From a virus (lineage: Duplodnaviria > Heunggongvirae > Uroviricota > Caudoviricetes), in IMG/VR virus record IMGVR_UViG_3300031857_000056, positions 38,590 to 102,589 of that record: a stretch of 64,000 bases of DNA, one strand, 5' to 3'. The position numbers were made by a program, and so were the translations under genes. Positions 1 to 64,000 of the stretch are shown piece by piece; within the stretch, counting starts at the first letter, position 1, and the number at the start of each line of letters is the position of its first letter. Below the pieces are notes generated by a model that searched no databases, was not told the DNA's origin, and worked only from the letters and a program-made list of their open reading frames with translations.

Positions 1-1
1 A

Positions 2-874
2 ACTACTAATACAAATGCTAATTTAGCACTAGAAAGTGCAAATTTTACAATTGAGGGTTGGTTTTATTTTATTGACGGCACGGCTAATTCACTTCGTCCT
101 GTTTTAGGTAATTATTCGTTATTTTCGTCTAATAGTATTTATTTTGGAAAACACACATCTTATGGTGGTAAAATGGCACTTTGGATTGGTAACTATTCTG
201 CCAACAATGCATTGTTGGCAGATCCAACTGATCTTACAAATAATCAATGGATACATTTTGCTATAGTGAGAAATGGTTCAAATTGGACAATGTATAGAGA
301 TGGGGTAAGTGTTACAACTGTTACGTATAGTGGTGTAACAAGTACAACAAATTTCTTTTATATAGGAGCTAGTGGTGATGGATATTATTTTAATGGTTAT
401 ATAGATGAATTAAGAATTACCAAAGGTATTGCAAGATATACCAGTAATTTTACGCCATCTACCACGCAATTTTTAGATAGTGCGGGTGATGCAAATAGTA
501 GTGTAGTGGTTAATAGTACTGCAACAGGATTTGCAATAGGAACAGGTGGTATAAATGGCGCACAATTAGCAAAAGCTTGGGTCAACTTTAATGGAACAGG
601 TACTGTAGCTATAACAGATAGTTATAATGTAAGCAGCATAACAGATTTAGGAACAGGACAATACTTAGTTAATTTTAGTACCGCAAGGAGTAATGCTAAT
701 TATGTACATTTTATATCTATGCCTGGTAACAGTGATTCTCCCAGCAATTCTTTTACTACTAACACCGCTAATAATTCATATTCACAAACAACTACATATG
801 CGGTAGTAACTACTAGATTTAACGGATCTTTATATGATACTGGCGGAATCCATAGTATTGTATTTAGCAATTGA
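2..874 (+). CDS. LamG/ConA-like lectin-domain structural protein (5' partial; frame is open from window start)
   Basis: No stop from nt 2 in frame with the 173 ATG. 'FTIEGWFYF' LamG-type strand motif. Asn/Ser/Thr-rich fiber-like composition. Confidence 0.55.
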   Translation, partial: TTNTNANLALESANFTIEGWFYFIDGTANSLRPVLGNYSLFSSNSIYFGKHTSYGGKMALWIGNYSANNALLADPTDLTNNQWIHFAIVRNGSNWTMYRDGVSVTTVTYSGVTSTTNFFYIGASGDGYYFNGYIDELRITKGIARYTSNFTPSTTQFLDSAGDANSSVVVNSTATGFAIGTGGINGAQLAKAWVNFNGTGTVAITDSYNVSSITDLGTGQYLVNFSTARSNANYVHFISMPGNSDSPSNSFTTNTANNSYSQTTTYAVVTTRFNGSLYDTGGIHSIVFSN

Positions 875-894
875 AATTAACTATATATAAGAGT

Positions 895-1119
895 ATGAGT
901 GAAAAACGAATAATATACCCAACGGAAAATGGTGGAGTTGCTATAATAATTCCATCCATAAGTGCAAAAAATTCCAATGAAACTTATGATGAATTTATTG
1001 AACGAATTGCTGCAAAAGATGTACCCGCAGCAACATCATATAAAATTGTGCCGGTAGAAGATATACCAACAGATAGAACATTCAGAAACGCCTGGGAATA
1101 TCCAACAGATACACTATAA
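895..1119 (+). CDS. hypothetical protein
   Basis: Track start at 871 is TTG. First ATG is at 895, preceded by TATATATAAGAGT. Confidence 0.4.
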   Translation: MSEKRIIYPTENGGVAIIIPSISAKNSNETYDEFIERIAAKDVPAATSYKIVPVEDIPTDRTFRNAWEYPTDTL

Positions 1120-1123
1120 TTTT

Positions 1124-1372
1124 ATGATAACCATAAACCTTGATAAAGCCAAAGAAATACAAAAAAATAGATGGAGAACCGCAAGAAAACCTATCTTAGA
1201 AAAATTAGATACACAATTTATGCGTGCTGTTGAAACCGGAGACACAGCCAAACAACAACAAATCGCAACACAAAAACAAGCACTAAGAGATGTTACAACC
1301 ACCGATTTATCATCCGTAACTACCCCAGACCAATTAAAAACAATTTGGCCAAGTATATTAAACGAATCATAA
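1124..1372 (+). CDS. hypothetical protein
   Basis: ATG-initiated ORF, tightly packed with neighbours. Confidence 0.4.
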   Translation: MITINLDKAKEIQKNRWRTARKPILEKLDTQFMRAVETGDTAKQQQIATQKQALRDVTTTDLSSVTTPDQLKTIWPSILNES

Positions 1373-1375
1373 TTT

Positions 1376-2059
1376 ATGTACTATAGCCCACGAATAGTCA
1401 CAAGCGGTTTGGTATTGGCACTAGATGCAGCTGAACGTCTTAGCTATCCTCGCACAGGCACAACGTGGCGTGATTTAAGCGGTAATAGTAACAATGGCAC
1501 ATTAACCAATGGTCCTACTTTTAGCGCGGGTAATATGGGTAGTATAGTTTTCGATGGTGTGGATGATTATGTTAATATGGGCACAAGCACTTATTGTAAT
1601 CTTATTAATATAAGTGTTTCTGTTTGGGTAAGAGTCACTAGTGCAAGTGGATATTTTTTGGGTAGATATAATAACATTACTGCTTTTAATGGGTTTATTA
1701 TGTATTATGATGTAGCATCAACTAAATTTGGTGTTGGTGGTAGAGAATCGAGCGCCACATATTTAAATAGTGCAACGATAAATACATATCCGTTAAATAA
1801 CTGGTATAATTTTACCTGGACAAAATCCGCAAATGTTTGGTCGCTTTATGTTAATGGTTCTTTAGATGTATCATCTGCACTTGGAAATGGAACCACACCA
1901 TATTCAAATAATACTATGTGGCTTGGCGCAAATAATGAAGGCGGTACCCAATATTATTCCGGTGGAAATTTATCTAATGTTTTTATATACAACAGAACAA
2001 TAACTGCCGTTGAAGTATTGCAAAATTATAACGCAACTAAAAGTAGATTTGGTAGATAA
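1376..2059 (+). CDS. LamG-domain (concanavalin A-like lectin/glucanase fold) protein, paralog 1
   Basis: 'LALDAA..SY..G..WRDLSGNSNNGTLTNGPTFSAGN.GSIVFDGVDDYV' and C-terminal 'IYNR.LTA.EVLQNYNATK.RFG' motifs typical of LamG_3 domains. Confidence 0.65.
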   Translation: MYYSPRIVTSGLVLALDAAERLSYPRTGTTWRDLSGNSNNGTLTNGPTFSAGNMGSIVFDGVDDYVNMGTSTYCNLINISVSVWVRVTSASGYFLGRYNNITAFNGFIMYYDVASTKFGVGGRESSATYLNSATINTYPLNNWYNFTWTKSANVWSLYVNGSLDVSSALGNGTTPYSNNTMWLGANNEGGTQYYSGGNLSNVFIYNRTITAVEVLQNYNATKSRFGR

Positions 2060-2070
2060 TTATAGTATAT

Positions 2071-2775
2071 ATGTCTGGTATATCAGGACCCAAAATAATT
2101 ACAAGTGGATGTGTTTTATCACTAGATGCAGCTGATAAAAACAGTTATCCTGGTAGCGGCACAGCTTGGCGAGATTTGAGTGGTAATGGAAAAAATCTCA
2201 CATTAACAAACGGTCCTACATTTAGTGCTGGTAATCAAGGTAGTATAGTTTTTGATGGTACAAATGATTATGCGGTTTTGAATCCAGTATCTGCATTTAA
2301 TATATACTGTATTAGTATGTGGTTTAAACCAACAACAATAATTAATTCTACATCGGCTTATAAACCTTTAATTCATTTCAAAAGTAGTACTGCTAAATAT
2401 ATAAGTTTTGGCGATACAACAAACCGTGTTGCGAATGAATATATTACTATTGTACAAGAACCAGGTGACAGAAGAACGGCTGTTAACGATGGAGGGTCTT
2501 TATCTGCTGGTGTCTGGTATAATGTTGTTTTTAACTACGAAAGTTCTAAATACAATATTTATATAAATAATACATTAAAAAGTACAACTATTGGTTCTTC
2601 TTTAGGTGATGTCCCATTAATAACAGATCCAGATTTTATATATTTAAATTCTTATGAAGGAGTTTCTGGATATTTAGATAGTTCATTATCTATATGTACG
2701 ATTTATAACAGAACATTAACCGCATCTGAATTATTACAAAATTATAACGCAGTTAAAAATAGATTTGGATTATAA
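2071..2775 (+). CDS. LamG-domain protein, paralog 2
   Basis: Same N- and C-terminal motifs as 1376..2059. Upstream TAATTATAGTATAT is duplicated with the gene. Confidence 0.65.
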   Translation: MSGISGPKIITSGCVLSLDAADKNSYPGSGTAWRDLSGNGKNLTLTNGPTFSAGNQGSIVFDGTNDYAVLNPVSAFNIYCISMWFKPTTIINSTSAYKPLIHFKSSTAKYISFGDTTNRVANEYITIVQEPGDRRTAVNDGGSLSAGVWYNVVFNYESSKYNIYINNTLKSTTIGSSLGDVPLITDPDFIYLNSYEGVSGYLDSSLSICTIYNRTLTASELLQNYNAVKNRFGL

Positions 2776-2784
2776 TTATAGTAT

Positions 2785-3495
2785 ATGGGAATAGCCAGAG
2801 GTCCAAAAATTGTAACAAGCGGTTTATTATTAGCACTAGATGCGGCCGATAAAAACAGTTACGCTGGTAGCGGCACAGCTTGGCGAGATTTGAGTGGTAA
2901 TAGTAATAATGGCACATTGACAAATGGACCTACATTTAGTGCGGGTAATCAAGGAAGTATCGTTTTTGATGGCACAAATGATTACGTTGATACAGTTAAT
3001 ACCGGAACAACTTTTCAATTTGCAAATGTCACATTTACTGTGAGTTTATGGATAAAAACAAGCGCTACAAGTGGTGTTATTATTTCTAAAGGTGCAACTG
3101 CTTCTACGGCAGGTTGGCTGTTTCAATTTAACTCCGAAGGAACAGTTTCTGGTACTACAAAAGGTTCTGATGGTACTAATACTTATAACAGAGCAAGCAC
3201 AGCAACAGTCAATAATAATACTTGGAGAAATATAGTATCAGTATATACAACTAATACAACAACTCTTGCGAGTAATACAACATCAATATATATAGATGGT
3301 GTTTTAAGTAATGGTACAGGTACATTAGGCGGATTAGTATATGCGACAACTACAGATACTGTTCAAATAGGTAGAAGACCTTCCGGTGCTTATTGGTCCG
3401 GCTCTGTATCTAATTTATTGATATACAACAGAGCATTAACCGCAACAGAAATCTTACAAAACTATAACGCAACAAAAGGTAGATACGGACTATAA
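2785..3495 (+). CDS. LamG-domain protein, paralog 3
   Basis: Same motifs. Forms the third tandem copy. Confidence 0.65.
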   Translation: MGIARGPKIVTSGLLLALDAADKNSYAGSGTAWRDLSGNSNNGTLTNGPTFSAGNQGSIVFDGTNDYVDTVNTGTTFQFANVTFTVSLWIKTSATSGVIISKGATASTAGWLFQFNSEGTVSGTTKGSDGTNTYNRASTATVNNNTWRNIVSVYTTNTTTLASNTTSIYIDGVLSNGTGTLGGLVYATTTDTVQIGRRPSGAYWSGSVSNLLIYNRALTATEILQNYNATKGRYGL

Positions 3496-3500
3496 AATTT

Positions 3501-3773
3501 ATGAGTGAAACAAACGTAACAATATACGAGGATAGAGAATTTATGATATTCAATGTAAGTGAATTGAATCTTGTAGATTTCACTAAAGTGGAAGAAACTT
3601 CAATCGATACTGTAAGAAAAAGTGTTGACCAAACCAAAACATTTTGTAAATGGGATGGCGCAACACCTGAATTCTTCAGTCAAATGACCACCAAAGAAGG
3701 TCCATACACTTACCCCGAAATATTAGATATACTAGCTACACCCGAATGGACAGATCCTAATCCTCCATTCTGA
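3501..3773 (+). CDS. hypothetical protein
   Basis: ATG ORF of 90 aa. Confidence 0.4.
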   Translation: MSETNVTIYEDREFMIFNVSELNLVDFTKVEETSIDTVRKSVDQTKTFCKWDGATPEFFSQMTTKEGPYTYPEILDILATPEWTDPNPPF

Positions 3774-3812
3774 TCTATTTATAGTTTTGGTTTATAATAT
3801 GTATATAAACCA

Positions 3813-6263
3813 ATGATATTTAGAGCTACAAATTCATCGTCGTTTCTATTTAATCCTATCTACCCAATCTTTCTTACCAGAAAGTATTTGGGTACGCCTC
3901 TTTCATTAAATAGACGCAATCTCATTTTCAGAGTAAAAGTAGTAGAAAGCGCAAGTTTAAATCTTACTCTTAATTCAGCGCTTACCGAATTAAACACAGA
4001 ATCATCTACCAATAATATAACATTACGATCTGCTAATGTTATACCATTATATACCCCAGCTACATTATACAGTTCTCTTAATAGTGTTTCTATACCATCG
4101 TCAATTGGAGATAAAATTGATTATGCACAATCACTAAACAGTGTAACTTATACAAACGCAAATGTAGAATCTGTAACAATATCACCAGGCTTAAATAACA
4201 TAAGTTTAAAACTTGACGGTGATAAATCAGTAAATTCAATTAATCTTTCAAATGTTCAATTAATTGACCCAAGAATAAATATTGGTAATCAAAATATAGC
4301 ACTAAATAGTACCATATATGATACTCCAATATTAAACTCAAGTGCTATATACAATACATTAAATAATGTTGATCATTATAAAAATATAACTGATCAAACA
4401 ATAACTAATATAGCATTAAACGGTTCAAATTATTACACTGATATATTAGATAGTGGTAATACAAACATATCACTTAATAGTATTATCACTTATAAGCCTG
4501 ATATAGATAATTCAATAAACAGTATCAACTTACATAGCACATTACATTTGCCTGTTCAAGTTGATATGGGAAGTAATGTTGTGCAGTTGTTGGGATCATC
4601 TTATTATACAAACATATATGATACATCTCAAACCGCAGTATCTGTATTGGGATCACAATATTATGTAAACTACACAGATACGTCGCAAACCGCTGTATCT
4701 ACATTGGGATCACAGTATTATGTGGATTTCTACGATACGTCACAAACTGCAGTATCCACACTTGGATCACAATATTATGTTGACTTTTATGATGTATCGC
4801 AAATTGCAGAAACAGTACTGGGTTCACAATATTATGTAGATTTTTATGACTCATCACAAACCGCAGTATCCACACTTGGATCTCAATATTATGTAAATTT
4901 TTATGATGCGTCGCAAAATGCGGAAACTGTACTGGGTTCACAATATTATGTAAATTTTTACAATGCATCACAAACCGCTGTATCAACGGTGGGATCTCAA
5001 TATTATGTAAACTATACTGACGCATCCGATACTTCATTAGCACTAAATTCTTCTGGGTATTATGTAAATTATACGGATACATCAATTAATACAAGTAATA
5101 TAGTTGGTTTAAACAATTATGTAGATTTTTCTGATATATCCAATAATTCTATAGCTTTAAATAAATTAAGCAACTATGTTAATTTTGATGATGTATCTAT
5201 TTCAAATAATGTTTTGGGTAGTCTAAATCATAATCCTGTACAACTTGAAATTGTAAATGAAAATCTAACTATTTCTAGTCTCAATTATAAATCAATTAAT
5301 TTAGAAATTGTAAATGAAAATCTTACCATCAATAGTTTAAATTACAATTATTATGCTACTGATTTAATTGCTCAAAATAATGGTTTAAATAGTTTAATAT
5401 TAAAATCTGCTGATTATGATGACAGTGTTTCATTTGCAACATCTTTAAATTCTGTAACATTTGTACCAAACGAATACATAAAATCGGTTATCCAAAATAG
5501 TAGTGTATTGACCAATTTGAGTATGTTTCAAGGACCATATTCAAATAATATGACATACAATGTAGCATTAACTAATTTGAATTATTCGTTGAGTGAATAT
5601 AATAAATTGGTTAATACCACAGATAATTTGCGTAAATTGGTATATGAAGATGAATCCAACAATAAGTTGGTAAATCAATCATCTAACTTAAGATCGTTAA
5701 GATATGATGATACTAGATTTGAAGTAAATGTTAGTGAAAACAATAGATTATCATCGTTAAGAAATTTACTTGACTCAAATAATAGCACAAAAATATCTGG
5801 GTCATTTAAAAATATATCATATAATGCAGCATTAATTGATACTGTATTGGGTTCAAATACTACATTTAGACCATACAGTACCGCTTCAGCTGTTACATTT
5901 AATAGTGATTCACCCACAAATTATGTAAAACAAATCAATATTATTTACTATATGAACGGGGGTAATTTAACTCAAAGTATAGTAAATTTTGGTGAAGATT
6001 TAGCATTTCAAGTAATAGGTAATTCTAATCCTGGCACATATGTAACCAACTTTGATTATAATACACCCTACAGAGCCAGTTTTATTACAAAAAATTGGCC
6101 AGTATATCAATATGATACAGGTTCCAACGCAAACCTACCTGTTATACTCAATTGTTCCAATGTTGAACGTAAAATAAGCGCAACATCAGGTATATGGGTA
6201 GAAGCATCATTGGAAGACGGTGGAACATTGGTGGATGAATACGGATTTAGTATAGATATATAA
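3813..6263 (+). CDS. Ser/Asn/Thr-rich fiber-like structural protein with 20-aa tandem repeats
   Basis: 816 aa. Nine repeats of 'LGSQYYV(N/D)(Y/F)(T/Y)D(T/A)SQTAVST'. Asn-rich beta-rich remainder. Confidence 0.6.
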   Translation: MIFRATNSSSFLFNPIYPIFLTRKYLGTPLSLNRRNLIFRVKVVESASLNLTLNSALTELNTESSTNNITLRSANVIPLYTPATLYSSLNSVSIPSSIGDKIDYAQSLNSVTYTNANVESVTISPGLNNISLKLDGDKSVNSINLSNVQLIDPRINIGNQNIALNSTIYDTPILNSSAIYNTLNNVDHYKNITDQTITNIALNGSNYYTDILDSGNTNISLNSIITYKPDIDNSINSINLHSTLHLPVQVDMGSNVVQLLGSSYYTNIYDTSQTAVSVLGSQYYVNYTDTSQTAVSTLGSQYYVDFYDTSQTAVSTLGSQYYVDFYDVSQIAETVLGSQYYVDFYDSSQTAVSTLGSQYYVNFYDASQNAETVLGSQYYVNFYNASQTAVSTVGSQYYVNYTDASDTSLALNSSGYYVNYTDTSINTSNIVGLNNYVDFSDISNNSIALNKLSNYVNFDDVSISNNVLGSLNHNPVQLEIVNENLTISSLNYKSINLEIVNENLTINSLNYNYYATDLIAQNNGLNSLILKSADYDDSVSFATSLNSVTFVPNEYIKSVIQNSSVLTNLSMFQGPYSNNMTYNVALTNLNYSLSEYNKLVNTTDNLRKLVYEDESNNKLVNQSSNLRSLRYDDTRFEVNVSENNRLSSLRNLLDSNNSTKISGSFKNISYNAALIDTVLGSNTTFRPYSTASAVTFNSDSPTNYVKQINIIYYMNGGNLTQSIVNFGEDLAFQVIGNSNPGTYVTNFDYNTPYRASFITKNWPVYQYDTGSNANLPVILNCSNVERKISATSGIWVEASLEDGGTLVDEYGFSIDI
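4590..5040. repeat. 60-nt tandem repeat, about 9 copies, inside the fiber gene
   Basis: Near-identical 60-nt units 'ttgggatcacaatattatgt..cgcaaaccgctgtatc'. Explains the antisense ORF 4699..5085. Confidence 0.8.
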
Positions 6264-6287
6264 CAGTGTTTTAATATTTATTAAAGA

Positions 6288-9200
6288 ATGAGAATAACAG
6301 ATCTACCACAATTATTTACAGCGTCTATCAATGATTTGCTGTACGTAATTGATGTAAACGATACAAGTAGCTTTTTTTCTGGGTCAAGCAAAAGAATAGA
6401 CATTAGTACTCTTTTTTCTTCACCTAGCATAACCGCTAGTTTTGCTAAAAAAGCATTAAGTGCTAGTTATGCTAAAACAGCCAGTTACGCACTAGTATCA
6501 AGATCATCCAGTTACGCATTTAATGCTACAACCGCAAGTTATGCATTAAATGCTGGTACCAAAATATACACAGGCAGTGTATATCCAATAACCGCAAGTT
6601 GGGCTATCAATGGTGGCACCAAATTGTATACCGGCAGTACATACCCAATAACTTCCAGTTGGGCACTCAATGGTGGCACAAAGTTATATACTTCCAGTAC
6701 ATATCCAATAACCGCAAGTTGGGCCATAACCGCGAGTTACGCTTTAAATCAAACCACCAGCGGTACATCAGGCACTTCTGGCACCGCAGGTAGTAGCGGA
6801 ACAAGTGGTACCAGTGGCACAAGTGGTACCAGTGGCACCAGTGGAACAAATGGCACCAGTGGATCAAGTGGGTCAAGTGGATCAAGTGGTACATCTGCAA
6901 CCGCTGGTACTAGTGGTTTAACAGGATCAAGTGGTACGAGTGGTACAAGCGGCAGTGATGGTACCAGTGGGTCAAGCGGTAGCAGTGGCAGCAGTGGTAC
7001 CAGCGGTATAGAAGGTGGTAGATTGTTTACCGTAACAAGTTCTGGATTTAATTATAATATCGCTGGTTACACTGGATCATTTCCTACCATTACGGTGGTA
7101 AGGGGACAATTATATTACTTTGATGTAAGCGGTGTATCTGCGTCACATCCATTTGCCTTGAGATTGTCAAGTGGCAATACTAGTGCTGTACCTGGCACCA
7201 CAAATAATGATCCTGTAAATGGATTGGCAAATACAAACACTTTAATAATTTACAGAGTACCTGAAGACGCTCCTTCTAGTATAGTTTACCAATGTGTTGT
7301 ACATTCAGGTATGATTGGAACTATAAATATAGTAAACCAATATGGTACATCTGGTACATCTGGTACTGCGGGAACAGCCGGTAGTAGCGGAAGTAGTGGC
7401 ACAAGTGGTAGTGATGGTACCAGTGGGTCTAGCGGTAGTAGTGGAGAATCTGGTACAAGTGGTAGCAGTGGAAGTAGTGGAAGTAGTGGTAGTAGCGGAT
7501 CTAGCGGTAGTAGCGGTAGTAGTGGAAGTAGTGGTACAAGCGGCAGTGATGGTACCAGTGGATCCAGCGGTAGCAGTGGCAGTAGTGGAACAAGTGGTAT
7601 AGAAGGTGGTGGTTTATTTACAGTAACTAGTTCTGGTTTTAATTATAACATTGCTGGTTATTCTGGTACTTTTCCTACTATTACGGTAGTGAGAGGTCAG
7701 TTGTATTATTTTAATGTAAGCGGCGTATCTGCATCACATCCATTTGCATTGAGATTATCAAGTGGTAATACTGCAACAGTACCAGGAACAACAAACAATG
7801 ATCCTGTAAATGGATTGGCAAATACAAACACTTTAATAATTTACAGAGTACCCAATGATGCGCCTAATAGTATAGTTTATCAGTGCGTTATACATTCAGG
7901 TATGATTGGAACTATAAACATAGTTGATCAATATGGTACATCCGGTACATCTGGTACTACGGGAACAGCTGGATCAAGTGGTAGCAGTGGTAGCAGTGGT
8001 AGCAGTGGTGAAAATGGTACAAGTGGTACTAGCGGTAGTACTGGTACAAGTGGTAGCAGTGGATCCAGTGGAAGTAGTGGAACAAGTGGTACGTCCGCAA
8101 CTGCTGGTACAAGTGGTGAAACTTTTGGTACCAGTGGTACTAGCGGCAGTACAGGAACAAGTGGTACTAGTGGAGAATCTGGTACAAGTGGTAGCAGTGG
8201 ATCCAGTGGAAGTAGTGGAACAAGCGGCACCAATGGTACATCTGCAACTGCTGGTACAAGCGGTGAAACTTTTGGTACCAGTGGTACCAGTGGATTGACG
8301 GGAACTAGCGGTACATCTGGTAGTACCGGAACAAGTGGTAGCAGTGGTAGCAGTGGAGAATCAGGTACCAGTGGAAGTAGTGGACAATCTGGTACTAGTG
8401 GCAGTAGTGGTAATACTGGTAGCAGCGGTAGTAGTGGTGTGAGTGGTACTACGTTGTATACTGGTAGCACATATCCTATAACGGCTAGTAGAGCTGTTAC
8501 TGCAAGTTATGCGTTGAATGCTACTGGTGGTGGAAGTTCTTTGTACACTGGTAGTACTTATCCGATAACTGCAAGTTGGGCACTGTATGTAGTGAATGGA
8601 ACTAGTGGTACTGCTTCATTGAATTTAACTAACATTACACGTAGTGGCAATGGAAGTGGTTCTGTTTATAATTTAAATAACAATACATTTACCGGCACAA
8701 ATTCTTTGGTATTTCTGGGTGGTATTACTTTAAATAATAATATTGATTATACACTGAGTTCTGGAATATTAACATTTACTTCCCCACCACTATTAAATGA
8801 AGAAATACACGTTGTTAAATTTACAGGTGGTGGTGCAAATGGTACTAGTGGTACAAGTGGCATAGTTGGTATTGCCAATGCGCAAACATTCACAAGCAAT
8901 GGTATTGCTACACAATACGCTCTTACACAAAGTGTAGTACGTAGTTATGACATTATAGTTGCTATAAATGGTGTGGTTCAAAATTACAGTTCCAGTTATA
9001 CTGTAACTGGATCTACACTTACATTAGCTTCTGCACCACCATTAAATTCTAAAGTGGATGTCAGATTTTTAGGTAGCGCAGCTGGCGGTGGAGGAGGCGG
9101 TAGCGGCACAAACGGTACAAGTGGATCAAGTGGATCAAGTGGTACTAGCGGCACAAGTGGGTCAAGTGGAGAATCAGGTACAAGTGGATCAAGTGGAGAA

Positions 9201-9911
9201 TCAGGTACAAGTGGGTCAAGTGGGTCAAGTGGAGAATCAGGTACAAGTGGGTCAAGTGGTACTAGCGGCACAAGTGGATCAAGTGGAGAATCAGGTACAA
9301 GTGGGTCAAGTGGTACTAGCGGCACAAGTGGGTCAAGTGGAGAATCAGGTACAAGTGGATCAAGTGGGTCAAGTATATCTTTGCAAACTGGCAGTTTATA
9401 TCCCATAACGGCAAGTAGAGCTATTACTGCAAGTTACGCATTGAACGCAACTGGTGGTGGAAGTTCTTTGTATACTGGTAGTACTTATCCCATAACAGCG
9501 AGTAGAGCTATTACTGCAAGTTACGCATTGAATGCTTCTGGTGGAGGTGGTAGTACATTACAAACTGGTAGCACTTATCCCATTACTAGTAGTTATGCTA
9601 ATTTTGCAATAAATATTGCTGGTAGTGTTACTACATTGGTGGGTACTGATATAAATTGGAACAATCCAACTTATGAAAAGAATATTTCAGTTGCAGAGAC
9701 ATATACATTTTCAAATGTTACAACTGGCAGTTCAATTGTGGTTATATTGAATAATACAGGCAGCAACAGTATATTATCTACATTTCCAAATAGTGTAAAA
9801 TGGGCCAATTCATTGCCACCCACAAATATACTATCAAATGCAACTTCAATTTATACATTTGTAAGAACCAAATTATATGTTCTGGGTAGTTCTACTGAAA
9901 ACTATCAATAA
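6288..9911 (+). CDS. collagen-like (G-X-Y) fiber protein with two embedded cupredoxin-like domains and YPITAS repeats
   Basis: 1207 aa. Long GTS/GSS/GES triplet runs. N-terminal 'ITDLPQLFTAS..DLLYVIDVND' fiber-attachment-like motif. Repeated 'LYTGSTYPITASWA' units. Two ~109-aa globular inserts. Confidence 0.7.
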   Translation: MRITDLPQLFTASINDLLYVIDVNDTSSFFSGSSKRIDISTLFSSPSITASFAKKALSASYAKTASYALVSRSSSYAFNATTASYALNAGTKIYTGSVYPITASWAINGGTKLYTGSTYPITSSWALNGGTKLYTSSTYPITASWAITASYALNQTTSGTSGTSGTAGSSGTSGTSGTSGTSGTSGTNGTSGSSGSSGSSGTSATAGTSGLTGSSGTSGTSGSDGTSGSSGSSGSSGTSGIEGGRLFTVTSSGFNYNIAGYTGSFPTITVVRGQLYYFDVSGVSASHPFALRLSSGNTSAVPGTTNNDPVNGLANTNTLIIYRVPEDAPSSIVYQCVVHSGMIGTINIVNQYGTSGTSGTAGTAGSSGSSGTSGSDGTSGSSGSSGESGTSGSSGSSGSSGSSGSSGSSGSSGSSGTSGSDGTSGSSGSSGSSGTSGIEGGGLFTVTSSGFNYNIAGYSGTFPTITVVRGQLYYFNVSGVSASHPFALRLSSGNTATVPGTTNNDPVNGLANTNTLIIYRVPNDAPNSIVYQCVIHSGMIGTINIVDQYGTSGTSGTTGTAGSSGSSGSSGSSGENGTSGTSGSTGTSGSSGSSGSSGTSGTSATAGTSGETFGTSGTSGSTGTSGTSGESGTSGSSGSSGSSGTSGTNGTSATAGTSGETFGTSGTSGLTGTSGTSGSTGTSGSSGSSGESGTSGSSGQSGTSGSSGNTGSSGSSGVSGTTLYTGSTYPITASRAVTASYALNATGGGSSLYTGSTYPITASWALYVVNGTSGTASLNLTNITRSGNGSGSVYNLNNNTFTGTNSLVFLGGITLNNNIDYTLSSGILTFTSPPLLNEEIHVVKFTGGGANGTSGTSGIVGIANAQTFTSNGIATQYALTQSVVRSYDIIVAINGVVQNYSSSYTVTGSTLTLASAPPLNSKVDVRFLGSAAGGGGGGSGTNGTSGSSGSSGTSGTSGSSGESGTSGSSGESGTSGSSGSSGESGTSGSSGTSGTSGSSGESGTSGSSGTSGTSGSSGESGTSGSSGSSISLQTGSLYPITASRAITASYALNATGGGSSLYTGSTYPITASRAITASYALNASGGGGSTLQTGSTYPITSSYANFAINIAGSVTTLVGTDINWNNPTYEKNISVAETYTFSNVTTGSSIVVILNNTGSNSILSTFPNSVKWANSLPPTNILSNATSIYTFVRTKLYVLGSSTENYQ
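7014..7340 (+). other. cupredoxin (plastocyanin/amicyanin)-like domain, copy 1
   Basis: 'FPTITVVRGQLYYFDVSG' strand, then His in 'SASHPFALR', then 49 aa later 'YQCVVHSGM' (Cys-x2-His-x2-Met). This is the full type-1 Cu ligand pattern. Confidence 0.55.
7605..7930 (+). other. cupredoxin-like domain, copy 2
   Basis: Near-identical duplicate: 'SASHPFALR' ... 'YQCVIHSGM'. Confidence 0.55.
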
Positions 9912-9919
9912 TATGTTGT

Positions 9920-11287
9920 ATGCCTATATCAAGAATAACCAGAAATAGTCTAGTATACGCCAATAACAAAACTCAAAACATTGAGTCTAGACTATTTGGC
10001 TTACCAACACAATCAGGCTCACTTTATTTGCAAAATAGTCAATCACTATATTTGCAAGATTTAAGCGGTACATACGTACTAGAATATCCTTCCGCAATCG
10101 CATTATCCTATAACAGTTACTACAATAAATTCATAGCCGATAGGTCCACCCAAAACTCATTACTAACAACACGTTATTATACCAGTGAAAGTAAAGCTAC
10201 TGGCGATTTTGGCTATATACTGTACCAAAATAGTAGATCAATGTATACTCAAGCTACCCCAGACATTTATTTGCTTGAATATAGCGCTACAAGCAGTTTG
10301 TTAACTGATACAGGATCAAGTGCTTTATCGCTCAAAACACGTTACTTTGTTAGTGAAAGTAAAGCTACTGGCGATTTTGGCTATATATTGTATCAAAATA
10401 GCAGATCAATGTATACTCAAGCTACTCCAGACATTTATTTGCTTGAATATAACGCTACAAGCAGTTTGTTAACTGATACAGGATCAAGTGCTTTATCGCT
10501 CAAAACACGTTACTTTGTTAGTGAAAGTAAAGGAAGTGGTAACTTTGGTTATATACTGTATCAAAATAGCAGATCCGTATATCTACAAGATCCAAATAGT
10601 ATACTTTTATTATATGATCCAGATATTATACCAGTTGGCACCAGTGCAAGTTTACAAGAAACTGGATCAAATGTTTTATCTTTTAGAACTCGTTATTATA
10701 TCAGTGAAAGTAAAGCGTCAAGTATATATCTAGGTTATCAAAATGATAGAAGCATCTATTTAGAAAATACTGCAAATCCATTTGTCATAGAATATAACGG
10801 TACAAGCAGTTTGTTAACTGATACCGGATCAAATGCTTTATCTTTTAGAACTCGTTATTATATCAGTGAAAGTAAAGCGTCAAGTATCTTCTTGGGTTAT
10901 CAAAATGATAGAAGCATCTATTTAGAAAATACCGCAAATCCATTTGTCATAGAATATAGTGGTACAAGTAGTTTGTTAACTGATACCGGATCAAGTGCTT
11001 TATCGTTCAGAACCAAATACTATATCAGTGAAAGTAAAGCGTCAAGTATCTTCTTGGGTTATCAAAATGATAGAGCTGTATATTTGGAGAATACTGATAA
11101 TCCATTTGTTATAGAATATAGTACTACGAGCAGTTTGTTAACTGATAGCGGGTCAATTAATCAGTTATTATTAACAAAGTATTATCTCAGTGAAAGTATA
11201 GCGTCAGGTAGTTTATATATTGGATATCAAAATGATAGAAGTATCTATTTAGAGAATTTAACCGATGTATTTGTTTTGGAGCCATAA
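9920..11287 (+). CDS. structural protein built from seven ~56-aa tandem repeats
   Basis: Repeat 'TRYY.SESKA.G.FGYILYQN.RS.Y...........EY.ATSSLLTDTGS.ALS.K'. Confidence 0.6.
   Translation: MPISRITRNSLVYANNKTQNIESRLFGLPTQSGSLYLQNSQSLYLQDLSGTYVLEYPSAIALSYNSYYNKFIADRSTQNSLLTTRYYTSESKATGDFGYILYQNSRSMYTQATPDIYLLEYSATSSLLTDTGSSALSLKTRYFVSESKATGDFGYILYQNSRSMYTQATPDIYLLEYNATSSLLTDTGSSALSLKTRYFVSESKGSGNFGYILYQNSRSVYLQDPNSILLLYDPDIIPVGTSASLQETGSNVLSFRTRYYISESKASSIYLGYQNDRSIYLENTANPFVIEYNGTSSLLTDTGSNALSFRTRYYISESKASSIFLGYQNDRSIYLENTANPFVIEYSGTSSLLTDTGSSALSFRTKYYISESKASSIFLGYQNDRAVYLENTDNPFVIEYSTTSSLLTDSGSINQLLLTKYYLSESIASGSLYIGYQNDRSIYLENLTDVFVLEP
10178..11280. repeat. 168-nt tandem repeat, about 7 copies; first two copies nearly identical
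   Basis: 10178-10345 and 10346-10513 are almost identical at DNA level. Later copies are diverged. Confidence 0.75.
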
Positions 11288-11348
11288 AAAATAAAGTTTA
11301 TATCATAACATTCTTTATATTTATAAACAGAAATCGTAATTTTATAAA

Positions 11349-12716
11349 ATGTCAACAGGAATAAACAACAATATTGATTGTAAATTGCAAGGCAAAGTTC
11401 GTGTTGTGGTTATGGAAAAAGACAAAATCATACACGACACTGGTGAAATAAAAAATATGATCACCAATCAAGGTATGGATGAAGTTGCAAATAGACCATT
11501 TGCTGAATTATTCGCTTGTTGTGCAATTGGAACTGGAACTGCTGATACTAAAAAAACCAATGTTCCCATAACTGGTTCCATAACATCAGGCAATGGTTTT
11601 GATATTAATTTAAGAGGCAGTGTTTCTCGTAGATCTGGATCATTGGTAACGTTTCCCAGAACAAGTGTAGCATTTCCTATATCAGGCAGTGTTATTAGAG
11701 CAAGTGATGTGGGTAATATCATTAAAATAAACAACGATAATACTTTTAGAATAAGAGCACAAACTGGTATTAATACAGCCAGAAGTTGTAGTGTATTAAA
11801 TATGGATGGTACTGTACCAACAGGATCCTCAAGTGATAATAATTATACCATTTGGTTTACCAATCAAATTAGTATGTCAAATGAAACACAAAGATGTGGT
11901 AGAACATCAGATGGCAATAACTTTCCTGCTGCATCAGGTAGTTATGGTACAAATTGTAATAGTCAAATTTATAGCAGCGGTATAATTCACAGTCGTCAAT
12001 TTAATTTTGCAACCGCATTGGTTGATGATACAAATACAATCACTGAAGTTGGATTGAGTTGGTTACCATTTTATAGAAGTCCAGCATTGTTTAGTAGAAT
12101 TCGTTTGACCCAAGGCAGTGCTGGTAATGCGATACCTGCTGTATTGGCTGGACAAAACGTGGTGGTATTTTATTCACTAAACGTTGGTATGTCGCCTACC
12201 ACAGCTACAACCGGTTCTGTTAATATAACTGGTAGCAATAAAGGTGGTAATTCACAAATGAATTTGTATGGATTAAGCAAAGTAAGTAGCAGTGGAGTAA
12301 CAACTTATTTTGATGGTGGGTTACACGGCAATGAACCATATTATTTTAACCAAAGAAGTAAATACGGACTACCAGATACAGTTTTTAGACCACTGTATAT
12401 ATTTACATCCGCAACTGATACTGCAAGTCCTACGTGGGGTACAAATATAACTAGAAATAGTAGTTTTATTACCAAATCAATTGATAAAACACCTGTATAT
12501 AGTAGAGTATATCCCACCAGCAGTTATGGTTATACATTAACCAAAGTGGCTACATTCAATGATACTGAATCTATCAATGCAACTTGGAACAGTTTTGGTG
12601 TGGGTGTACATACAGCCAGTAACTTGATGTCATTTGTATTTGGTGCTACTCAAAATAAACAAAATGGATATTTGTTAGCAATATCTCAATCGTTTACTTG
12701 GAATAGAATATTTTAA
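11349..12716 (+). CDS. hypothetical virion protein (Ser/Thr/Asn-rich)
   Basis: 455-aa ATG ORF within the structural block. Confidence 0.45.
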   Translation: MSTGINNNIDCKLQGKVRVVVMEKDKIIHDTGEIKNMITNQGMDEVANRPFAELFACCAIGTGTADTKKTNVPITGSITSGNGFDINLRGSVSRRSGSLVTFPRTSVAFPISGSVIRASDVGNIIKINNDNTFRIRAQTGINTARSCSVLNMDGTVPTGSSSDNNYTIWFTNQISMSNETQRCGRTSDGNNFPAASGSYGTNCNSQIYSSGIIHSRQFNFATALVDDTNTITEVGLSWLPFYRSPALFSRIRLTQGSAGNAIPAVLAGQNVVVFYSLNVGMSPTTATTGSVNITGSNKGGNSQMNLYGLSKVSSSGVTTYFDGGLHGNEPYYFNQRSKYGLPDTVFRPLYIFTSATDTASPTWGTNITRNSSFITKSIDKTPVYSRVYPTSSYGYTLTKVATFNDTESINATWNSFGVGVHTASNLMSFVFGATQNKQNGYLLAISQSFTWNRIF

Positions 12717-12736
12717 TATTAATAGTTATAAGTTAT

Positions 12737-13915
12737 ATGCCACAACCAATATCACAATTAGCAGACTATACAACAATAACAGGATCCGCATTTGTTCCTA
12801 TTGTTGATGTTAATGAAACAGTATCATCAAAAAACAAAAAGATCAGTGTAGATGATTTGAGAAAAACTTTCTTTAAAAGTGGAGTTCTTCTTTCATCTTC
12901 TTTCACAGAACATACGCCGGGTTTTTATTACTTTGGTGACAATCGTGATGGTCGTCTCAATTTAACAGGTTCAATTGCCACTGTTAGAACTTTTGTAAGC
13001 AGATCGTTCGCAAGTACACAAGATGGCGCACCTGTCGTTAAAAACTTTAGTTCGTTGTTCATTTCCAGAAGTGTGGTGGTGAGTCCAACCAATAGATGTA
13101 GAGGATTGTTGATATTTGTGGATGGTGATGCAACCATCAGTGGTAGCATAAGTATGACTGCTAGAGGAGCGAGGTTTACAGGAAGCGACGCTTCCTTCAC
13201 AACAATAAATCCGCCATATTTGGGTGATTACTGGAGCACGCAGTTGTTTCCGTCTGCGAGTTATTTGAGCAGAGTATTTGCGGTTGGAGCGGCTGGTGGT
13301 ACGGCTGGCCCCGCTCCATCTAGCGTTGGTGGCGTTGGTGTCACTGGTATACTGGGAAGAAGTGGAGGTGGAGGAGGCGGCGGTGGACAAGCAGCCGCGG
13401 GTGGAGCGGGATCAACAGGCACATCTTTTAGTGGTGGATCTGGTGGTGGAGGAGGTGGGCCATCTCCAGGAGCAAATGGCTTTGCATTTGGTGGTCAAGG
13501 TGGTCCAACGCTTGGTAGCGGCGGCGCCGGATCAGGCAATCCAGGTGGAATAACGCCAGCTCAGCCGCCCAGTAGTCCACTCCCAGTCTCAGCACCAAGT
13601 GGTACTGGTGGATTGTTAATATTAATAGTGAAAGGTAATTTAAGAATTGGACCAAATGGATCAATTACGGCTAATGGAATCAGTGGTGGTAATGGACTTG
13701 CTGGTTTTGGAACTGCTGGTGGCGGTGGAAGTGGAGGTGGAGTGTTATATATTTATTATGGTGGGTCTTTAACAAATAATGGCACTGTAACTGCTAATGG
13801 TGGGTCAGGTGGTTTAACTGGTACACCCTCGCCAGCTCTTAATCAAGGCGGAGCAGGAGGAGCTGGAACTGCGATAATATCAAAATTAAACGTTGCATTT
13901 CCAGTAGCAAACTAA
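12737..13915 (+). CDS. glycine-rich tail-fiber-like protein, paralog 1
   Basis: N-terminal 'ISQLADYTTITGSAFVPIVDVNE' motif, 'NRCRGLLIFVDGDATISG' motif, GGGGGG runs, C-terminal 'GGLLILIVKGNLRIGPNGSITANG...VLYIYYGG.LTNNGTVTANGG'. Confidence 0.6.
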   Translation: MPQPISQLADYTTITGSAFVPIVDVNETVSSKNKKISVDDLRKTFFKSGVLLSSSFTEHTPGFYYFGDNRDGRLNLTGSIATVRTFVSRSFASTQDGAPVVKNFSSLFISRSVVVSPTNRCRGLLIFVDGDATISGSISMTARGARFTGSDASFTTINPPYLGDYWSTQLFPSASYLSRVFAVGAAGGTAGPAPSSVGGVGVTGILGRSGGGGGGGGQAAAGGAGSTGTSFSGGSGGGGGGPSPGANGFAFGGQGGPTLGSGGAGSGNPGGITPAQPPSSPLPVSAPSGTGGLLILIVKGNLRIGPNGSITANGISGGNGLAGFGTAGGGGSGGGVLYIYYGGSLTNNGTVTANGGSGGLTGTPSPALNQGGAGGAGTAIISKLNVAFPVAN

Positions 13916-13927
13916 ATAATTATTTAT

Positions 13928-15052
13928 ATGCCTACAAGAATATCAGATTTACCCGAATATACAACAATAACATCATCAGCATTTGTGCCTATTGTTGATG
14001 TTAATGAATTGGTAGCTTCAAAAAATAAAAAAATAAGAATTGACGATTTAAGAAAATATTTTTTCACAGGCACAACCACCAGCAGTTCTTTCACAGAACA
14101 TACCCCAGGCCTTTATTACTTTGGCGATAACAGCGACGGACCTCTTAACTTAACAGGCTCTATCGCCACCGTTAGAACTTTTGTAAGCAGATCCTTCGCA
14201 AGCACTCAAGATGGCGCGCCTGTCGTTAAGAACTTCAGTTCATTGTTCATTTCCAGAAGCGTAGTAGTGAGTCCAACAAATAGATGTAGAGGAATGTTGA
14301 TATTTGTGGATGGTGATGCAACTATTAGTGGTAGTCTACGAATGAACGGCAGAGGTGCTTCCGCGGTTGGAGCTGATGCGTCTTTTACAACAATAAATCC
14401 GCCATATTTGGGTGATTACTGGAGCACGCAATTGTTTCCTTCGTCGAGTTATTTGAGCAGAGTATTTGCTGTAGGCGCAGCAGGTTCAGGCTATGGAACT
14501 GATGGGGTAACTGGTGTAAATGGAAGATCTGGTGGCGGAGGAGGTGGGTCTAGTTATGGTGCACCGACAGCAGGTTCAGGCGCAACCGGCACATCGTTTA
14601 GTGGTGGTTCTGGTGGAGGTGGATCCCAGGTTAACGTCATCGCCGGAGGAAGTGCGAGTGGAAATGGTGGCGCAGGGGGAAATGGCGCAACCGGCCCCGG
14701 CGGTACCGGCGGCGGTGGAGCTGGAAATCCAGGCGGCACTCCAAATGGAGGTGTAGGAACAGGTGGATTATTAATATTAATTGTACGAGGTAATTTAAGA
14801 ATTGGGCCAAATGGCAGTATAACATCAAATGGTAGCAATGGCGGAAATGCAAGTAGTCCAACGCAGGGCGGAGGAGGAGGTGGAAGTGGCGGTGGGGTGT
14901 TATATGTATATTATGGCGGTACACTAACAAACAATGGCACTGTAACCGCATCTGGAGGCACCCGTGGCACGGGTGGAAACGTTGCTGGAAACGGTGGAGC
15001 TGGAACTGCTATATTATCAAAATTAAACGTTGCATTTCCAGCAGCAAACTAA
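13928..15052 (+). CDS. glycine-rich tail-fiber-like protein, paralog 2
   Basis: About 70% identical to paralog 1 over the N-terminal 200 aa, with the same C-terminal motifs. Confidence 0.6.
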   Translation: MPTRISDLPEYTTITSSAFVPIVDVNELVASKNKKIRIDDLRKYFFTGTTTSSSFTEHTPGLYYFGDNSDGPLNLTGSIATVRTFVSRSFASTQDGAPVVKNFSSLFISRSVVVSPTNRCRGMLIFVDGDATISGSLRMNGRGASAVGADASFTTINPPYLGDYWSTQLFPSSSYLSRVFAVGAAGSGYGTDGVTGVNGRSGGGGGGSSYGAPTAGSGATGTSFSGGSGGGGSQVNVIAGGSASGNGGAGGNGATGPGGTGGGGAGNPGGTPNGGVGTGGLLILIVRGNLRIGPNGSITSNGSNGGNASSPTQGGGGGGSGGGVLYVYYGGTLTNNGTVTASGGTRGTGGNVAGNGGAGTAILSKLNVAFPAAN

Positions 15053-15065
15053 TATTTAATAATAT

Positions 15066-16100
15066 ATGGCAAATAAACGTATAACAGATTTAACCGAAGC
15101 AACTTTTGTAAGTGCGAGTAATTTTTATGTTGTGTATGATCCTACAGCTACACAAGATCAAAATGCTGATGGTTATACTGATTTTAATAAAAAAGTAAAA
15201 CTAAAAAATATTTGTACCCAAGTAAGTCAATCAGCCATCACTTGGTTTGGTACAGGCGCAAATGGTGCTTTAAATACAACAGGTAGTGTTACTTTTACCA
15301 CTACAAATGATCAAGAAGTATTTGTGAGAAATTATACATCTCTCACAGTAAATGCTGGTCATACAATGACTGTAAGCAACAGATGTAGAGGATTGTTGAT
15401 ATATGTTGGGGGAGATTGTACTATAAATGGTACAGTAACAATGTCAGGCAAAGGAGCCAACTCGGTTGGAACAGCTGCTCATTATGTATATCAATCTAAA
15501 AATTACTATGGCAACTTTATTCCCCAATATCAATTTAACAGCGTAAAATTATATGGATCTGGTAGTGCCGGTGGACCCGCAAATACTGCTGGTAGATCCG
15601 CAGGCGAAGGTTATACAGGTGGTGGAGGCGGTGGAGGTGGAACTGGTGGTGCTGGTGCAGCAGGCACCAGTTGGAGTGGTGGATCAGGTGGAGGTGGTGG
15701 ACCATCTGCAACTGCAGGCACTATAAATGGTGGTGCTGGTGGTAATGGTACAGCTGCGAATACTGGTGGTGGTGCTGGTAATGGTGGTGGCAGTGCTGGT
15801 CCAGGTGGTATAGCTGGTGGTACTGGTACAGGTGGTTTGATTATTTTTGTGGTAAAAGGTACATTTACATTGGGAAATACAGGTGCAATAACTGCAAATG
15901 GTGTTGCGGGTGGAAATGGTAGTGCAGGAGGAGGAGGAGGTAGTGGAGGTGGAAGAATAGTTGTATTATACAATCAAAATTATATAAATAATGGTGGTAC
16001 TATTACTGCAAATGGTGGAGCTGGTGGAGGAACTGCTCCAACTGCTGGTGGCAGTGGGGGAGCCGGTAGCATAACAATAAGAGAAATAGGAATTTGGTAA
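15066..16100 (+). CDS. glycine-rich tail-fiber-like protein, paralog 3
   Basis: 'ITDLTEAT' N-terminus, 'NRCRGLLIYVGGDCTINGT', Gly-rich C-terminus. Confidence 0.55.
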   Translation: MANKRITDLTEATFVSASNFYVVYDPTATQDQNADGYTDFNKKVKLKNICTQVSQSAITWFGTGANGALNTTGSVTFTTTNDQEVFVRNYTSLTVNAGHTMTVSNRCRGLLIYVGGDCTINGTVTMSGKGANSVGTAAHYVYQSKNYYGNFIPQYQFNSVKLYGSGSAGGPANTAGRSAGEGYTGGGGGGGGTGGAGAAGTSWSGGSGGGGGPSATAGTINGGAGGNGTAANTGGGAGNGGGSAGPGGIAGGTGTGGLIIFVVKGTFTLGNTGAITANGVAGGNGSAGGGGGSGGGRIVVLYNQNYINNGGTITANGGAGGGTAPTAGGSGGAGSITIREIGIW

Positions 16101-16117
16101 AATATTTATAAAGTTAT

Positions 16118-17359
16118 ATGGCAATACCATCACAAGCAATATCTCAAATGACTACCTTGGTAGGTAGTAATCGTAACGACAATTGTTTATTTACATTGTA
16201 TAATGCATTAATATCGTCCAGTGTCAATCAAAATTTAAAAGCAAGAATAAGTACCCACGAACAATTTTATAGCAACAACAATACCGTCATAAATCAAGGT
16301 ACTTATAATAATTACTTTGGAACAGGCAAAGATGGTAGTGTAACCATAAGTAGCAGTGCGCAAATAAGTTCATCCACATCTCCAGCTGGATTAAATAATA
16401 TTAGTCGTGAATTTGGCGACCCAGTTATAAAAAACTTTCAAAATTTAACCATCAACAGTGGTGTATTGTTCAGCCCATTAAGAGCTTGTAGAGGAATGAT
16501 AATATATTGTACTGGCAATTTAACAGTAAACGGCACTTTGAGTATGACTGGTAAAGGTGGAGGCGTTGGTTCTAAAGTCGCGTCTCCTATTGGATTTGCT
16601 ACAAGCACCGATTCAAGATATGATTTGGTGGATGCTACATTATATTTTAACAATTTTTCATCAAGCACTGCAGGTGGAAGAGGAATACCTACACATTGGA
16701 ATTGGGCGCCTAGTGGTAGTATTTGGTTTAATAATTATAAGATTAGAGTGCCATTGAGTGGGAGTGCTGCTGGAGGAGGACCAAATAATGGTGGTAGTGC
16801 GGGAATATTTTGTTGTGGAGGTGGAGGTGGGGGTGGTCAATCAAACCCTGGCGCGGTAAGGGCAGGAGGATCCGGTGGTAGCGGAACTATATTTCTAGGA
16901 GGAGGGGGAGGAGGAGGAGGATCATACGGCGGCGGCGCCGGCACCAACGGCATATTTGAAGCTGGTGGAATTGGCGGATTTGGGCCTAATCCAGGATTAG
17001 GCCCAAATGGTTCTGGCGGAGGTGGAGCTGGAACACCTGCTGGACCTGGCTCCGGAGGCGCTGGTAATACAGGCGTTGGTGGATTAATTATATTAATAGT
17101 ACGTGGTAATATTACAATAAACGGCACAGTTTCTAGTGGTGGCGCAAATGGAGGTAATGGAACTACTGGAGGTGCTGGAGCTGCTGGCGGTGGCGGTGGA
17201 AGTGGCGGTGGTAGGATAATAATTATTTACGGCGGTACATATAGTAATGTTGGTACCATTGTGGTTAATGGTGGCTCCGGCGGCGCCGGTGGCCCCGGCG
17301 CACTCACTGGTGGTGCTGGTGGTGCGGGTTCTATAACTATAAGAAGGGTAAATGTTTAA
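16118..17359 (+). CDS. glycine-rich tail-fiber-like protein, paralog 4
   Basis: 'RACRGMIIYCTGNLTVNGT', Gly runs, 'GGLIILIVRGNITINGT'. Confidence 0.55.
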   Translation: MAIPSQAISQMTTLVGSNRNDNCLFTLYNALISSSVNQNLKARISTHEQFYSNNNTVINQGTYNNYFGTGKDGSVTISSSAQISSSTSPAGLNNISREFGDPVIKNFQNLTINSGVLFSPLRACRGMIIYCTGNLTVNGTLSMTGKGGGVGSKVASPIGFATSTDSRYDLVDATLYFNNFSSSTAGGRGIPTHWNWAPSGSIWFNNYKIRVPLSGSAAGGGPNNGGSAGIFCCGGGGGGGQSNPGAVRAGGSGGSGTIFLGGGGGGGGSYGGGAGTNGIFEAGGIGGFGPNPGLGPNGSGGGGAGTPAGPGSGGAGNTGVGGLIILIVRGNITINGTVSSGGANGGNGTTGGAGAAGGGGGSGGGRIIIIYGGTYSNVGTIVVNGGSGGAGGPGALTGGAGGAGSITIRRVNV

Positions 17360-17365
17360 AATTTT

Positions 17366-18589
17366 ATGGCTACACAAATATCAAGTTTAACAACACTAGT
17401 TAATGGCGTAAACAGTTATGATTGTTTTTTGCCATTGGTTGATCCAACATTAGCATTAGATTCTCGTAATGTTAAAATTAGAATAAGTACCCACAATGAA
17501 ATGTTCAGCAACAACTTTGCTGTAGCTAGTTTGAGCAGTTATGCAAACTATTTTGGAACAGGCAAAGATGGTAGCTTAACCATAAGCAGCAGTGCTCAAG
17601 TAAGCGCTTCATTGAATAATATTAGTCGTGAATTTGGCGACCCAGTTATAAAAAACTTTCAAAATTTAACCATCGGCAGTGGTATATTATTTAGTCCACT
17701 AAGAGCTTGTAGAGGTATGATAATATATTGCACAGGCGATTTAACGGTGAATGGTACCATAAGTATGACTGGTAAAGGTGGAGGCGTTGGTTCTAAAGTC
17801 GCGTCTCCTATTGGATTTGCTACAAGCACCGATTCAAGATATGATTTGGTGGATGGCACATTATATTTCAATAATTTTTCATCAAGTACAGCGGGTGGTT
17901 ATGGAATACCTACGCATTGGAATTGGGCGCCTAGTGGAAGTGTTTGGTTTAGGAATTATAAGATACGAGTGCCATTGAGCGGAAGTGTTGACGGTGGCAA
18001 TGGTGCATCGACCGCTGCGGCTTCGGGTAATGCGGGATCAGCTGGTATATTTAGTTGTGGTGGCGGCGGTGGTGGTGGTTCCGGAGAATCGCAGTATGGT
18101 ACTTTTGGATCAGGAGCTTCTGGAGGCAGAGGAACTATATTTTCTGGTGGTGGCGGTGGAGGAGGCGGCGGCGGTGGATGTTGTGGTGGCAATGTACCTG
18201 GTACATCTGGTATTCTTGAAAGAGGAGGAGCAGGGGGAGCTTCTCCTAACGGCCCAGCGGGTGGAGGAGCGGGAACTACAACTACTGGTGGAAACGGTAC
18301 ATTAGGTGTTGGGGGATTATTAATATTAATTGTACGTGGAAATATAATAATTAATGGAACTATTAGTTCAAATGGAGCTAGTGGTGGAAACGGAGTACGT
18401 ATTAGTAAAGGATCTGGTGGAGGAGGTGGAAGTGGCGGTGGTCGAATAATTATAACTTATGGCGGTACATACACTAATGCGGGTTCCGTTGTTGCAAATG
18501 GTGGATCAGGTGGTTCTGCCAGCTCTGGCGGTGGTCCAGGTGCGTCTGGTGGTGCTGGATCTATAACTACAAGAAAGATACATATATGA
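17366..18589 (+). CDS. glycine-rich tail-fiber-like protein, paralog 5
   Basis: Close paralog of 16118..17359, including a shared 200-nt near-identical block. Confidence 0.55.
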   Translation: MATQISSLTTLVNGVNSYDCFLPLVDPTLALDSRNVKIRISTHNEMFSNNFAVASLSSYANYFGTGKDGSLTISSSAQVSASLNNISREFGDPVIKNFQNLTIGSGILFSPLRACRGMIIYCTGDLTVNGTISMTGKGGGVGSKVASPIGFATSTDSRYDLVDGTLYFNNFSSSTAGGYGIPTHWNWAPSGSVWFRNYKIRVPLSGSVDGGNGASTAAASGNAGSAGIFSCGGGGGGGSGESQYGTFGSGASGGRGTIFSGGGGGGGGGGGCCGGNVPGTSGILERGGAGGASPNGPAGGGAGTTTTGGNGTLGVGGLLILIVRGNIIINGTISSNGASGGNGVRISKGSGGGGGSGGGRIIITYGGTYTNAGSVVANGGSGGSASSGGGPGASGGAGSITTRKIHI

Positions 18590-18954
18590 GAGATAAAATT
18601 ATAATATATAGCGTTCATGACAAAACGAGCAGAGAATTTGTTGCTGCATATGGTAACAGAAACGACGTTACTGTGTTGGAAGATGACGGATATAGTGTTC
18701 GAATAAAATATCCATACATTAGTGCTTTTCCAACTGTAATAATAAATACACCTTCATATACGGAGTCTTTTATTGTAGATGAAGGTGGAGGCGGTGCATT
18801 TGTAAATTTAGATTCTATTGGAAATGAAACAATAGTGCCAGAAGATGTAGAATATATTAGATCTCCTAAAGATTGGAATGAAGTACAACAACGTATTGAT
18901 TATTGGGAAAACAAAGTGCCCAATTGGAAACAAACTGATACTAGATATTTATGA
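18586..18954 (+). CDS. hypothetical protein (paralog of 20220..20549)
   Basis: 'MRDKIIIYSVHDKTSREFVAAYGNRNDVTVLEDDG' and 'DYWENKVPNWKQTD' shared with the downstream copy. ATGA overlap with neighbours. Confidence 0.5.
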   Translation: MRDKIIIYSVHDKTSREFVAAYGNRNDVTVLEDDGYSVRIKYPYISAFPTVIINTPSYTESFIVDEGGGGAFVNLDSIGNETIVPEDVEYIRSPKDWNEVQQRIDYWENKVPNWKQTDTRYL

Positions 18955-19625
18955 CAAGATATACCATTTTAGGCGAACGTAGATCAGGTACTAATTTTTT
19001 GCAACATTGTATAACTGACAACTTCAATTTACAATTAGATTGGTTAAAAGGATGGAAACATTTTTTTGGATGTAATGGTTATGAAGATAAATTGAAGAAT
19101 AACCAAGACGTAATATACTTGTGTATTGTTAGAAATCCAATTGATTATTTTGTATCATTTTATAATTCTAAATTGATGCAAAGTGAAGAACGTACAAAAG
19201 ATATTGAAACGTTTTTATTATCAGAATTTTATTCAGTTTATAACTATAAAAACGGATTAATTGACGTATCAGACGACTATAATTTTAAAAATAACAATAA
19301 GCGTTACAAAAACATATTTGAAATGCGATCCGTTAAATGTAAATATTTGTTAGATGATATGCCTAATTTAGTGAGTAAATATCATTTTATAAGATATGAA
19401 GATTTAAAACATAATACTAATACTGTATTGAATACAATTAGTGATAAATTTAATCTTATAAAAAAGAATGACAATTATTTAATAAATACAAATTATGTCG
19501 GTGTAAAAATTAATGGAGGTGTTATAACAGAAAATTATCAAGTTGAAGATAAAATAAAACAGATAATATATAACAATATAGATTTATCGACAGAACATAG
19601 AATGGGTTATTTGACCGATATATGA
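18951..19625 (+). CDS. sulfotransferase-family protein (PAPS-dependent)
   Basis: 5'-PSB-like 'GERRSGTNFL' and 3'-PB-like 'IVRNPIDYFVSFY' (RxPxDxxxS) motifs. Confidence 0.5.
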   Translation: MTRYTILGERRSGTNFLQHCITDNFNLQLDWLKGWKHFFGCNGYEDKLKNNQDVIYLCIVRNPIDYFVSFYNSKLMQSEERTKDIETFLLSEFYSVYNYKNGLIDVSDDYNFKNNNKRYKNIFEMRSVKCKYLLDDMPNLVSKYHFIRYEDLKHNTNTVLNTISDKFNLIKKNDNYLINTNYVGVKINGGVITENYQVEDKIKQIIYNNIDLSTEHRMGYLTDI

Positions 19626-20185
19626 AATTATACTCATATGATATAACTGAATTTAATTTTAAAGAGCAATTACAAACTGTTTTGAACGTGTCTAATTTAG
19701 ATGATTTGGGGGAAAACAAAGATAAAGAGAAACTGTATTCTGAGTATATTTTGGGTAAACAGTTTTTAGATATGTATGTACAGTTTATAAAAAAATATGT
19801 TAGAAATTTGTACGATGACGTTATAGCATATCAAACTAAACCAGTATGTAGATTGGTATATAAAAATAAATTAAATATGCATAAACTTCATAAAGACAAG
19901 TGGTATAGAAGAAATACTATTTATAGTGATATGCAGATAGATAATATTTTTTTACCATTTACAAATGCTTTTGATACAAACACAATTTGGACTGAATCAG
20001 TTGAAGACAGTCACGATTTTTTTCCGATAAATTGTGATTACGGACAATTTGTACACTGGGATGGTTGCAATTTACTTCACGGTAATAAATTTAATAATAC
20101 TAACAAAACAAGACTGAGTATAGATTTTAGAGTTTATAAATACAAAAATTTATTACACCCAGAGTATTCTTTATTGAATTTTTAG
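19622..20185 (+). CDS. hypothetical protein, possible 2OG-Fe(II) oxygenase-like
   Basis: H-K-D ... 'VHWDG..LHG' ... 'RLSIDFR' resembles an HxD..H..RxS triad. Weak. Confidence 0.3.
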   Translation: MKLYSYDITEFNFKEQLQTVLNVSNLDDLGENKDKEKLYSEYILGKQFLDMYVQFIKKYVRNLYDDVIAYQTKPVCRLVYKNKLNMHKLHKDKWYRRNTIYSDMQIDNIFLPFTNAFDTNTIWTESVEDSHDFFPINCDYGQFVHWDGCNLLHGNKFNNTNKTRLSIDFRVYKYKNLLHPEYSLLNF

Positions 20186-20219
20186 AAGAAAAACTATTTA
20201 TTAGTTACACAAAGAGATT

Positions 20220-20549
20220 ATGAGAGATACAATTATAATACATAATATTCATGACAAAGCGAGTAGAGAATTTGTTGCTGCATATGGTAACAGAAATGAT
20301 GTTACTGTATTGGAAGACGACGGACTAAATGTACGTTTAGCGTTTCCTTATATCAGCGCTTTTCCTACTGTTGTAATACCCACACCATCTTATGAAAATA
20401 CAGATGAAAATGGAACAGTAACCCAAATCGAAGGATCTATAGAATATCTAAGAGCACCTGAAGATTGGAATACAGTACAAACACGAATTGATTATTGGGA
20501 AAACAAAGTACCCAATTGGAAACAAACTGATAGTAGATACAAACAATAA
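20220..20549 (+). CDS. hypothetical protein (paralog of 18586..18954)
   Basis: Shared N- and C-terminal motifs with 18586..18954. Confidence 0.5.
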   Translation: MRDTIIIHNIHDKASREFVAAYGNRNDVTVLEDDGLNVRLAFPYISAFPTVVIPTPSYENTDENGTVTQIEGSIEYLRAPEDWNTVQTRIDYWENKVPNWKQTDSRYKQ

Positions 20550-20554
20550 TTAAA

Positions 20555-20929
20555 ATGAATAATCAACCAACCGTAACTTGGAAAGTAACAAATTTAGATT
20601 GTTATCCTACATATCAACAAAACACCGATGTTGTATTTACAGTACATTGGGATTGTTTGGGGCAAATTGTTGTATCCACTGGCAGTTTGAGTGGATCTAC
20701 ATACAACAGTAGATTATATGGTACCACTGGTGTACAATACCACAGTGGATCTTCATTTATACCATACAATCAATTAACTCAAGATGATGTGCTTGGATGG
20801 ACATTTGATAGTATGGGAACTGGCAGCAAGTATAATATTGAAAAAGGAGCTGTATCAAGTTTATACACTCAGATAAATCCACCTGTAGTACAACCACCTT
20901 TGCCTTGGGTAACAACTGGTTCTATTTGA
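20555..20929 (+). CDS. hypothetical protein
   Basis: ATG ORF of 124 aa. Confidence 0.4.
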   Translation: MNNQPTVTWKVTNLDCYPTYQQNTDVVFTVHWDCLGQIVVSTGSLSGSTYNSRLYGTTGVQYHSGSSFIPYNQLTQDDVLGWTFDSMGTGSKYNIEKGAVSSLYTQINPPVVQPPLPWVTTGSI

Positions 20930-20977
20930 TTTATAATAAGTACTGTTGTGTAAATAAAAACTATATATTAAAAAGTT

Positions 20978-21157
20978 ATGGAAGAAAACAAACAAATAAA
21001 TTTAGCTGATTTGACGCTCGTAGAATTAAAAGCAATATCTTATGATGAAATTGTCAAATTGAATTTGGCACAAAACAACTTAAGAGTTTTAAATCAAGAA
21101 TTATATAACCGTCAACAAAAAGGCGTAGAAGGTGCTTCGCCAGTAAATCAAAATTAA
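20978..21157 (+). CDS. small hypothetical protein (59 aa), paralog of 21167..21361
   Basis: Not in the ORF track because it is under 60 aa. 'DLTLVELKAISYDEIVKLNLAQNNLRVLNQEL' parallels 'DLTVIELKSLAYDELAKIELCQNNLRALNQEI'. Confidence 0.35.
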   Translation: MEENKQINLADLTLVELKAISYDEIVKLNLAQNNLRVLNQELYNRQQKGVEGASPVNQN

Positions 21158-21166
21158 AATAGTTTT

Positions 21167-21361
21167 ATGGAAAAAAAGATATCTGACTTAACCGTGATTG
21201 AATTAAAAAGTTTAGCATATGATGAATTGGCTAAAATTGAATTGTGCCAAAATAATCTTCGTGCATTGAATCAAGAAATTACAAATAGATTGCAACCACA
21301 GTCAAATCAATTGAGTGGGAATTTTGATAGCCCCCCCACCGCTACAACCGAAACCGTTTAA
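21167..21361 (+). CDS. small hypothetical protein
   Basis: Paralog of 20978..21157. Last plus-strand gene before the strand switch. Confidence 0.4.
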   Translation: MEKKISDLTVIELKSLAYDELAKIELCQNNLRALNQEITNRLQPQSNQLSGNFDSPPTATTETV

Positions 21362-21621
21362 ACGGGATCACCATAGATATTGAAGCCTTTGGGTGGTTGT
21401 GGTACCACTTCTTCTTCAATTGTCTTAATAGCATACAATTTGCTATCTAGTGGGGCTAGTCTATATTCACACTTGATCTTGGTTTCTTTGAAATAAGATT
21501 CAAGCGCTTCAGTGATACTTGGATGAATGATTTTACGGTTATCATTCACAAGAGTCCATCTATCGCCAGGTGGTACTCTAGTAGCAATCAATTCATTGTG
21601 TTCTGTAATTTTTGTAGCCAT
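21358..21621 (-). CDS. hypothetical protein
   Basis: ORF of 87 aa. First gene of the minus-strand block at the convergent junction. Confidence 0.4.
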   Translation of the reverse strand: MATKITEHNELIATRVPPGDRWTLVNDNRKIIHPSITEALESYFKETKIKCEYRLAPLDSKLYAIKTIEEEVVPQPPKGFNIYGDPV

Positions 21622-21627
21622 AATATA

Positions 21628-21921
21628 TTATCGGGGTTTGACAAAGAATATTTTGTGCATTCCTGTCATATAAAAAGTATTCAAATCCATATTCAACGCT
21701 TTACATTCCAATTCTCCCGGCCAAAATCCTTTCCAAGAAGCAAATTGTTTATCGTGGTTAGTACATTCACAACTTATTTTTTGACCACCACATTCACTAC
21801 ATCTTTCAATGTCACACTTTTTCTTGTGTATTTTACCCGCAACAACTTTGCAACTAAAACAATTGTCTAGTTCCACTTTCTGACACACTGGAGTTTGTTT
21901 CTTTTTCATAATTAACAACAA
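21628..21921 (-). CDS. Cys-rich (zinc-finger-like) small protein
   Basis: Multiple CxxC pairs. Confidence 0.4.
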   Translation of the reverse strand: MLLIMKKKQTPVCQKVELDNCFSCKVVAGKIHKKKCDIERCSECGGQKISCECTNHDKQFASWKGFWPGELECKALNMDLNTFYMTGMHKIFFVKPR

Positions 21922-22124
21922 TGTCCTTTCTTGTCATCTGCAGTAAAATTATTTAGATTATAGTTACTTGAACGTATATCCCGCAATCCATACAATTCTC
22001 TGTACATATCATATACGATATGATCCAAATCTTTTACTGTCATTGGAATGCTTTTGGTTTTATCTACTTCTTGCATTTTCAAACAATGTTTTTTGATGAT
22101 AGAATCAATTTGTTCTTTCATCAA
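21912..22124 (-). CDS. hypothetical protein
   Basis: ORF of 70 aa, overlap-coupled to neighbours. Confidence 0.35.
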   Translation of the reverse strand: MMKEQIDSIIKKHCLKMQEVDKTKSIPMTVKDLDHIVYDMYRELYGLRDIRSSNYNLNNFTADDKKGHCC

Positions 22125-22366
22125 TTTTTAGTAGTGTTAATAATTTTACCGTCACAATTATAATAGGCTCTATAATAATTGGTATGCACAGTATATACAC
22201 TGTTTGTTGAATTTTCAATCATACTATAAGTAATATAGTCGTTGTTAATTGCATGTACTCTACTACAGGGTGGTAGATTTTCTAATGCTCTATTATAACT
22301 ATATCTTAGATACATTCCACTAGTACAACCAGTAGACAACAATGCAATAATCAATAAATTCTTCAT
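22121..22366 (-). CDS. putative lipoprotein
   Basis: N-terminal 'MKNLLIIALLSTGCTSG' signal plus lipobox. Confidence 0.45.
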   Translation of the reverse strand: MKNLLIIALLSTGCTSGMYLRYSYNRALENLPPCSRVHAINNDYITYSMIENSTNSVYTVHTNYYRAYYNCDGKIINTTKN

Positions 22367-22587
22367 TCTGTTAGCTCACGTTCTTCTACTGAATAATTAT
22401 GACTTTCTTTGTACATATCACAATATTTCTGAGCATTTTCTTTTTTGAGATATACCTTCTCAATTGCCAGATCGTTTCCTCTATATGACATAATGAGGTA
22501 TACCTTAAGTTTTGGTGGTTCTACTGTCATAGCAGTCAATAGAATTGCTGTTAGCCCCCCCACTATAATTTTATTAAAACGATTCAT
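22363..22587 (-). CDS. small secreted/membrane protein
   Basis: N-terminal hydrophobic segment. Confidence 0.35.
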   Translation of the reverse strand: MNRFNKIIVGGLTAILLTAMTVEPPKLKVYLIMSYRGNDLAIEKVYLKKENAQKYCDMYKESHNYSVEERELTE

Positions 22588-22792
22588 ACTTACTTAGTTT
22601 GTTTTTATAACGTTGAATTGTAATGTGATCTTCATCCATATGATTGTTAGCTTTAACGATTTCTTTACTGAATCGTTCCACTTCATCACACAGATAACGA
22701 ATGTCTTCACACAGTTTTGCATCAAGCAAATTATTGCAGTTGTAACTTGTGAACTGTCGTAGTCTACTAATTACTTCTTGGTTAGTCTTCAT
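22574..22792 (-). CDS. hypothetical protein
   Basis: ORF of 72 aa. Confidence 0.35.
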   Translation of the reverse strand: MKTNQEVISRLRQFTSYNCNNLLDAKLCEDIRYLCDEVERFSKEIVKANNHMDEDHITIQRYKNKLSKYESF

Positions 22793-22973
22793 TGGTTCTG
22801 TAAATTACTTTATCAATGGTAATACCCTTCTTGGAAGATTTGGGTCCATATAAAGCACCCCATTGATTTCTGCTATTGATATAAGTCATTAAATCTTTTT
22901 TAATAACTTCCGCATCCAAATCATTGAAATTTGGTGGTAGATTAATTTTTAAATAATATTTTGGATCACTCAT
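22782..22973 (-). CDS. hypothetical protein
   Basis: ORF of 63 aa. Confidence 0.3.
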   Translation of the reverse strand: MSDPKYYLKINLPPNFNDLDAEVIKKDLMTYINSRNQWGALYGPKSSKKGITIDKVIYRTNED

Positions 22974-22977
22974 AATT

Positions 22978-23175
22978 TTACCAGTGATGAATAATGTTTG
23001 CGATAATGAAAGCGCATGTAATAAAGTTTACCAGAACAATGATAAATCTCAAGAAAAAACTAGCAAGAGCATAACTTACAGGCAATACAGGCACATCAGG
23101 CTTGCATTCATCTGTATGACCTACACGATGGTCAATAGTACGTGCTAGAGTTAAAAAAAACTTATTGGTTGTCAT
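22978..23175 (-). CDS. small membrane protein
   Basis: C-terminal transmembrane segment. Confidence 0.3.
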   Translation of the reverse strand: MTTNKFFLTLARTIDHRVGHTDECKPDVPVLPVSYALASFFLRFIIVLVNFITCAFIIANIIHHW

Positions 23176-23253
23176 CTTTTGTTAAAATAAAAAATCCACT
23201 GATTATTAAAATTAATCCAATAAAACACAATACATAATATAGTGTATCAACAT

Positions 23254-23463
23254 TCATATAATGAGAAACCTTACAATTTGCAGATCACCATCAGCGTTCT
23301 TGGTTTCAAGAATTACATCAGGATTTGGACGATCACAGCTAAGATAAACCTTAGCATTAGGTATATTTAGTTCCTTAATCATCTTCTTTTCCACTGCGTT
23401 TTTAACCCATTCAATAATTTCTGATGTTTTTACAATAGTCATATAATTTAATTTCCCATCCAA
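23254..23463 (-). CDS. hypothetical protein
   Basis: ORF of 69 aa. Confidence 0.3.
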   Translation of the reverse strand: MDGKLNYMTIVKTSEIIEWVKNAVEKKMIKELNIPNAKVYLSCDRPNPDVILETKNADGDLQIVRFLII

Positions 23464-23651
23464 TTACTTACATTCTCTGGTCCATTTGATGTATGAATAC
23501 CCAAATACTTTACCTTGGTCAAATCCATAGGCATCTTGATGCGTTTCCAATCCCATAGGGCTGGTAGATCACTATCATCAACAGCTTCCCATTCAATTTC
23601 CAATACAATTTTAGCAGATTTAGTTTTATTATTCATAACTTTCACGGTCAA
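23448..23651 (-). CDS. hypothetical protein
   Basis: ORF of 67 aa, overlap-coupled to neighbours. Confidence 0.3.
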   Translation of the reverse strand: MTVKVMNNKTKSAKIVLEIEWEAVDDSDLPALWDWKRIKMPMDLTKVKYLGIHTSNGPENVSNWMGN

Positions 23652-24726
23652 TGTTTGTCACATACGGAAATCTGGGCAGTTCATCACCAGGTGTAAGATT
23701 AAAATATTTCACCGTAGCACTCTTTCCAATAAGTTTATTTTTATTCTTCAAGAGTTCTTTTAGATATTCCCGAGTGCCTTTGATATTACTATGGAACTCA
23801 ATTCCCTTATGATTCTTGAATACCATATATCCAGCCATACCACTCTTGTTGCCTATTCCTTCAACAATATCAAGAATTTTGAATTCACTATCTTGAAATT
23901 CTTTACGCTTGAGTAGGTATTTACTGCGCTTGTTTTCATATGGCCCATCGGTACGAACCATCTGACCTTCGTAACCTTCGTCAATGTACTTTTCATACAA
24001 CTCATTCAAATGTGTAATCGTGTCCACAAGGTGAGTCGGAACACGACGAACCACATTGTTATTAACAAGATAAGTAGTAATGTCAGCATTACGATCACTA
24101 AAAGTCTTCTGTACAATCCAGTCATATACCCAATATTGAATATTCTTTGCACTCTCAGTCAAATCTTCTGGTGTAGGTTTGGTCTTCTTTACCAAACTAC
24201 AAATAGCATTAAAATCATTGGCAAACTTATCCGCATACAACTCACCATCAAGAATTGCATTTGGGAATTTAACAAAGAAATCCTTCAATGCTACCAATAC
24301 GTGAGGAGCTGAAACAATAGGTTTACCATTACGACTCCACATACCATCTTTCTTTACAACACAACGAATGCCATCCAACTTGGGTTGACTATAAACAGGA
24401 TACTTCAAATCATCCTTATAATCGTCATAGTTCTTTGCCAACATTGGCTCAGTAAAACTAACTCCATCAATATCCGTGATTTTTTCAAAGTAACCACTTT
24501 CTTTCTTTTTCTTCCAAGTGGCTTTGGCTTCTTTTACAGCTTGATCTTCATTGGAAGTAGCATTCTTTTTGCCGGTATTTTTACCAACACAAAGAGTCCA
24601 TTCTGTAATTTGAATAGCCCCATCAAGCTGACCATAATGGGTACGATACTTGTTGCCATCAACTTCGATGGTCCAAGTTTGAATAGCACCCGTATTTGTA
24701 CGGGCGAATAACATAGGTAGTTTCAT
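23629..24726 (-). CDS. lig: ATP-dependent DNA ligase (T7-like, minimal)
   Basis: Motif I 'QPKLDGIRC' (KxDG), 'DGELY', 'EGQMVR', 'LLKRKEF'. Length 365 aa. Confidence 0.75.
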   Translation of the reverse strand: MKLPMLFARTNTGAIQTWTIEVDGNKYRTHYGQLDGAIQITEWTLCVGKNTGKKNATSNEDQAVKEAKATWKKKKESGYFEKITDIDGVSFTEPMLAKNYDDYKDDLKYPVYSQPKLDGIRCVVKKDGMWSRNGKPIVSAPHVLVALKDFFVKFPNAILDGELYADKFANDFNAICSLVKKTKPTPEDLTESAKNIQYWVYDWIVQKTFSDRNADITTYLVNNNVVRRVPTHLVDTITHLNELYEKYIDEGYEGQMVRTDGPYENKRSKYLLKRKEFQDSEFKILDIVEGIGNKSGMAGYMVFKNHKGIEFHSNIKGTREYLKELLKNKNKLIGKSATVKYFNLTPGDELPRFPYVTNIDRESYE

Positions 24727-24736
24727 ATCTTATATA

Positions 24737-24765
24737 ATATTACCACGGTGCAATAAAAAAGTCAA
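24737..24765 (-). promoter_or_regulatory. sigma70-like promoter (TTGACT-17-TAATAT) for the ligase gene
   Basis: The -35 lies inside the terminator stem. About 10 nt separate the -10 from the ATG. Confidence 0.45.
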
Positions 24766-24787
24766 GGAGATTTTCATCGTCCTTGAC
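24761..24787 (-). terminator. intrinsic terminator hairpin (gtcaagga/tccttgac) plus T-run
   Basis: 8-bp stem and 11-nt loop, followed on the minus strand by TTTTTT. Lies downstream of 24799..25980. Confidence 0.55.
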
Positions 24788-24798
24788 TTTGGTGTGGT

Positions 24799-25980
24799 TT
24801 AAGCAGAAACCGTGTTGATTTTTGTTTTATACTTATAAACTGCGGTTACGTTTTCGTCTGTCATTACCTTTGACTTGACCAAACCATTGGAAAGCAATTC
24901 ATATCGCTTTTGACACTTTGGTGTTTCTCGTCCACGAAGCAATGCTGCATATGTCATTTTTTTGTCACCAACCTTATGATCAGCTTCTGGATTCTTCTTT
25001 AGAAGAGCGTTGATTTCCACAAACTTATACATAAACGTCTTTACATCCTTGATCTGATTGCGATGACGGTGATAAAACACGAACAAATCAAATACAGTTT
25101 GCTTACTTAGCTTCATACCGTCCTTGAATACATCTTCATTTGGAGCGACCCACGTATTGAAGAAGTTGTCTACATCATTTTTAAAAAGAGATGACTTGCT
25201 GTTTAGCTCAGATCCATCTTCGTATTCACTGCGAAGAATGCCATCACTAATATTCTTCTTGAATCCAAAACTATGAAAGAATGCCATACCAGCAAATTGC
25301 GAGTCAATCTTACGACGGTTATAATCTTGTTCTGAAAAGATCGAAAGAATCCAACTACGTGTAGTGAAATCCCGATAATATCTTTCGCCAAATTCACGAC
25401 AAATCTTTGAAATTGGACTAATAATAGCATTACGCTTTTCAGCCGCGTTCAATTCACATCCACTATTTACAGCGATGAAAATATCACTCAATTGTGAACG
25501 AGTTGCATTGGTATATACTTGAACTGTGATGGTACGAGTTAGAATGAAATCTTTAACTGATTCACTCAGATCCGCCCATCGTTGGTCACGCTTGATGGTA
25601 AACTTATTGTCCAGTTCATCTGAATATGTTCCAGCACGCAATTCAAGTTGATTTGTAAACAACAAACGCAACGTAGTAAAACGGTTGTTACTATCCAAAT
25701 TGAGATAGTTAGCTCCCTTGGAAAGCCAACCAGAGTAATAGTTGATATCTTCTGCCAACATTGCACTCTTTCTACATTCAGGAACGTCAGCAAAAATAAA
25801 CTTGCTTGGAGCAATTCCCTTAAGCAAATTGTGGAGATAACTGCGTGACTTTGTTGCATCCCAACGAGCGGGACTCTGAAAACTATCGTCGATAAACACA
25901 CTATCGAGAAACTTCTTTGCATTAGAAAGTTCCCAGTTTTCGGTTGTGGACTTAACCATCTTTTGATTGTTATTAATCAT
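24799..25980 (-). CDS. hypothetical protein
   Basis: 393-aa ATG ORF. No motif recognised with confidence. Confidence 0.45.
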   Translation of the reverse strand: MINNNQKMVKSTTENWELSNAKKFLDSVFIDDSFQSPARWDATKSRSYLHNLLKGIAPSKFIFADVPECRKSAMLAEDINYYSGWLSKGANYLNLDSNNRFTTLRLLFTNQLELRAGTYSDELDNKFTIKRDQRWADLSESVKDFILTRTITVQVYTNATRSQLSDIFIAVNSGCELNAAEKRNAIISPISKICREFGERYYRDFTTRSWILSIFSEQDYNRRKIDSQFAGMAFFHSFGFKKNISDGILRSEYEDGSELNSKSSLFKNDVDNFFNTWVAPNEDVFKDGMKLSKQTVFDLFVFYHRHRNQIKDVKTFMYKFVEINALLKKNPEADHKVGDKKMTYAALLRGRETPKCQKRYELLSNGLVKSKVMTDENVTAVYKYKTKINTVSA

Positions 25981-26113
25981 ATTACTTTTTATTTTTTATA
26001 CTGGAATTTTTGGTTATGACATAATTGTCTAATTAATAATTTTTATCTCAGACAGCGTAATTGCTTTTTGGATTCAAATTATCAGTCGTGAACCAGTTAC
26101 TCACAACAAAATC

Positions 26114-26142
26114 ATCTTATCAGTTGTTTCTTTAAAAGTCAA
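26114..26142 (-). promoter_or_regulatory. sigma70-like promoter (TTGACT-17-TAAGAT), about 130 nt upstream of 25980
   Basis: Matches the family consensus but is distant from the ATG. Confidence 0.3.
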
Positions 26143-26653
26143 GCGGAACATTGAGCGTTTTCCAAAACTTTTCGTTGAGAATTTTTATAGGTACTTCGTT
26201 TTTTAGCTCAAAATTAGGATGTTCATACACATAATCGAGCAAAGTTTTTGCTGAAATGTAAAACAACACAATTTTATCACTACACAATTTGGTGCAAAAA
26301 TACCCACCATTGTTAAGAACTTCAGCTTTATCTTCCCAAATCAATTTTTTCAAATTGCCCGATGTATGTCCCAGATAAATTGTGTTTGTTGGAGATACAC
26401 GACGAATGTCTACACGAACAGTGGGGTCATTTGTCAATTCAAAATCCCACTTACTATTTGCTGGACTCTTTTTGATATTGGTATATTCGCTTTTGGTGGT
26501 CAAATAATCCAATATCATTCGTTCAATTAGTTCACCACATCCGCCTATTTTAACTTGATTGTAAACATAATCGTTGATCATCTTATAGCGTTTTAATTCT
26601 TTAAGATAAATTTCACCCATATTATATACTTCAGATTTGAATTCAATATTCAT
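26132..26653 (-). CDS. hypothetical protein
   Basis: ORF of 173 aa. Confidence 0.4.
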   Translation of the reverse strand: MNIEFKSEVYNMGEIYLKELKRYKMINDYVYNQVKIGGCGELIERMILDYLTTKSEYTNIKKSPANSKWDFELTNDPTVRVDIRRVSPTNTIYLGHTSGNLKKLIWEDKAEVLNNGGYFCTKLCSDKIVLFYISAKTLLDYVYEHPNFELKNEVPIKILNEKFWKTLNVPLDF

Positions 26654-26655
26654 TT

Positions 26656-27054
26656 TTAATTTTTTACAATTTCACCCTTAGCATCACTATACCACACTTC
26701 ACCCACATTAAATTGCTTGACCACACTTTGACAACCACAACACGGCTTGCTGTTGTTCAACTTACCCGTTCGATCCACTCTAAGTACAACCATTTTAAAA
26801 TCACTCAGATTCTCACGACCACTCTTCATACACACACTCAACTCAGCGTGAAGTCCAACAAGCTGATGGTTTTTATAATCATATTCCAAAGTCTTGGGAT
26901 GACTCTTACAGCTGTTTGTACCAATATGTACAATTTTACCACATCGAATCAAAAAAGCTATATGACTACACCTATGCTCAATGTTGAGCGGACACATAGC
27001 CTTAGCAATGTCAATGGTACGCTTCAGAATCTTGCTGTTCATTACTAAACTCAT
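26656..27054 (-). CDS. CDA-fold (cytidine/deoxycytidylate deaminase-like) zinc deaminase
   Basis: 'GLHAELSV' (H-A-E) and 'PCCGCQ' (PCxxC) zinc-binding motifs. Track start at 27081 is TTG; the ATG is at 27054 or 27042. Confidence 0.5.
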   Translation of the reverse strand: MSLVMNSKILKRTIDIAKAMCPLNIEHRCSHIAFLIRCGKIVHIGTNSCKSHPKTLEYDYKNHQLVGLHAELSVCMKSGRENLSDFKMVVLRVDRTGKLNNSKPCCGCQSVVKQFNVGEVWYSDAKGEIVKN

Positions 27055-27132
27055 ACTACCATCGACTTTATAAAAAATCAACTACATTTTTTATATTTTG
27101 AAATTTTGAGGTAGTTGTGATATGATATATTT

Positions 27133-27840
27133 ATGGAAAACCTTTATGTTGAAAAAATACACAATTCGATTGCCAAAGAATTGATTGTTAAACATCATTA
27201 TACACACAAGTGGACCATAGCCGAGTTGTGTATCGGAATTTACGACAAAAGCAAACGTAGTGTATTTTTTGACGTTCCTACGCTGGTTGGCGCAGTTGTA
27301 TTTGGACCCACTGCTGGCGCAAATGTGGCTAGAAGTGTGTCTCCACTATTAAATCATTCCAATTTATGGGAATTGAAACGATTGTGGGTAGCAGATGAAT
27401 TGGGTAAAAATACTGAAAGTTGGGTTATTGGTCAATGTTTGAAATATATCAAACAACATCACAGTGAAATAAAGTGTTTGATCAGTTATGCTGATCCTGA
27501 TGCTGGACACATTGGTACCATATATCAAGCTACCAATTGGCTGTATCAAGATATTGAAAGACGCAAAGGCACTAGTGGTTATATTGTTAGTTTTGACGGT
27601 GGTATTAAATGGCAACACTCACGTACATTATTCAACAAATATGGAACATTCAACTATAATAAATTGGTGGAAGTGTTACCCAGACCATTTAAGATCAAAG
27701 AATTATCAGTTAAAGAACGATATATTTATCCTTTGGGAAGCAAAGTGGAAAAGAAAAATCTGATTAAAAGTTTGAATTATCCCATTATAGAATATCCCAA
27801 ACTCAAATCAGATAAAGAAACTGTAGTGGAATTTAATTAA
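27133..27840 (+). CDS. Mom-like GNAT-fold DNA modification acyltransferase (putative)
   Basis: Pattern 'AKELIVKHHYTH......G.Y........LVGAVVFG....ANVAR' then 'LKRLWV...' then 'LISYADPDAGHIGTIYQATNW' parallels phage Mu Mom (KHHRH...AVAGRPVAR...ITYT..GASLRASGF). Recalled from memory. Confidence 0.4.
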   Translation: MENLYVEKIHNSIAKELIVKHHYTHKWTIAELCIGIYDKSKRSVFFDVPTLVGAVVFGPTAGANVARSVSPLLNHSNLWELKRLWVADELGKNTESWVIGQCLKYIKQHHSEIKCLISYADPDAGHIGTIYQATNWLYQDIERRKGTSGYIVSFDGGIKWQHSRTLFNKYGTFNYNKLVEVLPRPFKIKELSVKERYIYPLGSKVEKKNLIKSLNYPIIEYPKLKSDKETVVEFN

Positions 27841-28681
27841 TAATCTTCAACTGAATGTTGCCAAGTGTAAGATTTTGCACAATAACATTGTTTGCACTCA
27901 AAAACTCATACTTGCTTTCAACTCGCTTTACTTTACGATTACCCTTTTTGCTCTTACGATACACAATAACACCACCACTATAACTGTTGATAATCATCTG
28001 CGCAACAGTCTTACGCCATTCATAAGCTGAAAAATTACCAACAGTATCAATCAAAATATTACCAGCCACATTGTTCTTAAAATTGTCGTTGGTTTTGATC
28101 ATAGTCAACAAGGTATCAAACAATTCAAAATCAGAGCTTGAAAATTCAGTGACCTTTTTACGAAAATATTGATTAAAATATTTGGTAATATCACTATCAA
28201 CAAAATAGGTATTCAAAATTTTATCACAAAAAGATCGAATTGTAACAAGCTCATTGTACTTGTCAGTAACATTGCCACGGGTTTTGATAGCAAAATCAAT
28301 GATGCCACTTTCTTTCTTCAATTCATAAGACTTATCACCCAACGTAACATCTCCAGTCTCACCACGCTTGATGATGCTCTTTCTTGAATTGGCAATCATC
28401 AAAAATACAGACAACTCACCACGACCAGTCTGATGCTTGATGTTTTCAGGTGACGCAAGCACATTGTCAATTTTATGTGCATCACTATTAACATCATTCA
28501 CCTCTTTGAGAAATGTGTCTACGTTGTCAAATTGCGGAATGCTGTTGATACCAATATTGGTCAAAGACGCAACCAAAGTGTCAATTTTGGATTGATGTGA
28601 TTGAGTCTTGAGCTTGTCAAGACCATTTTTGATTTGATCGCTAAAAAAAGTGGTAGAATTGGTGCTCATTACAAGAACCAA
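27833..28681 (-). CDS. hypothetical protein (possible PD-(D/E)xK-like core)
   Basis: 'GDVTLGDKSYELKKE' resembles a D..ExK core. Weak. Confidence 0.4.
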   Translation of the reverse strand: MVLVMSTNSTTFFSDQIKNGLDKLKTQSHQSKIDTLVASLTNIGINSIPQFDNVDTFLKEVNDVNSDAHKIDNVLASPENIKHQTGRGELSVFLMIANSRKSIIKRGETGDVTLGDKSYELKKESGIIDFAIKTRGNVTDKYNELVTIRSFCDKILNTYFVDSDITKYFNQYFRKKVTEFSSSDFELFDTLLTMIKTNDNFKNNVAGNILIDTVGNFSAYEWRKTVAQMIINSYSGGVIVYRKSKKGNRKVKRVESKYEFLSANNVIVQNLTLGNIQLKIIN

Positions 28682-28711
28682 TCTACCACACTTTTTTCAA
28701 ATGTCAACAGC

Positions 28712-29092
28712 TTATTTTAAGACTTTATGGGTAATCATACTAATAATAAGCGTATCGGAGAGTGAACCAGTTTGTGTATTTTTCATATGATCGTTAAACT
28801 GATTATAAACAGTTCTAAACACAGATATGTTATTTAAATCTTTAACAGTTGCCTTTTTTCCATTTTCTAAATAACCAGTAATCAACGTAGAATATCGTTT
28901 TTTAACAGCTTCCTTTGTGGAAAATTCATCTACAAAAACTGTTTTTTTACGTCTAACCTTCAACATCTCTTTATCATTACGGTTAACAATCTCAAATGTA
29001 AGACCTTTACATTTATCAATTGGAACAGGCGGAAAAGTTTTTAACATTTCCCACCAAATTTCAAATTTTTGATTTAACTGATGTTTATTCAT
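28712..29092 (-). CDS. hypothetical protein
   Basis: ORF of 126 aa. Confidence 0.4.
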   Translation of the reverse strand: MNKHQLNQKFEIWWEMLKTFPPVPIDKCKGLTFEIVNRNDKEMLKVRRKKTVFVDEFSTKEAVKKRYSTLITGYLENGKKATVKDLNNISVFRTVYNQFNDHMKNTQTGSLSDTLIISMITHKVLK

Positions 29093-29099
29093 AATAATA

Positions 29100-29831
29100 T
29101 TATTTTAAAGCCTTATAATTGTTGATGGGTGTATGCTTTTTTGTAAGTAAATCCTGATCAAGTACATCAATAGCTTTCTTTTTAGACTTATAAAAAGCAT
29201 TGGTCAATACACGAAGTTCATAGTCTTCAATATTATATCCCATCTTGATATACTTAACCAATCGTTTCAACGTAACACTTGGATAATTAATGCTCTTTGG
29301 ATTGAACTTCAAATTGTTATTTTGAATCTGGTTCAATACATTTTCTTCAATAACTACATTGTTACCATCATAAGCAATACAACATAAATTGATATCAAAT
29401 GACCTAAATAAATCTTCAATGGTATCAAAATACTTGAAACTCACACACTGAATCTTCCACTCTGTATCCATATAGGATATTACCATTGTATGATGCCACT
29501 CAGATACAATATAACTGTTGACACTATACTTACCAGTTGATAAAGCATTGCTATTTAATTCAAGCAAATACTTATCCAATTGTTCTTTGTTCTTAAAAAA
29601 GACATCCACATCACTATCACTCAGTGGTAGTTTACGATAGGTTCTATGTAAAGCACCCCCAGCAATCCAAGGTCCATCTTCATTACACTTGGGTAGAATC
29701 TCAATCAAATGTTCAAGTACACTACCAGTTGTCAAATGCTTTAGAAAAACATTCAACGACAGTTTATTTGTTTTAATTGGTACCACACATTCAGCTTGTG
29801 GCAGTTCTACGAATTTAACATCAGTTGACAT
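29100..29831 (-). CDS. hypothetical protein, possible Pol-beta-superfamily nucleotidyltransferase
   Basis: 'WIAGGAL-x9-SDSDVDVFF' resembles the hG[GS]...[DE]h[DE]h NTase motif. Confidence 0.35.
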   Translation of the reverse strand: MSTDVKFVELPQAECVVPIKTNKLSLNVFLKHLTTGSVLEHLIEILPKCNEDGPWIAGGALHRTYRKLPLSDSDVDVFFKNKEQLDKYLLELNSNALSTGKYSVNSYIVSEWHHTMVISYMDTEWKIQCVSFKYFDTIEDLFRSFDINLCCIAYDGNNVVIEENVLNQIQNNNLKFNPKSINYPSVTLKRLVKYIKMGYNIEDYELRVLTNAFYKSKKKAIDVLDQDLLTKKHTPINNYKALK

Positions 29832-30051
29832 AAATCTTCTTTAATAAATTTGGATAACAATTATCCTGATAAGTTTTGGTATTCTTTCCACTACTATAAC
29901 TCAAACATACACTTTCGTCAAGTACAGGTTCAAACTTGTGTTTAGTCTTATAAAACATATTTACACTATTATTGGTACAAGTCTGATAAAAATCACAACG
30001 TACACTCATACACATACCCAGATCATTGGTCTTAATACTATACTTTTTCAT
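29821..30051 (-). CDS. hypothetical Cys-containing small protein
   Basis: ORF of 76 aa. Confidence 0.3.
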   Translation of the reverse strand: MKKYSIKTNDLGMCMSVRCDFYQTCTNNSVNMFYKTKHKFEPVLDESVCLSYSSGKNTKTYQDNCYPNLLKKIYVN

Positions 30052-30061
30052 AAAAAAATAA

Positions 30062-30085
30062 GGGAGGTACTGTTATATACCTCCC
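30062..30085 (-). terminator. intrinsic terminator hairpin (gggaggta/tacctccc) flanked by A-run and T-run
   Basis: 8-bp GC-rich stem, 8-nt loop, A7 upstream and T4 downstream. Confidence 0.55.
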
Positions 30086-30091
30086 TTTTGA

Positions 30092-31102
30092 TTATTCCTT
30101 ACTTCCAAGTAGGTAAGTATTGCTAATAGCCTTGAAACTAAACTCCCGTTCAAGACCACGAACAACTACACCTTCACGGTCAACACCCATATTCAATACA
30201 CTCTTACCTTCAGCATACTTCAACATATTATCAACCAAGTTTTCATTGGGTAATACATATCCATACTTTTCAAGTACAGGTACCATTGGCACTTCCAACC
30301 TAAACAACAACCACTCCAGTTCATCAAAGAACATACGACGACCCTTATCAATGTCATAACCAGTAAAGAAAAACAACTTGTGGTCGCTCAATCCATACAA
30401 ATTACCATTGATATTTGAACCAATCAATTCTCCCTGAAGCGCAATGTTCTTGCCATACTTAGTCAACTTATCCTTCAACTCAAGCATATTAGCCATACGC
30501 CATAGACTATTGTCATTGGTTTCAGTCAACTCCCAATTACGTCCACAAACACCAAATACACCATTATTGAAGTAACAAGTGAAACTAGTACCATCCAACT
30601 TCTCAGTGATATACACTCGTTCTCCAACAGGCACAAAACCAATGTCACTTTCAAAGTTCTGAATACGAGTTTCATCCGTCTTTGGAATAAAACTAGGAAA
30701 TGTACCCTTGATCTTTCCAGCCAATTGAGCAGGAATAGGAGGTTCATACTTGACAATATCAAGAGCCTCTGTCAAATCATCACCTTCCTTTGGATCAATT
30801 ATACCATCTGGAATTGGAGTCAATAGACCTTGACTCAATTGTCCACGCAACTTGATGGTCTTAAGACGAAATCCTTCAGCGGTTCCCATACGCTTGAAAC
30901 TACTCTTACGCAAGAATTCAAACTGAGGTCGGATAGGTAAGAAGCTGTCAATTTCATAATAAACAGCCAAGTCACCCACCTTATATTCATCCTTCTTTAC
31001 CACAACTTTCCAACCCTTGACATTAGCCACAACAATGGCATCAGCACCAACAATAGGTTGAATGTCAACAATCTTTACAACACTAGCCAATTTACGTTCC
31101 AT
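30092..31102 (-). CDS. ATP-dependent RNA ligase, Rnl5/DraRnl-like with N-terminal OB-like domain
   Basis: 'ITEKLDGTSF' KxDG motif. N-terminus 'KIVDIQPIVGADAIVVANVKGWKVVVKKDEYKVGDLAVYYEIDSFLP'. Track start at 31144 is TTG; ATG at 31102 (MERKLAS) or 31141. Confidence 0.6.
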   Translation of the reverse strand: MERKLASVVKIVDIQPIVGADAIVVANVKGWKVVVKKDEYKVGDLAVYYEIDSFLPIRPQFEFLRKSSFKRMGTAEGFRLKTIKLRGQLSQGLLTPIPDGIIDPKEGDDLTEALDIVKYEPPIPAQLAGKIKGTFPSFIPKTDETRIQNFESDIGFVPVGERVYITEKLDGTSFTCYFNNGVFGVCGRNWELTETNDNSLWRMANMLELKDKLTKYGKNIALQGELIGSNINGNLYGLSDHKLFFFTGYDIDKGRRMFFDELEWLLFRLEVPMVPVLEKYGYVLPNENLVDNMLKYAEGKSVLNMGVDREGVVVRGLEREFSFKAISNTYLLGSKE

Positions 31103-31118
31103 ATTTGTCCTTTCTAAA

Positions 31119-31436
31119 TTAATAAGAGTCAAACTCAACATCAAGTGAATTGAAATTGATAGTAGACGGATCTACATCCAAATCAATACCACCATCAACA
31201 ACAAAAACCTTCAAATCCTTCTTAATCTCGGTAGAAGGTCCACCACTACAGCTACAACCAGAGCTATAACACCAAGTGACGTTACCATCCTTGTCTACAC
31301 CAACACCCTCATAAGAGTGATGACCATAACCCCAATTCTCATTCTCAATCTCCTTGAAAATGACAACGATATCATCATCAAACTTGCTCTTAGGAAGAGC
31401 GTCCCAATTCTGTACAATGTAATCTACGATATTCAT
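31119..31436 (-). CDS. hypothetical protein
   Basis: ORF of 105 aa. Confidence 0.35.
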   Translation of the reverse strand: MNIVDYIVQNWDALPKSKFDDDIVVIFKEIENENWGYGHHSYEGVGVDKDGNVTWCYSSGCSCSGGPSTEIKKDLKVFVVDGGIDLDVDPSTINFNSLDVEFDSY

Positions 31437-31526
31437 TACTCATCTAAGTTACCACGGAGTTTATACAAAGTCAACAAAAAACCCGCAGAATTTCTTCAAC
31501 GGGTCACCAATGTTACTTGTTATTTT

Positions 31527-32432
31527 TTACTTGTTGGTACTTCCAATATTAATGAATGGAACAACACCTCCACCATTATACACCGGCAACTTACCATCCC
31601 ACCTCTGAAGTGCTTCATACTGAACCAGTGACGGAGTTAGTGACTGTGCCAACACAAGGTTAGCTTTTGCTTGAGCCTCTGCCTTTAGAGCAATACTCCT
31701 TGCTTCACCTTCCGCCTTAGCAATATTACTTTCCTTCTCACCACGAGCCTTTTCAATCACTTGATCTGCCTCTGCCTTTGACTGCTTGACCTTAGTCTCA
31801 GCCTCAATAGCACGTTGTGATGCTTCAAGTACTGCATTGATACGTGCCTGAACACTTTGATCTACACGAAGACCACCGTGGAAGCTAATCAACTCAAACT
31901 TGAATCCCTTGGGGCCAAGATGGGCATTGAGATTGCTCTTTACATTGTCAAGAAGGTACTGCTTACGTTCACCAAAGATATCACTAGCTTTCATTGTACT
32001 AGCAACTCGGTTGAATGCATTATTGATTTCATTCCGCATAAATCCGTGGGTAATAACGTCTGGATCTTGTCGGAACTCAACAAAGATTTGTGGAACCTTA
32101 TCTGCCACAAATGTATAAGCAAGTGCAATATCTGCATTAACTACTGCACCCTCAATACTATTGAATGTAACACTATCATCACCGGGACTTTCCTTTGAAC
32201 CAGCTGCCCTATCCCACACAGCATTTTGCATAAATGTGGGGAACTTATAGATATCTTCTGTAAGAGGATTATAGAAGACACCACCAGTCACAAGAGGAAA
32301 GTCATTGACTCCCTTCTGACTACCCCACTGATTTACCTTGATGCCAACATAACCAGGTTCAACCCTGTCACAACCAGTAAAGGTTGAAATGGCGACGATA
32401 CCAGCAATAATACTAACAATGTTCTTATTCAT
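31527..32432 (-). CDS. SPFH/band-7 (prohibitin/HflK-like) lipoprotein
   Basis: Signal plus lipobox 'ISTFTGC'. SPFH-like core, then Ala/Glu/Lys-rich coiled-coil tail 'QRAIEAETKVKQSKAEADQVIEKARGEKESNIAKAEGEARSIALKAEAQAKAN'. Confidence 0.55.
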   Translation of the reverse strand: MNKNIVSIIAGIVAISTFTGCDRVEPGYVGIKVNQWGSQKGVNDFPLVTGGVFYNPLTEDIYKFPTFMQNAVWDRAAGSKESPGDDSVTFNSIEGAVVNADIALAYTFVADKVPQIFVEFRQDPDVITHGFMRNEINNAFNRVASTMKASDIFGERKQYLLDNVKSNLNAHLGPKGFKFELISFHGGLRVDQSVQARINAVLEASQRAIEAETKVKQSKAEADQVIEKARGEKESNIAKAEGEARSIALKAEAQAKANLVLAQSLTPSLVQYEALQRWDGKLPVYNGGGVVPFINIGSTNK

Positions 32433-32673
32433 TTTCTTTATTTTCTGACTTGATGTTCTTGACCAACTTGGTCACATCACTTTTTAAGATTATCAGCGAC
32501 CCGATAAAAAGTCCAGCGAAAAGTGCGGTTCCAACAAGATTTGCAACGTCACTCTTTTGATTAATTAAATTAGTGGATTGATTAAACAAACAAGCGCCCA
32601 CTGTAAGTACAACAAAATACTTTGCACAATACTTTACAATATTTTTATTACTAAACATAAATTTTTCATTCAT
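32425..32673 (-). CDS. small membrane protein
   Basis: Two hydrophobic segments. Overlap-coupled to the SPFH gene. Confidence 0.35.
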   Translation of the reverse strand: MNEKFMFSNKNIVKYCAKYFVVLTVGACLFNQSTNLINQKSDVANLVGTALFAGLFIGSLIILKSDVTKLVKNIKSENKENE

Positions 32674-32728
32674 ATCAAATAGACTATACTACAAAAAAGA
32701 GGAACTGTCAAGTCCCTCTTAAATGTTT

Positions 32729-33373
32729 TTAATGATGTTTATCTTGCTTAACGTGATTCTTGTTCATCATAATCTTCTGAATCTCTGGAAAAGACAACGG
32801 CTTGCCGTGACCATCCCAACCCACATCCAGAATTTTATTGTCTGGGTTATCAAGTTGAGTAGTTGGATTGGTATAGTGGCTGTGACCACTCAACTGCCAA
32901 GCACCCTTTTGCATCTGATTAAAAATCTGATGTGGGTAATGATGAATAACAATCATATGACCATTTACAATTAGTTCCTTGTAATAACCCAGATAAGTTA
33001 TCTTACCAACTGCATATGGATACACTTCAATATCTTTACCATATTCAGTTGCAATAGCTTCTTCATACAATCTACGAATACAACTGTTATGATTACCCCA
33101 AATATAAGCAATATTTTGACAATTGATTCGTGCTAGAATTTCATTGAACTCTGGAGGGGTAATGTTTAGACAAAAATCACCCAGATGAATTAGTGTATCT
33201 TCTGGACGCACTACTTCATTAATCTTTGCAATCAAAGCATCATCGTGTTCATAACGATCTTTATAACCTCTAGCTTCAAATATGAAACTTTGGTTATGCC
33301 GGAAATGAGTATCACTGGTAAAGAATACCTTGTGACTATCATTATGTGTTAGTTTTAGAGGTCTTTCAAACAT
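32729..33373 (-). CDS. calcineurin-like metallophosphoesterase (Pnkp-type 2',3'/3' phosphatase candidate)
   Basis: 'SDTHF' (DxH), 'GDFCL' (GD), 'GNHN', 'HH', 'GHSH'. Overlaps the kinase gene by 8 nt. Confidence 0.65.
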   Translation of the reverse strand: MFERPLKLTHNDSHKVFFTSDTHFRHNQSFIFEARGYKDRYEHDDALIAKINEVVRPEDTLIHLGDFCLNITPPEFNEILARINCQNIAYIWGNHNSCIRRLYEEAIATEYGKDIEVYPYAVGKITYLGYYKELIVNGHMIVIHHYPHQIFNQMQKGAWQLSGHSHYTNPTTQLDNPDNKILDVGWDGHGKPLSFPEIQKIMMNKNHVKQDKHH

Positions 33374-33824
33374 AAATCATTACATCAATTCCTTCATTAA
33401 AGGATGGATCTTCATATTTTGATAGCATCCTATCAATAATATTTGTAGGCACAACTCTACCACCTTGTTCTCCTCGTTTCTTGTTTCTTTCAATTAATCC
33501 TTGACGATCCATCTTGAAAACAATAGCAACTACTTTTGCACCATATTTCTTTGCAGTCTTAATATAGTCACTACGTTCCTTACGGTTTACACTGGTTGCG
33601 TCAACCAATACATTTTTACCATCTTTTAGAAATTCGTCAACCTTTCTTTTGATGTGACCGAAAACAAGTGGGGTAACAGTTTGATCTTCTTCACTTTTAC
33701 CATATACAGCACGTAGTGAATCACTACTTAGATATTCAATATCTTTGTCTTTAATAAAGTTTTTTGCATATGTGGATTTACCACTTCCAGGCAATCCAAC
33801 CGCAATATAAAGTGTATTATTCAT
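33366..33824 (-). CDS. pnk: polynucleotide 5'-kinase (T4 Pnk kinase-domain-like)
   Basis: 'GLPGSGKSTYA' P-loop, 'DATSVNRKER', 'NKKRG...VP..IIDRM'. Collinear with the T4 Pnk kinase domain. Confidence 0.6.
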   Translation of the reverse strand: MNNTLYIAVGLPGSGKSTYAKNFIKDKDIEYLSSDSLRAVYGKSEEDQTVTPLVFGHIKRKVDEFLKDGKNVLVDATSVNRKERSDYIKTAKKYGAKVVAIVFKMDRQGLIERNKKRGEQGGRVVPTNIIDRMLSKYEDPSFNEGIDVMIYV

Positions 33825-33830
33825 ATGTAC

Positions 33831-33858
33831 ATCTTAACTCAACTTGTTATAAAGTCAA
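33831..33858 (-). promoter_or_regulatory. sigma70-like promoter TTGACT-16-TAAGAT, 6 nt from the ATG
   Basis: Read on the minus strand: TTGACTTTATAACAAGTTGAGTTAAGATGTACATATG. Confidence 0.5.
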
Positions 33859-33928
33859 GAAAATTGTTAAGGGTAGGTAAAAGATGTTTATTTGGGGTAC
33901 AATCTATGGTATATATGTAGTGTAATCA

Positions 33929-34300
33929 ATGGTTGGTTACAGAGTAACAAAAGGTAAATATATGTTAAAGTATCTATTAGTATTGACCGCAGCATTGTCT
34001 TTAAATGCTCAACAAGGTCCAAAACAACCAAAAACAGGTGGACCAGATCCAGTACCACCACATTTGCGTCCTGAACGTCCCAAGTTGACTGAAGAACAAA
34101 AGAAGCAACGTAGTGAACTTGTTGCTAAATATGATGCAAATAAAGATGGTAAGTTGGACAAAGAAGAACGTATCAAGGTTAGTGACGCTGATCGTAAGTT
34201 AATGAGAAGTTTTGGTCCACCTCCAAGAGGTCCAAAACACGATGGTCCTCCTCCAACAAAAGATGGTGAAAGACCAGGTAAACCACACAAGAAGAACTAA
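33929..34300 (+). CDS. secreted Pro-rich protein with an EF-hand-like loop
   Basis: Signal peptide. 'DANKDGKLDKEE' Ca-binding loop pattern. Plus-strand island ending at a bidirectional terminator. Confidence 0.45.
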   Translation: MVGYRVTKGKYMLKYLLVLTAALSLNAQQGPKQPKTGGPDPVPPHLRPERPKLTEEQKKQRSELVAKYDANKDGKLDKEERIKVSDADRKLMRSFGPPPRGPKHDGPPPTKDGERPGKPHKKN

Positions 34301-34303
34301 AAC

Positions 34304-34336
34304 AAATAACCCCACTAAATTAGTAGTGGGGTTTTT
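34304..34336. repeat. dispersed 33-35 bp terminator-containing element, copy 1 of 3
   Basis: 'aaataaccccactaaattagtagtggggttttt'. Compare with 35451..35484 and 36181..36210. Confidence 0.6.
34310..34331. terminator. bidirectional intrinsic terminator (ccccacta..tagtgggg)
   Basis: 8-bp stem, T5 on the plus side and A-rich on the other. Between convergent genes. Confidence 0.6.
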
Positions 34337-34352
34337 GATTTATACTTAAAAA

Positions 34353-35426
34353 TTACGGTGTTTGTATAGCATTGAGTAATGCTCTTGCTACAACACGATC
34401 TTTTTCTTTTTCTTCTTCAGGAAGTGAAGAATAATTTACATTTGACAATTTTCTTCTTTGTTCAATTTTAGCGTCCAATTTACCATTATCTCTCAACTTT
34501 TGAGTATCACTGAATTGGTCTGGGTTTGCCACAAACTTTTTAGCAGTTTCATTCCAACCACTATGAATTGCATCCGAAATCTTTTCTATGTCAGTTACAC
34601 CCGCGTCAATTACTCTTTTGGCAAATTCCGCTGATTTTAAATTGGCTTGCCATCCAAATGTATTACCCGGAGTGCTTCTACCATAATGATAAGCATTATC
34701 CAATGCTTCATCACTAACGGTTGCCAAATCTTCTATTGACATATTTTCATTCAACTTCTTGTGTAGAAGTTTAAGATGCTTTTGAAATGTTTCGTTTAAA
34801 ATATTCTGGTTCATATGATTATAAGTATCTTCGGTTATATGTAATTGTTTTAAAAAAAAGTCAACAATTTCTTTTATTATAGGTGCTAATCCTTTCGTGG
34901 AAAACATAATATCAGATTCTTTTTCAACGTCATCAAAATCTAAATCATAACTTCCAAGCTTTAAACCATTAGTAATGATATCACGTATACTTTTAAGTGC
35001 AGCTCCATCACCACTCAATCCTTTTTTATACAATATCAACTTTGCAACTTTCATTAATAAACCAATTGTAATTGTATAATATATCGTAATAGCAATATGT
35101 TTTAATTCAGATTCATCTTTTGTTTTTAGTTTTGGTATTTTTTTCAATACAAACACCAATCCATTAATATATGATGTAGCCCATTTATCAATATTATCTA
35201 TTGCAATTTGAATTTTTGGTAACATAGTTTTTGTTACAAAATTTGCAGTCTTCGATTTGTTAGAATCAGCAAACAAATTTTTAGGCATAATTAATGCAAT
35301 TAAATTTTTTACTATATTAAGAAATGCAGCAGATATTACTGGTAAGGTAAGCAGCAATGTCACAATTGATACTACATCTCCAATTCCTTCTACATATAGT
35401 TTTTTCTTATTTACATTTTTAGCCAT
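34353..35426 (-). CDS. membrane-anchored hypothetical protein (C-terminal half paralogous to 35506..36165)
   Basis: N-terminal transmembrane segment 'VVSIVTLLLTLPVISAAFL'. Internal 'LNETFQKHLKLLHKKLNENMS' parallels the N-terminus of the next gene. Confidence 0.45.
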   Translation of the reverse strand: MAKNVNKKKLYVEGIGDVVSIVTLLLTLPVISAAFLNIVKNLIALIMPKNLFADSNKSKTANFVTKTMLPKIQIAIDNIDKWATSYINGLVFVLKKIPKLKTKDESELKHIAITIYYTITIGLLMKVAKLILYKKGLSGDGAALKSIRDIITNGLKLGSYDLDFDDVEKESDIMFSTKGLAPIIKEIVDFFLKQLHITEDTYNHMNQNILNETFQKHLKLLHKKLNENMSIEDLATVSDEALDNAYHYGRSTPGNTFGWQANLKSAEFAKRVIDAGVTDIEKISDAIHSGWNETAKKFVANPDQFSDTQKLRDNGKLDAKIEQRRKLSNVNYSSLPEEEKEKDRVVARALLNAIQTP

Positions 35427-35450
35427 ATTGATATAAATATATCTACAAAA

Positions 35451-35484
35451 AAATAAACCCCACTAAATTAATAGTGGGGTTTTT
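35451..35484. repeat. terminator-containing element, copy 2
   Basis: 'aaataaaccccactaaattaatagtggggttttt'. Confidence 0.6.
35458..35479 (-). terminator. intrinsic terminator hairpin
   Basis: Stem ccccacta/tagtgggg, flanked by A7 and T5. Confidence 0.55.
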
Positions 35485-35505
35485 GCTTATTAAATTGATA
35501 TAGTT

Positions 35506-36165
35506 TTAAACTAATACAGCGTCATATAACTGGTTTGAATTGGCTGCTTTTATTCGTAGTTCCACTTTGCCAGCACTTCGAATTACATCAATTACCACGG
35601 CACCCATTAAACCATCTGGTTCATTACCTTCATTAGTTACTTCATCAACTGGTCTTTTTAATCCGCCGGCTGTATAGAGTATATCTAATAATTGTTTAAA
35701 GTTTTCGTCACTCCAATTTGGAAAGTTGCTTCTAACATCAGGATCCCCGCCTCCTTGACTCATACTTACAAAATCTCTAGCGGACATTTGCAAAGATGAT
35801 GAACCTTTACCAAAATGTTTTATATATTGATTAGCAGTGTTTTTTACTTTTTCATCTGAAACACCACTGCCTTTTTTAACAATTTTTACAAACTCATTTC
35901 CTTTCAATTCAAAACCACTTTCTTTGAATGCATCCACCAATTCATTAAATGCATCCGTACCTTTTTCAATATCTAAATCATTCAAAACGGTATCAACTTC
36001 AAATGAAGAGGTATAACCACTACTATTTTGATCTAACCAAAAGGCTAGTTTAGCATCTATAGTGTCGTCGTCAGGCTCAAATAATCCTTCATTCAACTGA
36101 AGTTTTTTATTTAGAAGACCCAAATGTTTTTTAAATGTTTCGTTAAGTAAATTGCTCATATACAA
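35506..36165 (-). CDS. hypothetical protein (paralog of the C-terminal part of 34353..35426)
   Basis: 'LNETFKKHLGLLNKKLQLNEG' N-terminus. Confidence 0.45.
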   Translation of the reverse strand: MYMSNLLNETFKKHLGLLNKKLQLNEGLFEPDDDTIDAKLAFWLDQNSSGYTSSFEVDTVLNDLDIEKGTDAFNELVDAFKESGFELKGNEFVKIVKKGSGVSDEKVKNTANQYIKHFGKGSSSLQMSARDFVSMSQGGGDPDVRSNFPNWSDENFKQLLDILYTAGGLKRPVDEVTNEGNEPDGLMGAVVIDVIRSAGKVELRIKAANSNQLYDAVLV

Positions 36166-36180
36166 TAAATATATACAAAA

Positions 36181-36210
36181 AAATAAAACCCATCAAATTA
36201 ATGATGGGTT
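36181..36210. repeat. terminator-containing element, copy 3 (diverged)
   Basis: 'aaataaaacccatcaaattaatgatgggtt'. Confidence 0.5.
36187..36210 (-). terminator. intrinsic terminator hairpin (aacccatca/tgatgggtt)
   Basis: 9-bp stem downstream of the Rnl1-like gene, with A-rich and T-rich flanks. Confidence 0.45.
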
Positions 36211-36216
36211 CTACTA

Positions 36217-37308
36217 TTAGTTCTTTAAGACTTGGAACATCAACTTCTTATATTCTTCCTTACCTAATGGACGATTATCCAAGAGTTTAAATACAAAAGC
36301 AGCTCTGTTTGTTTCACCATAAGATGAAATAACCAGTTGTGCTTGTTCTTTTCTGGTAGGCAATGAACGAAGTCTGTTATTCACAAAACTATTCATACCA
36401 TCCACAATCTTGTTTACTTCCTTCTTACCATCCGCAATACGGCTAATAGTACCTTTAATTTGTTCTGCTAACTCGAAATCAAAGGTGGTAAAGATATAGT
36501 TATAAAAAGTGTTGTAGTCAGGCATACCCTGTTCCAACCACACATCCATAATTTTTTCCAGTGAACTAAGTTCAGACTTTAGATGATGTAACAGGAGATA
36601 TTTAGATGCTTTAATCTTATGAATAGTCTGATCATTCTTACTATATAAGCATACGCCTTCTTTATCTTGCCACTTATCTACAATCTGTAACATATCAGTT
36701 ATATCAGTAAAAGTATAGATTTCCGGACGAAGTAAATCATACTTCTTAGCCATAGCATCCAACATATCTTGTTGTGCAAGTGAATAGTTGATATGATTAA
36801 TAAAACCAATCAACTTCCACATAGGTTCATCGCCATACGATAACACAATTTTATTGATTGGAGACAGCCATTCCCAAATGATAGAATAACCCCAAGTATC
36901 ATTGTTATCCTGTAACTTACTTAGAATAGTTGACTTGAACAATTCTAACTCAAAACCATTAGCCATAGTAGAAGCATCAACAGTTCCACGGGTTCGTAGA
37001 ATATATTGACCCTTATACTTGCTAACAATCAAAGTGCTACCGTCCAACTTTTCAACAACAGTGCAATGCTTCAATGAAGCAGGAACAGGAAAGTGTTCAG
37101 GATTCTCCCCATAGTTAGTAAACTTCGGAAATGATGCACTAATAACTTCACCCTCATAATTCACAACCACACTACGCATGTGCTTGTTGTCTTGCGTCCA
37201 CTTAGTGCCAATATTTTGGGGTTGAATCAAATGGACAATTTCACCGAAAGCGTGGAAATGGTGCACCATAAATTGAGTGCGGTCAACCTTATCTATGTCA
37301 ATTTTCAT
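36217..37308 (-). CDS. rnlA: RNA ligase 1 (T4 RnlA-like, tRNA repair)
   Basis: 'VVEKLDGSTL' KxDG, 'FPKFTNYGENPEHF' (compare T4 'KFFNLNENP'), 'EGVCLYSKNDQTIHKIKASKY' motif IV/V pattern. Confidence 0.65.
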   Translation of the reverse strand: MKIDIDKVDRTQFMVHHFHAFGEIVHLIQPQNIGTKWTQDNKHMRSVVVNYEGEVISASFPKFTNYGENPEHFPVPASLKHCTVVEKLDGSTLIVSKYKGQYILRTRGTVDASTMANGFELELFKSTILSKLQDNNDTWGYSIIWEWLSPINKIVLSYGDEPMWKLIGFINHINYSLAQQDMLDAMAKKYDLLRPEIYTFTDITDMLQIVDKWQDKEGVCLYSKNDQTIHKIKASKYLLLHHLKSELSSLEKIMDVWLEQGMPDYNTFYNYIFTTFDFELAEQIKGTISRIADGKKEVNKIVDGMNSFVNNRLRSLPTRKEQAQLVISSYGETNRAAFVFKLLDNRPLGKEEYKKLMFQVLKN

Positions 37309-37314
37309 AGATTT

Positions 37315-37343
37315 ATCTTACAACAGATTTTAAAGAAAGTCAA
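37315..37343 (-). promoter_or_regulatory. sigma70-like promoter TTGACT-17-TAAGAT, 6 nt from the ATG
   Basis: TTGACTTTCTTTAAAATCTGTTGTAAGATAAATCTATG. Confidence 0.5.
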
Positions 37344-37672
37344 GGTTCATCTTCAACATTTTCACCACATTCTTTGCAACTATCAAATAGTAGAAACAAA
37401 GACAGTTTTTCTTCCATTTTTTCTTTGCTTCCAAAGTGTTCTGTAAGTATTTCGTCTGCTTTGATATCATCTTTCCAACCAGCCCAATTTCCGTCACCGG
37501 GAGTTCCACCCAATTCCAGATAATTACACCAAGGAAATTCCACACCATTGACATTTTTTACATCATAGTATGGACACCGATTTACTGTGCCACGATAGTT
37601 GTTACTTTCACTAGGAACCTCTTTCCAAGTGTAACAATAATCTCCTTTGGGTATGACACTAGTGTCTTTCAT
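37340..37672 (-). CDS. hypothetical protein
   Basis: ORF of 110 aa. Confidence 0.4.
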   Translation of the reverse strand: MKDTSVIPKGDYCYTWKEVPSESNNYRGTVNRCPYYDVKNVNGVEFPWCNYLELGGTPGDGNWAGWKDDIKADEILTEHFGSKEKMEEKLSLFLLFDSCKECGENVEDEP

Positions 37673-37678
37673 ACAACT

Positions 37679-37707
37679 ACATTACTACACAGTTTAGAAT
37701 AAGTCAA
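37679..37707 (-). promoter_or_regulatory. sigma70-like promoter TTGACT-17-TAATGT, 6 nt from the ATG
   Basis: TTGACTTATTCTAAACTGTGTAGTAATGTAGTTGTATG. Confidence 0.45.
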
Positions 37708-38111
37708 GCCAAATATTTCAAAATGAAATAATTGCAAATTAGATGATAGGTATTATCACTTATAATGTATAGCCAAGTGCTAATAAACTTGGGTCTAGCA
37801 TCTGGATCAGTATTTTTCCAATCGTCATAATAACCAGTAACGTTGCATTTATCATATGATGGATATGACCAATCTGGTCCAATTCGATTTTTATACCAAA
37901 CAAAGTATTTGATAATACACCATCTATCTTGAATAAAGTGAGTGGCAAATATTAGAAATAGTGCTAGTATATTTTGAGTAAGCAACAAAAATGGTACAGT
38001 ATATAACAAACAGTGAACCAAACAAGGAATAGATCGCTTGTTTTTATTCAAAGCCATCCAATCGCTTTGGAAATAATAATCTGCTACTAAATGTACCAAT
38101 AGTTGTTCCAT
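37704..38111 (-). CDS. membrane protein
   Basis: Three or four hydrophobic helices. Confidence 0.4.
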   Translation of the reverse strand: MEQLLVHLVADYYFQSDWMALNKNKRSIPCLVHCLLYTVPFLLLTQNILALFLIFATHFIQDRWCIIKYFVWYKNRIGPDWSYPSYDKCNVTGYYDDWKNTDPDARPKFISTWLYIISDNTYHLICNYFILKYLA

Positions 38112-38112
38112 A

Positions 38113-38634
38113 TCAAAGTAGAGTTATATCTTCGTATCTGATTACCCAACCACCCTTTTTATTAATATCATCATTCACAGTTACTTCATAAGTTTCTGGT
38201 TTAATGCCGGTAATATAGTGATTTTCATACTTCTTATAACCTTGTTTGGCATTTACCTTTTTGCCAATTACATCACTAGGAATCTCTAGAAAATTCTCTT
38301 TGGTCCATTGTCCAATAATTTCTTTGGTCAAACTATCCTTGATAGTACTAACACCATCCAGAATATATACCAATTCACTATCTGGTTCAATATACTTATA
38401 TTCACTCAAATATTGAGCAAGTGTAAATCCATCAGTATCAGATTCAAACAAACAATCAATAATGTCTTGTTCATAGGTTTCCTGTGTTTCTTCATAACCG
38501 CCACCAGAGGTACACCAATTTATATATTGATCAACAACACGATTAAAGTGTTTGTTTTCACGGTTAATATTTTCCCTTGAAAATTTAGGACGCTTAACCT
38601 TGTCTTGTAGCTTCATATAGGTTTGTTCACTCAT
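38113..38634 (-). CDS. hypothetical protein
   Basis: ORF of 173 aa. Confidence 0.4.
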   Translation of the reverse strand: MSEQTYMKLQDKVKRPKFSRENINRENKHFNRVVDQYINWCTSGGGYEETQETYEQDIIDCLFESDTDGFTLAQYLSEYKYIEPDSELVYILDGVSTIKDSLTKEIIGQWTKENFLEIPSDVIGKKVNAKQGYKKYENHYITGIKPETYEVTVNDDINKKGGWVIRYEDITLL

Positions 38635-38643
38635 AACTTTATA

Positions 38644-38672
38644 AGATTACCACACAGTTTATAACAAGTCAA
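38644..38672 (-). promoter_or_regulatory. sigma70-like promoter TTGACT-17-[TGG]TAATCT
   Basis: TTGACTTGTTATAAACTGTGTGGTAATCTTATAAAGTTATG. 9 nt to the ATG. Confidence 0.45.
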
Positions 38673-39019
38673 GAAATTTCTGGACACAAAGTTGCATCAT
38701 ACGCTCTTGGTAAAGAATCATCTCTACCATCTTTAAATGGAAATTTATGACAAACTGATGGGTAAAATTTATGAGAATGTATTTTACATCCATTATTCCA
38801 AAATATACATCTTCCATTCCAAGTTTGGGTTCTATATTCTTTTTTATCATTATCAAAGAAAATAAAATTATCCCCAAACTCATTTAACAGACCCTCACCT
38901 TCTTCTTTTGATAAGAAAGTTCCCCACTTACAACATACAGAGTTGTGAGGACACGGATTACATGGTAATATATTCATATTTTTGGCAGTTTGTAGTCTGG
39001 AATTTGACTTGGAAACCAA
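38669..39019 (-). CDS. Cys-rich hypothetical protein
   Basis: ORF of 116 aa with CxxC and CxxxH patterns. Confidence 0.35.
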   Translation of the reverse strand: MVSKSNSRLQTAKNMNILPCNPCPHNSVCCKWGTFLSKEEGEGLLNEFGDNFIFFDNDKKEYRTQTWNGRCIFWNNGCKIHSHKFYPSVCHKFPFKDGRDDSLPRAYDATLCPEIS

Positions 39020-39183
39020 AAGAAGTCTTCTTCAAAACTATAAAAAAAGTTTTGATTAGTAGCATGATTATACGCTTCCATTACAGTTCTGTCATTTAAT
39101 GTACGTTGTTTACCCCTAAATTCCATGTGGGGATATTTTTTCTTAATTTCTTCTGGAACGTGAATATTCATTTGGCAATCCAA
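38974..39183 (-). CDS. hypothetical protein
   Basis: ORF of 69 aa, overlap-coupled to neighbours. Confidence 0.3.
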   Translation of the reverse strand: MDCQMNIHVPEEIKKKYPHMEFRGKQRTLNDRTVMEAYNHATNQNFFYSFEEDFFWFPSQIPDYKLPKI

Positions 39184-39335
39184 TCGTGAAATCGTTGCGG
39201 TAAAAACATATAAATTGTTATTGTTGCAAGTGAAATTGTAACGGGTGATACATCTACCTTAAATAGATGATACAACAATATACTTGTACCCAATGACAAT
39301 ATCAAATTAACAATAAACGCTAAAAATAATTTCAT
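39168..39335 (-). CDS. small membrane protein (55 aa, absent from the ORF track)
   Basis: ATG ORF 'MKLFLAFIVNLILSLGTSILLYHLF...'. ATGA-coupled to the upstream small ORF. Confidence 0.3.
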   Translation of the reverse strand: MKLFLAFIVNLILSLGTSILLYHLFKVDVSPVTISLATITIYMFLPQRFHDWIAK

Positions 39336-39493
39336 AGAAATATTGATTGAATGCTCTTTAACTTACGATTAAGTTCTTTATTTTCTTCTTTCAGTTGTTC
39401 AACTTCTTGCATTAATCTAGAGTTTTCTTCGTGTAAATTTCTAATGTTATCCATTAAATCTCGTAAGATATCTTCATTACTTTCAAAGTCCAT
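39332..39493 (-). CDS. small coiled-coil protein (53 aa, absent from the ORF track)
   Basis: ATG ORF 'MDFESNEDILRDLMDNIRNLHEENSRLMQEVEQLKEENKELNRKLK'. Fills an otherwise empty 300-nt gap. Confidence 0.3.
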   Translation of the reverse strand: MDFESNEDILRDLMDNIRNLHEENSRLMQEVEQLKEENKELNRKLKSIQSIFL

Positions 39494-39494
39494 A

Positions 39495-39707
39495 TTATTC
39501 TACCTTTCCATATACAGTTTCAACATCAATATAATAATTAGGCAATCCAAATGGACGAATAGTGAACTTCCAAGTCTTTTCCCTATCCTTGAAGTTATAA
39601 CCACTAATAAATCCAATACCACGGTTAGTGTTTACCTTGTCACCAAAATGATAAGGAAGAGGATTTTCAGCAAGAACTTTGGCGAACAACTCATTATTAT
39701 TGATCAT
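39495..39707 (-). CDS. hypothetical protein
   Basis: ORF of 70 aa. Confidence 0.35.
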   Translation of the reverse strand: MINNNELFAKVLAENPLPYHFGDKVNTNRGIGFISGYNFKDREKTWKFTIRPFGLPNYYIDVETVYGKVE

Positions 39708-39731
39708 ATAACAACTTTACCCCAACTTTTT

Positions 39732-40250
39732 TTAAATGTCAAACACTTTTCCGTCAAAATATGCTTTACATCCCAAAACTCGGTCAATCGCAAAGATTTT
39801 CACATCAGCTTCACTAAACATAGTAAATGTAGCATTATCGTGTCCCTTCCATTGTTCACGTTGTGCCTCATTACACAAATCATTAAATTGCCGGTGTATA
39901 TAAACATCTTTGATGCCACTTTGGATGATTCCCCTAGCACAGTCTGCACAAGGCAAAGCATTGGTATAAAGAATTGCGCCATCGGTGTTTATACCGTACC
40001 TAGCAGCTGCGTAAATCGCATTGCGTTCACCGTGTTCGTACCATTTGTACTTTTCTGGTCGTTCGTTACGAATTTCATTTTTGTCTGCTACCCCAATAGG
40101 AATGCCATTGAAGCCAGTAGATATGATTCGTTTGTCTTTTACAATGAGAGCACCAATCTTTGTCTTGGGATCTTTGGATTTACTTGCAACCCAATAGACT
40201 CCTTGTAAAAACCATTCGTTCCAATCTGGTGGTGTATAATTTAATCCCAT
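39732..40250 (-). CDS. deoxycytidylate (dCMP) deaminase
   Basis: 'DWNEWFLQGVYWVASKSKDPKTKIGALIV', 'HGERNAI' (H-x-E), 'LPCADCARGIIQSGIK' (PCxxC). Track start at 40259 is TTG; the ATG is at 40250. Confidence 0.7.
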   Translation of the reverse strand: MGLNYTPPDWNEWFLQGVYWVASKSKDPKTKIGALIVKDKRIISTGFNGIPIGVADKNEIRNERPEKYKWYEHGERNAIYAAARYGINTDGAILYTNALPCADCARGIIQSGIKDVYIHRQFNDLCNEAQREQWKGHDNATFTMFSEADVKIFAIDRVLGCKAYFDGKVFDI

Positions 40251-40786
40251 AAGTGACAATAGTATTTTGCAAATAGTTCTAGACCTTTTTGTTTGCGTTC
40301 TTGTAATTCATTGTGTTTTTTCATCCACTCATCAAAAGATTGTTTTTGTTCTGGAGTTTTTCCTTTATTTAGAAGCCATTCTGTATCTCCAAGATAATGT
40401 GGAAATGGATTGAATCGTTCGTCATCATTTAGATATTCAAATGTCCAAATAAGTTCATCAAGTACATTTTCCCATTCTTCTGGTGTGAAATCTGGATGAT
40501 AACCATACCGTTTCATTTTCTTGAAGTGTTTTAGTCTGGGTAGAATAAACTTACTGAATGTACCATCCAAACTCCAACATTCTTCATTACTTACACCATA
40601 ACGCATACGTTGATATGTACTAATAAACCATCGTTTAATGTCATGACATTTGTAATATACACGCCAACCATATGGTACTGTATCAAACAACCAGTCACCA
40701 AATTTATTGGTTCTATACCATTTTTCTTCTGAAAGAGGTGTGTTTTCAGAATCTTCTAATCGTTCGTTGATTTTTTTGAGATCCAT
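40241..40786 (-). CDS. hypothetical protein
   Basis: ORF of 181 aa, Trp/Tyr-rich. Confidence 0.4.
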   Translation of the reverse strand: MDLKKINERLEDSENTPLSEEKWYRTNKFGDWLFDTVPYGWRVYYKCHDIKRWFISTYQRMRYGVSNEECWSLDGTFSKFILPRLKHFKKMKRYGYHPDFTPEEWENVLDELIWTFEYLNDDERFNPFPHYLGDTEWLLNKGKTPEQKQSFDEWMKKHNELQERKQKGLELFAKYYCHLWD

Positions 40787-40792
40787 ATTACA

Positions 40793-40820
40793 ACTATATC
40801 ACAGAGTGTATATGTGTCAA
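40793..40820 (-). promoter_or_regulatory. sigma70 consensus promoter TTGACA-16-TATAGT, 6 nt from the ATG
   Basis: TTGACACATATACACTCTGTGATATAGTTGTAATATG. Confidence 0.55.
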
Positions 40821-40828
40821 ACAAAAAA

Positions 40829-40848
40829 CCCCACATTTTACTGTGGGG
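40829..40848 (-). terminator. intrinsic terminator hairpin (ccccaca/tgtgggg) plus T-run on the minus strand
   Basis: 7-bp stem, 6-nt loop, followed on the minus strand by TTTTTTGTTTG. Confidence 0.5.
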
Positions 40849-40874
40849 TATGATGAATAAACAAACAAATGAAA

Positions 40875-41096
40875 TTATTTAACGTTTTTCAAACCAGGAT
40901 GTGCTTTGTGCCAAGGCATTTCGTGTACAACTGTTGGTGCTTGGTTAGACCATCTAGCTTGTTGTGGTTGTTGGGCTTGTTGTTGAGCTTGATCCATTTG
41001 TTGAGCAGCTAACATAGCATTTGCGGTACCTGGATTGTTGCTGGTAAGACCTACAACTGGATTTTGTGTTTTGATTCCTAAATAAAGACCTGACAT
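40875..41096 (-). CDS. Gln-rich small protein
   Basis: ORF of 73 aa. Confidence 0.35.
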   Translation of the reverse strand: MSGLYLGIKTQNPVVGLTSNNPGTANAMLAAQQMDQAQQQAQQPQQARWSNQAPTVVHEMPWHKAHPGLKNVK

Positions 41097-41125
41097 AGTG
41101 TTATACCTTTTGTTAAATATAACTA

Positions 41126-41323
41126 TTAAGCTTTATCATCATTATACACAAAATTATCACTAAACATAGAATATAAATAATCGTGATGTTTATCTTCTAA
41201 AAGATATTCACGTATATCAATAATGCGACGGTCATCACAACAATGACACTGCATATAAATCTTATCCCGCTTTAATTTAGCTGGCATATCACAATAATTG
41301 CAAGTAATTTGAAGGTTGTCCAT
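41126..41323 (-). CDS. zinc-ribbon small protein
   Basis: 'CNYC ... CHCC' four-Cys pattern. Confidence 0.35.
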   Translation of the reverse strand: MDNLQITCNYCDMPAKLKRDKIYMQCHCCDDRRIIDIREYLLEDKHHDYLYSMFSDNFVYNDDKA

Positions 41324-41406
41324 ATACTATAAAAATATCATACATTTTAAATAAAACAAGGGATGTCACTGTTACGTAACATCCCCCATTATATTGTAAC
41401 ATTAGG

Positions 41407-42186
41407 TTACAGATCGCTATAGTTCTTCAGTTCAATCTTACCATTTAGTATGGTAATATACTGACTAAGATTACAATCAATACAAATGTTGTTTGCATCA
41501 ACGATATTAGCAAATCCTTCTCTATGATATTGTGCGGCTTTACCAGTTCGCCATTGATTTGTATGACCCACAATTTGTCTCAACTCTTCAATGGGTTGAA
41601 ACTCTTCGTTAAAATCACACCAAACAATACCACCACATTTGTTTCTACCACCCCTTGCATATCCAGCGCCATAAAACCAATGTGGTTCATTGATCTTTAG
41701 TTTGGTTCTAGCATCATTATCACTTTGATCCAGATACTTGAAGATAACTTCATTTGTGGCACAAATTGGAGGTAACAAACGTTTATCCAATCCAGCGTGG
41801 GTTAATAGAATATCATCTACAACAATCGACCAGTGAAACTTATCTTGTATATCACCTCTGACCTTGCCAATAACGTTATCAATTGCATCATACTTCCATT
41901 GTTCATAACCACTACACCAAGATGTAGAAGCATTAAACAGATAGTGTATATCGTGATTACCAAATAGAGTATAGTTCTTTGGGTTAGGAAGAAATACATC
42001 TCTTAGATATTTGGCTGTAGCAACATAGTCAGTAACATCATCCAAATTGAAACTATCAAACCAATCACCCAAACAAATGTTGATATCGCCATCTTCTTTG
42101 GTAAAGATGGTATCCAACTTTGTGTAATGATTATGTGGATCAGCAGCAATTACAATCTTTTGTTTATTGGAACTAAACTTTAGCAT
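41407..42186 (-). CDS. metallophosphatase (lambda-PPase/ApaH-like Ser/Thr phosphatase family)
   Basis: 'DPHNH', 'GDWFD', 'GNHD', 'THAG' motifs. Confidence 0.55.
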   Translation of the reverse strand: MLKFSSNKQKIVIAADPHNHYTKLDTIFTKEDGDINICLGDWFDSFNLDDVTDYVATAKYLRDVFLPNPKNYTLFGNHDIHYLFNASTSWCSGYEQWKYDAIDNVIGKVRGDIQDKFHWSIVVDDILLTHAGLDKRLLPPICATNEVIFKYLDQSDNDARTKLKINEPHWFYGAGYARGGRNKCGGIVWCDFNEEFQPIEELRQIVGHTNQWRTGKAAQYHREGFANIVDANNICIDCNLSQYITILNGKIELKNYSDL

Positions 42187-42192
42187 ACTGAG

Positions 42193-42221
42193 AGTATAAC
42201 ACGATTATTTTTAAAAGTCAA
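42193..42221 (-). promoter_or_regulatory. sigma70-like promoter TTGACT-17-TATACT, 6 nt from the ATG
   Basis: TTGACTTTTAAAAATAATCGTGTTATACTCTCAGTATG. Confidence 0.5.
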
Positions 42222-42456
42222 GTGATTTGGTCTTAACTTTTGTTAGTAGCCATTTGACCATTTGATATTTGGTAGATGGATCACCATACTTTTTTATATT
42301 AAAGTGATCCAGTTCCAATTCATAGAGTCTACGAGTAGTGTCCATTTTTTCAAACCATTTTGAATCTACTGGAGAGTCATCTGTGTGTTTCTCTAGTTTT
42401 TCTAAACATTCGATTAGAAATTCGTATTCAATTTTGGTAAGAATTACTTTTTTCAC
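42211..42456 (-). CDS. hypothetical protein
   Basis: ORF of 81 aa. Confidence 0.35.
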   Translation of the reverse strand: MKKVILTKIEYEFLIECLEKLEKHTDDSPVDSKWFEKMDTTRRLYELELDHFNIKKYGDPSTKYQMVKWLLTKVKTKSLDF

Positions 42457-42513
42457 TTCTCGGTAGATTTAGACTTCTTTTTATCTCCCCAGTTAATTTT
42501 ATCGTAATTAGAA

Positions 42514-42945
42514 TTATAGGTTTTCTTGTTCACTGGTCTGGGAGACGATCCCTTCCCGTTCTGATGTGATTGATTGCTCATAAAAATGTTGATATCCTTT
42601 CTCTATTGTACTAAAAAATGAATTGTTCGCATACATATCTGAAGCAATTGCTTTATCACTTTTGATATATTGTGCATTTACGTTTTTCAAAGTAAATTTT
42701 CCGTTTGTGTCGTCGGTTTTTTCGTATCCTACAAATAAAACACTGAAATATTTTTCATGAAGCACATCATCAAATGCTCCATCGTAATCTTGGATGTAAA
42801 CAATGTCTGCTTCGCTCCACTTATTATTAATACGTGGACACACACATAGTTTGTATTCGTTATCAATGAATGCTTTGAATACAAAAGCATTGGGTTTGGT
42901 TAATTCACTCATATTTTTCAGCACATTTACTGCAAAGTTGACCAA
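42514..42945 (-). CDS. hypothetical protein
   Basis: ORF of 143 aa. Confidence 0.4.
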   Translation of the reverse strand: MVNFAVNVLKNMSELTKPNAFVFKAFIDNEYKLCVCPRINNKWSEADIVYIQDYDGAFDDVLHEKYFSVLFVGYEKTDDTNGKFTLKNVNAQYIKSDKAIASDMYANNSFFSTIEKGYQHFYEQSITSEREGIVSQTSEQENL

Positions 42946-43087
42946 CTCCTTCTACATAGTTGTAACGATAGTCGATATGTTTGTCTTTGGGTTCATTTGT
43001 TTCGACTCCACAAACAATACATTCTTCCATTTCAGACATTACTTTAAAGTCACCATTGGGTAATTTTTCAATTTTATTATTCATAAT

Positions 43088-43429
43088 TTATTTCCACAAA
43101 ACTTGTAATATAACTATTAATGCACTCAATGCAATTAGTGTTAATGTTTTAACACTTATCTTTTCATTGAAATAAATATGTGTCAATATTGTAAACATAA
43201 CTATACCAATGCTAAATGTAAAAATTCTATTTGGCCACATTTTTCCATTAAAATATTCTGCTAGTAATTTCGTAGCATATATTGATAACAACGTACTAGG
43301 TACACTTAACCATATCAACCACATTTCATATTTTTTATAAAATACATTAATAAATTGTCCATAAATTTGATGCCAACCAATAATATAAACAAATACTAGT
43401 ATTGACAATGCAAATAATAACTTAATCAT
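43088..43429 (-). CDS. membrane protein
   Basis: Three predicted transmembrane helices. Confidence 0.4.
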   Translation of the reverse strand: MIKLLFALSILVFVYIIGWHQIYGQFINVFYKKYEMWLIWLSVPSTLLSIYATKLLAEYFNGKMWPNRIFTFSIGIVMFTILTHIYFNEKISVKTLTLIALSALIVILQVLWK

Positions 43430-43620
43430 TTTTTTCTCAATATCGTACTATGTTTATTAACAACTTCTTTGCAAACAATACTACCTTTACTTAGTTTAGC
43501 ATAAAAGTTATCATATATATGAACTAAATCAGCAACTTCAATCTTGATACCCTCTTTTAACTTGGTATACTTTTTGATATCTGATTCAGTTAATTCAACT
43601 ACATTATCAGCGCTCTTCAT
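43426..43620 (-). CDS. hypothetical protein
   Basis: ORF of 64 aa, ATGA-coupled to neighbours. Confidence 0.3.
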   Translation of the reverse strand: MKSADNVVELTESDIKKYTKLKEGIKIEVADLVHIYDNFYAKLSKGSIVCKEVVNKHSTILRKK

Positions 43621-43997
43621 ACAGATTTATTATAGGACTCTATATAAGATTCTATGTTGAGTTTTCCTACGGGATTCATAGAGTGTACCATATAAGGCGG
43701 ATGTTTAACACCCTTGTTCATACAATATTCCACAAGCCATTTTGCACAATCATATCCAGTCTTTTCATTGTATGAATCATATGGAATATCATCACCACTC
43801 AACCCATGACCATAGTGGCAGTCTGATAAATCGTGATCATAAGTTACAAACTTAGGAAGACCACGCAGTGTAATTATATTAACAAACTCTTGATAATTTC
43901 TTACCACAGAGTAATGTTGATCTTTTGGAATATTAACCCAAGTGACATTCGTTGGAATGCGGTTGTCATCGAGAAATAAATTATAGTTGGTTATCAT
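43617..43997 (-). CDS. hypothetical protein
   Basis: ORF of 126 aa. Confidence 0.4.
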   Translation of the reverse strand: MITNYNLFLDDNRIPTNVTWVNIPKDQHYSVVRNYQEFVNIITLRGLPKFVTYDHDLSDCHYGHGLSGDDIPYDSYNEKTGYDCAKWLVEYCMNKGVKHPPYMVHSMNPVGKLNIESYIESYNKSV

Positions 43998-44187
43998 ATT
44001 TTTTAAGTGATTCTTTTAGTGTTTTTAATGCACTTTCTGTGCAAGTCCAGAGTACATCTGCTTTATGTTTCTTACGATACTTATTTGCTTCAGCTAATGA
44101 TGCGTCTTCACTGAGACATTCGCCTAATGAATCAACACATAGATTGTTGTTTTGATCTAAAATAATAACGTAGTAATTTGTTTTCAT
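43981..44187 (-). CDS. hypothetical protein
   Basis: ORF of 68 aa. Confidence 0.3.
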   Translation of the reverse strand: MKTNYYVIILDQNNNLCVDSLGECLSEDASLAEANKYRKKHKADVLWTCTESALKTLKESLKKYDNQL

Positions 44188-44369
44188 TTATTAATCTTCT
44201 TTTCCAAGTATACCACGAACTTTTTCATCGGTCTACCACTTTCAAACAAATCACCAATAAATTCTGCTTTGACTACACGATATCCGTTTGAACCATAATC
44301 ATTCATTACATTCTCAAGTTCTGAATAATCAATTACATTATGTATTTTTATTGAATATTTGTATTTCAT
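44184..44369 (-). CDS. hypothetical protein
   Basis: ORF of 61 aa. Confidence 0.3.
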   Translation of the reverse strand: MKYKYSIKIHNVIDYSELENVMNDYGSNGYRVVKAEFIGDLFESGRPMKKFVVYLEKKINK

Positions 44370-44509
44370 TGTTTGTGCATCATCAAACCACTTAAGTTTG
44401 GCATTGTATAACCTTGTTTAATTAGCTCACGGGTATCTTTGACAATTTTATCAAAGTAAGCCAACTTCATCTTGATTTCTTCACGTTCTTTTTTTGTAAG
44501 CTTCTTCAT
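44366..44509 (-). CDS. small basic protein (47 aa, absent from the ORF track)
   Basis: ATG ORF 'MKKLTKKEREEIKMKLAYFDKIVKDTRELIKQGYTMPNLSGLMMHKQ'. ATGA-coupled to 44184..44369 and has its own promoter. Confidence 0.35.
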   Translation of the reverse strand: MKKLTKKEREEIKMKLAYFDKIVKDTRELIKQGYTMPNLSGLMMHKQ

Positions 44510-44515
44510 ATAGTA

Positions 44516-44544
44516 ATAATACTATCGTTAGTGATAAAACACAA
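44516..44544 (-). promoter_or_regulatory. sigma70-like promoter TTGTGT-17-TATTAT, 6 nt from the ATG
   Basis: TTGTGTTTTATCACTAACGATAGTATTATTACTATATG. Confidence 0.4.
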
Positions 44545-44609
44545 GATTTATTTTTCACACCGTGTCACATTTTATTTCATTTTTTAAAAATGATTAATAT
44601 TTATTATAT

Positions 44610-45290
44610 ATGAAAATAATATCTGGAATTTATAAACTCACATCACCGTCCGGAAAATGTTATATTGGTCAAAGTAAAAATATATATCAAAGATTTCGTG
44701 ATCACAAAAGAGCTAATAAACATAAACATTGCAAGTTATATGTTGCAATTAAAAAATACGGATACGAAAATTTTAAAAAAGAAATAATAGAAGAATGTAA
44801 CAAAGAAATTTTAGATAAAAAAGAACAATATTGGATTAAATATCACAACTCCGTTGATAACGGATATAATTGTGATTATGGTGGACAAATTCATAAAGAA
44901 TTTGGAAAAGAACATAGAGAAAAATTACGTGCAGCATTTTTAGGAAAGTATAATGGCAACCAAAATATTGAATTTTACATAGATAACATTTTGTATAAAT
45001 CAATTGGTGATGCTAGTAAAAAATTAAATATACCCCCTAAAACGATATATAATAGGTTAAATTCTAAAAACATAGAATTTGATAATTATAAATATAAAGA
45101 TGTAAATTTAATACCAACCAGAAGTATTAGAAAATACGCATCACAACCTTTTATTATTGATGGTATAAAATATACCACTATAAAAGAAGCGTCTGAAGTA
45201 TTAAATATACCATCATCAATATTGAGAAGAAAATTAAAATCTGGTAAATTGTCAAATTCATCATATATTACACCGCAACATCCGCTTTAA
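44610..45290 (+). CDS. GIY-YIG homing endonuclease (I-TevI-like, free-standing)
   Basis: 'GIYKLTSPSGKCYIGQSKNIYQRFRDH' GIY...YIG...R motif. NUMOD-like repeats 'IDNILYKSIGDASKKLNIPPKTIYNRLNS' and 'IDGIKYTTIKEASEVLNIPSSILRRKL'. Opposite strand to its neighbours. Confidence 0.65.
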   Translation: MKIISGIYKLTSPSGKCYIGQSKNIYQRFRDHKRANKHKHCKLYVAIKKYGYENFKKEIIEECNKEILDKKEQYWIKYHNSVDNGYNCDYGGQIHKEFGKEHREKLRAAFLGKYNGNQNIEFYIDNILYKSIGDASKKLNIPPKTIYNRLNSKNIEFDNYKYKDVNLIPTRSIRKYASQPFIIDGIKYTTIKEASEVLNIPSSILRRKLKSGKLSNSSYITPQHPL

Positions 45291-46419
45291 TTGTTGGGTG
45301 TGATTGATAATCTATTAACTTAATATCATCATATTTAAAATCAAATAATGATTTTATTTCAGGATTCAACCACAATTTTGGTAACTTCATTGGTTCTCTT
45401 GACATTTGTAGTTTAATTTGATCCAAATGGTTCGTATACAAATGTGCGTCACCGATTGAGTATGTCAATGTACCAGTAGCCATATTGCTTACATGCGACA
45501 TCATTGCTACCATCAGTGCATATGATGCTATATTAAATGGCTTCCCAAGAAAAATATCATTTGATCTGATTGTCATCATTAAATTCAAACGACGGGTTGG
45601 AATATTAGCGTCATTTAATACTTTTTCATTCATTTCAGGCACAGATACCCATCCTTTATTTCCTCCTGATTTTCTGTATAAATCAAATCGTTCTTCCAGT
45701 GTCAATTCTTCTGTATTAAAAATTAGAAAACAATGACAGGGCGGTAAGGCGCAATGATCTACCCAATGTGGATGCCATGCTGATACGATCATACGACGAT
45801 CATCTGGATTGGTTTTTAGCTTGTCAATTACTTTTTGTAGTTGATCTATTCTACCAAAAAACCACGATTCGGCATAATCACCTTTTGTTCCACTCACAGT
45901 ACCTTTGGGACAAGTGCTTGCATCATTATCATTCACGGTGGTATAAAACGGAAAATTTCTCCACATTCCGCCATACGTTCCTTCACCTAATTCACCCCAT
46001 AAAAGTGCAAAATTTGGGTCATCTTTAATTTCTTGAATGAAACGCTCTTGAGTCCAAGAAGACCGCCACCGATTCCCACCCAAATCGCCATACGGATTTG
46101 CTTCATAGGTTTCTTCAGGATGAGATTTGCAAAAATCAATATAGCGTTTATATGCCCACTCATTCCAGATTCTAACGTTATTGTCAACCAGATACTTGAT
46201 ATTTGTATCACCACTAATGAACCACAGCAATTCGTGAACAATAGCTGGCCAATGAACTTTCTTTGTGGTTAATAGAGGAAATGCATTTAGATCCACATTG
46301 TATTTGGCTTGAGCACCAAAAATGCCAATGGTATCTACCCCAGTTCTGTTCTTTTTAAGTTTTCCGTTTGTCAAAATATCATTGACAATTCTGAAATATT
46401 CTGTGTCTACTTTGTTCAT
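45268..46419 (-). CDS. thyA: thymidylate synthase (ThyA family) with large internal insertions
   Basis: 'LPPCH' catalytic Cys, 'PFNIASYAL' (Asn, so uracil-specific), 'GDAHLYTNHLDQ'. 383 aa with about 100 extra aa between conserved blocks. Confidence 0.7.
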   Translation of the reverse strand: MNKVDTEYFRIVNDILTNGKLKKNRTGVDTIGIFGAQAKYNVDLNAFPLLTTKKVHWPAIVHELLWFISGDTNIKYLVDNNVRIWNEWAYKRYIDFCKSHPEETYEANPYGDLGGNRWRSSWTQERFIQEIKDDPNFALLWGELGEGTYGGMWRNFPFYTTVNDNDASTCPKGTVSGTKGDYAESWFFGRIDQLQKVIDKLKTNPDDRRMIVSAWHPHWVDHCALPPCHCFLIFNTEELTLEERFDLYRKSGGNKGWVSVPEMNEKVLNDANIPTRRLNLMMTIRSNDIFLGKPFNIASYALMVAMMSHVSNMATGTLTYSIGDAHLYTNHLDQIKLQMSREPMKLPKLWLNPEIKSLFDFKYDDIKLIDYQSHPTIKADVAV

Positions 46420-46420
46420 A

Positions 46421-46912
46421 TTATTTAGTATACATTATAACTTTGTGTAGGTCAAATTCTTTTACAACTTCTTTATGTGTAAACGTATGTTCAAACTCAG
46501 GCATAAATGTATCACCATCATAATTACCATTTATATGCGTAACATAGAACTCCTTAATGTATGGTAACAACTTAATATAAGTTTTAGCACCACCAGCAAC
46601 AATCAAATAGTCTTTTCTAAATTGACTATATGATTCAAAATCTGTCATTGTAATCAGTTGACCAGTCATAGAGTTATTGTTTACCAGATATTGATTTGGA
46701 TTTGCAGCCATTATTTTGTCTTCTTTGACTAGTACAAGACATTCTCTATTTTTTAGAAGTGGTAGTGTATCAAATGTATTTTTACCTACCACAATAGTAT
46801 TACCAACGGTAAATTCTTTAAAGTGCTTAAAATCCTCTTTTATAGATGGCCAGGGTAATCCACCATTTTTGCCTATAACCCTATTTTGTGCCATTGCAAG
46901 TATTGCTTTCAT
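46421..46912 (-). CDS. folA: dihydrofolate reductase
   Basis: 'AMAQNRVIGKNGGLPW' N-terminal motif and 'VVGKNTFDTLP'. Confidence 0.7.
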   Translation of the reverse strand: MKAILAMAQNRVIGKNGGLPWPSIKEDFKHFKEFTVGNTIVVGKNTFDTLPLLKNRECLVLVKEDKIMAANPNQYLVNNNSMTGQLITMTDFESYSQFRKDYLIVAGGAKTYIKLLPYIKEFYVTHINGNYDGDTFMPEFEHTFTHKEVVKEFDLHKVIMYTK

Positions 46913-47346
46913 TGTATATAATTTAAAATTAGTTTGATTGATTGTTCAATAGAATTTTTATCGGTGTCAATATCAAGATAGTTATTTAATGGCGGTTCAT
47001 AATAATCCACCATCTTACCCTCCCTTAATCTGTTACTATGTAGATATACTTCTTTTACAATATGTGTAGAATCATTTTTTAATGAGTCTCTTAAATTTCT
47101 GAACGGAGATACTAACGACATTATTGTGTAATTATATAATTTGTTGCTAGTTTTTGCCATTTCTATAGCTAATCTCACATTACTTTTTCTGCCACTAATA
47201 CTATAGTCTTTATTGTTACTAATACTACGTAACGTATCCCCATCAATAGTTACAGCTGTACGATTTGTTTTTGTTAAAAGTGTTTCTAATGTTAACGCCA
47301 ATGTGGTTTTACCACTATTTGGTTGACCTGTTAATATAATAATCAT
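46909..47346 (-). CDS. P-loop kinase, adenylyl-sulfate (APS) kinase-like
   Basis: 'ILTGQPNSGKTTLA', 'IDGDTLR' (compare LDGDNVR), 'SNVRLAIEMAK' (compare ENIRRVGEVAK), 'VSPFR' (compare ISPHR). Confidence 0.45.
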   Translation of the reverse strand: MIIILTGQPNSGKTTLALTLETLLTKTNRTAVTIDGDTLRSISNNKDYSISGRKSNVRLAIEMAKTSNKLYNYTIMSLVSPFRNLRDSLKNDSTHIVKEVYLHSNRLREGKMVDYYEPPLNNYLDIDTDKNSIEQSIKLILNYIQ

Positions 47347-47990
47347 AACAATATTTTCTTTTCGTGTTTTACCACAACTTCAGGATGTACCCAAACATCA
47401 ATACCACATTCTTTTACCAAATGACAAAAGCTTACGTCTTCCATTGTAAACTCCGTAACATTGCCAAATTGTTTCCAAATTGGTCTAAACCATGGATATT
47501 TCAATTTTTCAAATACACCCCGTTTTATAAGTATAAAGCCAAATCCAGTGTAGTCTACTGTAAATGGATCTTTGAATTGTTTTAATTTATCGAAAGTTAA
47601 AAATTCAAAACTACCATACTTCTTAAAATGATCTTCGTTCCAATCTTTTACAGTAGCATAGTGCGTACCATCTTGCATTAGATATAAACCAGATGCAATA
47701 TCTTTCTTTATATTGAATAGCTTAATGAAGTCATCCACTTTGAACATATTGTCACTATCAATCCAAAGTATATAATCATATTCGATTCTACCTTGCCATG
47801 GCTTTTGATTTTCTCCAGCATTAGAATCACCACCCAAACACATATTACGTACATAATAGATGTTACACGATTCTCTACGAGAAAGTATAGGAGTTATTTT
47901 GTTATGAATACACCAATTATAAAATGGTATAAAACTATCTAACCACTGACCAGAGAAATTATTGCCGGGTAAACAAATTATTAATCTCAT
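47343..47990 (-). CDS. glycosyltransferase (GT-A fold, DxD)
   Basis: 'ILWIDSDNMF' DxD motif, 215 aa. Confidence 0.45.
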   Translation of the reverse strand: MRLIICLPGNNFSGQWLDSFIPFYNWCIHNKITPILSRRESCNIYYVRNMCLGGDSNAGENQKPWQGRIEYDYILWIDSDNMFKVDDFIKLFNIKKDIASGLYLMQDGTHYATVKDWNEDHFKKYGSFEFLTFDKLKQFKDPFTVDYTGFGFILIKRGVFEKLKYPWFRPIWKQFGNVTEFTMEDVSFCHLVKECGIDVWVHPEVVVKHEKKILL

Positions 47991-48736
47991 GATTTAAAAA
48001 ACAAATTGTTTTGTACAAACAAGTTACCTTTATAACCTTTCCAACCATAGTGAGTCAAGTTACAAGTGGTATCTACATATATCTTACCACCGATACTTCT
48101 ATAAAGATTACAAAAGCCATAATCTTCACTTTCATATTTCTTTGTCTTTTCATTTATTTTACATGGAAAGAAATCATAGAACTTATCCCCATATCCCATA
48201 TACCCATCAATGTCATTCTTATATGCTATATTAGGCATTTCTCTAGAAATTTGATTGAAGACACGTTTCTTGAATAACATGAATCCAGTAGCAGCATAAT
48301 TTACTTCTTCAATGTTTTTCATTTCGGGATTGAGTTTAATTTCTGTAGCAAAGTCGGTACATAGTTCTTCGTAATTATCACCGATCATTTCTGGTCCTTG
48401 TTTTGCTAACAACTTTACTTTAGACGAATTAATATACTTCTTGGGATATAAACCTGAAATAACATCTTTATCAGCCTTTAACAATGAAAAGAAACTCTCG
48501 GGTTCAAATGATATATCACTATCAATGAACATCATATAATCACAATCCGGTTGATTTAGAAAATTAGCAGCTGCAGCATTTCTAGCTCTAGCAATCAAAC
48601 TTTCAAAGTATATACAATCCAAACTAAATGATATACCCCTACGTTGTCCCTCAAATATCAACTTCATCACACTAAACATAAAGTGTGATAGTACAGTATG
48701 ATTATAACAAATCACAGGCAAATAAACTTTGGTCAT
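47987..48736 (-). CDS. glycosyltransferase family-2-like (GT-A)
   Basis: N-terminal 'VICYNHTV', 'MMFIDSDISFEPESF' DxD, 'DVISGLYPKK'. Confidence 0.5.
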   Translation of the reverse strand: MTKVYLPVICYNHTVLSHFMFSVMKLIFEGQRRGISFSLDCIYFESLIARARNAAAANFLNQPDCDYMMFIDSDISFEPESFFSLLKADKDVISGLYPKKYINSSKVKLLAKQGPEMIGDNYEELCTDFATEIKLNPEMKNIEEVNYAATGFMLFKKRVFNQISREMPNIAYKNDIDGYMGYGDKFYDFFPCKINEKTKKYESEDYGFCNLYRSIGGKIYVDTTCNLTHYGWKGYKGNLFVQNNLFFKS

Positions 48737-48969
48737 AGTATGATCTTTTCCTTCTCAAAATATTCAGTAACTTCATCATTCCAAGGCTTGTTGATGTCAT
48801 CTAACTTATTAGCAATAGAACGCATTATATGTGACGGCCAGCAACCATCATTACTTGGCCAGAAATAATAATAACCATCAACATCCATAATAAGTTCACC
48901 AACTAAATGATTATTCGGAGTCAGTACGTGGAACTTCTGGTTGTTGATCTGTTTGTAAATTAGATTCAT
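48733..48969 (-). CDS. hypothetical protein
   Basis: ORF of 78 aa. Overlaps 48911..49411 by 59 nt, so one of the two starts is uncertain. Confidence 0.3.
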   Translation of the reverse strand: MNLIYKQINNQKFHVLTPNNHLVGELIMDVDGYYYFWPSNDGCWPSHIMRSIANKLDDINKPWNDEVTEYFEKEKIIL

Positions 48970-49411
48970 TTTTTTCTAAAACAATATTTGTAGTACCCTC
49001 GTAATTTACCCCACCAATAACATTAATAATAAATTTGTTGGTGATGGTTCCCTCCAAGTTACTAGTAACAATATAACTCTCTTGTACGCTTCCGTCAAGA
49101 AAAAACACAATTTTGGTAGAACTTGATTCAAGTATCTTCAAGTCATTTGTAACAGCATCCATCAAATAAACATCATCAAATGAACTATACATATTATAGT
49201 TTTCATCAAACGTAAGTTCAAACTCACGTTGTTGAAATGCTGCTTGATGTTTGAGATTAATCAATAGTGTCTTTAAGTTTTCTCTAGCTTCAAAATATCT
49301 ATTGTTACCAACTAGACTATCATAGTTGATAACAATTGCACCAATAATACCAAGCAATATGGTTATGGCTAATACTAACTCTATTAGTGTAAATGCTTTA
49401 TTGTTTTTCAC
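48911..49411 (-). CDS. type IV pilin/pseudopilin-like protein (prepilin-type N-terminus)
   Basis: 'MKNNKAFTLIELVLAITILLGIIGAIV' class-III signal-like N-terminus with Ala rather than Gly at -1. Confidence 0.45.
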   Translation of the reverse strand: MKNNKAFTLIELVLAITILLGIIGAIVINYDSLVGNNRYFEARENLKTLLINLKHQAAFQQREFELTFDENYNMYSSFDDVYLMDAVTNDLKILESSSTKIVFFLDGSVQESYIVTSNLEGTITNKFIINVIGGVNYEGTTNIVLEKNESNLQTDQQPEVPRTDSE

Positions 49412-49655
49412 GAATTAGTTTTAATTTTTGTTGACGGGTCAATTGTTTGATTTGATACTCCCTCTTCATTGCTTCACTTTTACTATTAAAACATTCGGTA
49501 TATACTAATCTAACTGGTAATCGTGTCTTAGTATATTTAGCACCACACCCTCTAGAATGATCACTAACTCGTTTTTCAACATTATTAGAGTAACCACAAT
49601 AGAGGGTGTTGTCCCCACAAATAACTATATAGCAACAATGATTCTTAACTATCAC
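49398..49655 (-). CDS. GIY-YIG domain small nuclease (UPF0213/Slx1-like)
   Basis: 'CCYIVICGDNTLYCGYSNNVEKRVSDH' GIY-YIG core, 85 aa. Confidence 0.5.
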   Translation of the reverse strand: MIVKNHCCYIVICGDNTLYCGYSNNVEKRVSDHSRGCGAKYTKTRLPVRLVYTECFNSKSEAMKREYQIKQLTRQQKLKLIREKQ

Positions 49656-50034
49656 ATCGTATATCTAATTTCGCTGTAGGAGTATAAGTGCCCAATCCAA
49701 TATTGCCATTTGAAGCAATGGTCAATCGTGATTCTACACCATAATATCCAAATGAATTTGTTTCTGCTTTAACTACAGCTGGTTTATTTAGTGGCGAACA
49801 AATATTGATTGAAATATTCTCACTATTATTAACTAGGATTTCAAAGTTATCACTATCTCTGAATTGCATTACACAAGTAGCACCATCACTACGAGTAAAT
49901 ACAAGTTTTTCACAAGTTAATACTTTTTCAGACGAAGAAGCTGGTTCTGATGCTTTAACAGTTGAACCAGCAACAACACCTGCGATTCCTCCAAATAGGG
50001 TGGAGAAAAACCCTTTACGATTTAGTTTTTCCAT
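49645..50034 (-). CDS. secreted hypothetical protein
   Basis: N-terminal signal-like 'FFSTLFGGIAGVVAGSTVKA'. Confidence 0.4.
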   Translation of the reverse strand: MEKLNRKGFFSTLFGGIAGVVAGSTVKASEPASSSEKVLTCEKLVFTRSDGATCVMQFRDSDNFEILVNNSENISINICSPLNKPAVVKAETNSFGYYGVESRLTIASNGNIGLGTYTPTAKLDIRCDS

Positions 50035-50074
50035 ATAATATACTATATCATAGTATGGATACTAAATCAATATT

Positions 50075-50392
50075 TTATTTCTTAAATAGTTCTTTGATAC
50101 TAACTCCGTGTTTGTTGTCTTTGAAAGACCAAATGGATGGTTTCTTTTTTAGATATAGATCTTGATTAGCATACAACTCTTTTACACAATTATCTGTTTT
50201 AACGATGACCACTTTGTGTTTACCATCTGCGTCTAGTTGGTTTTTGAATTGAACTAAATGACCGTCTGACCAAGCCATTTGTTGTTTACATACAATACAA
50301 GTTCTACCAGACTTTTTCTTGGCAAAGATACTTGCATTTGCATTTGTTGCGGTTAATACTAATAGTCCAACAATTAATAATACTTTATTCAT
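50075..50392 (-). CDS. secreted hypothetical protein
   Basis: Signal peptide 'MNKVLLIVGLLVLTATNANA'. Confidence 0.4.
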   Translation of the reverse strand: MNKVLLIVGLLVLTATNANASIFAKKKSGRTCIVCKQQMAWSDGHLVQFKNQLDADGKHKVVIVKTDNCVKELYANQDLYLKKKPSIWSFKDNKHGVSIKELFKK

Positions 50393-50426
50393 AATAACTC
50401 AAAGATAACATATATCGAATACAATG

Positions 50427-51452
50427 TCAACGTATATAATAAAGAACACGTTGCAAAACATATTGATAGGTATCAAACCATTTTTTATTACCCAACTGAT
50501 ATTTTGGTATCTTACTCAAGTCAATTGATTCACTATAAATTGCATATGAACTTAAATAAGCATCATTACAATTGGCGTGTTGTTCATAATGATTAGGCAT
50601 TGGTATCATCAACAATGGTTTGTTTTGATATATAGCTTCAGCACTTGTTTCAAATCCACCACTACATACTACTGCCTTACATACCTTCATCTTTTCTTGA
50701 AATAGTTTACCATCAAGATTAAATAATTTTAAATTTGGTAGTTCATCATATTGTTTGGTTAATTTGGTAAAACAATGAATATTGATATCTGGATATTTTT
50801 TTGCTTGATTAATCAATTGCGGTAACATATCTTCATTCATTAGATATACCAACACAAAGTCTTCTTGTTTGTGTGATACACTATAACTTTCACTTCTTAA
50901 TATTGGAGGACTTGCAATCATAACATCATCATTAAATTCATAATAACTTAATGCTACGATTTTGGATCTGATACTAGTGATTTTGTTTATGATATTTAAA
51001 AATAACTTTTGTACAGGATATCCATTGATTCGTGGATATATAATAGAATCCATTGCGTATTGATGTCCAAAGCTTACATACTTTATGTTTTTAAAGAATA
51101 ATGCGGTTAGACCTACCAGTGGTTCATAATAGTTGAATATAGCATCTGGTTTTTCTTTTTGGATGATGCTACAGATTTTAATGAATGATACAATTAAGCG
51201 TGGTAATTCAAATGTGTTGTTCAATATGGTTTTCCAGATAACAACTCTACCTACACTATCAAATACAAAATCAAATCCATCATAGTCTACTACGTTAAAT
51301 TCGTCTGTAAAATATTTAGATAACCCCCGTTTCTTTTTAGCTGCAAAAGCAGTTGTTACCTCAATGCCTTGCGATTGTAGATATTGTTTGGTTGCTATAG
51401 CTTGTGTAATGTGTCCATTACCTTCAGTTTGAACTCCGAATAATATCTTCAT
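50427..51452 (-). CDS. glycosyltransferase, GT28/MGT-like
   Basis: 'ILFGVQTEGNGHITQAIA' N-terminus typical of the MurG-like GT-B family. Confidence 0.45.
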   Translation of the reverse strand: MKILFGVQTEGNGHITQAIATKQYLQSQGIEVTTAFAAKKKRGLSKYFTDEFNVVDYDGFDFVFDSVGRVVIWKTILNNTFELPRLIVSFIKICSIIQKEKPDAIFNYYEPLVGLTALFFKNIKYVSFGHQYAMDSIIYPRINGYPVQKLFLNIINKITSIRSKIVALSYYEFNDDVMIASPPILRSESYSVSHKQEDFVLVYLMNEDMLPQLINQAKKYPDINIHCFTKLTKQYDELPNLKLFNLDGKLFQEKMKVCKAVVCSGGFETSAEAIYQNKPLLMIPMPNHYEQHANCNDAYLSSYAIYSESIDLSKIPKYQLGNKKWFDTYQYVLQRVLYYIR

Positions 51453-52159
51453 AATTTGATTAGTTTTATGTCACCTTCTAATGTCTCAATTATATACGAT
51501 GTATTTTCTCCAACAATAAAACTACCACAATTGTAATAGTTTATACCATCAATAATGGTACATTCTGGTTTGTGTATATGACCGCATAAAATACTATCGT
51601 GTCCACTATTTTTACAATAGTGTACAACGGTAGCTTCATAATTGCCTATGTACTTAACTGCTTCTTTTGCTTTTTGTTTGAGAAAGTTACTGAAGCTAAA
51701 TTTGAATATTCTAAATAGTTTATTTACCGACAAACTATAATCGTATATTACTGAACCAATATGTTGTATCCACTTATTTTTGGTTACTAATCCATCAAAT
51801 TGATCTCCGTGAATAATTAATATTCTTTCGTTTTTTAATGTGGTATGAGTGATTTCTCTTACAACTTGTATATTATCGCCAAAGTATATGTCATTGAATG
51901 GTTCGATAAAGTCATCGTGGTTACCCCAAATATAATATACTTTGGTTCCTTTACGACTCATACGCAATATTTTTTGCAATATTGTGTTATAATTGCTATG
52001 CCACTTAAACTTTCTACTCAATAACCAACCATCAATAAAATCACCTACAATATACAAATATTCACATTCAACTTCACTTAATAGTTTCAATAATTTTTCG
52101 TGGTTACAAAAATCACTACCTATATGACAATCACTTATAAATAATGTGCGTACTTTCAT
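51449..52159 (-). CDS. metallophosphoesterase, LpxH-like
   Basis: 'LFISDCHIG', 'YIVGDFIDGW', 'WGNHDDF', 'GHIH'. Confidence 0.55.
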   Translation of the reverse strand: MKVRTLFISDCHIGSDFCNHEKLLKLLSEVECEYLYIVGDFIDGWLLSRKFKWHSNYNTILQKILRMSRKGTKVYYIWGNHDDFIEPFNDIYFGDNIQVVREITHTTLKNERILIIHGDQFDGLVTKNKWIQHIGSVIYDYSLSVNKLFRIFKFSFSNFLKQKAKEAVKYIGNYEATVVHYCKNSGHDSILCGHIHKPECTIIDGINYYNCGSFIVGENTSYIIETLEGDIKLIKL

Positions 52160-52190
52160 TATTTATAAATATTCATACACTTGTTACAGA

Positions 52191-52592
52191 CTAGTTACGA
52201 TTTTTTCGGAACTGGCAATCGGTCATCCAGCAATCGCAATGGATACATTCTCCATTGTGGTCTGGTTTGCATGGCAATTGAAAGATATTACCAATCACTT
52301 CTAAATTTTCTGAAAGTAAATTACAAAATGGAATGCTTTCTTTACCATTTTCAGTAATAGCCCATCCAAAGTCTTTTGATACAACTTCAGCAGCATATCT
52401 TACATCATACTTATCGTAAGTTGCTTTATTATAAATAATATCCCCTTGGTAAATTTCTTTACCATTTTTATCTTTTAAGCCGGTAAACCATTGAATAGTT
52501 CTACCTTGTTTCTTAAATTCTTCATATGGATAACAAGTAATTGGAGATTCATCCCAACAATTGTATTTTTCGTCCCAAGCTCTGTATTTCAT
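52191..52592 (-). CDS. YopX-family protein, paralog 1
   Basis: 'KYRAWDE...QWFTGLKDKNGKEIYQGDIIY'. Confidence 0.55.
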   Translation of the reverse strand: MKYRAWDEKYNCWDESPITCYPYEEFKKQGRTIQWFTGLKDKNGKEIYQGDIIYNKATYDKYDVRYAAEVVSKDFGWAITENGKESIPFCNLLSENLEVIGNIFQLPCKPDHNGECIHCDCWMTDCQFRKNRN

Positions 52593-52593
52593 A

Positions 52594-52929
52594 TTATTTC
52601 TTTGTTTTCTTTAATGTTTGATGAATATTACCCACAACAAGTAGATCTTCATCAAACATTGCTAGAGGAAATTCATCTAAATACCACCCATAACTATCCC
52701 AGATTACATTACTATAATGGTTTTTACGCCCAAACTTTTGTCTGACGATATCACCTTCGAAGATTCTAGTGCCTTTGATATCATTTAGTCCAGTATATTC
52801 TTCAATGATGGTTTCATTGCGATTAAAGCATTGTGCTAGATGTGCAGTACCTTCACAACCATAAAGAGAACCAGTCATAGTGTACTTGTTTTCTTTGATG
52901 TTAAAGATTCTGTAAATGAATTGTCTCAT
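52594..52929 (-). CDS. YopX-family protein, paralog 2
   Basis: 'EEYTGLNDIKGTRIFEGDIV'. Confidence 0.5.
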   Translation of the reverse strand: MRQFIYRIFNIKENKYTMTGSLYGCEGTAHLAQCFNRNETIIEEYTGLNDIKGTRIFEGDIVRQKFGRKNHYSNVIWDSYGWYLDEFPLAMFDEDLLVVGNIHQTLKKTKK

Positions 52930-53300
52930 AGTAGTTTTAGATGTTTAGTGACTGGATCTATAATGGAACTATAATTAGGTCCAATAGATATACAAGTGAT
53001 AGTAGGTTCATCAAACAAGTCATTTTCTTGAATATAATAAACTTTTAGTCCAATAGCAACAGCTTGATGTCCAATATCAAGCAATTCTTTTTCATCCTTT
53101 GCTGCTAAACAAACCTTATAGAAGGTTCCGTTAATCCATTGTTCTTCACACTTATAGAATGGAATAACATCGTCGGGATATGCTCTGACTAGATTGGTTA
53201 AGAAAGCAATACTTGCGTGAGCACCTTGAACAACCATTTGTCCTTTGCTCAATTTTATATCCTTACGAAACACAATAACTTGTTTTACTTTATCGTTCAT
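52926..53300 (-). CDS. peptidyl-tRNA hydrolase, PTH2 family
   Basis: 'VIVFRKDIKLSKGQMVVQGAHASIAF' parallels the PTH2 signature '[22 protein letters not shown]'. Confidence 0.5.
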   Translation of the reverse strand: MNDKVKQVIVFRKDIKLSKGQMVVQGAHASIAFLTNLVRAYPDDVIPFYKCEEQWINGTFYKVCLAAKDEKELLDIGHQAVAIGLKVYYIQENDLFDEPTITCISIGPNYSSIIDPVTKHLKLL

Positions 53301-53499
53301 TTTTTACTTTAATTGGATATAACCAAAATTCTTTATTACATACTTCACATTTGGCTTTTGACATTCTGGTATGATCGTTTGGGTCACTTACAATATTAAC
53401 CAATTCACCTTCAAGTGCTTCAAATTTGGAACTGCAATTATAACAATCACCAACCCACACTCTTTGTTCTGGAGGAGTGCCTCGTTTGATACATTTCAT
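53290..53499 (-). CDS. zinc-ribbon small protein
   Basis: CxxC...CxxC. Confidence 0.35.
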   Translation of the reverse strand: MKCIKRGTPPEQRVWVGDCYNCSSKFEALEGELVNIVSDPNDHTRMSKAKCEVCNKEFWLYPIKVKNER

Positions 53500-53502
53500 A
53501 TA

Positions 53503-53943
53503 TTAGTGTCCTTTACTATTATCAATTTTGACGGGAGCAGTTAGTATTTCTTTATTTTTGTTATAATTGCCTAGATACTTGTATTCACGTTGAACAAATT
53601 GTAGAACACCACCGGTTCGTTCATATACCATAAAGCCAAAGTGTTCATATACGACTCTACCAATGGTAGTTTTGATACCTAGAGGTAGTTCAACGATATC
53701 ACCCTCATATAGATATTCACCGTTTGTGGCTTTAAAGCCGGTACACAGTTCAATTTTATAAGCTTCTTGGTCTACATCACATTTTGATGCATCGTCTTGA
53801 TTAGTACCAATAGATGTTACAAAGTCAACAAGATTACCATTAGGGTCTAGGTAATAGTTTGATGTGCAATGTAGTGATGAACCGGGATATTCAGGTTCGT
53901 GAGTATAACATTCAGCATTTTTGCTCCAGATACGATATTTCAT
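53503..53943 (-). CDS. YopX-family protein, paralog 3
   Basis: 'CTGFKATNGEYLYEGDIVEL'. Confidence 0.45.
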   Translation of the reverse strand: MKYRIWSKNAECYTHEPEYPGSSLHCTSNYYLDPNGNLVDFVTSIGTNQDDASKCDVDQEAYKIELCTGFKATNGEYLYEGDIVELPLGIKTTIGRVVYEHFGFMVYERTGGVLQFVQREYKYLGNYNKNKEILTAPVKIDNSKGH

Positions 53944-53946
53944 AAA

Positions 53947-54204
53947 TTAATAACCAGTTTGTCTAGTGACACTAAACCCAAATCCAAACAATGTCAACTC
54001 AAAATAAGTCCAAACATCATCTTTTCGATAACTTAGTGTGGTATTGAAGTTTACATCAATAAATTTTGTTGCATAGTTGTTTATCCAAGCGTCACCGGGT
54101 TTAGTTCCAAATTTGATTATGGGTAGATGAAGATGAATTTCAAAGATATCAAATAGGTCTTCTTTATTTTTTTTAGAGTATAAGCGCATATATTTTATCT
54201 CCAA
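53947..54204 (-). CDS. hypothetical protein
   Basis: ORF of 85 aa. Confidence 0.35.
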   Translation of the reverse strand: MEIKYMRLYSKKNKEDLFDIFEIHLHLPIIKFGTKPGDAWINNYATKFIDVNFNTTLSYRKDDVWTYFELTLFGFGFSVTRQTGY

Positions 54205-54542
54205 GTTCTATGTTCTTCCGCAATATATTCTCCCCCACCTTGTTCACGGTTGTCAATATACCATTTGATACCATCTGGTATTTCGACTACTTTAAGTTTG
54301 CAACGTTTTCCGTGACTTGATTTTTCACCCAGAGTTTCTACAACTTTTACAAGATCTGGGTCACTTCTGTCGAATGTCCATTCATCAATTATATTTTCTT
54401 CACTTTCTTCATTTTTATAGAAATCCCTATAAACATCATTTCCATCTTTAATTAGATTATAACCTTTAAATTTAGCGTATAAAGCATGAGCTTCATCACT
54501 TAATCTAAAAGCTCCATAGCTTGAGTTGATAACCACTTTCAT
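54195..54542 (-). CDS. hypothetical protein
   Basis: ORF of 115 aa with a 'VEIPDGIKWYIDNREQGGGEYIAEEHRTW' C-terminal motif. Confidence 0.4.
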   Translation of the reverse strand: MKVVINSSYGAFRLSDEAHALYAKFKGYNLIKDGNDVYRDFYKNEESEENIIDEWTFDRSDPDLVKVVETLGEKSSHGKRCKLKVVEIPDGIKWYIDNREQGGGEYIAEEHRTWR

Positions 54543-54548
54543 AGTCTT

Positions 54549-54577
54549 ACTTTACCACGGGTTTTTATGAAAGTCAA
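54549..54577 (-). promoter_or_regulatory. sigma70-like promoter TTGACT-17-[TGG]TAAAGT, 6 nt from the ATG
   Basis: TTGACTTTCATAAAAACCCGTGGTAAAGTAAGACTATG. Confidence 0.5.
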
Positions 54578-54783
54578 GTGTTAGTTTTTTTACCACCGCC
54601 TTGATTTATCCATTTGTGTAGGTCATCTAGTTTAGCTTTTAGCTCTACATTTTCTGCTTGTAGAGTAGTGGCTTTCAGCATTAGAGCTTGGTAGTCTAAT
54701 TGTAGTTGATAGTGTGTTTCTCTGATTGACTTGGTTAGGTCAATTACATCTGGTTGTTTAGTTGGTAGATTCATATAGGTCAT
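54574..54783 (-). CDS. coiled-coil small protein
   Basis: ORF of 69 aa. Confidence 0.35.
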   Translation of the reverse strand: MTYMNLPTKQPDVIDLTKSIRETHYQLQLDYQALMLKATTLQAENVELKAKLDDLHKWINQGGGKKTNT

Positions 54784-55132
54784 TATCTTTGATTATAATT
54801 TTTGCATTAACAAAGTCAGACTTTTTGAAAAGAAATACTTTTTGCACCATAATATATTCACTTGAATTGTCTTTTAGTTGTTCATTAATATTTGAAATTA
54901 CCTCTTGATATACTTTAATTGATTTATTTTTTTGTTCAAGAAAAACTACATTATCGTCACTTTCAATATTTTCATATTGTCTGTATTCGTGATAACCATC
55001 AGTATCTAGTTGATTGTAGGTAATATGTAAAGATACATTGGCTCTATATTTAGCTAAATAATAGTTATTTTTCGGTTGTTCTACCGGCGTTGTTTCTGGT
55101 TTCTTGAATAGATTCTTTAGATAGTTTATCAT
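54758..55132 (-). CDS. hypothetical protein
   Basis: ORF of 124 aa. Overlaps the next ORF by 68 nt. Confidence 0.35.
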   Translation of the reverse strand: MINYLKNLFKKPETTPVEQPKNNYYLAKYRANVSLHITYNQLDTDGYHEYRQYENIESDDNVVFLEQKNKSIKVYQEVISNINEQLKDNSSEYIMVQKVFLFKKSDFVNAKIIIKDNDLYESTN

Positions 55133-55253
55133 ATAACTCTTGTGCTTGTTTGGACAATGGTAACACTTGTTTTAGTTGTTGTAAAGCAGTAAGTTCATCT
55201 TTTAATGGATTATTTAGTCTATCTTGTAGTGTTGGCCATTGAGGTTTATTCAT
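55065..55253 (-). CDS. hypothetical protein
   Basis: ORF of 62 aa with large overlap. One of this pair may be spurious. Confidence 0.25.
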   Translation of the reverse strand: MNKPQWPTLQDRLNNPLKDELTALQQLKQVLPLSKQAQELYDKLSKESIQETRNNAGRTTEK

Positions 55254-55262
55254 AATGATATT

Positions 55263-55451
55263 TCACTCAATAATTGGAGCGCCGATTAGTATACCAAATC
55301 CAAAAAATAAATTAATTATTGATATTACCAAACAGGCAAAAGATGTCCAATATAGATTTGTAGTGTCTGCTACTATACCGGCTGTCAATAAAAACAGAAA
55401 TCCTAGTATAATCATTAAGTAGCTTTTTGGTTTATTATTCATATTCTTCAT
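55263..55451 (-). CDS. small membrane protein
   Basis: Two transmembrane helices. Confidence 0.35.
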   Translation of the reverse strand: MKNMNNKPKSYLMIILGFLFLLTAGIVADTTNLYWTSFACLVISIINLFFGFGILIGAPIIE

Positions 55452-55815
55452 GCATTCCTATTTCAATTGCAATGAATTGGTTTTTGTGGATGACAAGTAC
55501 ATCTGCAAAATTGAATATATCTGTATCTGATATTGTATCAAGTTTTTGGTATGTTTGCGTACCTATTGTTTGTAGTTTTTTATATGATACTTTGGCTTCT
55601 TCTTCAGTATAGTTTTTATAGTAGAGTCTTTTTTTGTTCATCAGGTCTGTTCCTACGCCGCAGTATGTTAATACTAGAGTGCTGACATAGACTTTCTTTT
55701 TGGTTGCGTTTTCTTTAGCTTGGTTGCGTTGGTATAGTGCGGCACCAACAAAATATAGTGGTATTGCTGCAATTACAAGTAGTAGAAAACCGCCTAATAT
55801 ATATAATTCTAACAT
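55435..55815 (-). CDS. membrane protein
   Basis: N-terminal transmembrane segment 'LYILGGFLLLVIAAIPLYFVGAALY'. Confidence 0.4.
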   Translation of the reverse strand: MLELYILGGFLLLVIAAIPLYFVGAALYQRNQAKENATKKKVYVSTLVLTYCGVGTDLMNKKRLYYKNYTEEEAKVSYKKLQTIGTQTYQKLDTISDTDIFNFADVLVIHKNQFIAIEIGMHEEYE

Positions 55816-55826
55816 ATTATGATTTT

Positions 55827-56129
55827 TTAATGGGCTTTACCATTAGGATTGCATTTACCACACGGATTATAATATCCGTCATAAGTGACATAATATTTAT
55901 TTCCTTCACAAATGTTGCATTCTTCAGATTTGTTTTCTGCTTTAGCGTCTTCCAAATCTTTTAAATATTTTTCTGATAATTCTGTGATATACTTGAGTTC
56001 ATCTATATCGAACACTCCGTTTAATTCTATGCATTTATTATTAATAAAAACATTAATAGTAACACATCTACTTGATCCAAGTTTTTGGTAAATTTCTTTA
56101 TAAAATTTATTTTTTATATCAGCAGTCAT
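55827..56129 (-). CDS. Cys-rich small protein
   Basis: 'CNICEGNKYYVTYDGYYNPCGKCNPNGKAH'. Confidence 0.4.
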   Translation of the reverse strand: MTADIKNKFYKEIYQKLGSSRCVTINVFINNKCIELNGVFDIDELKYITELSEKYLKDLEDAKAENKSEECNICEGNKYYVTYDGYYNPCGKCNPNGKAH

Positions 56130-56135
56130 AAGTTT

Positions 56136-56164
56136 ACTTTACCACGGGTATTTCTGAAAGTCAA
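56136..56164 (-). promoter_or_regulatory. sigma70-like promoter TTGACT-17-[TGG]TAAAGT, 6 nt from the ATG
   Basis: TTGACTTTCAGAAATACCCGTGGTAAAGTAAACTTATG. Confidence 0.5.
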
Positions 56165-56607
56165 TAGACATAATCTGTATGATTGCACTTGTTACACTGC
56201 ACACCTCGTTTAGGAGGATATGTTGTTAACATAAAATTGGGATTAGAATAATACAATTCTTCTCCACACTTTGGACAAGCAAAGCCAGAGTTGAGGTTAT
56301 TGACTGCGGCAAAAGTGTTATATGCTTTGTTATTATGTTCCTCAAGACTTTTTAGTGTTTGTTTTGGAACTTCTGTTTGTTTTTTAACATATTCTTCAAC
56401 TTTACGCAGTCTAATATTTAAGACTGAGATTCTGTTATGAGCGCACTGTAGTGTTTCGTGAAATCTATAACCTTCTCGTTTCTCTGTAATTGTAGGCGTT
56501 CCCATTCGCATATCAGAGTAGTAAGAACCGCATCCAAAAAGAGAATGATATTCTCCTTTTACTTCATATGCGTCACAATTTGGGCAGGTTTTAATATTTT
56601 TATTCAT
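56161..56607 (-). CDS. zinc-finger protein
   Basis: 'CPNCDAY', 'CPKCGEE', 'CNKCNH'. Confidence 0.4.
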   Translation of the reverse strand: MNKNIKTCPNCDAYEVKGEYHSLFGCGSYYSDMRMGTPTITEKREGYRFHETLQCAHNRISVLNIRLRKVEEYVKKQTEVPKQTLKSLEEHNNKAYNTFAAVNNLNSGFACPKCGEELYYSNPNFMLTTYPPKRGVQCNKCNHTDYVY

Positions 56608-56933
56608 ATTAGTTTATTTAATAGTTCCTTTTGTTCATATGCATTACCAACAACTTCAATAGTTGACAGGTTCCAATAATTCCATTGATAACCTTGTAGG
56701 TTGTGCCAACAAACAGGCAACATTGTTTCTCTGAAACCAGCAGGTCCAAAATCAAACATACCTCGTATAAGATCGCCTTCGTAAATCTCTTTACCATTTT
56801 TATCAGTTAAGCCAGTATATTGTTGTGGTTCACTTACACCGCCAGCAATTCCTGACACACCTTCGTGTACATCAAAGTAAATAAAAGACTTAGAAATAAA
56901 TGAATACACTCTAAATTTAAATTCGTGAATCAT
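56604..56933 (-). CDS. YopX-family protein, paralog 4
   Basis: 'QQYTGLTDKNGKEIYEGDLI'. Confidence 0.5.
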   Translation of the reverse strand: MIHEFKFRVYSFISKSFIYFDVHEGVSGIAGGVSEPQQYTGLTDKNGKEIYEGDLIRGMFDFGPAGFRETMLPVCWHNLQGYQWNYWNLSTIEVVGNAYEQKELLNKLI

Positions 56934-56934
56934 A

Positions 56935-57336
56935 TTATTTTAATAGTTCACTATGTTCAAAAATATTACCAACAATGACGGACTCAAATGCTACATCACA
57001 ATTTAGATTTTTATAATTTTGGTTTGGTCCTTTTCGTTCCCATTGAAAGATATAACCGCCTTCATCAGCTTCATATAATACTTGTCCTATTACACCTGTT
57101 GTAGGTATAGAACCAGACTTATAAATTAGAATATCACCCTCGTAAATTTCTTTATCGTTGTTATCAGTTAAGCCAGTGTATTGTTGGATTACATAATCAT
57201 CGCCACCGCTACCATTTTGTAGATTATGGAAGCGTCCATTTAAATCAATGATAAAGTGTTGTTGATTGTCATTATGAGGATAAATCATGCGTTTTGCCAA
57301 TTTATCCCACACTCTAAATTTAAATCTGTTATTCAT
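56935..57336 (-). CDS. YopX-family protein, paralog 5
   Basis: 'KFRVWDK...QQYTGLTDNNDKEIYEGDIL'. Confidence 0.55.
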   Translation of the reverse strand: MNNRFKFRVWDKLAKRMIYPHNDNQQHFIIDLNGRFHNLQNGSGGDDYVIQQYTGLTDNNDKEIYEGDILIYKSGSIPTTGVIGQVLYEADEGGYIFQWERKGPNQNYKNLNCDVAFESVIVGNIFEHSELLK

Positions 57337-57339
57337 ATT

Positions 57340-57368
57340 ACTTTACCACACACTTTATAACAAGTCAA
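57340..57368 (-). promoter_or_regulatory. sigma70-like promoter TTGACT-17-[TGG]TAAAGT, only 3 nt from the annotated ATG
   Basis: TTGACTTGTTATAAAGTGTGTGGTAAAGTAATATG. Confidence 0.4.
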
Positions 57369-57557
57369 TCAAGAATCACCCATAAAAGTATAAACTTCAT
57401 TGGGCTTTAGAAGAGTCAACTTTGATTCCAAGTTGTCAACACATTTGCCGTGGTAACTCTGTTTAACCAATTCAACTGCTTTTTCAAGTGATTCAGCAAC
57501 CACAACCAATCCACCTCGCCATCCCCTATCCAAATAATAAGTATTCATAGTCTTCAT
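57369..57557 (-). CDS. hypothetical protein
   Basis: ORF of 62 aa. Confidence 0.3.
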   Translation of the reverse strand: MKTMNTYYLDRGWRGGLVVVAESLEKAVELVKQSYHGKCVDNLESKLTLLKPNEVYTFMGDS

Positions 57558-57754
57558 TTTCTACAATCATTATTGCGGATCTGATCAGTAACCTCAAGCC
57601 AATTATTCATATGGTTGACCATAAATTGAGTCATTTGAGGGTTTTGTTCAAAGATGGGGTTCCATACCCAATGAAACAACCGATAAACCATCCAGTGATA
57701 CCAACGAATCTCCATAGTTTTGCAATGTTTGGCTTCAAGCTTTGTGTATTTCAT
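57554..57754 (-). CDS. hypothetical protein
   Basis: ORF of 66 aa. Has a promoter plus a short leader containing GAAAGAG. Confidence 0.35.
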   Translation of the reverse strand: MKYTKLEAKHCKTMEIRWYHWMVYRLFHWVWNPIFEQNPQMTQFMVNHMNNWLEVTDQIRNNDCRK

Positions 57755-57769
57755 TTAATTTACTCTTTC

Positions 57770-57797
57770 AGTTTACCAGCTTTTTTCAGAAAGTCAA
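57770..57797 (-). promoter_or_regulatory. sigma70-like promoter TTGACT-16-TAAACT with a 15-nt leader
   Basis: TTGACTTTCTGAAAAAAGCTGGTAAACTGAAAGAGTAAATTAAATG. Confidence 0.4.
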
Positions 57798-57846
57798 ATG
57801 ATTTTTTAAATTTTTCCATTGGAACTAGTTGTCCAACCTTGAAATA

Positions 57847-57875
57847 AGATTACCACACACTTTATAACAAGTCAA
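57847..57875 (-). promoter_or_regulatory. sigma70-like promoter TTGACT-17-[TGG]TAATCT
   Basis: Overlaps the 3' end of the upstream gene. Would transcribe a possible 19-codon mini-ORF at about 57800..57862. Confidence 0.35.
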
Positions 57876-58233
57876 GTTTTTTCTGAAATGCGCTACCTTT
57901 ATCTTTCCAGTAAATGTTTGGAATACCTCGTTTATCTGCTACAAATTGAGACACGCCATCCCATTGTTTTTCTTTATACAATTCATACAACTTTGGCAAT
58001 TCATTATAAGTAATAGACTCAGCATCTGAAGCGGGAACAAAGTAATCATTGATTAAAATATACAATCCCAAACACTCTTTTTGAGTGCATCTATCAATTG
58101 CTGATGTTACAAACAATACTCCTTCATCCAATAGGTAAGCAACCATACTTTCATAGTCTGGTTCCATCTTGCCAAAAATGTTGTAATAGTATGTCCGTCT
58201 ATCGTCCTTTATATCAAATTCTTCTTCATTCAT
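57862..58233 (-). CDS. hypothetical protein
   Basis: Track start at 58314 is GTG and overlaps the next gene by 89 nt. The ATG at 58233 (MNEEEFDIKDD) leaves an 8-nt overlap. Confidence 0.4.
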   Translation of the reverse strand: MNEEEFDIKDDRRTYYYNIFGKMEPDYESMVAYLLDEGVLFVTSAIDRCTQKECLGLYILINDYFVPASDAESITYNELPKLYELYKEKQWDGVSQFVADKRGIPNIYWKDKGSAFQKKLDLL

Positions 58234-58501
58234 AACTTGGTCCCAACATAGGATTTTTGATTCCTTTGGTATAGTAATTTTCAGCAGCACCTGAGTAATA
58301 ACCAATTTCACCACATTGTGTGCATTTATACCTATGCAAATCTATATCTTTAAAAGTATCTTCCCATTTCCAATCTATATCAATAGATTCATCACCGGTA
58401 TAATGATTATATACGGGAATTTTTACTTCTACTAGTCTCTGATGCTTACAACTATTTTTCATTTGAATGTCAACCTTGAATATACCTGATATTATCTTCA
58501 A
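58226..58501 (-). CDS. Cys-containing hypothetical protein
   Basis: ORF of 91 aa with 'CTQCGEIGYY'. Confidence 0.35.
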   Translation of the reverse strand: MKIISGIFKVDIQMKNSCKHQRLVEVKIPVYNHYTGDESIDIDWKWEDTFKDIDLHRYKCTQCGEIGYYSGAAENYYTKGIKNPMLGPSYE

Positions 58502-58655
58502 ACCTTCTTTGTCTGGCTTCTGCCTCAGCAGTAGTAGTTGGAGGATCTAATGGCTTAGGCCACAGAATATTGTTTACTTTTTCAAGAAAATTCTCACTCT
58601 CTAATTTGTCAGAATCCTTTGCCATTTCAATCATAACATCAATTTGATTAGTCAT
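58470..58655 (-). CDS. hypothetical protein
   Basis: ORF of 61 aa. Confidence 0.3.
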   Translation of the reverse strand: MTNQIDVMIEMAKDSDKLESENFLEKVNNILWPKPLDPPTTTAEAEARQRRFEDNIRYIQG

Positions 58656-58659
58656 ATTT

Positions 58660-58878
58660 TCATTGCGGTAACATTTTAATATAATTGTATTTTACCTCTA
58701 CATTGATACTAAACACTAATAGTCCCAATGTCAAGCGTAAACAACTATAAGTATGTTTAGAAGCAAATGCTTCACTATCATAGTTAGTCACTGGAAATTG
58801 AAATCGTATTCCAACAAATAATCCACCACCATTTCTACAATGCCATTGCGGATATACACTTAAATATTTTGTATTCAT
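58660..58878 (-). CDS. hypothetical protein
   Basis: ORF of 72 aa. Confidence 0.3.
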   Translation of the reverse strand: MNTKYLSVYPQWHCRNGGGLFVGIRFQFPVTNYDSEAFASKHTYSCLRLTLGLLVFSINVEVKYNYIKMLPQ

Positions 58879-58879
58879 A

Positions 58880-59086
58880 TTATTTTGTCATTATTGTCAT
58901 AATCAACCAAACTATCCAAGCAGTTATAGTGGATATAATCCCCATTAAACCTATCATTAAAGAACCAAATCCCCAATAATCATTATCTTCAAACCAATAA
59001 TAAACTATAAAACTAATAAGTGTTAGAATAGTAATTGCAAGTGGAACCATCCAAGTTCCTAATGTTAATGTAATAGTCATATTCAA
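58880..59086 (-). CDS. small membrane protein
   Basis: Two transmembrane helices. Confidence 0.35.
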   Translation of the reverse strand: MNMTITLTLGTWMVPLAITILTLISFIVYYWFEDNDYWGFGSLMIGLMGIISTITAWIVWLIMTIMTK

Positions 59087-59208
59087 TATTGAGCAGTGTC
59101 ACTTACTTTTTTAATAAGCCTCATTCTTAGACATTTTGGCAAAATCAAATGTTTAAGTAACCACGCATAAAATCTATGTTCTCTTGTTTGTCGTATCATA
59201 TCAATGCC

Positions 59209-59394
59209 TTAAAAATTATGCATCTTTGGATTTTTAGAAAGTTTTAACGCTTCTTTAGCCTGTTTAATAACATCCGGGTATTCACTATGAAACTCTAAAT
59301 CAGATTTTAAGGCAGTAGATACCCAATTAATATTCAACGCAAGTGACTCATATAGAGCTTCTTCCAGTTGTTTGATATATTCTTGGTCAGTCAT
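59209..59394 (-). CDS. hypothetical protein
   Basis: ORF of 61 aa. Confidence 0.3.
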   Translation of the reverse strand: MTDQEYIKQLEEALYESLALNINWVSTALKSDLEFHSEYPDVIKQAKEALKLSKNPKMHNF

Positions 59395-59395
59395 A

Positions 59396-59623
59396 TTACT
59401 CCTTATACCACTTATCCATAATAAGTTTCTTCAACTCTTCATTCTCAGTTGCCAACTTTAGATTGCTTTCACGCAAATTCTTCAAATCAGCCGGTAAACA
59501 TACCATATCCTTATGTTCCACCAACCTATCAGCATAATTTTTATACCAATCCAATTGTTTCTTTAATTCAACATTCTCAGCCAACACCTTGTTATAAGCA
59601 CTCAATAATTCACTTTTAGTCAT
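59396..59623 (-). CDS. coiled-coil small protein
   Basis: ORF of 75 aa. Confidence 0.35.
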   Translation of the reverse strand: MTKSELLSAYNKVLAENVELKKQLDWYKNYADRLVEHKDMVCLPADLKNLRESNLKLATENEELKKLIMDKWYKE

Positions 59624-59624
59624 A

Positions 59625-60020
59625 TCACTTGTCCTCAGGAATACTAAAACGATCCTTCAAATAACGATGATACACTTGTTTACCACCAATAATAGCCAAC
59701 ATAACAGGCAAATAAAGTGGCCAAGTAACCATAAATACCCACACATCAAGTTGAATAAGATCCTTATTAATAATACCACCATTCTTCCATTCATAACGAA
59801 AATAACTCCTGTCATACCGCTTCTTTACCAACCACTTGTATTTCTGGTTCAACTTTAGTGCTACACCAAAAATACTTGCGGGAATAGCAAAATACATAAA
59901 CACATAAAAAAGTAACCTTGCAAAACTATCAACAAATTGTAACACTATAGCACCAATAATAGCCACAATTATAACGACAATAAACATCTCAACAAATGTA
60001 AACGCTTTATTATTCTTCAT
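59625..60020 (-). CDS. membrane protein with pilin-like N-terminus (paralogous N-terminus to 48911..49411)
   Basis: 'MKNNKAFTFVEMFIVVIIVAIIGAIVLQFV' plus two more transmembrane segments. Confidence 0.4.
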   Translation of the reverse strand: MKNNKAFTFVEMFIVVIIVAIIGAIVLQFVDSFARLLFYVFMYFAIPASIFGVALKLNQKYKWLVKKRYDRSYFRYEWKNGGIINKDLIQLDVWVFMVTWPLYLPVMLAIIGGKQVYHRYLKDRFSIPEDK

Positions 60021-60028
60021 ATATATTT

Positions 60029-60268
60029 TTAACTCCAGTCACCAATCAAACGAATTCCCTTGACAATAGTTGAATCTTTCTTTTTGGGTTCCTCTCCCTT
60101 TTCTAATATTTCGTGTTTGCCATAATACCACTCAGTATTGACATTCAATTCAACATCACACAATTCATACTTATCCATTTCATCAACACCACCTTCATAA
60201 CCAGCAACCACAACCATCAATTCAGAATCCAGTTGTGACAATGTTTCAATCAATTCTTTAACTTTCAT
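60029..60268 (-). CDS. hypothetical protein
   Basis: ORF of 79 aa. Confidence 0.3.
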   Translation of the reverse strand: MKVKELIETLSQLDSELMVVVAGYEGGVDEMDKYELCDVELNVNTEWYYGKHEILEKGEEPKKKDSTIVKGIRLIGDWS

Positions 60269-60469
60269 AACAATAGTTTACCACGCAAATTCACCCCTGT
60301 CAACCTTTTTTTACCTGACAAGTGTCAAGTGTCTTGTAGTAGGTCCGTAGTTCAGCATCAAAAAACAACCACATAATAAATCTACGAAAATAACTTTGTT
60401 TACGATAAACGCTTACTTCAATATCATTATCTGGAAAATACCACGCAAATCTTTCTATAATTTGATACT

Positions 60470-60754
60470 TCATATAGTCTTAGCAAATGATTCTACACTC
60501 TTCACCAAATCATCTCCGTTAAATTCAATTTCATTATGCATCATACCATAAAATTTAGCTTTGTCAATCCATTTTACCGCACCTTTGTCAATGATGCCAA
60601 CATTACCATATTTGTCCGTCACAACAAAACCTGTAACAACACTACCATCTCGTTCTATAATTTCCGCAGTTTTTTCTGCGGTCAAAATATTGCTGCGTTC
60701 TTTATCAGTTACTATCTCCAATAATTGTAAAAATAATTTATTAAACGATTTCAT
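60470..60754 (-). CDS. hypothetical protein
   Basis: ORF of 94 aa. Confidence 0.35.
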   Translation of the reverse strand: MKSFNKLFLQLLEIVTDKERSNILTAEKTAEIIERDGSVVTGFVVTDKYGNVGIIDKGAVKWIDKAKFYGMMHNEIEFNGDDLVKSVESFAKTI

Positions 60755-60755
60755 A

Positions 60756-61025
60756 TCAATCTTCCCTTACATTTTCAATAATAGTTTCAGTTTTTTCGTA
60801 ACCACCTTCTCCTGTATATTGATATCCTGTAATATGAATTTTTATACGATCATTGTTTTGATGAATACTAACTTTAGGATGGTCAATACCTATACCCTTA
60901 TAAATCTTAACAGGATTATCTACAGGATAAAAATAAAATTCTCCATTAGAAAAATCCATCCTATCACAATCCTTCGTTACATATTTATCACTATCGTAAT
61001 CATAATAACTTACTTTAAATTTCAT
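60756..61025 (-). CDS. hypothetical protein
   Basis: ORF of 89 aa. Confidence 0.35.
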   Translation of the reverse strand: MKFKVSYYDYDSDKYVTKDCDRMDFSNGEFYFYPVDNPVKIYKGIGIDHPKVSIHQNNDRIKIHITGYQYTGEGGYEKTETIIENVRED

Positions 61026-61384
61026 AAAACTAAATTTTCATTTAAACATTCATTGATTTGTTCAGTGGTCTTAGTATGTTTAACTTTCAAAAACATTATT
61101 GAGCACTGAAAATTCCACCATTCAATGCCAATTGACACACTACCAGAACTTCTTCCAAGAGATTCAATACTAGAAAGAACACCTTGATGCCACCTCAGAA
61201 TATACAATGATGGAATAGGATAAACCTTCTCCTTATTCATATGTTTATATCCAAAACAACTAATACTATACTCAGTTTCATAGTTAGGATGTCCATTTGT
61301 ACATATCCACATCAATTTGCCCAATGATAATGTCGGGGAAAACTTACCTCTTGAATTGAAAAACTTAAATTTCATATTGTTCAT
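61022..61384 (-). CDS. hypothetical protein
   Basis: ORF of 120 aa. Confidence 0.4.
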   Translation of the reverse strand: MNNMKFKFFNSRGKFSPTLSLGKLMWICTNGHPNYETEYSISCFGYKHMNKEKVYPIPSLYILRWHQGVLSSIESLGRSSGSVSIGIEWWNFQCSIMFLKVKHTKTTEQINECLNENLVL

Positions 61385-61399
61385 TTTTATTACTCCACC

Positions 61400-61429
61400 A
61401 CTTTACCACGGGAAATTAAAGAAAGTCAA
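61400..61429 (-). promoter_or_regulatory. sigma70-like promoter TTGACT-18-[TGG]TAAAGT with a 15-nt leader containing GGTGGAG
   Basis: TTGACTTTCTTTAATTTCCCGTGGTAAAGTGGTGGAGTAATAAAAATG. Confidence 0.45.
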
Positions 61430-62013
61430 TCATTATTTTTTACAAAATCCCACTTGTCAGCATCATTCATTCTTGCACTAATACCATCACACAAATGCAA
61501 CAACCACGCAGCTTTAGTCTTTGGCATCACCGGACTACCCCACTCACGCTGTCCGTGATGTGACAAAATGTTGTGGGTAACACTATCAGCATACTTACCA
61601 TATTTTAAACTATGTGTAGCTACAGCACTATTCCATACCAATGCACTACGACTAATATGATGAATAGTTCTTTTGTGTTCTGTGCCAAACCATACATTGT
61701 ATGACTTATCCACTGGCTCATAATCCCACATTTTGCCACAATCGTGAAATAATGCACTCAAATACAATTCAATCGGGTCAATATCTATGATGTTACAAAA
61801 TGTTGTGGATTTCAATAAATTAAAATTAGCAAAACACAACCCAACCACTTCACAAGTATGTTGTATCAAACCACCTTTACCATAGTGATGTTGATGTTTT
61901 TTGCTACTACCACTCCACAACTCAAATCGTGGGTCATCAATTACCACAGAAGCAATATCATATACACCCAAATTATTTGCTCGGTCAATCAAATGTTGTT
62001 TATAATCATTCAT
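61426..62013 (-). CDS. HD-domain phosphohydrolase
   Basis: 'H..E', 'ALFHDCGK' (HD), 'HH', 'LSHHGQREWGSP', 'D' in 'LCDGIS'. Confidence 0.5.
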   Translation of the reverse strand: MNDYKQHLIDRANNLGVYDIASVVIDDPRFELWSGSSKKHQHHYGKGGLIQHTCEVVGLCFANFNLLKSTTFCNIIDIDPIELYLSALFHDCGKMWDYEPVDKSYNVWFGTEHKRTIHHISRSALVWNSAVATHSLKYGKYADSVTHNILSHHGQREWGSPVMPKTKAAWLLHLCDGISARMNDADKWDFVKNND

Positions 62014-62019
62014 AATCTT

Positions 62020-62047
62020 ACTTTACCACAGAAATTCCTAAAGTCAA
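62020..62047 (-). promoter_or_regulatory. sigma70-like promoter TTGACT-16-[TGG]TAAAGT, 6 nt from the ATG
   Basis: TTGACTTTAGGAATTTCTGTGGTAAAGTAAGATTATG. Confidence 0.5.
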
Positions 62048-62213
62048 TCATTTTTACAATGTACAATAACTTCAAAAATCAACCAAGACAAACTTACTCC
62101 ATAACTTTTGCCAACAACATACAATGAACAACACGGAAATACCTCTATCAATTTTAATCCAGTATCCACTTCATGCGTCAGTTTCAATATAATTGTCCAA
62201 TTCTTATAATTAA

Positions 62214-62555
62214 TCATACATATTTCTTTTTATACAATACTAACAATATCAGATTACTTTCCACCGTGGTATAATACATTTTTGATTTATATACATCGTC
62301 AGCAATAGGCATATTAACTTTAAACTCTCTAAGCCACGGGTCAAACATTATTCCTGTGCCAATGTCTTTTTCATAAGCATAATAATATCCATCATAGCCA
62401 GCTAGCAATTTATGATGTGAGTATTTCCACTTAGTATTTAAAATAGGATACTTAGCATCTATCTCTCTACCGCTCATAAAGTGAGATTCAAAGCATCCTT
62501 TCCATAAGTTGGTCTGACTTACACACGGAACATCTTTAGCAGCGGTAATATTCAT
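62214..62555 (-). CDS. hypothetical protein
   Basis: ORF of 113 aa. Confidence 0.4.
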   Translation of the reverse strand: MNITAAKDVPCVSQTNLWKGCFESHFMSGREIDAKYPILNTKWKYSHHKLLAGYDGYYYAYEKDIGTGIMFDPWLREFKVNMPIADDVYKSKMYYTTVESNLILLVLYKKKYV

Positions 62556-62561
62556 AAAAAC

Positions 62562-62744
62562 TTATTCAGTTTTCTTTTCAATCTTCTCCGTCAACTCTCG
62601 TATCATATCAATCGCACCAATTAAAATTACATCAGTACCACTTAAACTACAATCACTAACCAGTTCAATTCCACGCCTTTGCGCTTCTAATGCATATTCA
62701 CGCCAAGGTCCATTTGGTAAGTCTGTAATTTTAATAGAGCTCAC
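62562..62744 (-). CDS. hypothetical protein
   Basis: ORF of 60 aa. Confidence 0.3.
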   Translation of the reverse strand: MSSIKITDLPNGPWREYALEAQRRGIELVSDCSLSGTDVILIGAIDMIRELTEKIEKKTE

Positions 62745-63037
62745 AAAAATTTATAGCTATATACACTATTCTGTGTTTTAAAATACTTATCACCCACCTC
62801 AGTCACTCTGGATGTAGTAAACACACCACGCACCTCTACACCATTACGCTTGGTTCTATCAATAAACACATTCTTACCCACTTCAATTTCATATAGTAGA
62901 TAACCCTCCAAATTGTATTCAATCGGAATGCTACTATAGTTATCATTAGGTTTACCCATAATATGTTCATCCATACTTCTAGCGGGTAACCCTCCCGTCA
63001 CTTCTGCCAACTTCTCAATATAAATCTGTTTGTTCAT
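62741..63037 (-). CDS. hypothetical protein
   Basis: ORF of 98 aa. Confidence 0.35.
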   Translation of the reverse strand: MNKQIYIEKLAEVTGGLPARSMDEHIMGKPNDNYSSIPIEYNLEGYLLYEIEVGKNVFIDRTKRNGVEVRGVFTTSRVTEVGDKYFKTQNSVYSYKFL

Positions 63038-63040
63038 ATA

Positions 63041-63427
63041 TTATCTAATTGTAGTTCCGTCACTCGTAGTAACATTAGTTTTAGCATTAAGCTTATCAAG
63101 TGCTTGTTGTACAGATGAACGCCACTTGTTATTGTCTTTGATAGTCTCCATATCATCTGAAATAAAATTAATACCATTAGATGATGGTACATTGGCAGTA
63201 CTAATCCCGCCGCCTCCATCCATCACTGGATTATCAGTACGATGTATAGTGACAAAAGGCACATTTCCACAATATGTGTTTGGAAGTGGATTAGTAGGCC
63301 AATTTGGATTGGTTGCACTAATATTTAGTGCTTGACGACACTGTTCATACAAAGCTGTTACTTCTTGTTCAGTTAGAAAATATGCAGCGTCTTTGATTGT
63401 TAGTTTAAAAGTCTTTTCAATAGTCAT
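63041..63427 (-). CDS. hypothetical protein
   Basis: Track start at 63463 is TTG and overlaps the promoter -35. The ATG is at 63427 (MTIEKTF), 7 nt after the -10. Confidence 0.4.
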   Translation of the reverse strand: MTIEKTFKLTIKDAAYFLTEQEVTALYEQCRQALNISATNPNWPTNPLPNTYCGNVPFVTIHRTDNPVMDGGGGISTANVPSSNGINFISDDMETIKDNNKWRSSVQQALDKLNAKTNVTTSDGTTIR

Positions 63428-63434
63428 ATAATTT

Positions 63435-63463
63435 ATATTAACCGTTACCCCAAACAAAGTCAA
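63435..63463 (-). promoter_or_regulatory. sigma70-like promoter TTGACT-17-TAATAT, 7 nt from the ATG
   Basis: TTGACTTTGTTTGGGGTAACGGTTAATATAAATTATATG. Divergent from the plus-strand promoter. Confidence 0.45.
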
Positions 63464-63471
63464 GTACTTTC

Positions 63472-63500
63472 TTGATTTGTATCTTTGTTCGTGGTATATT
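63472..63500 (+). promoter_or_regulatory. sigma70-like promoter TTGATT-17-[TGG]TATATT, 8 nt from the ATG
   Basis: TTGATTTGTATCTTTGTTCGTGGTATATTTATAAGATATG. Confidence 0.45.
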
Positions 63501-63508
63501 TATAAGAT

Positions 63509-64000
63509 ATGATACTTTCAGAAAATCGTCACGTTGAAAAAGGATGCTTAATGGCACAAGTGAGTCCTACATATGGACCACACGTTATTAGACTAGGTAG
63601 AACTGCAATACCTCCACATATACTATATACAGATCCAAACGATCCTACATACGGTTATGACGATGAACCCCACGTTACACTAAAATACGGTTTTGAACCA
63701 GATTTAAGCAAAATGAACGTGGCTAAAATACTTCAAGGTACAAAGCCATTTAATATTGTATTAAAAGCACTCAACTTGTTTGAAAATGACAAGTTTGATG
63801 TGGTAAAGTTTGAAGTGCAAAAATGCCCCACACTCACAGAACTAAGACGTAGATGTGATGGTTATCCTAATAATGATAGTTATCCTGACTACAATCCCCA
63901 TATGACACTTGCTTATGTAAAGAAAGGTACTTTTCCACATATCAAAGATAATCTAAATATAGCTCTACCAATTACCCGATTCAAATATAGTGGTCCCAAT
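63509..64000 (+). CDS. 2H phosphoesterase (LigT/2',3'-cyclic phosphodiesterase-like), 3' partial
   Basis: Two H-x-T-x motifs, 'PHVTLKYG' and 'NPHMTLAYV'. Open to the window end. Not in the ORF track. Confidence 0.55.
   Translation, partial: MILSENRHVEKGCLMAQVSPTYGPHVIRLGRTAIPPHILYTDPNDPTYGYDDEPHVTLKYGFEPDLSKMNVAKILQGTKPFNIVLKALNLFENDKFDVVKFEVQKCPTLTELRRRCDGYPNNDSYPDYNPHMTLAYVKKGTFPHIKDNLNIALPITRFKYSGPN

What the first reader, a model, noticed from the sequence alone, without database searches (positions are those of the whole stretch)
7014..7930. Two tandem cupredoxin (plastocyanin/amicyanin)-like domains with a complete type-1 copper ligand set, embedded in a collagen-like phage fiber
Inside the 1207-aa G-X-Y collagen-like protein there are two ~109-aa globular inserts. 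Each has the cupredoxin N-terminal strand pattern 'FPTITVVRGQLYYF[DN]VSG'. Each has a His in 'SASHPFALR' and, 49 residues later, 'YQC[VI][VI]HSGM' (Cys-x2-His-x2-Met). That is exactly the H/C/H/M spacing of amicyanin and plastocyanin blue-copper sites. A redox-metal-binding fold grafted twice into a structural collagen fiber is something I cannot place in any described phage fiber. It could be a Cu-binding adhesin, a redox-active virion appendage, or an exapted fold.
Basis: partly seen in the sequence, partly recalled or inferred. Interest (0 to 1): 0.8.

Follow-up and report, generated by a model that had tools for sequence, protein, structure and literature searches.

The report
Blue-copper-type domains in a phage fibre
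A long collagen-like tail fibre of an uncultured phage carries two real cupredoxin (blue-copper-protein) domains with all four copper ligands intact, and the same unannotated domain turns out to be common in the fibres and baseplate protein gp9 of marine cyanophages, so phage particles may routinely carry copper sites.

Summary
ORF 6288..9911 (+) encodes a 1207-aa collagen-like fibre. It has two 109-aa inserts (aa 243-351 and 440-548), each with His, then 49 residues on, Cys-x2-His-x2-Met.

- An AlphaFold model built on 48 diverse homologues has pLDDT 96.9.
- Profile searches of PDB sequences are led by copper nitrite reductases, multicopper oxidases, plastocyanins, amicyanins and pseudoazurins.
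- The four residues align with amicyanin H53/C92/H95/M98.

Selection supports a working site.
- 244 of 276 family copies keep all four ligands, and losses are correlated.
- The two copies diverged long ago (dS 0.76) under strong purifying selection (dN/dS 0.076).
- The ligand residues are the fibre's only Cys and only internal Met.

The architecture is not unique. The domain occurs in 310 cyanomyovirus records: the gp9 C-terminus, and the P-SSM2 orf028 collagen fibre with the same layout. It also occurs in secreted bacterial proteins. No curated model or searchable paper names it.

Copper binding itself is untested. My best reading is metal-stapled knobs on a trimeric fibre, with a redox or sensor role as the exciting minority option.

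The parts
6288..9911 (+). Gene for the 1207-aa collagen-like fibre protein that carries the two cupredoxin domains
   Evidence: ORF list. Pfam Collagen E 7.5e-50. PHROG tail-fibre families, e.g. phrog_5073 at 5e-62. The exact protein is found on 9 metagenomic contigs.
6288..6422 (+). N-terminal motif 'RITDLPQ...YVIDVND...KRIDISTLF', the probable virion-attachment module. It is shared with three of the five Gly-rich paralogues downstream (12737, 13928, 15066).
   Evidence: Seen directly in the translations. The attachment function is inferred.
6762..7022 (+). Collagen G-X-Y run (aa 159-245) upstream of domain 1
   Evidence: Regex census; Pfam Collagen.
7014..7340 (+). Cupredoxin domain 1 (aa 243-351). 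Ligand codons: H287 7146-7148, C336 7293-7295, H339 7302-7304, M342 7311-7313.
7344..7613 (+). Collagen G-X-Y run (aa 353-442) between the two domains
   Evidence: Part of the ~197-aa duplicated unit.
7605..7931 (+). Cupredoxin domain 2 (aa 440-548). Ligand codons: H484 7737-7739, C533 7884-7886, H536 7893-7895, M539 7902-7904.
   Evidence: HMM domain score 118.8 bits, E 4e-36 against the family profile. 91% identical to domain 1. dN/dS 0.076.
7935..8453 (+). Collagen G-X-Y runs (aa 550-722)
   Evidence: tandem repeat of period 147.
9087..9374 (+). Collagen G-X-Y run (aa 934-1029)
9555..9908 (+). Non-collagen C-terminal region (aa ~1090-1207), the presumed distal or receptor-binding end
   Evidence: Translation only; no family match. 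The function is inferred from its position.

Best explanation
Each insert is a genuine single-domain cupredoxin of the amicyanin-like short-loop type. It keeps a complete type-1 metal site: His, Cys, His and an axial Met.

The host protein is a homotrimeric collagen-like tail or baseplate fibre. Each insert position should therefore form a knob of three cupredoxin domains on the stalk, and the stalk carries two such knobs.

The chain enters and leaves a cupredoxin at the end opposite the metal site. The metal site and the surface around its exposed His should therefore point away from the fibre axis.

I propose that the site is occupied by a metal, most probably copper. The copper could be acquired in the infected cell or after lysis. 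Its main role would be to staple the C-terminal ligand loop to the body of the sandwich. That would give rigid, long-lived nodes that register and stiffen the triple helix and present an outward-facing surface to the host envelope.

What is shown: the fold, the homology, the ligand alignment, purifying selection on the ligands, and recurrence in trimeric virion proteins.

What is inferred: trimer knob geometry, outward orientation, metal identity and occupancy, and the stabilising rather than catalytic role.
For: Fold
- AF2 on a 48-sequence alignment gives pLDDT 96.9 and pTM 0.89.
- Foldseek hits are dominated by laccases, with AcoP and plastocyanin.

Homology
- The top PDB-sequence hits of the family profile are NirK, multicopper oxidases and plastocyanin, and amicyanins, pseudoazurins and azurin fill most of the rest of the list (32 sequences at E up to 10). 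Best is the NirK chain 6hbe at E 1e-5.
- hhalign places H/C/H/M on amicyanin H53/C92/H95/M98 without gaps in the loop.

Selection
- 244 of 276 near-full copies in 226 proteins have H-C-H-M.
- 6 have H-C-H-F, an axial substitution known from high-potential laccase T1 sites (my own knowledge).
- 10 copies have lost all four ligands. That is far more than independent loss at about 7% per site would give.
- The two copies here have dS 0.76 and dN/dS 0.076.
- The ligand residues are the only Cys, the only internal Met and 4 of the 5 His in 1207 residues.

Trimeric virion context
- The same domain forms the C-terminus of cyanophage gp9 (phrog_677 E 3.7e-20; P-SSM4 gp9).
- It sits between collagen runs in P-SSM2 orf028.
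- It occurs in proximal tail fibres and virion structural proteins.
- 40 sampled copies are flanked by G-X-Y on both sides.

Metal ions in trimeric phage fibres have precedent: Fe in T4 gp37 and Zn in gp12 (my own knowledge).
Against: - No metal binding was measured, and AF2 does not model metals.
- I could not read model coordinates, so the convergence of the four side chains was not measured.
- The residue after the first His is a near-invariant Pro. Classical cupredoxins have a conserved Asn there, so the second coordination sphere differs.
- Virion proteins fold in the cytoplasm, where free copper is scarce. Classical cupredoxins are loaded outside the cytoplasm. The cellular relatives found here do carry signal peptides.
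- Zn or no metal could occupy the site.
- Some copies that lost every ligand sit beside intact copies in one protein, e.g. P0010 and P0036. The fold can therefore serve without the site.
- No curated cupredoxin model reaches threshold on the window domains.
Confidence: 0.55

Rival explanations
1. Redox-active or copper- or redox-sensing virion appendage. The type-1 copper centres exchange electrons with a host-surface or environmental partner, or change state with ambient redox or copper. This would gate adsorption or baseplate triggering. The position at the C-terminus of gp9, the T4 fibre socket and trigger, would suit such a role.
For: - The complete T1 ligand set is conserved as a unit.
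- The closest solved sequence relatives are tethered electron-transfer cupredoxin domains of NirK and MCO enzymes (6hbe, 9cck).
- The domain is present in gp9 of cyanomyoviruses.
- Met-to-Phe variants suggest tuning of potential.
- Light-dependent adsorption of some cyanophages is known (my own knowledge).
Against: - No partner redox centre, haem or second copper site is encoded in the fibre. Only the four ligands are invariant.
- No electron donor or acceptor is evident outside the cell.
- Ligand-free copies coexist with intact ones.
- No literature support was found.
Confidence: 0.12
2. Host-binding adhesin module. The cupredoxin sandwich is used like the Ig-like, FN3 or lectin domains that decorate phage fibres. 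It would bind envelope glycans or proteins weakly and reversibly. The metal site would be part of the binding surface or irrelevant to it.
For: - It is located on fibres and baseplate periphery proteins.
- Neighbouring genes encode LamG/concanavalin-like lectin-fold proteins.
- Copy number varies from 1 to 7 per protein, as for decoration domains.
- Secreted bacterial homologues exist.
Against: - Adhesin surfaces usually diversify quickly. Here the two copies are under very strong purifying selection (dN/dS 0.076).
- The most conserved positions are the metal ligands, not a variable surface.
- The domains sit mid-stalk, not at the distal tip.
Confidence: 0.15
3. Exapted fold without metal. It would be a purely structural beta-sandwich spacer or trimerisation node. 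The H/C/H/M residues would be retained for packing or by recent descent from a copper protein.
For: - About 12% of copies have lost one or more ligands, and 10 have lost all of them, yet they persist in fibres.
- Assembly in the cytoplasm disfavours copper loading (established knowledge).
- Pro replaces the conserved Asn after His1.
Against: - The four ligands are the only invariant columns apart from one Tyr, across sequences down to 26% identity.
- Loss is all-or-none rather than gradual.
- Cys, Met and His are otherwise almost absent from the 1207-aa protein.
- dS of 0.76 between copies shows long retention.
Confidence: 0.15
4. Chance motif or assembly artefact: a duplicated segment or misassembled repeat.
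For: The gene is highly repetitive. Repeats are prone to misassembly.
Against: - The identical 1207-aa protein is on 9 independent contigs from JGI and ENA assemblies.
- The two copies differ at 51 of 327 nucleotides, mostly synonymous.
- Family and fold statistics are strong.
Confidence: 0.01

Closest known systems
Amicyanin, plastocyanin and pseudoazurin (single-domain type-1 blue copper proteins; Pfam PF00127)
   Same: - An eight-stranded Greek-key sandwich of about 100 residues.
- His upstream, then Cys-x2-His-x2-Met in the last loop, identical to the amicyanin loop.
- 'Y-x-C-x-x-H-x-x-M-x-G-x-[IV]' aligns directly.
   Different: - No signal peptide.
- Embedded in a collagen fibre rather than a soluble periplasmic or lumenal carrier.
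- His1 is followed by Pro, not Asn.
- The His-to-Cys spacing is 49.
- An extra N-terminal hairpin is present.
- PF00127 does not reach threshold on the window domains.
- No known redox partner.
Tethered C-terminal cupredoxin domains of three-domain copper nitrite reductases and multicopper oxidases (PDB 6hbe, 6tfd, 9cck)
- A cupredoxin used as an appended module of a homotrimeric protein.
   Different: In those enzymes the domain feeds electrons to catalytic copper centres in the same assembly. The fibre has no catalytic copper ligands or other cofactor motifs.
Cyanomyovirus gp9 baseplate-wedge tail-fibre connector (phrog_677) and P-SSM2 orf028 collagen-like tail fibre
   Same: - The same domain family: phrog_677 C-terminal 95 positions at E 3.7e-20.
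- P-SSM4 gp9 ends in '...GGHPFRIQ...YYQCTLHAAMQGTINVVS'.
- P-SSM2 orf028 has collagen, then the domain ('SGHPFYIK...YYICQYHSAMTGTISI'), then collagen.
- 310 phage records carry the domain, all named Synechococcus/Prochlorococcus phage or cyanophage except two 'Marine' records.
   Different: - Only 37-43% identical.
- One copy per protein there, two here.
- The window phage is not a known cyanophage: its best conserved-gene matches are about 40-45%.
- Those proteins are annotated only as connector, tail fibre or collagen-like. The 2005 genome paper mentions only the collagen repeats.
Metal sites in T4 fibres (Fe in the gp37 needle, Zn in gp12) and the 'Ferrojan horse' idea of metal-bearing phage tails (my own knowledge)
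   Same: Metal ions bound by His in homotrimeric phage fibres, with a structural role and possible biogeochemical relevance.
   Different: In T4 the metals sit on the three-fold axis and are coordinated by residues from all three chains. Here each chain would carry its own complete mononuclear site in a globular redox-protein fold.
Pfam PF25489 'At5g54830-like domain'
   Same: 20 of 48 family members give hits, best E 7.3e-11. P-SSM2 orf028 and gp9 give weak hits.
   Different: The window domains give no hit at E up to 1. I could not establish the ligand content or function of that Pfam family.

Membership tests
Cupredoxin fold superfamily | Greek-key beta-sandwich of 7-8 strands, about 100 residues | tested here: met
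Type-1 (blue) copper site | Ligands His (loop after strand 4) plus Cys-xn-His-xn-Met in the loop between the last two strands | tested here: met
   H45/C94/H97/M100 of the domain align with amicyanin H53/C92/H95/M98 and with the plastocyanin ligands. Their positions relative to the predicted strands are canonical. All four columns are invariant in the 48-sequence alignment. 244 of 276 copies in the wider census are H-C-H-M.
Type-1 (blue) copper site | The four side chains converge on one point in 3-D (about 2-3 A from the metal) | not testable with these tools
   Model coordinates are not exposed (one search shows no model file). Only the secondary-structure positions are available.
Type-1 (blue) copper site | Cu(II) binding with an intense ~600 nm band and small parallel hyperfine splitting in EPR | not testable with these tools
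   This needs an experiment.
Type-1 (blue) copper site | Conserved Asn directly after the first His ligand (second-sphere hydrogen bond) | tested here: not met
   Pro is nearly invariant at that position ('HPF'). The expected Asn comes from my own knowledge of plastocyanin and azurin. Amicyanin 'PHNV' is visible.
Pfam PF00127 Copper-bind (plastocyanin/azurin family) | Score above the curated gathering threshold (21.2 bits) | tested here: not met
   The window domains give no hit at E up to 1. 7 of 48 relatives hit weakly, best E 8.6e-4. One example scores 15.8 bits.
Pfam PF25489 At5g54830-like domain | Score above the curated threshold (27 bits) | tested here: not met
   The window domains give no hit. 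20 of 48 relatives match at E up to 1, best 7.3e-11.
Cyanophage gp9-C-terminal / fibre-insert domain family (phrog_677 C-terminus; unnamed) | Significant match to the C-terminal ~95 positions of phrog_677 and to the family profile | tested here: met
   E 3.7e-20 over positions 317-410 of 412. 118.6 and 118.8 bits to the family HMM. tblastn hits in 310 phage records, all but two named as cyanophages. BFVD TM-score up to 0.8.
Collagen-like phage tail fibre | Long G-X-Y runs, phage structural gene neighbourhood, tail-fibre family matches | tested here: met
   Pfam Collagen E 7.5e-50. Several PHROG 'tail fiber protein' families at E down to 5e-62. Neighbours match baseplate-wedge, virion-structural and LamG families. 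Presence in the virion is not testable here.

The most novel reading that the evidence does not exclude
Tail fibres and the gp9 baseplate socket of many aquatic phages, including essentially all marine T4-like cyanophages, would carry bona fide type-1 copper centres that are functionally redox-active. That would be the first metalloredox cofactor on a virion appendage. It would act as a copper- or redox-dependent switch for adsorption or baseplate triggering, and it would make virions a distinct pool of organically bound copper in surface waters.
Probability: 0.12. Interest if true: 0.9.

Novelty: new variant of a known kind. Interest (0 to 1): 0.62.

Why it matters
Cupredoxins are textbook soluble electron carriers and enzyme modules of the periplasm and thylakoid lumen. 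None is described as part of a virus particle.

This work shows that a cupredoxin branch with an intact type-1 ligand set is built into trimeric virion fibres. It is missed by every curated model tested. It is present in 310 phage genome records, all but two of them named as cyanophages, including the baseplate protein gp9 of Prochlorococcus and Synechococcus phages sequenced since 2005.

If the sites hold copper, four things follow:
- It gives a new principle for stabilising or regulating phage fibres.
- It suggests a copper requirement for producing infectious cyanophage.
- It suggests a copper analogue of the proposed iron-in-phage-tails pool in the ocean.
- It offers a directly testable handle on environment-dependent adsorption, through chelators, ligand mutants and ICP-MS of virions.

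If the sites hold no copper, this is a clean case of a redox fold exapted as a structural bead. It would still correct the annotation of hundreds of phage proteins.

Tried and rejected
- Direct Pfam scan of the whole protein and of each insert found only Collagen.
- Single-sequence phmmer against PDB sequences gave no meaningful hit.
- The first alignment (A1, 11 sequences) gave a poor model (pLDDT 58.5). Its profile was contaminated by the collagen tail of P0008. The PDB profile search then returned only collagens, and the count of 3442 representatives is inflated. I rebuilt a domain-only alignment (A2).
- blastn of the gene against phages found only collagen-repeat matches to a 735-kb uncultured phage.
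- NCBIfam gave only collagen adhesin models and sub-threshold amicyanin and halocyanin hits.
- The afdb50 fold library was unavailable.
- Literature searches returned nothing relevant: cupredoxin with phage, collagen-like, cyanophage, tail fiber or virion; plastocyanin-like with cyanophage; and cyanophage with gp9 and cryo-EM. At5g54830 papers were uninformative.
- I considered that the two copies might be a recent duplication or a misassembly. I rejected this because dS is 0.76 and the protein is on 9 independent contigs.
- I considered extra inter-subunit type-2/type-3 copper sites as in NirK or laccases. I rejected this because no further His is conserved.
- I looked for more copies in all six frames of the window and found none.
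- I could not identify the host. The best matches of ThyA and RNA ligase are only 40-45% identical, to jumbo phages and to various cyanophages.
Full report
**1. The observation**

ORF 6288..9911 on the + strand encodes a 1207-aa protein.
- 'FPTITVVRGQLYYF[DN]VSG' at aa 265-282 and 462-479.
- 'SASHPFALR' at 284-292 and 481-489.
- 'YQC[VI][VI]HSGM' at 334-342 and 531-539.

The candidate ligands are H287/C336/H339/M342 and H484/C533/H536/M539. Their codons were checked. The two 109-aa inserts (aa 243-351 and 440-548) are 99/109 identical in protein but only 276/327 identical in DNA.

The flanks are bona fide collagen repeats. Pfam Collagen scores E 7.5e-50 in nine stretches, with G-X-Y runs at aa 159-245, 353-442, 550-722 and 934-1029. 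The duplicated unit is about 197 aa: a collagen run plus the globular domain.

One detail needs correcting. C-x2-H-x2-M is the amicyanin loop, whereas plastocyanin has C-x2-H-x4-M. The His-to-Cys distance of 49 is longer than in either protein (ligand numbering from my own knowledge).

**2. Is it a cupredoxin?**

Direct scans were silent. Pfam on the inserts and single-sequence phmmer against PDB sequences found nothing useful. A word-indexed homologue search found only nine relatives, among them stand-alone proteins of about 133 aa. A model on that shallow alignment was poor, at pLDDT 58.5.

An exhaustive HMM search of 1.84 billion representatives opened up a large family. From its best 150 proteins I extracted 228 domain copies and aligned 48 diverse ones with the two window copies (alignment A2). 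With A2:
- **Model.** AlphaFold2 gives pLDDT 96.9 and pTM 0.89, with eight strands.
- **Foldseek.** It gives mostly laccases, with AcoP and plastocyanin.
- **PDB sequences.** The A2 profile's top hits are copper nitrite reductases, multicopper oxidases and plastocyanin, and further plastocyanins, amicyanins, pseudoazurins and azurin fill most of the rest of a 32-sequence list at E up to 10. The best hit is the NirK chain 6hbe (E 1e-5), whose C-terminal stretch 414-443 ('YICSIHPYMKG') gives the strongest local match.
- **hhalign.** Against amicyanin, domain H45/C94/H97/M100 falls on H53/C92/H95/M98 with no gap in the ligand loop.

In the model the first His lies just before strand 47-50. The Cys ends strand 89-94. 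The second His and the Met lie in the loop before the last strand, 101-107. This is the canonical placement. The second half of the test, convergence of the ligands in space, could not be measured because coordinates are not exposed.

**3. Is the site under selection?**

- In A2 the only invariant columns are H45, Y92, C94, H97 and M100. I had picked ligand-bearing sequences for A2, so I also made a wider census.
- Among 276 near-full copies in 226 proteins, 244 are H-C-H-M. Six are H-C-H-F, and an axial Phe is known from high-potential laccase sites (my own knowledge).
- The copies with losses are spread 10/8/5/9 over 0/1/2/3 retained ligands.
- With about 7% loss per site, independent loss of all four would be expected in about 0.01 copies, not 10. 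The site therefore behaves as a unit that is either kept or abandoned.
- Some abandoned copies sit beside intact ones in the same protein, for example P0010 and P0036. The fold is therefore useful on its own.
- Within the window, the two copies have dS 0.76 and dN/dS 0.076. This is an old duplication with both copies strongly constrained.
- C336 and C533 are the only cysteines in 1207 residues. M342 and M539 are the only internal methionines. Four of the five histidines are the putative ligands.

**4. Context and distribution**

The window is phage DNA.
- Upstream ORFs match baseplate-wedge, virion-structural and tail-fibre PHROGs and the LamG fold.
- The fibre itself matches many PHROG tail-fibre families.
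- Downstream lie further repeat-rich and Gly-rich paralogues, three of which share its N-terminal 'I[ST]DLP...' motif.
- The opposite strand encodes DNA ligase, two RNA ligases, ThyA and a glycosyltransferase.
- No isolate is close: ThyA and RNA ligase are 40-45% identical to jumbo phages and assorted cyanophages.
- The identical protein is on nine metagenomic contigs.

The domain is far from unique to this phage.
- tblastn finds it in 310 phage records. All are Synechococcus or Prochlorococcus phages or 'Cyanophage', except two 'Marine' records. It lies under features annotated gp9 baseplate-wedge tail-fibre connector, tail fibre or virion structural protein.
- P-SSM4 gp9 has a T4_gp9_10_N domain at its N-terminus. 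It ends in '...GGHPFRIQ...YYQCTLHAAMQGTINVVS'.
- P-SSM2 orf028 is collagen, then the domain ('SGHPFYIK...YYICQYHSAMTGTISI'), then collagen, then a tip. This is the same architecture as in the window.
- The window domain matches the last 95 positions of phrog_677 at E 3.7e-20.
- In BFVD the best structural matches are cyanophage gp9, proximal tail fibres and virion structural proteins, with TM-score up to 0.8.
- In my sample, 40 copies are flanked by G-X-Y on both sides.
- Short cellular relatives carry signal peptides or lipoboxes, for example P0196, P0204, P0241 and P0268. That is as expected for extracytoplasmic cupredoxins.
- Stand-alone 133-aa versions sit next to a holin-like gene on a small phage-like contig.

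**5. What is known about it**

No curated model captures the window domains. PF00127 and PF25489 are hit only weakly and only by some relatives. NCBIfam gives sub-threshold amicyanin and halocyanin hits. One JGI record calls a relative 'plastocyanin'.

Full-text searches combining cupredoxin or plastocyanin-like with phage, cyanophage, tail fibre, virion or collagen-like found nothing relevant. The P-SSM2 genome paper describes orf028 only as collagen-like (PMC1079782). Within the library I could search, the cupredoxin identity of this fibre and gp9 domain is undescribed. I cannot exclude that superfamily-level database annotations already flag it.

**6. Mechanism**

Shown:
- A cupredoxin fold.
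- Homology to type-1 copper proteins.
- A ligand set under selection as a unit.
- Recurrent placement in proteins that are homotrimers. Collagen triple helices and gp9 are trimers from established knowledge of T4.

Inferred:
- Each insert position forms a knob of three domains.
- In cupredoxins both chain termini lie at the end opposite the copper site. The site and the surface around the exposed second His therefore point away from the fibre axis.
- The site is occupied, most probably by copper.
- The main benefit is mechanical. Metal binding ties the C-terminal loop to the sandwich and is known to stabilise cupredoxins strongly. That would give rigid, durable nodes that may also help to register the triple helix.

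I put about 0.55 on this structural metal-knob reading. That combines about 0.95 for fold and homology with about 0.6 for a metal actually being bound.

Rivals:
- A redox or sensor role (0.12). It is attractive because of gp9's role as fibre socket and trigger in T4, but there is no partner centre.
- A host-binding adhesin (0.15). It is disfavoured by the very low dN/dS and by the mid-stalk position.
- A metal-free exapted bead (0.15). It is disfavoured by the pattern of ligand conservation.

The main uncertainties are the cytoplasmic folding of virion proteins, where copper is scarce, and the Pro that replaces the usual Asn after the first His.

**7. Verdict**

- The claim of uniqueness is not upheld, because the architecture has been in public cyanophage genomes since 2005.
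- The claim of copper binding remains to be tested.

I rate it as a new variant of a known kind: a known fold and site in a context, virion fibres, that appears undescribed and is widespread. Interest is 0.62.

Noticed in passing
window 6288-9911 (aa 1-1207): Apart from the eight putative ligand residues, the 1207-aa fibre contains no Cys, no internal Met and only one other His (H841).
   Followed up: yes
window 12737-18589 (+): Five consecutive paralogous Gly-rich proteins (392, 374, 344, 413 and 407 aa) have poly-Gly tracts and no Pfam or PHROG function. The first three share the N-terminal 'I[ST]DLP...VD.N...K[KR]I' motif with the cupredoxin fibre. This suggests a set of alternative appendages docking to one virion site.
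   Followed up: partly
window 173-874, 1376-2059, 2071-2775, 2785-3495 (+): Four LamG/concanavalin-like (PF13385) proteins lie upstream. The last three are clear paralogues ending in 'LQNYNA[TV]K.R[FY]G', and they match baseplate-wedge and virion-structural PHROGs.
   Followed up: partly
window 3813-6263 (+) and 9920-11287 (+): Two more repeat proteins flank the fibre. One is an 816-aa protein with many ~17-aa 'SQTAVSTLGSQYYV[DN]FYD' repeats and no family match. The other is a 455-aa protein with ~60-aa 'TRYY[IV]SESKA...GYQNDRSIYLEN' repeats.
   Followed up: no
window 6530-6724 and 9378-9583: A 20-29-aa motif 'LYTGSTYPITASWA[LI]NGGTK' is repeated in tandem at the ends of the collagen segments (TRF periods 60 and 87). 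These are possibly beta-structured hinges between the collagen stretches.
   Followed up: no
window 18951-19625 (+): A sulfotransferase-like gene (PF00685, E 3e-6) sits near the end of the fibre module, after one small ORF (18586-18954). It might modify fibres or the host surface.
   Followed up: no
window 45268-46419 (-): The thymidylate synthase is 383 aa but covers a 266-position Pfam profile end to end. It therefore carries roughly 115 extra residues as insertions. Its best relatives are in jumbo phages at about 40% identity.
   Followed up: no
window 23629-24726, 30092-31144, 36217-37308 (-): One ATP-dependent DNA ligase and two different RNA ligases (a PHA02142/RNA_ligase type and a T4 Rnl1 type) lie within 14 kb. 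An SPFH/Band-7 protein is at 31527-32432.
   Followed up: no
L007 4364-4768 (JGI 3300017778 contig, 5962 bp): A stand-alone 134-aa version of the domain (P0004, 61% identical, ligands intact) lies immediately upstream of a holin-like gene (GTA_holin_3TM, weak) on a small phage-like contig. The domain therefore also exists as a free small phage protein.
   Followed up: partly
P0196, P0204, P0241, P0268: Bacterial MAG relatives (labelled Paceibacterota, Bdellovibrionales and Verrucomicrobia) carry signal peptides or a lipobox. Several have a conserved C-terminal extension '...NVFIR[IL]RAQ'. P0268 and the P0058 repeats have the axial Met replaced ('HGFGG', 'HLFGG').
   Followed up: no
BFVD hits, (ranks 30-50): 'Beta-sandwich proteins' of metagenomic Marseillevirus and Pithovirus genomes also match the model (TM-score 0.5-0.7, 13-20% identity). 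Cupredoxin-like sandwiches may therefore also occur in giant viruses. I did not check them for ligands.
   Followed up: no

Follow-up and report, generated by a model that had tools for sequence, protein, structure and literature searches.

Introduction

Sulfotransferases that act on secreted or surface molecules can be accompanied by pathway-specific sulfate activation, so that PAPS is not limiting. NodH with NodPQ in Sinorhizobium (Nod factor) and RaxST with RaxPQ in Xanthomonas are organised in this way; both systems hold a full ATP sulfurylase and APS kinase, and their acceptors are a lipo-chitooligosaccharide and a tyrosine of the RaxX peptide, respectively. Viruses carry sulfotransferase genes too. 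The fibril-glycosylation clusters of Megavirinae contain a sulfotransferase together with a SAT/APS-kinase (Ma461/Ma457 in Moumouvirus australiensis, ORF724/725 in Cotonvirus), a pair of predicted function proposed to sulfate the sugars of virion fibres (PMC10117803). Among phages, PAPS-type Sulfotransfer_3 genes are annotated in the Synechococcus phages S-SKS1, S-SCSM1 and S-SRM01, and Sulfotransfer_3 also features among the MVGs of OM43 phages (PMC10580990). Virome sulfotransferase genes are regularly listed as auxiliary, with a role that has been called unclear (PMC10580990). No phage sulfotransferase has been functionally characterised so far.

Here we analyse a 64,000-nucleotide stretch of viral DNA (IMGVR_UViG_3300031857_000056:38590-102589; hereafter the window) that carries a putative sulfotransferase gene next to its tail-fibre genes.

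Results

The locus comprises four ORFs, all on the plus strand and all found where the original prediction had placed them: small paralog A (18586..18954, 122 aa), the sulfotransferase ST224 (18951..19625, 224 aa), the dioxygenase DIOX (19622..20185, 187 aa) and small paralog B (20220..20549, 109 aa). As had been proposed, the enzyme pair lies at the end of an array of tail-fibre paralogs, the last of which, a glycine-rich gene on the same strand (17366..18589), is 62% identical to 16118..17359 and 60-69% identical to the fibre genes of relatives. Three ATGA stop/start overlaps in series join this fibre gene to paralog A, paralog A to ST224 and ST224 to DIOX, the last being the overlap predicted for the two enzymes, and no internal terminator was found between the fibre gene and DIOX. 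Translational coupling therefore runs from fibre gene to DIOX and, because the module is chained in this manner to a structural gene, we expect it to be expressed late. Downstream, a conserved neighbour encoding a DUF7936 protein (20555..20929, plus strand; Pfam DUF7936 E=1.4e-20) anchors the locus; it is found in most relatives, both with and without the enzymes, and had no match in L039 and L045. GC content drops to 0.24-0.26 across ST224 and DIOX. GC3 is even over these genes and their flanks (0.17-0.23), for which reason the dip was attributed to amino-acid composition, not foreign codon usage, and recent horizontal transfer was ruled out as its source. Searches of the whole window found neither Rfam families nor tRNAs nor sulfate-activation motifs.

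Profile searches placed ST224 above the Pfam gathering threshold for PF00685 (27.1 bits, cutoff 22, E=3.3e-6; a narrow margin, with only residues 51-165 covered) and for PF03567 (22.9 bits, cutoff 22). Both PAPS-binding signatures on which the original prediction was based are present, the 5'-PSB GERRSGTNF at residues 8-16 and the 3'-PB VRNPIDYFVS at residues 60-69, and both are conserved among 51 homologs; the core residues R10, G13, T14, R61 and S69 are invariant even when cellular homologs at 20-28% identity are included. In sequence alignment and predicted secondary structure, the motifs also sit as expected of PAPS-binding positions. The PSB loop (G8-E-R-R-S-G-T14) is held between a predicted strand (3-7) and helix (14-24), while 'ivRnPidylvS' lines up with 'IVRNPKDTAVS' of SULT7A1 (5x2b), a predicted strand (55-60) and helix (63-72) fitting the 3'-phosphate-binding geometry of an arginine at the strand end and a serine in the helix. 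The fold is the alpha/beta fold of sulfotransferases and differs from that of P-loop kinases in general. K36 is almost invariant and H37 fully so; H37 would be the obvious candidate for the catalytic base. Motif mapping by profile-profile alignment with a second, Pfam-validated sulfotransferase (ST274, see below) was abandoned, the 'IRYEDL' segment alone being aligned (E=1.3e-4).

ST224 belongs to a virus-centred family that also occurs on giant-virus MAG contigs (L004, L005, L011, L013 and L026) and whose viral clade, 40-75% identical internally, is well separated from the cellular homologs. The suggestion that sulfation chemistry is rare in phages was overstated at the level of sequence, given the cyanophage annotations, the entries in viral AMG lists and the 226 metagenomic relatives of ST224 itself. 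Neither ST224 nor DIOX gave a match in 50,697 deposited phage records (tblastn; also megablast of 17000..22000). ST224 is probably a carbohydrate O-sulfotransferase.

The ORF overlapping ST224 had been described as a possible Fe/2OG-oxygenase, an assignment that fold and motifs support. DIOX shows a double-stranded beta-helix fold, and its HxD...H...RxS residues (H90, D92, H153, R164 and S166), comprising the triad and the 2OG-anchoring arginine, are invariant across 37 homologs. Its nearest relatives are oxygenases of the PhyH type that act on small molecules and sugars, as opposed to P4H, and it is probably a hydroxylase. No Pfam match was returned for DIOX, which lay below the gathering threshold of PhyH (PF05721); weak PhyH matches were obtained for 4 of the 37 homologs (best E=0.0033). 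DIOX is thus a member of the superfamily by fold and motifs that lies outside Pfam PhyH. Structure prediction was needed for this protein because a sequence-only PDB search yielded chance matches to Fis alone. Overall, we hold the enzyme identities of ST224 and DIOX with high confidence.

Searches by tblastn and profile HMMs across 37 loci revealed no ST-DIOX operon outside this lineage. Sulfotransferase and dioxygenase are adjacent in this lineage only and lie apart in 25 other viral loci with a sulfotransferase homolog, as well as in two examined loci with a distant dioxygenase homolog; the two enzymes may therefore not share one target molecule. Unannotated genes beside the distant homologs were considered as the missing sulfotransferase or dioxygenase partner and ruled out.

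The flanking small genes are duplicated, as predicted, with 64% protein identity (E=5e-56) and approximately 80% DNA identity between them. Paralog A has conserved N- and C-terminal parts and a hypervariable middle of variable length, and its orthologs (121-122 aa) are found in L027-L033, L040 and L042. No named family was assigned to the small paralog by Pfam, PHROGs, NCBIfam, PDB profiles or a full HMM scan of 1.84 billion representatives, which together returned about 50 remote small relatives; a thioredoxin fold lacking CxxC found no support in those searches. Purifying selection acts on all four genes, with dN/dS of 0.27-0.36 for paralog A and 0.11-0.19 for paralog B.

ST224 and DIOX are absent from four relatives (L041, L043, L145 and L142), each of which possesses a single small gene; the copy retained in enzyme-free relatives is 94% identical to paralog B. 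In blastn comparisons, window positions 12668..18948 were collinear with L041 1..6321 and 20212..22966 with L041 5993..8798. The alignment breaks at the end of paralog A and resumes at the start of paralog B, and the lone small gene of L041 aligns to both. Since the indel (18949..20211) corresponds exactly to ST224, DIOX and one small-gene copy, it represents a true presence/absence cassette with the small paralogs as its left and right repeats, and the 'cassette-like geometry' originally noted is literally true. The location of the breakpoints in the repeat, with no recombinase or transposase associated with the cassette, leads us to infer homologous recombination, whereby exchange between the small-gene copies would result in gain or loss of the enzymes. 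In a further relative, L144, the cassette is replaced by an unrelated enzyme of the Sulfotransfer_3 type (ST274) lying in the same fibre-distal region. This recurrence of a non-orthologous sulfotransferase at one locus suggests that the fibre-distal position matters.

The original prediction had also taken an APS-kinase-like gene (46909..47346, minus strand, 145 aa) as a sign that the phage makes or uses PAPS. Membership of the APS-kinase family was upheld. The protein scored 59.8 bits against Pfam APS_kinase (cutoff 21.1), its top 22 PDB sequence matches were APS kinases or PAPS synthases (best E=7.5e-13), and its motifs GQPNSGKTT, IDGDTLR, DYS..GR..N and VSPFR, which are invariant throughout the phage family, align with 8a8h, 2yvu and 7yq0. 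The proposed function fared less well. Against TIGR00455 the protein reached 68.3 bits, below the equivalog cutoff of 138.7, over model positions 20-123 of 184; its lid is some 30 residues short in common with all family members (the aligned segment spans query residues 105 to 115 against 127 to 157 in 8a8h); and DHFR-ThyA follows the gene in 18 of the 18 closest loci. For these three reasons a role in PAPS supply is plausible but unproven. A tblastn search of the 50,697 deposited phage records gave no match to this short-lid family.

We consider it only slightly less probable than its converse that the gene is unconnected to sulfation, its product being a thymidylate-pathway nucleotide kinase and host PAPS the sole supply for the sulfotransferase. 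The link to DHFR and ThyA, the missing lid residues and a score of half the TIGR00455 cutoff would all fit this explanation, as would the lack of ATP sulfurylase, CysH and CysQ within the window and the occurrence of the kinase family on 176 viral contigs, far more than the 26 loci found for the ST family (both scans being made by exact peptide patterns). However, the invariant residues coincide with the APS-kinase motif positions DGD..R, (F/Y)S..R..N and SPF(R), the best PDB matches are APS kinases without exception, and the gene accompanies a fibre-end sulfotransferase of one type or the other on all three informative contigs, namely those covering both regions. One of these three contig types has the non-orthologous sulfotransferase in the same slot, and the APS-kinase-like gene of the L144 contig is 94% identical to that of the window. 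The contigs of the cassette-free relatives end before the place where this gene would be expected.

The genomic context of the homologs points towards glycans. Phage sulfotransferase homologs were found within a cluster of large unannotated ORFs (L003), adjoining weak GT1 and radical-SAM matches and a methyltransferase (L034), and adjoining GT1 (weak), Gly_transf_sug, GT6, GT11 and GLF (L035). The cellular homologs of Phaeobacter and Albibacillus reside among a Wzz/GNVR kinase, Wzy, GT2s, Wzx and a second sulfotransferase, and the neighbours of dioxygenase homologs include RgpF, GT2, an NDP-sugar epimerase, a dTDP-sugar isomerase and TylF-type methyltransferases. Given that distant homologs of both enzymes occur in phage glycan-biosynthesis clusters and the cellular sulfotransferases in clusters for exopolysaccharide in bacteria, a glycan is the probable substrate, and we regard a sugar or glycan acceptor as moderately probable. 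These contexts agree with the hedged suggestion that sulfation is directed at a glycan, a fibre or a molecule of the host surface.

Two paralogous glycosyltransferase-like ORFs of 215 and 249 aa (47343..48736, minus strand) are overlap-coupled upstream of the APS-kinase-like gene. They match PHROG 1574 (E=7e-58 and 1e-40) and PHROG 34859 'glycosyltransferase', with weak Pfam matches to Glycos_transf_2 and Anp1. A GT-B glycosyltransferase (Glyco_trans_1_3, Pfam E=2.9e-27) is encoded at 50427..51452, also on the minus strand. The window's glycosyltransferases are 28 kb from the cassette, on the other strand and beside nucleotide-metabolism genes; they could serve DNA modification, which would speak against the glycan-tailoring module favoured below. 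A collagen-like tail fibre of 1207 aa (6288..9911, plus strand; Pfam Collagen E=7.5e-50; PHROG tail fibre) contains 146 G-X-Y triplets of the form G-(T/S)-S, with T or S at X in 123 and S at Y in 119. This fibre may be an O-glycosylation acceptor. No proline or lysine occurs in the 146 triplets, and a collagen prolyl/lysyl hydroxylase role for DIOX was ruled out on that basis.

Discussion

Our favoured explanation, offered tentatively and with somewhat less than even confidence, is that 18951..20185 constitutes a late accessory module of two cytoplasmic enzymes, a PAPS-dependent O-sulfotransferase and a PhyH-like hydroxylase, that decorate a glycan. Action in the cytoplasm fits the requirement for PAPS or 2OG and the translations of ST224 and DIOX, in which no obvious N-terminal signal peptide or hydrophobic segment was seen by eye. 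DIOX would introduce or modify a hydroxyl group of a sugar or of a sugar substituent, and ST224 would sulfate a hydroxyl, the two acting either in sequence or independently. The glycan would be built by the phage glycosyltransferases (47343..48736 and 50427..51452) and most likely attached to the fibres of the virion, such as the collagen-like fibre rich in Ser and Thr, and the negative charge brought there would alter adsorption or host range; taken by itself, a virion-fibre glycan as the target is rather doubtful, the acceptor and fibre glycosylation in this phage both being predictions. The host would provide PAPS, and the short-lid enzyme may add to this supply by acting on host APS, a step against which the truncated lid and the lack of an ATP sulfurylase in the window both count.

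The same enzymes could instead act on cytoplasmic precursors of host envelope polysaccharide (O-antigen, capsule or EPS repeat units, or nucleotide sugars), sulfating and hydroxylating the infected-cell surface and so blocking superinfection by rival phages or the re-adsorption of progeny to lysing cells. Such a role would be in keeping with the Wzx/Wzy-type clusters of the cellular homologs and the apparently cytoplasmic location of both enzymes, and the sugar-biosynthesis clusters of the phage homologs could supply a host-envelope or a virion target alike. We nevertheless judge it unlikely: a late module chained to a fibre gene is poorly timed for remodelling a surface polymer, no flippase, polymerase or integrase lies near it, and the phage, which has a nucleotide metabolism of its own, seems to be large and lytic. 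Direct modification of protein, in which ST224 would sulfate Tyr, Ser or Thr and DIOX would hydroxylate residues of the fibre or small paralogs, by analogy with tyrosylprotein sulfation and collagen hydroxylation, appears improbable given collagen-like repeats devoid of Pro and Lys, a dioxygenase nearer to PhyH-type enzymes than to P4H and homologs of both enzymes in carbohydrate clusters. We attach a similarly low probability to a classical auxiliary metabolic module that hydroxylates and sulfates an osmolyte, lipid or signalling compound, the position beside the fibre array being incidental; the contexts of the homologs are consistently glycan-related, not metabolic, and a non-orthologous sulfotransferase recurs at the fibre-distal locus.

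Extended to the whole lineage, the glycan-tailoring module would imply that these phages make sulfated, hydroxylated tail-fibre glycans by means of their own glycosyltransferases, ST224-DIOX and PAPS from a minimal APS kinase, and that the fibre-distal slot exchanges ST224 plus DIOX, ST274 or neither to retune adsorption or host range. This larger proposal is speculative and quite unlikely to hold in full. If true, it would provide the first bacteriophage virion with a sulfated glycoprotein and a new type of host-range cassette. Should a virion glycan prove to be the target, phages would resemble giant viruses in building decorated surface fibres, and phage-host recognition would gain sulfation as a new axis. 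The locus offers a concrete setting for such questions, with a sulfotransferase in a receptor-binding gene array, coupled to a hydroxylase and accompanied by a candidate PAPS-supplying kinase, and close relatives supply natural cassette-plus, cassette-minus and alternative-sulfotransferase variants. ST224, DIOX and the short-lid APS-kinase represent effectively uncharacterised virus-centred enzyme families, whose compact members (224, 187 and 145 aa) may serve glycan engineering.

Among known phage enzymes, ST274 of L144 belongs to the Synechococcus-phage Sulfotransfer_3 type (25-30% identity), whereas ST224 has no pairwise similarity to these proteins (BLASTP E=1.9). The sulfotransferases of bacterial EPS and O-antigen clusters (Phaeobacter italicus, Albibacillus kandeliae) are of the same family as ST224, retaining the PSB-loop, His37, Arg61 and Ser69 at 20-28% identity, and share with it a glycan-biosynthesis setting; they differ in lying on chromosomes or plasmids, in having genes for a polymerase, flippase and co-polymerase at their flanks and in lacking a dioxygenase partner. 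Unlike the NodH and RaxST systems, the window has a truncated kinase alone, tied to the sulfotransferase by co-occurrence on three contigs. DIOX resembles enzymes of the PhyH/EctD/PtlH type, AviO1, EvdO1/2 and KanJ in its double-stranded beta-helix, its HxD...H triad and an arginine 11 residues past the distal histidine, and at 187 aa is much smaller than its relatives of 220-290 aa. Several of its structural neighbours oxidise sugars in glycoconjugates, and KdoO is a further sugar-acting Fe(II)/2OG relative.

The nearest precedent would appear to be the predicted sulfotransferase and SAT/APS-kinase pair of Megavirinae. In both cases a viral sulfotransferase and an APS-kinase-family enzyme are found with viral glycosyltransferases, a likeness between two systems of predicted function. 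The present system differs in belonging to a tailed phage and in its 145-aa short-lid kinase, which has no sulfurylase domain and is located beside DHFR-ThyA, 28 kb from the sulfotransferase. It differs further in that the sulfotransferase is paired with an Fe/2OG dioxygenase, the two together forming an optional cassette inside a fibre array.

A sulfotransferase and a dioxygenase at the end of the tail-fibre array

Four plus-strand ORFs lie beyond the last Gly-rich fibre gene (17366..18589) of the window: small paralog A (18586..18954, 122 aa), the sulfotransferase ST224 (18951..19625, 224 aa), the dioxygenase DIOX (19622..20185, 187 aa) and small paralog B (20220..20549, 109 aa). All four coincide exactly in coordinates with the original prediction of a sulfotransferase and possible oxygenase between duplicated small genes; that observation as a whole was confirmed, and its interpretation is supported. 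Three successive ATGA stop/start overlaps chain the fibre gene, paralog A, ST224 and DIOX, and no terminator-like site was found within this block. Minus-strand ORFs within the cassette interval are short and spurious-looking, and no Rfam family or tRNA was matched across the window. GC content drops to 0.24-0.26 over ST224 and DIOX. As third-position GC in the cassette is that of the flanking genes (0.17-0.23), foreign codon usage was ruled out as the source of this dip, which instead reflects a Lys/Asn/Ile/Tyr-rich composition beside the Gly-rich fibres.

ORF 18951..19625 encodes a sulfotransferase. In the profile search that had been proposed for it, the protein narrowly passed the Pfam gathering thresholds (22 in both cases) of Sulfotransfer_1 (27.1 bits) and Sulfotransfer_2 (22.9 bits). 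None of its 226 metagenomic relatives is named; a family profile built from 51 of them returned sulfotransferases as its only meaningful matches in the PDB, with 'ivRnPidylvS' of the profile aligned to the 3'-phosphate-binding 'IVRNPKDTAVS' of SULT7A1. In a confident AlphaFold model (pLDDT 93.2, pTM 0.89), GERRSGT joins strand 3-7 to helix 14-24, and R61/S69 lie where a strand passes into a helix. Furthermore, residues R10, G13, T14, H37, R61, S69, R126 and E215 are invariant in comparison with cellular homologs of 20-28% identity, a pattern that would be expected of PAPS-binding loops and a catalytic histidine, the putative catalytic base. In the metagenome collection, 100 index blocks contain the exact protein, and the gene is therefore both common and intact. 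Members of the family are also carried by giant-virus MAG contigs.

ORF 19622..20185 encodes an Fe(II)/2-oxoglutarate dioxygenase. Residues H90-x-D92, H153 and R164-x-S166 are invariant among 37 homologs, which supports the oxygenase partner originally suspected. A Pfam search with the single sequence gave no match, and a sequence profile returned only noise from the PDB. A partial NCBIfam match to 'sporadic carbohydrate cluster 2OG-Fe(II) oxygenase' fell under the cutoff (E=7.7e-8), and several homologs are labelled 'ectoine hydroxylase-related dioxygenase (PhyH family)' by JGI.

The enzyme genes form an optional, repeat-bounded cassette

The small flanking genes are indeed paralogs, with 64% identity in protein and about 80% in DNA. 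Their N- and C-terminal parts are conserved, and the middle is hypervariable and length-variable. No named family was found for them in Pfam, PHROGs, NCBIfam or the PDB, and a scan of 1.84 billion representatives yielded only about 50 remote small relatives. Paralog B is 94% and paralog A 70% identical to its ortholog in the related locus L027; the duplication is old, with each copy orthologously conserved. In L027-L030, L040 and L042 an extra fibre paralog lies between DIOX and paralog B, so that there both small genes come after a fibre gene. Two other adjoining small genes (20978-21157 and 21167-21361; 59 and 64 aa), paralogous to each other and about 48-57% identical in cross-matches, lie downstream of DUF7936 and are kept in all relatives of the locus.

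The close relatives L039, L041, L043, L045, L142 and L145 are without ST and DIOX and possess a single small gene of the B type. Window positions 12668..18948 align collinearly with L041 1..6321, reaching the end of paralog A, and collinearity resumes at the start of paralog B (window 20212.. corresponding to L041 5993..). The window exceeds L041 by precisely ST, DIOX and one repeat copy, a repeat-bounded presence and absence that bears out the cassette-like geometry first proposed. Such a footprint is what gain or loss of the cassette through recombination between the small-gene repeats would leave; no recombinase linked to it was found. All four genes of the locus are under purifying selection, as dN/dS values are 0.11-0.14 for ST224, 0.17-0.33 for DIOX, 0.27-0.36 for paralog A and 0.11-0.19 for paralog B.

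Relative to window 18951-20185, locus L042 has diverged as a mosaic: DIOX is 89% identical (dS 0.28) and ST only 74% (dS 1.6), which indicates recombination between the two genes. In L040 (3426-4637; same region in L139, 10784-11989), ST and DIOX share one stop-free reading frame, in which no more than 205 of the 224 ST residues are matched. The shared frame is either a genuine fusion of the two enzymes or the product of a frameshift or an assembly error; in the near-identical L042 the two are separate genes.

An APS-kinase-like gene and an alternative sulfotransferase

The APS-kinase-like ORF (46909..47346, minus strand, 145 aa) scores 59.8 bits against Pfam APS_kinase, and its top 22 PDB matches (best E=7.5e-13) are without exception APS kinases or PAPS synthases. 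In alignments with solved APS kinases, its P-loop and its IDGDTLR, DYS..GR..N and VSPFR motifs fall on the corresponding motifs; they are invariant across the phage family, which has 176 relatives on IMG/VR contigs. Taken alone, the gene nonetheless suggests a nucleotide kinase: about 30 residues of the lid are missing, the TIGR00455 score is half the cutoff, DHFR and then ThyA directly follow it in the 18 closest loci, and the window contains no ATP sulfurylase, CysH or CysQ. Against this reading, the gene and a fibre-end sulfotransferase occur together on all three contigs that span both regions. The L144/L171 contig of a close relative (IMGVR_UViG_3300028569_000044) has a 94% identical APS-kinase-like gene but neither the ST224-DIOX cassette nor the small gene. 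It encodes a different, 274-aa sulfotransferase, ST274 (L144:12405-13229, minus strand; Sulfotransfer_3, 70.6 bits), which has no pairwise similarity to ST224. ST274 has a DUF7936-Ig fusion protein on one side and p59, the next conserved gene, on the other, and it adjoins a fibre of 547 aa that bears a Peptidase_S74 chaperone domain. The same ST274 is found on a contig with an 88% identical APS-kinase-like gene, and the ST224-DIOX cassette on one with a 65% identical gene. The sulfotransferase slot exhibits non-orthologous replacement. That the APS-kinase-like gene truly supplies PAPS we consider a roughly evenly balanced proposition.

In the thymidylate synthase of the window (45268-46419, minus strand, 383 aa), the stretches matched by ThyA models are separated by an insert of some 118 residues, at roughly 157-275. 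The gene directly beside it (44610-45290, plus strand) encodes a GIY-YIG/I-TevI-like homing endonuclease, a layout that recalls intron- or intein-invaded phage td genes. Amid glycosyltransferase genes, 48911-49411 (minus strand) encodes a protein of 166 aa whose N-terminus has a prepilin-type methylation motif; its position is shared with relatives L058-L065.

A probable glycan substrate, possibly on the virion fibres

Adjacency of ST and DIOX is restricted to the lineage of the window; elsewhere each is found apart, in a sugar context. On large phage contigs, the neighbours of ST homologs are GT1 (weak), Gly_transf_sug, GT6, GT11 and UDP-galactopyranose mutase, as well as a methyltransferase and a weak radical-SAM match. 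Neighbours of DIOX homologs comprise RgpF, GT2, NDP-sugar epimerase/dehydratase, dTDP-sugar isomerase and TylF-type methyltransferases. Among cellular organisms, the nearest ST homologs come from the cultured Phaeobacter italicus and Albibacillus kandeliae, in which they are flanked by a Wzz/GNVR tyrosine-kinase co-polymerase, Wzy, three GT2s, a Wzx-type flippase and a second sulfotransferase. Inspected by eye, the translated N-termini of ST224 and DIOX have no obvious signal peptide or hydrophobic segment, and the cofactors of both are cytoplasmic. At least three glycosyltransferase-like proteins are encoded in the window. We favour glycan tailoring as the probable function of the pair.

A collagen-like tail fibre (6288-9911, 1207 aa) contains 146 G-X-Y triplets, nearly all of them G-(T/S)-S. 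With this unusual Ser/Thr saturation the fibre could plausibly accept O-linked glycans, in which it would resemble BclA from Bacillus anthracis. The triplets hold no Pro and no Lys, which disfavours a collagen prolyl- or lysyl-hydroxylase role. For the module as a whole, a virion fibre glycan is the most likely target, preferred because expression of the module appears late and fibre-coupled; in the main rival reading, it might instead modify precursors of host envelope glycans. A tandem set of four paralogs (173-3495; about 230 aa per protein), all with a Laminin_G_3 (ConA-like lectin) domain, precedes the fibre genes.

Elsewhere in the window, modification of DNA bases is suggested by a Mom-family protein (27133-27840; Pfam E=5.8e-44); the distant phage locus L035 likewise has a Mom homolog, at the margin of its glycan cluster. 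Two genes of RNA ligase type (PHA02142 OB + RNA_ligase; RNA_lig_T4_1), accompanied by a protein with a cREC_REC cyclic-phosphate-processing receiver domain (30092-31144, 36217-37308 and 43617-43997, all minus strand), suggest an RNA-repair set.

Comparison with known viral sulfotransferases

Annotated phage sulfotransferases occur in Synechococcus phages S-SKS1, S-SCSM1 and S-SRM01, and such genes have been listed among AMGs with function 'unclear' (PMC10580990, PMC8290583). None of 50,697 deposited phage records contains the ST224 family, its DIOX partner or the short-lid kinase family. New here are a virus-centred sulfotransferase family with a dioxygenase partner and a short-lid kinase family, together with the position of the module within a tail-fibre array, its form as a repeat-bounded optional cassette, and an alternative sulfotransferase in the same region of a relative. 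The identities of the two enzymes are secure; the acceptor, the kinase link and the biological role are inferred. The closest conceptual precedent is provided by giant viruses. Moumouvirus australiensis and Cotonvirus japonicus possess fibril-glycosylation clusters in which a sulfotransferase (Ma461) is predicted along with a bifunctional SAT/APS kinase (Ma457); that these viruses sulfate sugars is a proposal for which 'experimental validation is needed' (PMC10117803). The locus described here would be a case of virus-encoded glycan tailoring with sulfation.

Follow-up and report, generated by a model that had tools for sequence, protein, structure and literature searches.

The 64,000-nt stretch of DNA analyzed here (the window) comprises the tail-fiber and early-gene region of a large freshwater phage, as yet uncultured, whose G+C content is 34%, and related contigs are 171-296 kb in length. 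A block of 87 minus-strand genes, presumably early, extends from 21.4 to 63.5 kb; the plus-strand genes are presumably late. Genes were called with a simple longest-ORF heuristic. Because tblastn matches in relatives begin at residue 1-4 of the called proteins, the called start codons are correct.

A promoter family abuts start codons in the minus-strand block

The minus-strand block contains approximately 24 elements of the form TTGAC(T/A)-N16-18-(TGG)TAnnnT (Table 1). The pattern TTGACT-N15-18-TANNNT, on which the original prediction was based, has 19 matches, 17 of them on the minus strand, compared with 5.97 +/- 2.62 in shuffled sequences (shuffle maximum 14), and the ATG-constrained pattern TTGAC-N17-19-TANNNT-N5-8-ATG has 13 matches, all on the minus strand, compared with 1.37 +/- 1.17 expected, a number reached by no shuffle. 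A loose generic sigma-70 scan showed no enrichment (120 versus 119 expected; 92 versus 92.5), and the signal is therefore that of a specific near-consensus family and not of AT-richness.

The curated set has 23 sites on the minus strand and a single one (27098) on the plus strand. On the minus strand, the -10 hexamer is separated from the ATG by 6 nt at 11 sites, 7 nt at three, 9 nt at four, 10 nt at two, 3 nt at one and 15 nt at two; 21/23 sites thus lie 3-10 nt from a gene ATG. At the seven sites with gaps of 3, 9 or 10 nt, transcription would start inside the codon or leave a leader of 2-4 nt, and the two 15-nt leaders are purine-rich (GGTGGAG or GAAAGAG). The TANNNT peak at 6 nt is absent from non-promoter genes, and promoter-adjacent genes have T(-1)/A(+1) more often than the others (90% versus 69%). 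At 9/25 promoters, the stop codon (TGA) of the upstream gene lies inside the -35 hexamer. These data bear out the original prediction of repeated TTGACT/TAnnnT promoters near gene starts with at least 11 cases of a 6-nt gap, as well as its extended -10 TGG and its CCCGTGG and GTGTGG spacer ends; all nine of its example coordinates (33831, 37315, 37679, 40793, 42193, 44516, 54549, 56136 and 62020) are correct, two of them with weaker -35 hexamers (TTGACA at 40793 and TTGTGT at 44516).

Table 1 Promoter-like elements and terminators in the window
Element	Coordinates	Strand	Gap to ATG (nt)	Downstream gene and remarks
TTGACT-N17-TAATAT	63425..63463	-	7	63041-63427
TTGACT-N16-(TGG)TAAAGT	62011..62047	-	6	61426-62013, HD domain; upstream TGA stop inside -35
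TTGACT-N18-(TGG)TAAAGT	61382..61429	-	15 (ggtggagtaataaaa)	61022-61384; leadered exception; upstream stop inside -35
TTGACA-N17-(TGG)TAAACT	60266..60303	-	6	60029-60268; upstream stop inside -35
TTGACT-N17-(TGG)TAATCT	57847..57875	-		No adjoining long ORF; 19-codon ORF begins 27 nt downstream
TTGACT-N16-(TGG)TAAACT	57752..57797	-	15 (gaaagagtaaattaa)	57554-57754
TTGACT-N17-(TGG)TAAAGT	57334..57368	-	3	56935-57336, YopX
TTGACT-N17-(CCCGTGG)TAAAGT	56127..56164	-	6	55827-56129; upstream stop inside -35
TTGACT-N17-(CCCGTGG)TAAAGT	54540..54577	-	6	54195-54542; upstream stop inside -35
TTGACA-N17-TATCTT	50390..50430	-	9	50075-50392; upstream stop inside -35
TTGATT-N17-(TGA)TATAGT, weaker	50032..50070	-	7	49645-50034
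TTGACC-N17-TATACT	46417..46455	-	7	45268-46419, thymidylate synthase
TTGTGT-N17-TATTAT, weak -35	44507..44544	-	6	44366-44509
TTGACT-N17-(TGT)TATACT	42184..42221	-	6	41407-42186, metallophosphoesterase; kept at orthologous loci
TTGACA-N16-(TGA)TATAGT	40784..40820	-	6	40241-40786; terminator 40828-40849 directly upstream
TTGACA-N17-TAAAGT	39705..39742	-	6	39495-39707, small gene
TTGACT-N17-(GTGTGG)TAATCT	38632..38672	-	9 (tataaagtt)	38113-38634; upstream stop inside -35
TTGACT-N17-TAATGT	37670..37707	-	6	37340-37672; upstream stop inside -35
TTGACT-N17-TAAGAT	37306..37343	-	6	36217-37308, Rnl1-like RNA ligase; upstream stop inside -35
TTGACT-N16-TAAGAT	33822..33858	-	6	33366-33824, kinase-like
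TTGACA-N17-TATAGT	32671..32711	-	9	32425-32673; -35 within terminator hairpin 32697-32720
TTGACT-N17-(CCGTGG)TAACTT	31434..31474	-	9	31119-31436; T-run just upstream
TTGACA-N16-(TGG)TAGATT	28667..28707	-	10	27833-28669
TTGACT-N17-(CCGTGG)TAATAT	24724..24765	-	10 (tatataagat)	23629-24726, ATP-dependent DNA ligase
TTGAAA-N17-(TGA)TATGAT	27098..27135	+	6	27133-27840 (+), Mom-like; inverted within the minus-strand block
Second class, TATATATA	882..897	+	5	895-1119, late
Second class, 1 mismatch, TGTATATA	3800..3815	+	5	816-aa late gene
Second class, 1 mismatch, TAGTTATA	12723..12739	+	6	12737-13915, tail-fiber paralog
Second class, TATTTATA	16103..16120	+	7	16118-17359, tail-fiber paralog
Second class, TATTTATA	35424..35439	-	5	34353-35426; directly after terminator 35455-35482
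Second class, 1 mismatch, TATTTATT	36157..36171	-	4	35506-36159; directly after terminator 36182-36215
Second class, 1 mismatch, TTTTTATA	41321..41335	-	4	41126-41323; after terminator 41355-41390
Second class, TATTTATA	52157..52171	-	4	51449-52159; 31-nt intergenic gap without TTGAC element
Second class, TATTTATA	63497..63511	+	4	LigT-like, from 63509, running off the window
Bidirectional intrinsic terminator	35455..35482	both		One of three near-identical copies (repeat family D7; others 34308-34333 and 36182-36215)

The 6-nt gap is conserved in related phages

For the RNA ligase gene, 76 metagenomic orthologs or contigs gave 40 distinct upstream sequences, 38 of which carry the promoter. The gap is 6 nt in 38/38 of these variants, while the spacer is 16 nt (n=24) or 17 nt (n=14) and the 6-mer between the -10 and the ATG takes at least 12 different forms. 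The phosphoesterase orthologs behave alike, except that the gap is 5 nt in one clade. Family-wide, among 200 distinct TTGAC-N16-18-TANNNT contexts, 78 lie exactly 6 nt and 93 lie 5-8 nt from the opening ATG of an ORF that is 40 codons or longer, and five controls with scrambled -35 hexamers gave at most one match each. Of 51 distinct 6-mers, 40 have T at position -1 and 46 have a pyrimidine there, and the promoter pattern persists in relatives with as little as 41% protein identity. The same spacing across many related phages argues that the abutting promoters are a real, conserved arrangement. Related late and tail-fiber loci have no promoter within 3-10 nt of gene starts, supporting that the arrangement is specific to the early region. 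In some relatives, the RNA ligase gene is an internal cistron without a promoter and has different upstream neighbors. None of the 86 stretches found in the metagenome scan starts at the ATG.

Shine-Dalgarno motifs, operons and terminators

In 118 upstream regions, internal cistrons included, SD-like motifs are at background level (GGAG, 3 versus 3.0 in control windows; AGGA, 6 versus 4.4), confirming that the genes are not preceded by SD sequences. Among the minus-strand genes, 50/87 begin within 10 nt of the preceding stop codon, 15 of these as ATGA overlaps, and approximately 20-23 of the 87 are first cistrons. The upstream region is rich in A and poor in G at all genes, whether promoter-adjacent or not, with T at -1, and the starts are unstructured; over 35 nt, the folding energy averages -1.3 kcal/mol at gene 5' ends versus -3.3 in internal coding sequence, and promoter-adjacent 5' ends show no reduction in structure relative to the other genes. 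Between 44 and 64 kb, terminators are at chance level (8 found versus 7.1 expected), and with so few of them read-through must also place these genes in longer mRNAs.

A second, AT-only element precedes a subset of late genes

The motif TAT(A/T)TATA is present 3-7 nt before the ATG of 24/87 late genes (~28%) compared with 27/240 control genes (p = 8e-4). The pattern TATTTATA-N3-7-ATG has six matches versus 1.43 +/- 1.2 expected, and the TATATATA form by itself is not enriched in the window. The motif consists of A and T only, and the genome is AT-rich. Late sequences of the type TTATA(A)GTTAT do occur beside ATGs, as had been proposed, but they are significant only in the form of TAT(A/T)TATA 3-7 nt upstream. 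Similarly, TANNNT shows no peak at 6 nt before plus-strand late genes, most plus-strand gaps being just 3-20 nt, and the proposal that late genes are leaderless fails with this hexamer but holds for the subset with TAT(A/T)TATA. The spacing of this motif has the geometry of T4 late promoters, in which the late box is at -13 to -6 (PMC1524935). It marks a subset of the presumably late genes together with a few terminator-insulated genes in the early block and, as a T4-type late promoter, would fire on the ATG.

Discussion

First-cistron leaderless mRNAs combined with SD-independent coupled translation are, in our view, probably the best explanation of these observations; leaderless early mRNAs had been predicted from the sequence. 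In this model, the minus-strand block would comprise many short transcription units, each driven by a near-consensus extended -10 promoter, TTGAC(T/A)-N16/17-TGG-TAnnnT. We infer that the elements are active promoters suited to a primary sigma-70-type holoenzyme, and we assume that they are recognized by the primary sigma factor of the host, whichever bacterium this is. A discriminator of 6 nt between the -10 and +1 is canonical, and the preferred start context is a pyrimidine at -1 and a purine at +1. With the -10 ending 6 nt (less often 5-10 nt) before the ATG, the polymerase would start on the A of the start codon or 1-3 nt before it. The placement of +1 on this A is strongly supported by the 6-nt geometry, by T(-1) and by the gap in 38/38 relatives, the transcript ends being predicted. 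The mRNA would thus be leaderless at its first cistron, the 5'-terminal AUG of which the ribosome may recognize directly, while downstream cistrons, which have no SD and overlap the previous stop or begin at most 10 nt after it, would most likely be translated by termination-reinitiation and structure-dependent, SD-independent initiation. The block is extremely packed, with the preceding TGA often within the -35 hexamer and terminators abutting promoters.

Related arrangements are the leaderless genes of actinobacteria and Deinococcus, the Thermus phage phiYS40 and the PeSL cassettes of T4. Leaderless bacteria have the Pribnow box at a distance of 6-8 nt from where the gene starts (PMC6028130, PMC3160421, PMC12340547). 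The Bacteroidota phage pT24, which is the one comparator that clearly lacks SD sequences, differs in having TAnnTTTG promoters and leaders of 20-30 nt.

It is conceivable, albeit rather unlikely, that the promoters are real but that read-through polycistronic mRNAs yield most of the protein, with leaderless translation a minor route. The fixed distance to the ATG would then result from genome compaction, and the A-rich -10 might double as a non-SD translation enhancer, in line with the A-rich motif approximately 9 nt from the start in Bacteroidota (PMC6028130). The chance level of terminators in 44-64 kb, the start features common to all genes and the internal, promoterless RNA ligase genes of some relatives are consistent with this idea. 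However, compaction alone would not fix 6 nt in 38/38 variants while the spacer shifts between 16 and 17 nt, and neither the restriction of the TANNNT peak to promoter genes nor the stronger T(-1)/A(+1) context beside promoters fits with it.

Less probable still is recognition of the elements by a sigma factor or polymerase that the phage encodes or delivers with the virion, or by an alternative one, in which case the sigma-70 resemblance would be a poor guide to the host. There are jumbo phages with polymerases of their own; the related 296-kb contig suggests a jumbo genome, and the different promoter type of pT24 also points in this direction. Against this, the elements match group-1 sigma specificity point for point (-35 hexamer, 16-17-nt spacer, TGn extension and TAnnnT), early genes of the cyanophage S-CREM1 have the same hexamers, and neither the window nor the examined flanks showed a polymerase or sigma gene.

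We consider it improbable that the repeats serve mainly as recombination modules for the shuffling of small early genes, with the ATG spacing a by-product of cassette boundaries, as might be suggested by the PeSL cassettes of T4-type phages, which consist of a stem-loop, a sigma-70 promoter, an SD and a start codon (PMC4122927). Near-identical promoter subfamilies do occur repeatedly within the window (repeat families D2, D3, D5 and D8), one RNA ligase ortholog (two variants among the distinct upstream sequences) has a different promoter subtype, and the promoterless relatives have other upstream neighbors. This explanation, however, can coexist with promoter function and is no substitute for it, PeSLs themselves being working promoters; it leaves the strict 6-nt distance unexplained, and a stem-loop adjoins only some sites. 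Finally, a functionless chance product of an AT-rich genome, to which the loose sigma-70 scan at shuffled level might point, is refuted by the 3- to 9-fold enrichment of the specific pattern above every shuffle, its strand specificity and its link to gene starts, the family-wide controls, the conserved gap and the persistence in distant relatives.

Returning to leaderless first cistrons, the proposal that early and late regulons are both essentially leaderless is overstated, because only first cistrons can be leaderless: it applies to these and not to the 50/87 internal cistrons, and among late genes only to a subset. The absence of SD sequences at all genes, internal cistrons included, supports the proposal that this phage infects a host with SD-independent initiation.

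Results

Near-consensus sigma-70-type elements abut start codons in the minus-strand block

Within the window, the pattern TTGACT-N15-18-TANNNT occurs 19 times where dinucleotide shuffles give 5.97 +/- 2.62, and 17 of the 19 copies lie on the minus strand. This bears out the original prediction that TTGACT-N-TAnnnT elements recur across the minus-strand block, all of whose example coordinates proved correct. When an ATG is demanded 5-8 nt past the -10 hexamer, 13 matches are observed against 1.37 +/- 1.17 expected; none of them lies on the plus strand, and 12 stand at the start of a called ORF. Four direct-repeat families returned by a repeat finder (D2, D3, D5 and D8) are these same elements, recovered independently. 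Because a loose generic sigma-70 scan of the window gave no enrichment, the signal is specific to the near-consensus family.

Our curated set comprises 23 minus-strand sites and one plus-strand site, the latter before the inverted Mom-like gene, and the -35 hexamer is TTGACT, TTGACA or TTGACC at 19 of these 24. The ATG-linked sites are all on the coding strand of the block, and the start codons next to promoters are all ATG. The gap between the end of the -10 hexamer and the ATG is 6 nt at 11 minus-strand sites, 7 nt at three, 9 nt at four, 10 nt at two, 3 nt at one and 15 nt at two.

Two further sites lack an adjoining gene. Downstream of one of them, at 57875, there is only a 19-codon ORF (MEKFKKSFDFLKKAGKLKE) that overlaps the next promoter, an arrangement that could reflect a micro-ORF, two promoters in tandem or what remains of a cassette since deleted. 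Three long plus-strand ORFs inside the block are probably spurious; they overlap small minus-strand genes that have promoters of their own, and simple longest-ORF calling hides genuine promoter-adjacent genes at such overlaps. The gene call gave 20 promoter-adjacent genes out of 87 on the minus strand, and it lacked three promoter-preceded starts, two of them with 15-nt leaders.

The distance from the -10 element to the ATG is conserved among relatives

Our strongest evidence comes from relatives. Family loci were collected from IMG/VR, JGI and ENA, with relatives 41-98% identical for two query proteins, and contain 200 distinct TTGAC-N16-18-TANNNT contexts. Counting an ATG if it opens an ORF of at least 40 codons, the start lies exactly 6 nt from the -10 element in 78 of these contexts, at 5-8 nt in 93 and at 9 nt in 16, while five controls with scrambled -35 elements each gave at most one match. 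The family consensus, TTGAC(T/A)-TTttAaAA...-TGG-TA(a/t)(a/t)nT, is by its sequence a textbook -35 with an extended -10: the -35 is TTGACT or TTGACA in 106 of 112 sites, the spacer is 16 (54 sites), 17 (53) or 18 nt (5), and the three positions before the -10 hexamer are T in 85, G in 90 and G in 72 of the 112. With this -35, a spacer of 17 +/- 1, TAnnnT preceded by TGn, enrichment and sense orientation, the elements have the properties expected of promoters read by a sigma-70-type (group 1) sigma factor, and we regard them as predicted promoters of that type.

The gene for the Rnl1-like RNA ligase illustrates the constraint. Its 40 distinct upstream sequences, found among 76 metagenomic contigs, carry the promoter in 38 cases, and the gap is 6 nt in all 38, even though 24 of them have a 16-nt and 14 a 17-nt spacer and the gap itself is filled by at least 12 distinct 6-mers. 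That the gap is fixed while the spacer varies indicates that indels are tolerated in the spacer and not between the -10 element and the ATG. Orthologues of the metallophosphoesterase behave in the same way, with one clade having a 5-nt gap. RNA polymerase start sites are preferred in a pyrimidine/purine context, as provided by T at -1 followed by the A of ATG, and T occupies -1 in 40 of the 51 distinct 6-mers. In related late and tail-fibre loci there were no sigma-70-type promoters near starts, and the arrangement is thus specific to the minus-strand gene block.

Genes lack Shine-Dalgarno motifs and are tightly packed

The claim that no Shine-Dalgarno (SD) sequences precede these genes held: SD-like motifs are at background level across 118 called genes, with GGAG in three upstream regions against 3.0 in control windows. 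The upstream regions are A-rich and G-poor; 73% of genes have T at -1, 75% have A at +4, and 97% of called genes start with ATG. The excess of T(-1) and A(+4) is shared by internal and first cistrons. The first 35 coding nt fold far more weakly than internal coding sequence (-1.3 versus -3.3 kcal/mol), with no difference in 5'-end folding energy between promoter-adjacent and other genes.

The start codon lies at most 10 nt after the preceding stop in 50 of the 87 minus-strand genes, and 15 of these 50 are ATGA overlaps. At 9 of 25 promoters the TGA of the upstream gene sits within the -35 hexamer TTGACT, yielding a recurrent 31-nt intergenic module. The two gaps of 15 nt open with purine-rich stretches, GGTGGAG in one and GAAAGAG in the other, situated about 8 nt from the ATG; these would be SD-like only if transcription read through from upstream, since a start 7 nt past the -10 element would leave out most of the motif.

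Some promoters are associated with terminators

The 24-44 kb part of the window has 17 terminator-like sites (8.5 +/- 3.0 expected) and the 44-64 kb part has 8 (7.1 expected). Several terminators pass straight into a promoter. A stem-loop lies upstream of the promoter at 40820 and 32711, and a T-run before 31474; such structures are absent at most sites. At both stem-loop sites the terminator hairpin is fused to the promoter, with the -35 TTGACA inside the hairpin at 32711 and the terminator T-run merging into the -35 at 40820. For one gene, relatives show both swaps of promoter subtype and promoter-less orthologues.

A bidirectional intrinsic terminator, AAACCCCACTAAATTAnTAGTGGGGTTT (repeat family D7), is present in three near-identical copies. 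Read on the minus strand, two copies lead straight into a T-run, then TGTAnATATATTTAT and then the ATG of a gene (35426 and 36159). From their sequence, both genes appear to be insulated units of the early block, served by a putative promoter that has no -35.

A second class of element precedes a subset of late genes

The original prediction also held that late plus-strand genes have TATA-like elements abutting the ATG. As a general statement on TATA-like or TANNNT elements this looked weak: the TANNNT gap profile of late genes has no 6-nt peak and most plus-strand gaps are 3-20 nt. It gains partial support for a subset of late genes with TAT(A/T)TATA at 3-7 nt. TATA[AG] within 16 nt of the ATG occurs in 9 of 23 genes against 4.9 +/- 1.9 expected, a count inflated by duplication, as three of the nine are paralogue copies and the arrays of tail-fibre genes have duplicated C-terminal coding sequence together with the next upstream region. 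These arrays encode three Laminin-G proteins (227-236 aa) and five proteins of 344-413 aa.

A k-mer screen of family late-gene upstream regions yielded the motif TAT(A/T)TATA, exact copies of which lie 3-7 nt before the ATG (mode 4-5 nt) of nine different late genes. With at most one mismatch allowed, 24 of 87 late genes have it 3-7 nt from the ATG, versus 27 of 240 controls (Fisher p = 8e-4), the controls being early-block genes without a sigma-70-type promoter. In the window, TATTTATA-N3-7-ATG is enriched (6 versus 1.43 +/- 1.2 expected), and TATATATA alone is not. The copies within the minus-strand block before 35426, 36159 and 41323 each lie directly past a strong terminator. In T4, the late box TATAAATA occupies -13 to -6 (PMC1524935), so that a 5-nt gap would again place +1 on the A of the ATG. 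The genes with TAT(A/T)TATA are plausibly the first cistrons of late units. Altogether, start-abutting promoters at a subset of late genes have partial support, and we propose them with no more than moderate confidence, given that the motif is AT-only.

Features of the window discussed in the text
Feature	Position(s)	Strand	Remark
Promoters without adjoining gene	57875; 26142		57875: region 57770-57875
Next promoter after 57875	57797
Long ORFs inside block	39351-40208; 60591-61109; 57611-57847	plus	overlap minus-strand genes, e.g. 39495-39707
Promoter-preceded starts missing from gene call	61384; 57754; 39707
Purine-rich 15-nt gaps	61382-61429; 57752-57797		GGTGGAG; GAAAGAG
Hairpins fused to promoters	32697-32720; 40828-40849
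Terminator AAACCCCACTAAATTAnTAGTGGGGTTT (D7)	34299-34340; 35447-35488; 36177-36218	both	three copies
TAT(A/T)TATA before late genes	895; 2071; 2785; 3813; 6288; 12737; 16118
TAT(A/T)TATA past terminators in block	35426; 36159; 41323	minus
TAT(A/T)TATA, other	52159; 44610; 63509		44610 and 63509: divergent genes
Tail-fibre paralogue arrays	1376-3495; 12737-18589
RNA-repair-type genes	30092-31141; 33366-33824; 36217-37308; 41407-42186; 52926-53300
LigT-like gene	63509 onwards		counted with RNA-repair-type set
Gad2-like gene	29100-29831		near RNA-repair-type genes
Mom-like gene	27133-27840		near RNA-repair-type genes; inverted within block
YopX-domain paralogues	52191-52592; 56604-57336		two tandem, third 4 kb off

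The window belongs to an uncultured freshwater lineage

The window has a G+C content of 34% and contains no tRNAs and no Rfam matches. Its plus-strand portion (1-21.4 kb) encodes tail-fibre and baseplate-wedge-type proteins with Laminin-G and collagen-like domains and several paralogue arrays, and the 21.4-63.5 kb portion, nearly all minus strand, holds about 90 mostly small genes, including those for an ATP-dependent DNA ligase, two RNA ligases, a kinase-like protein, a metallophosphoesterase, thymidylate synthase, a glycosyltransferase, YopX paralogues, an SPFH protein and Gad2-like and Mom-like proteins. Such an organisation is reminiscent of the early, hyperplastic region in a large myovirus. 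Several genes of RNA-repair type are grouped (a PHA02142/Rnl-type RNA ligase, the Rnl1-like ligase, a kinase-like P-loop protein, the metallophosphoesterase and a PTH2 peptidyl-tRNA hydrolase), and their content together with the LigT-like gene suggests a tRNA or RNA-damage counter-defence module. The YopX paralogues have stretches of 60-100 nt in common at 72-88% identity (repeat families D1, D4 and D6).

Among cultured phages, megablast and distant blastn with the window matched only conserved thyA segments. Six proteins used in tblastn gave only 36-49% matches, scattered over huge uncultured phages and over alphaproteobacterial, cyanobacterial and enterobacterial phages. No relative emerged when 185,579 species genomes were scanned with an RNA-ligase alignment and with a fatty-acid hydroxylase. 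Many freshwater metagenomes hold identical or related sequence, on contigs of up to 115, 171 and 296 kb. Walking outward along the 115-kb contig met only further tail-fibre, homing-endonuclease and 2OG-oxygenase genes. Contig Ga0214923_10000007 (295,831 bp) carries a family member with the same promoter-ATG architecture in the 13 kb examined, and because this member sits on a 296-kb contig the lineage may be a jumbo phage rather than one with a genome of ~170 kb. Another related sequence (NCBI JAVQID010233640.1, locus 7524-11767) is 99.9% identical to the window until the middle of a 1207-aa tail-fibre gene; beyond the switch point follows DNA of 41-43% G+C encoding ResB, SIS, DUF4954, NAGPA and GHL10-type proteins, none with an SD. 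This contig is probably an assembly chimera, and its Bacteroidota-like bacterial portion is at most a weak hint at the host.

Comparator phages combine these signals differently

Six comparator phages were run through the same scripts as the window. SD-like upstream regions make up 42% in Pelagibacter phage HTVC008M, 38% in Caulobacter phage Cr30, which has T4-like TTTACT promoters, 34% in LR756511 and 33% in Microcoleus phage My-WqHQDG. Synechococcus phage S-CREM1 (17%) has the same TTGAC(A/T)-N17-TAnnnT promoters with leaders of 11-40 nt, and Tenacibaculum phage pT24, with a Bacteroidota host, has 5% and TAtaTTTG (TATATTTG) boxes with A-rich leaders of 20-30 nt, a pattern that agrees with Flavobacterium johnsoniae (PMC6847099). 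The T(-1) preference of the window exceeds that of every comparator (44% in pT24, 31% in S-CREM1). Promoters abutting starts were found in none of the six, all of which we rejected as models, and no comparator examined combined SD-less translation, classical -35/-10 elements and start-abutting promoters.

Discussion

Our results support a model whereby the minus-strand promoters direct transcription from the start codon itself. Bacterial leaderless genes have their Pribnow box at a distance of 6-8 nt from the start (PMC6028130, PMC3160421, PMC12340547). A -10 element that ends 6 or 7 nt before the ATG, as at the window sites with these gaps, has this geometry and is accompanied by an AUG start and the lack of an SD; as a 6-nt discriminator puts +1 on the A of the ATG, each such element can be read as a strong promoter predicted to give the first cistron an mRNA with the AUG at its 5' end. 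For the cistrons further downstream, translation would rely on termination-reinitiation and SD-independent, structure-dependent initiation. Sites with 9-10-nt gaps would give leaders of 2-4 nt, and the two 15-nt sites would be leadered exceptions. Where terminators are absent, read-through from upstream must occur, and probably both routes operate. Metagenome contigs beginning at the ATG, a weak proxy for transcript 5' ends, were not found.

The closest likeness is to the leaderless genes of Actinobacteria and Deinococcus-Thermus (GeneMarkS-2 'group C'), with TANNNT 6-8 nt upstream of an AUG, no SD and an inferred +1 on the start codon (PMC6028130, PMC3160421, PMC12340547). The window shares the -10 spacing, the SD-less starts and the inferred +1; however, group C genomes are mostly high in G+C, have a weak or dispensable -35 and keep SDs at leadered and internal genes, whereas the window has a near-perfect -35, an extended -10, 34% G+C and no SD in any gene class. 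The middle and late transcripts of Thermus thermophilus phage phiYS40 are mostly leaderless, and this large lytic phage is believed to bias translation in its host in favour of leaderless mRNA (PMC3594737). As in phiYS40 and the related P23-45, a whole temporal class of transcripts would be leaderless in our phage, but in phiYS40 these are the middle and late classes and the host phylum is itself rich in leaderless genes, whereas the geometry in the window is clearest in the sigma-70-type, presumed early, class. In phage lambda, PRM-cI is a sigma-70 promoter whose transcript starts at the AUG and is translated without an SD (PMC10491246, PMC3160421); cI is one regulatory gene, its host uses SDs, and the design of the window is genome-wide.

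PeSLs, promoter-terminator cassettes between early ORFs of T4-type phages, have an SD and a leader (PMC4122927). The window resembles them in having sigma-70 early promoters of near-consensus sequence repeated between small, variable early ORFs, in the fusion of some promoters to an upstream terminator stem-loop and in near-identical subfamilies. It differs in that the stem-loop is found only at a minority of sites, stop codons lie within the -35, a feature absent from PeSL descriptions, and, unlike PeSLs, no SD stands between promoter and start at the window sites, which would also lack a leader and have the ATG at the predicted +1.

For the putative second class, T4 late promoters, TATAAATA read by gp55/gp33/gp45 (PMC1524935), provide the nearest parallel: TAT(A/T)TATA is likewise an 8-bp TATA-type box without a -35, preferentially before late structural genes, and TATATATA differs from the T4 late consensus at one position. 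However, T4 late transcripts have leaders with an SD and the window box is 3-7 nt from the ATG, and TATAAATA itself never occurs near starts here.

The window is like Bacteroidota in the complete absence of SDs, A-rich upstream regions and almost exclusive use of ATG (PMC6847099), but transcripts of F. johnsoniae carry leaders that average 33 nt (PMC6847099), and the primary-sigma promoter of Bacteroidota (TAnnTTTG at -7, ~20-35-nt leader) does not describe the window, where TAnnTTTG occurs 107 times versus 99.3 expected and has no link to gene starts. Bacteroidota thus fit as host by translation signals and not by promoters. The host must initiate without SD and presumably recognises classical -35/-10 promoters; Cyanobacteria or another lineage with weak start signals (PMC6028130) fit best.

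All the parts of this arrangement are known, from -10-adjacent leaderless genes, lambda cI and phiYS40 to PeSL cassettes. Their combination is new: near-consensus extended -10 sigma-70 promoters predicted to fire on the AUG throughout the presumed early block, no SD in any called gene, stops that form part of -35 hexamers, possibly another class, of TATA type, placed in the same way, and conservation across a widespread uncultured freshwater lineage. Leaderless initiation is usually seen as a minority or lineage-specific mode, in Actinobacteria, Deinococcus-Thermus, archaea and single phage genes such as lambda cI.

We entertain, as a doubtful but possible extension, that both promoter classes, the sigma-70-type presumed early and the TATA-type presumed late, fire on the AUG in a cosmopolitan lineage of large freshwater phages whose genome is almost free of 5'-UTRs, entirely free of SDs and has stops in -35 hexamers, with leaderless initiation plus reinitiation as the main route of translation. 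If so, the phage might separate its own mRNAs from the leadered mRNAs of the host, for example by shifting the balance of initiation factors, as proposed for phiYS40.

If transcripts confirm the early-block geometry, the family would offer dozens of natural, sequence-diverse promoter/leaderless-start modules to study start choice and 70S-type initiation, as well as a compact design rule for expression cassettes, with the stop codon in the -35 and the AUG at +1; it would also expose a risk for annotation, as gene finders that expect an SD or a leader would mis-call starts in such phages. The architecture sets testable constraints on the host. Finally, the early programme of this widespread, uncultured family of freshwater phages appears to be organised around leaderless initiation from strong canonical promoters, with purifying selection visible directly on the distance between the -10 element and the ATG.
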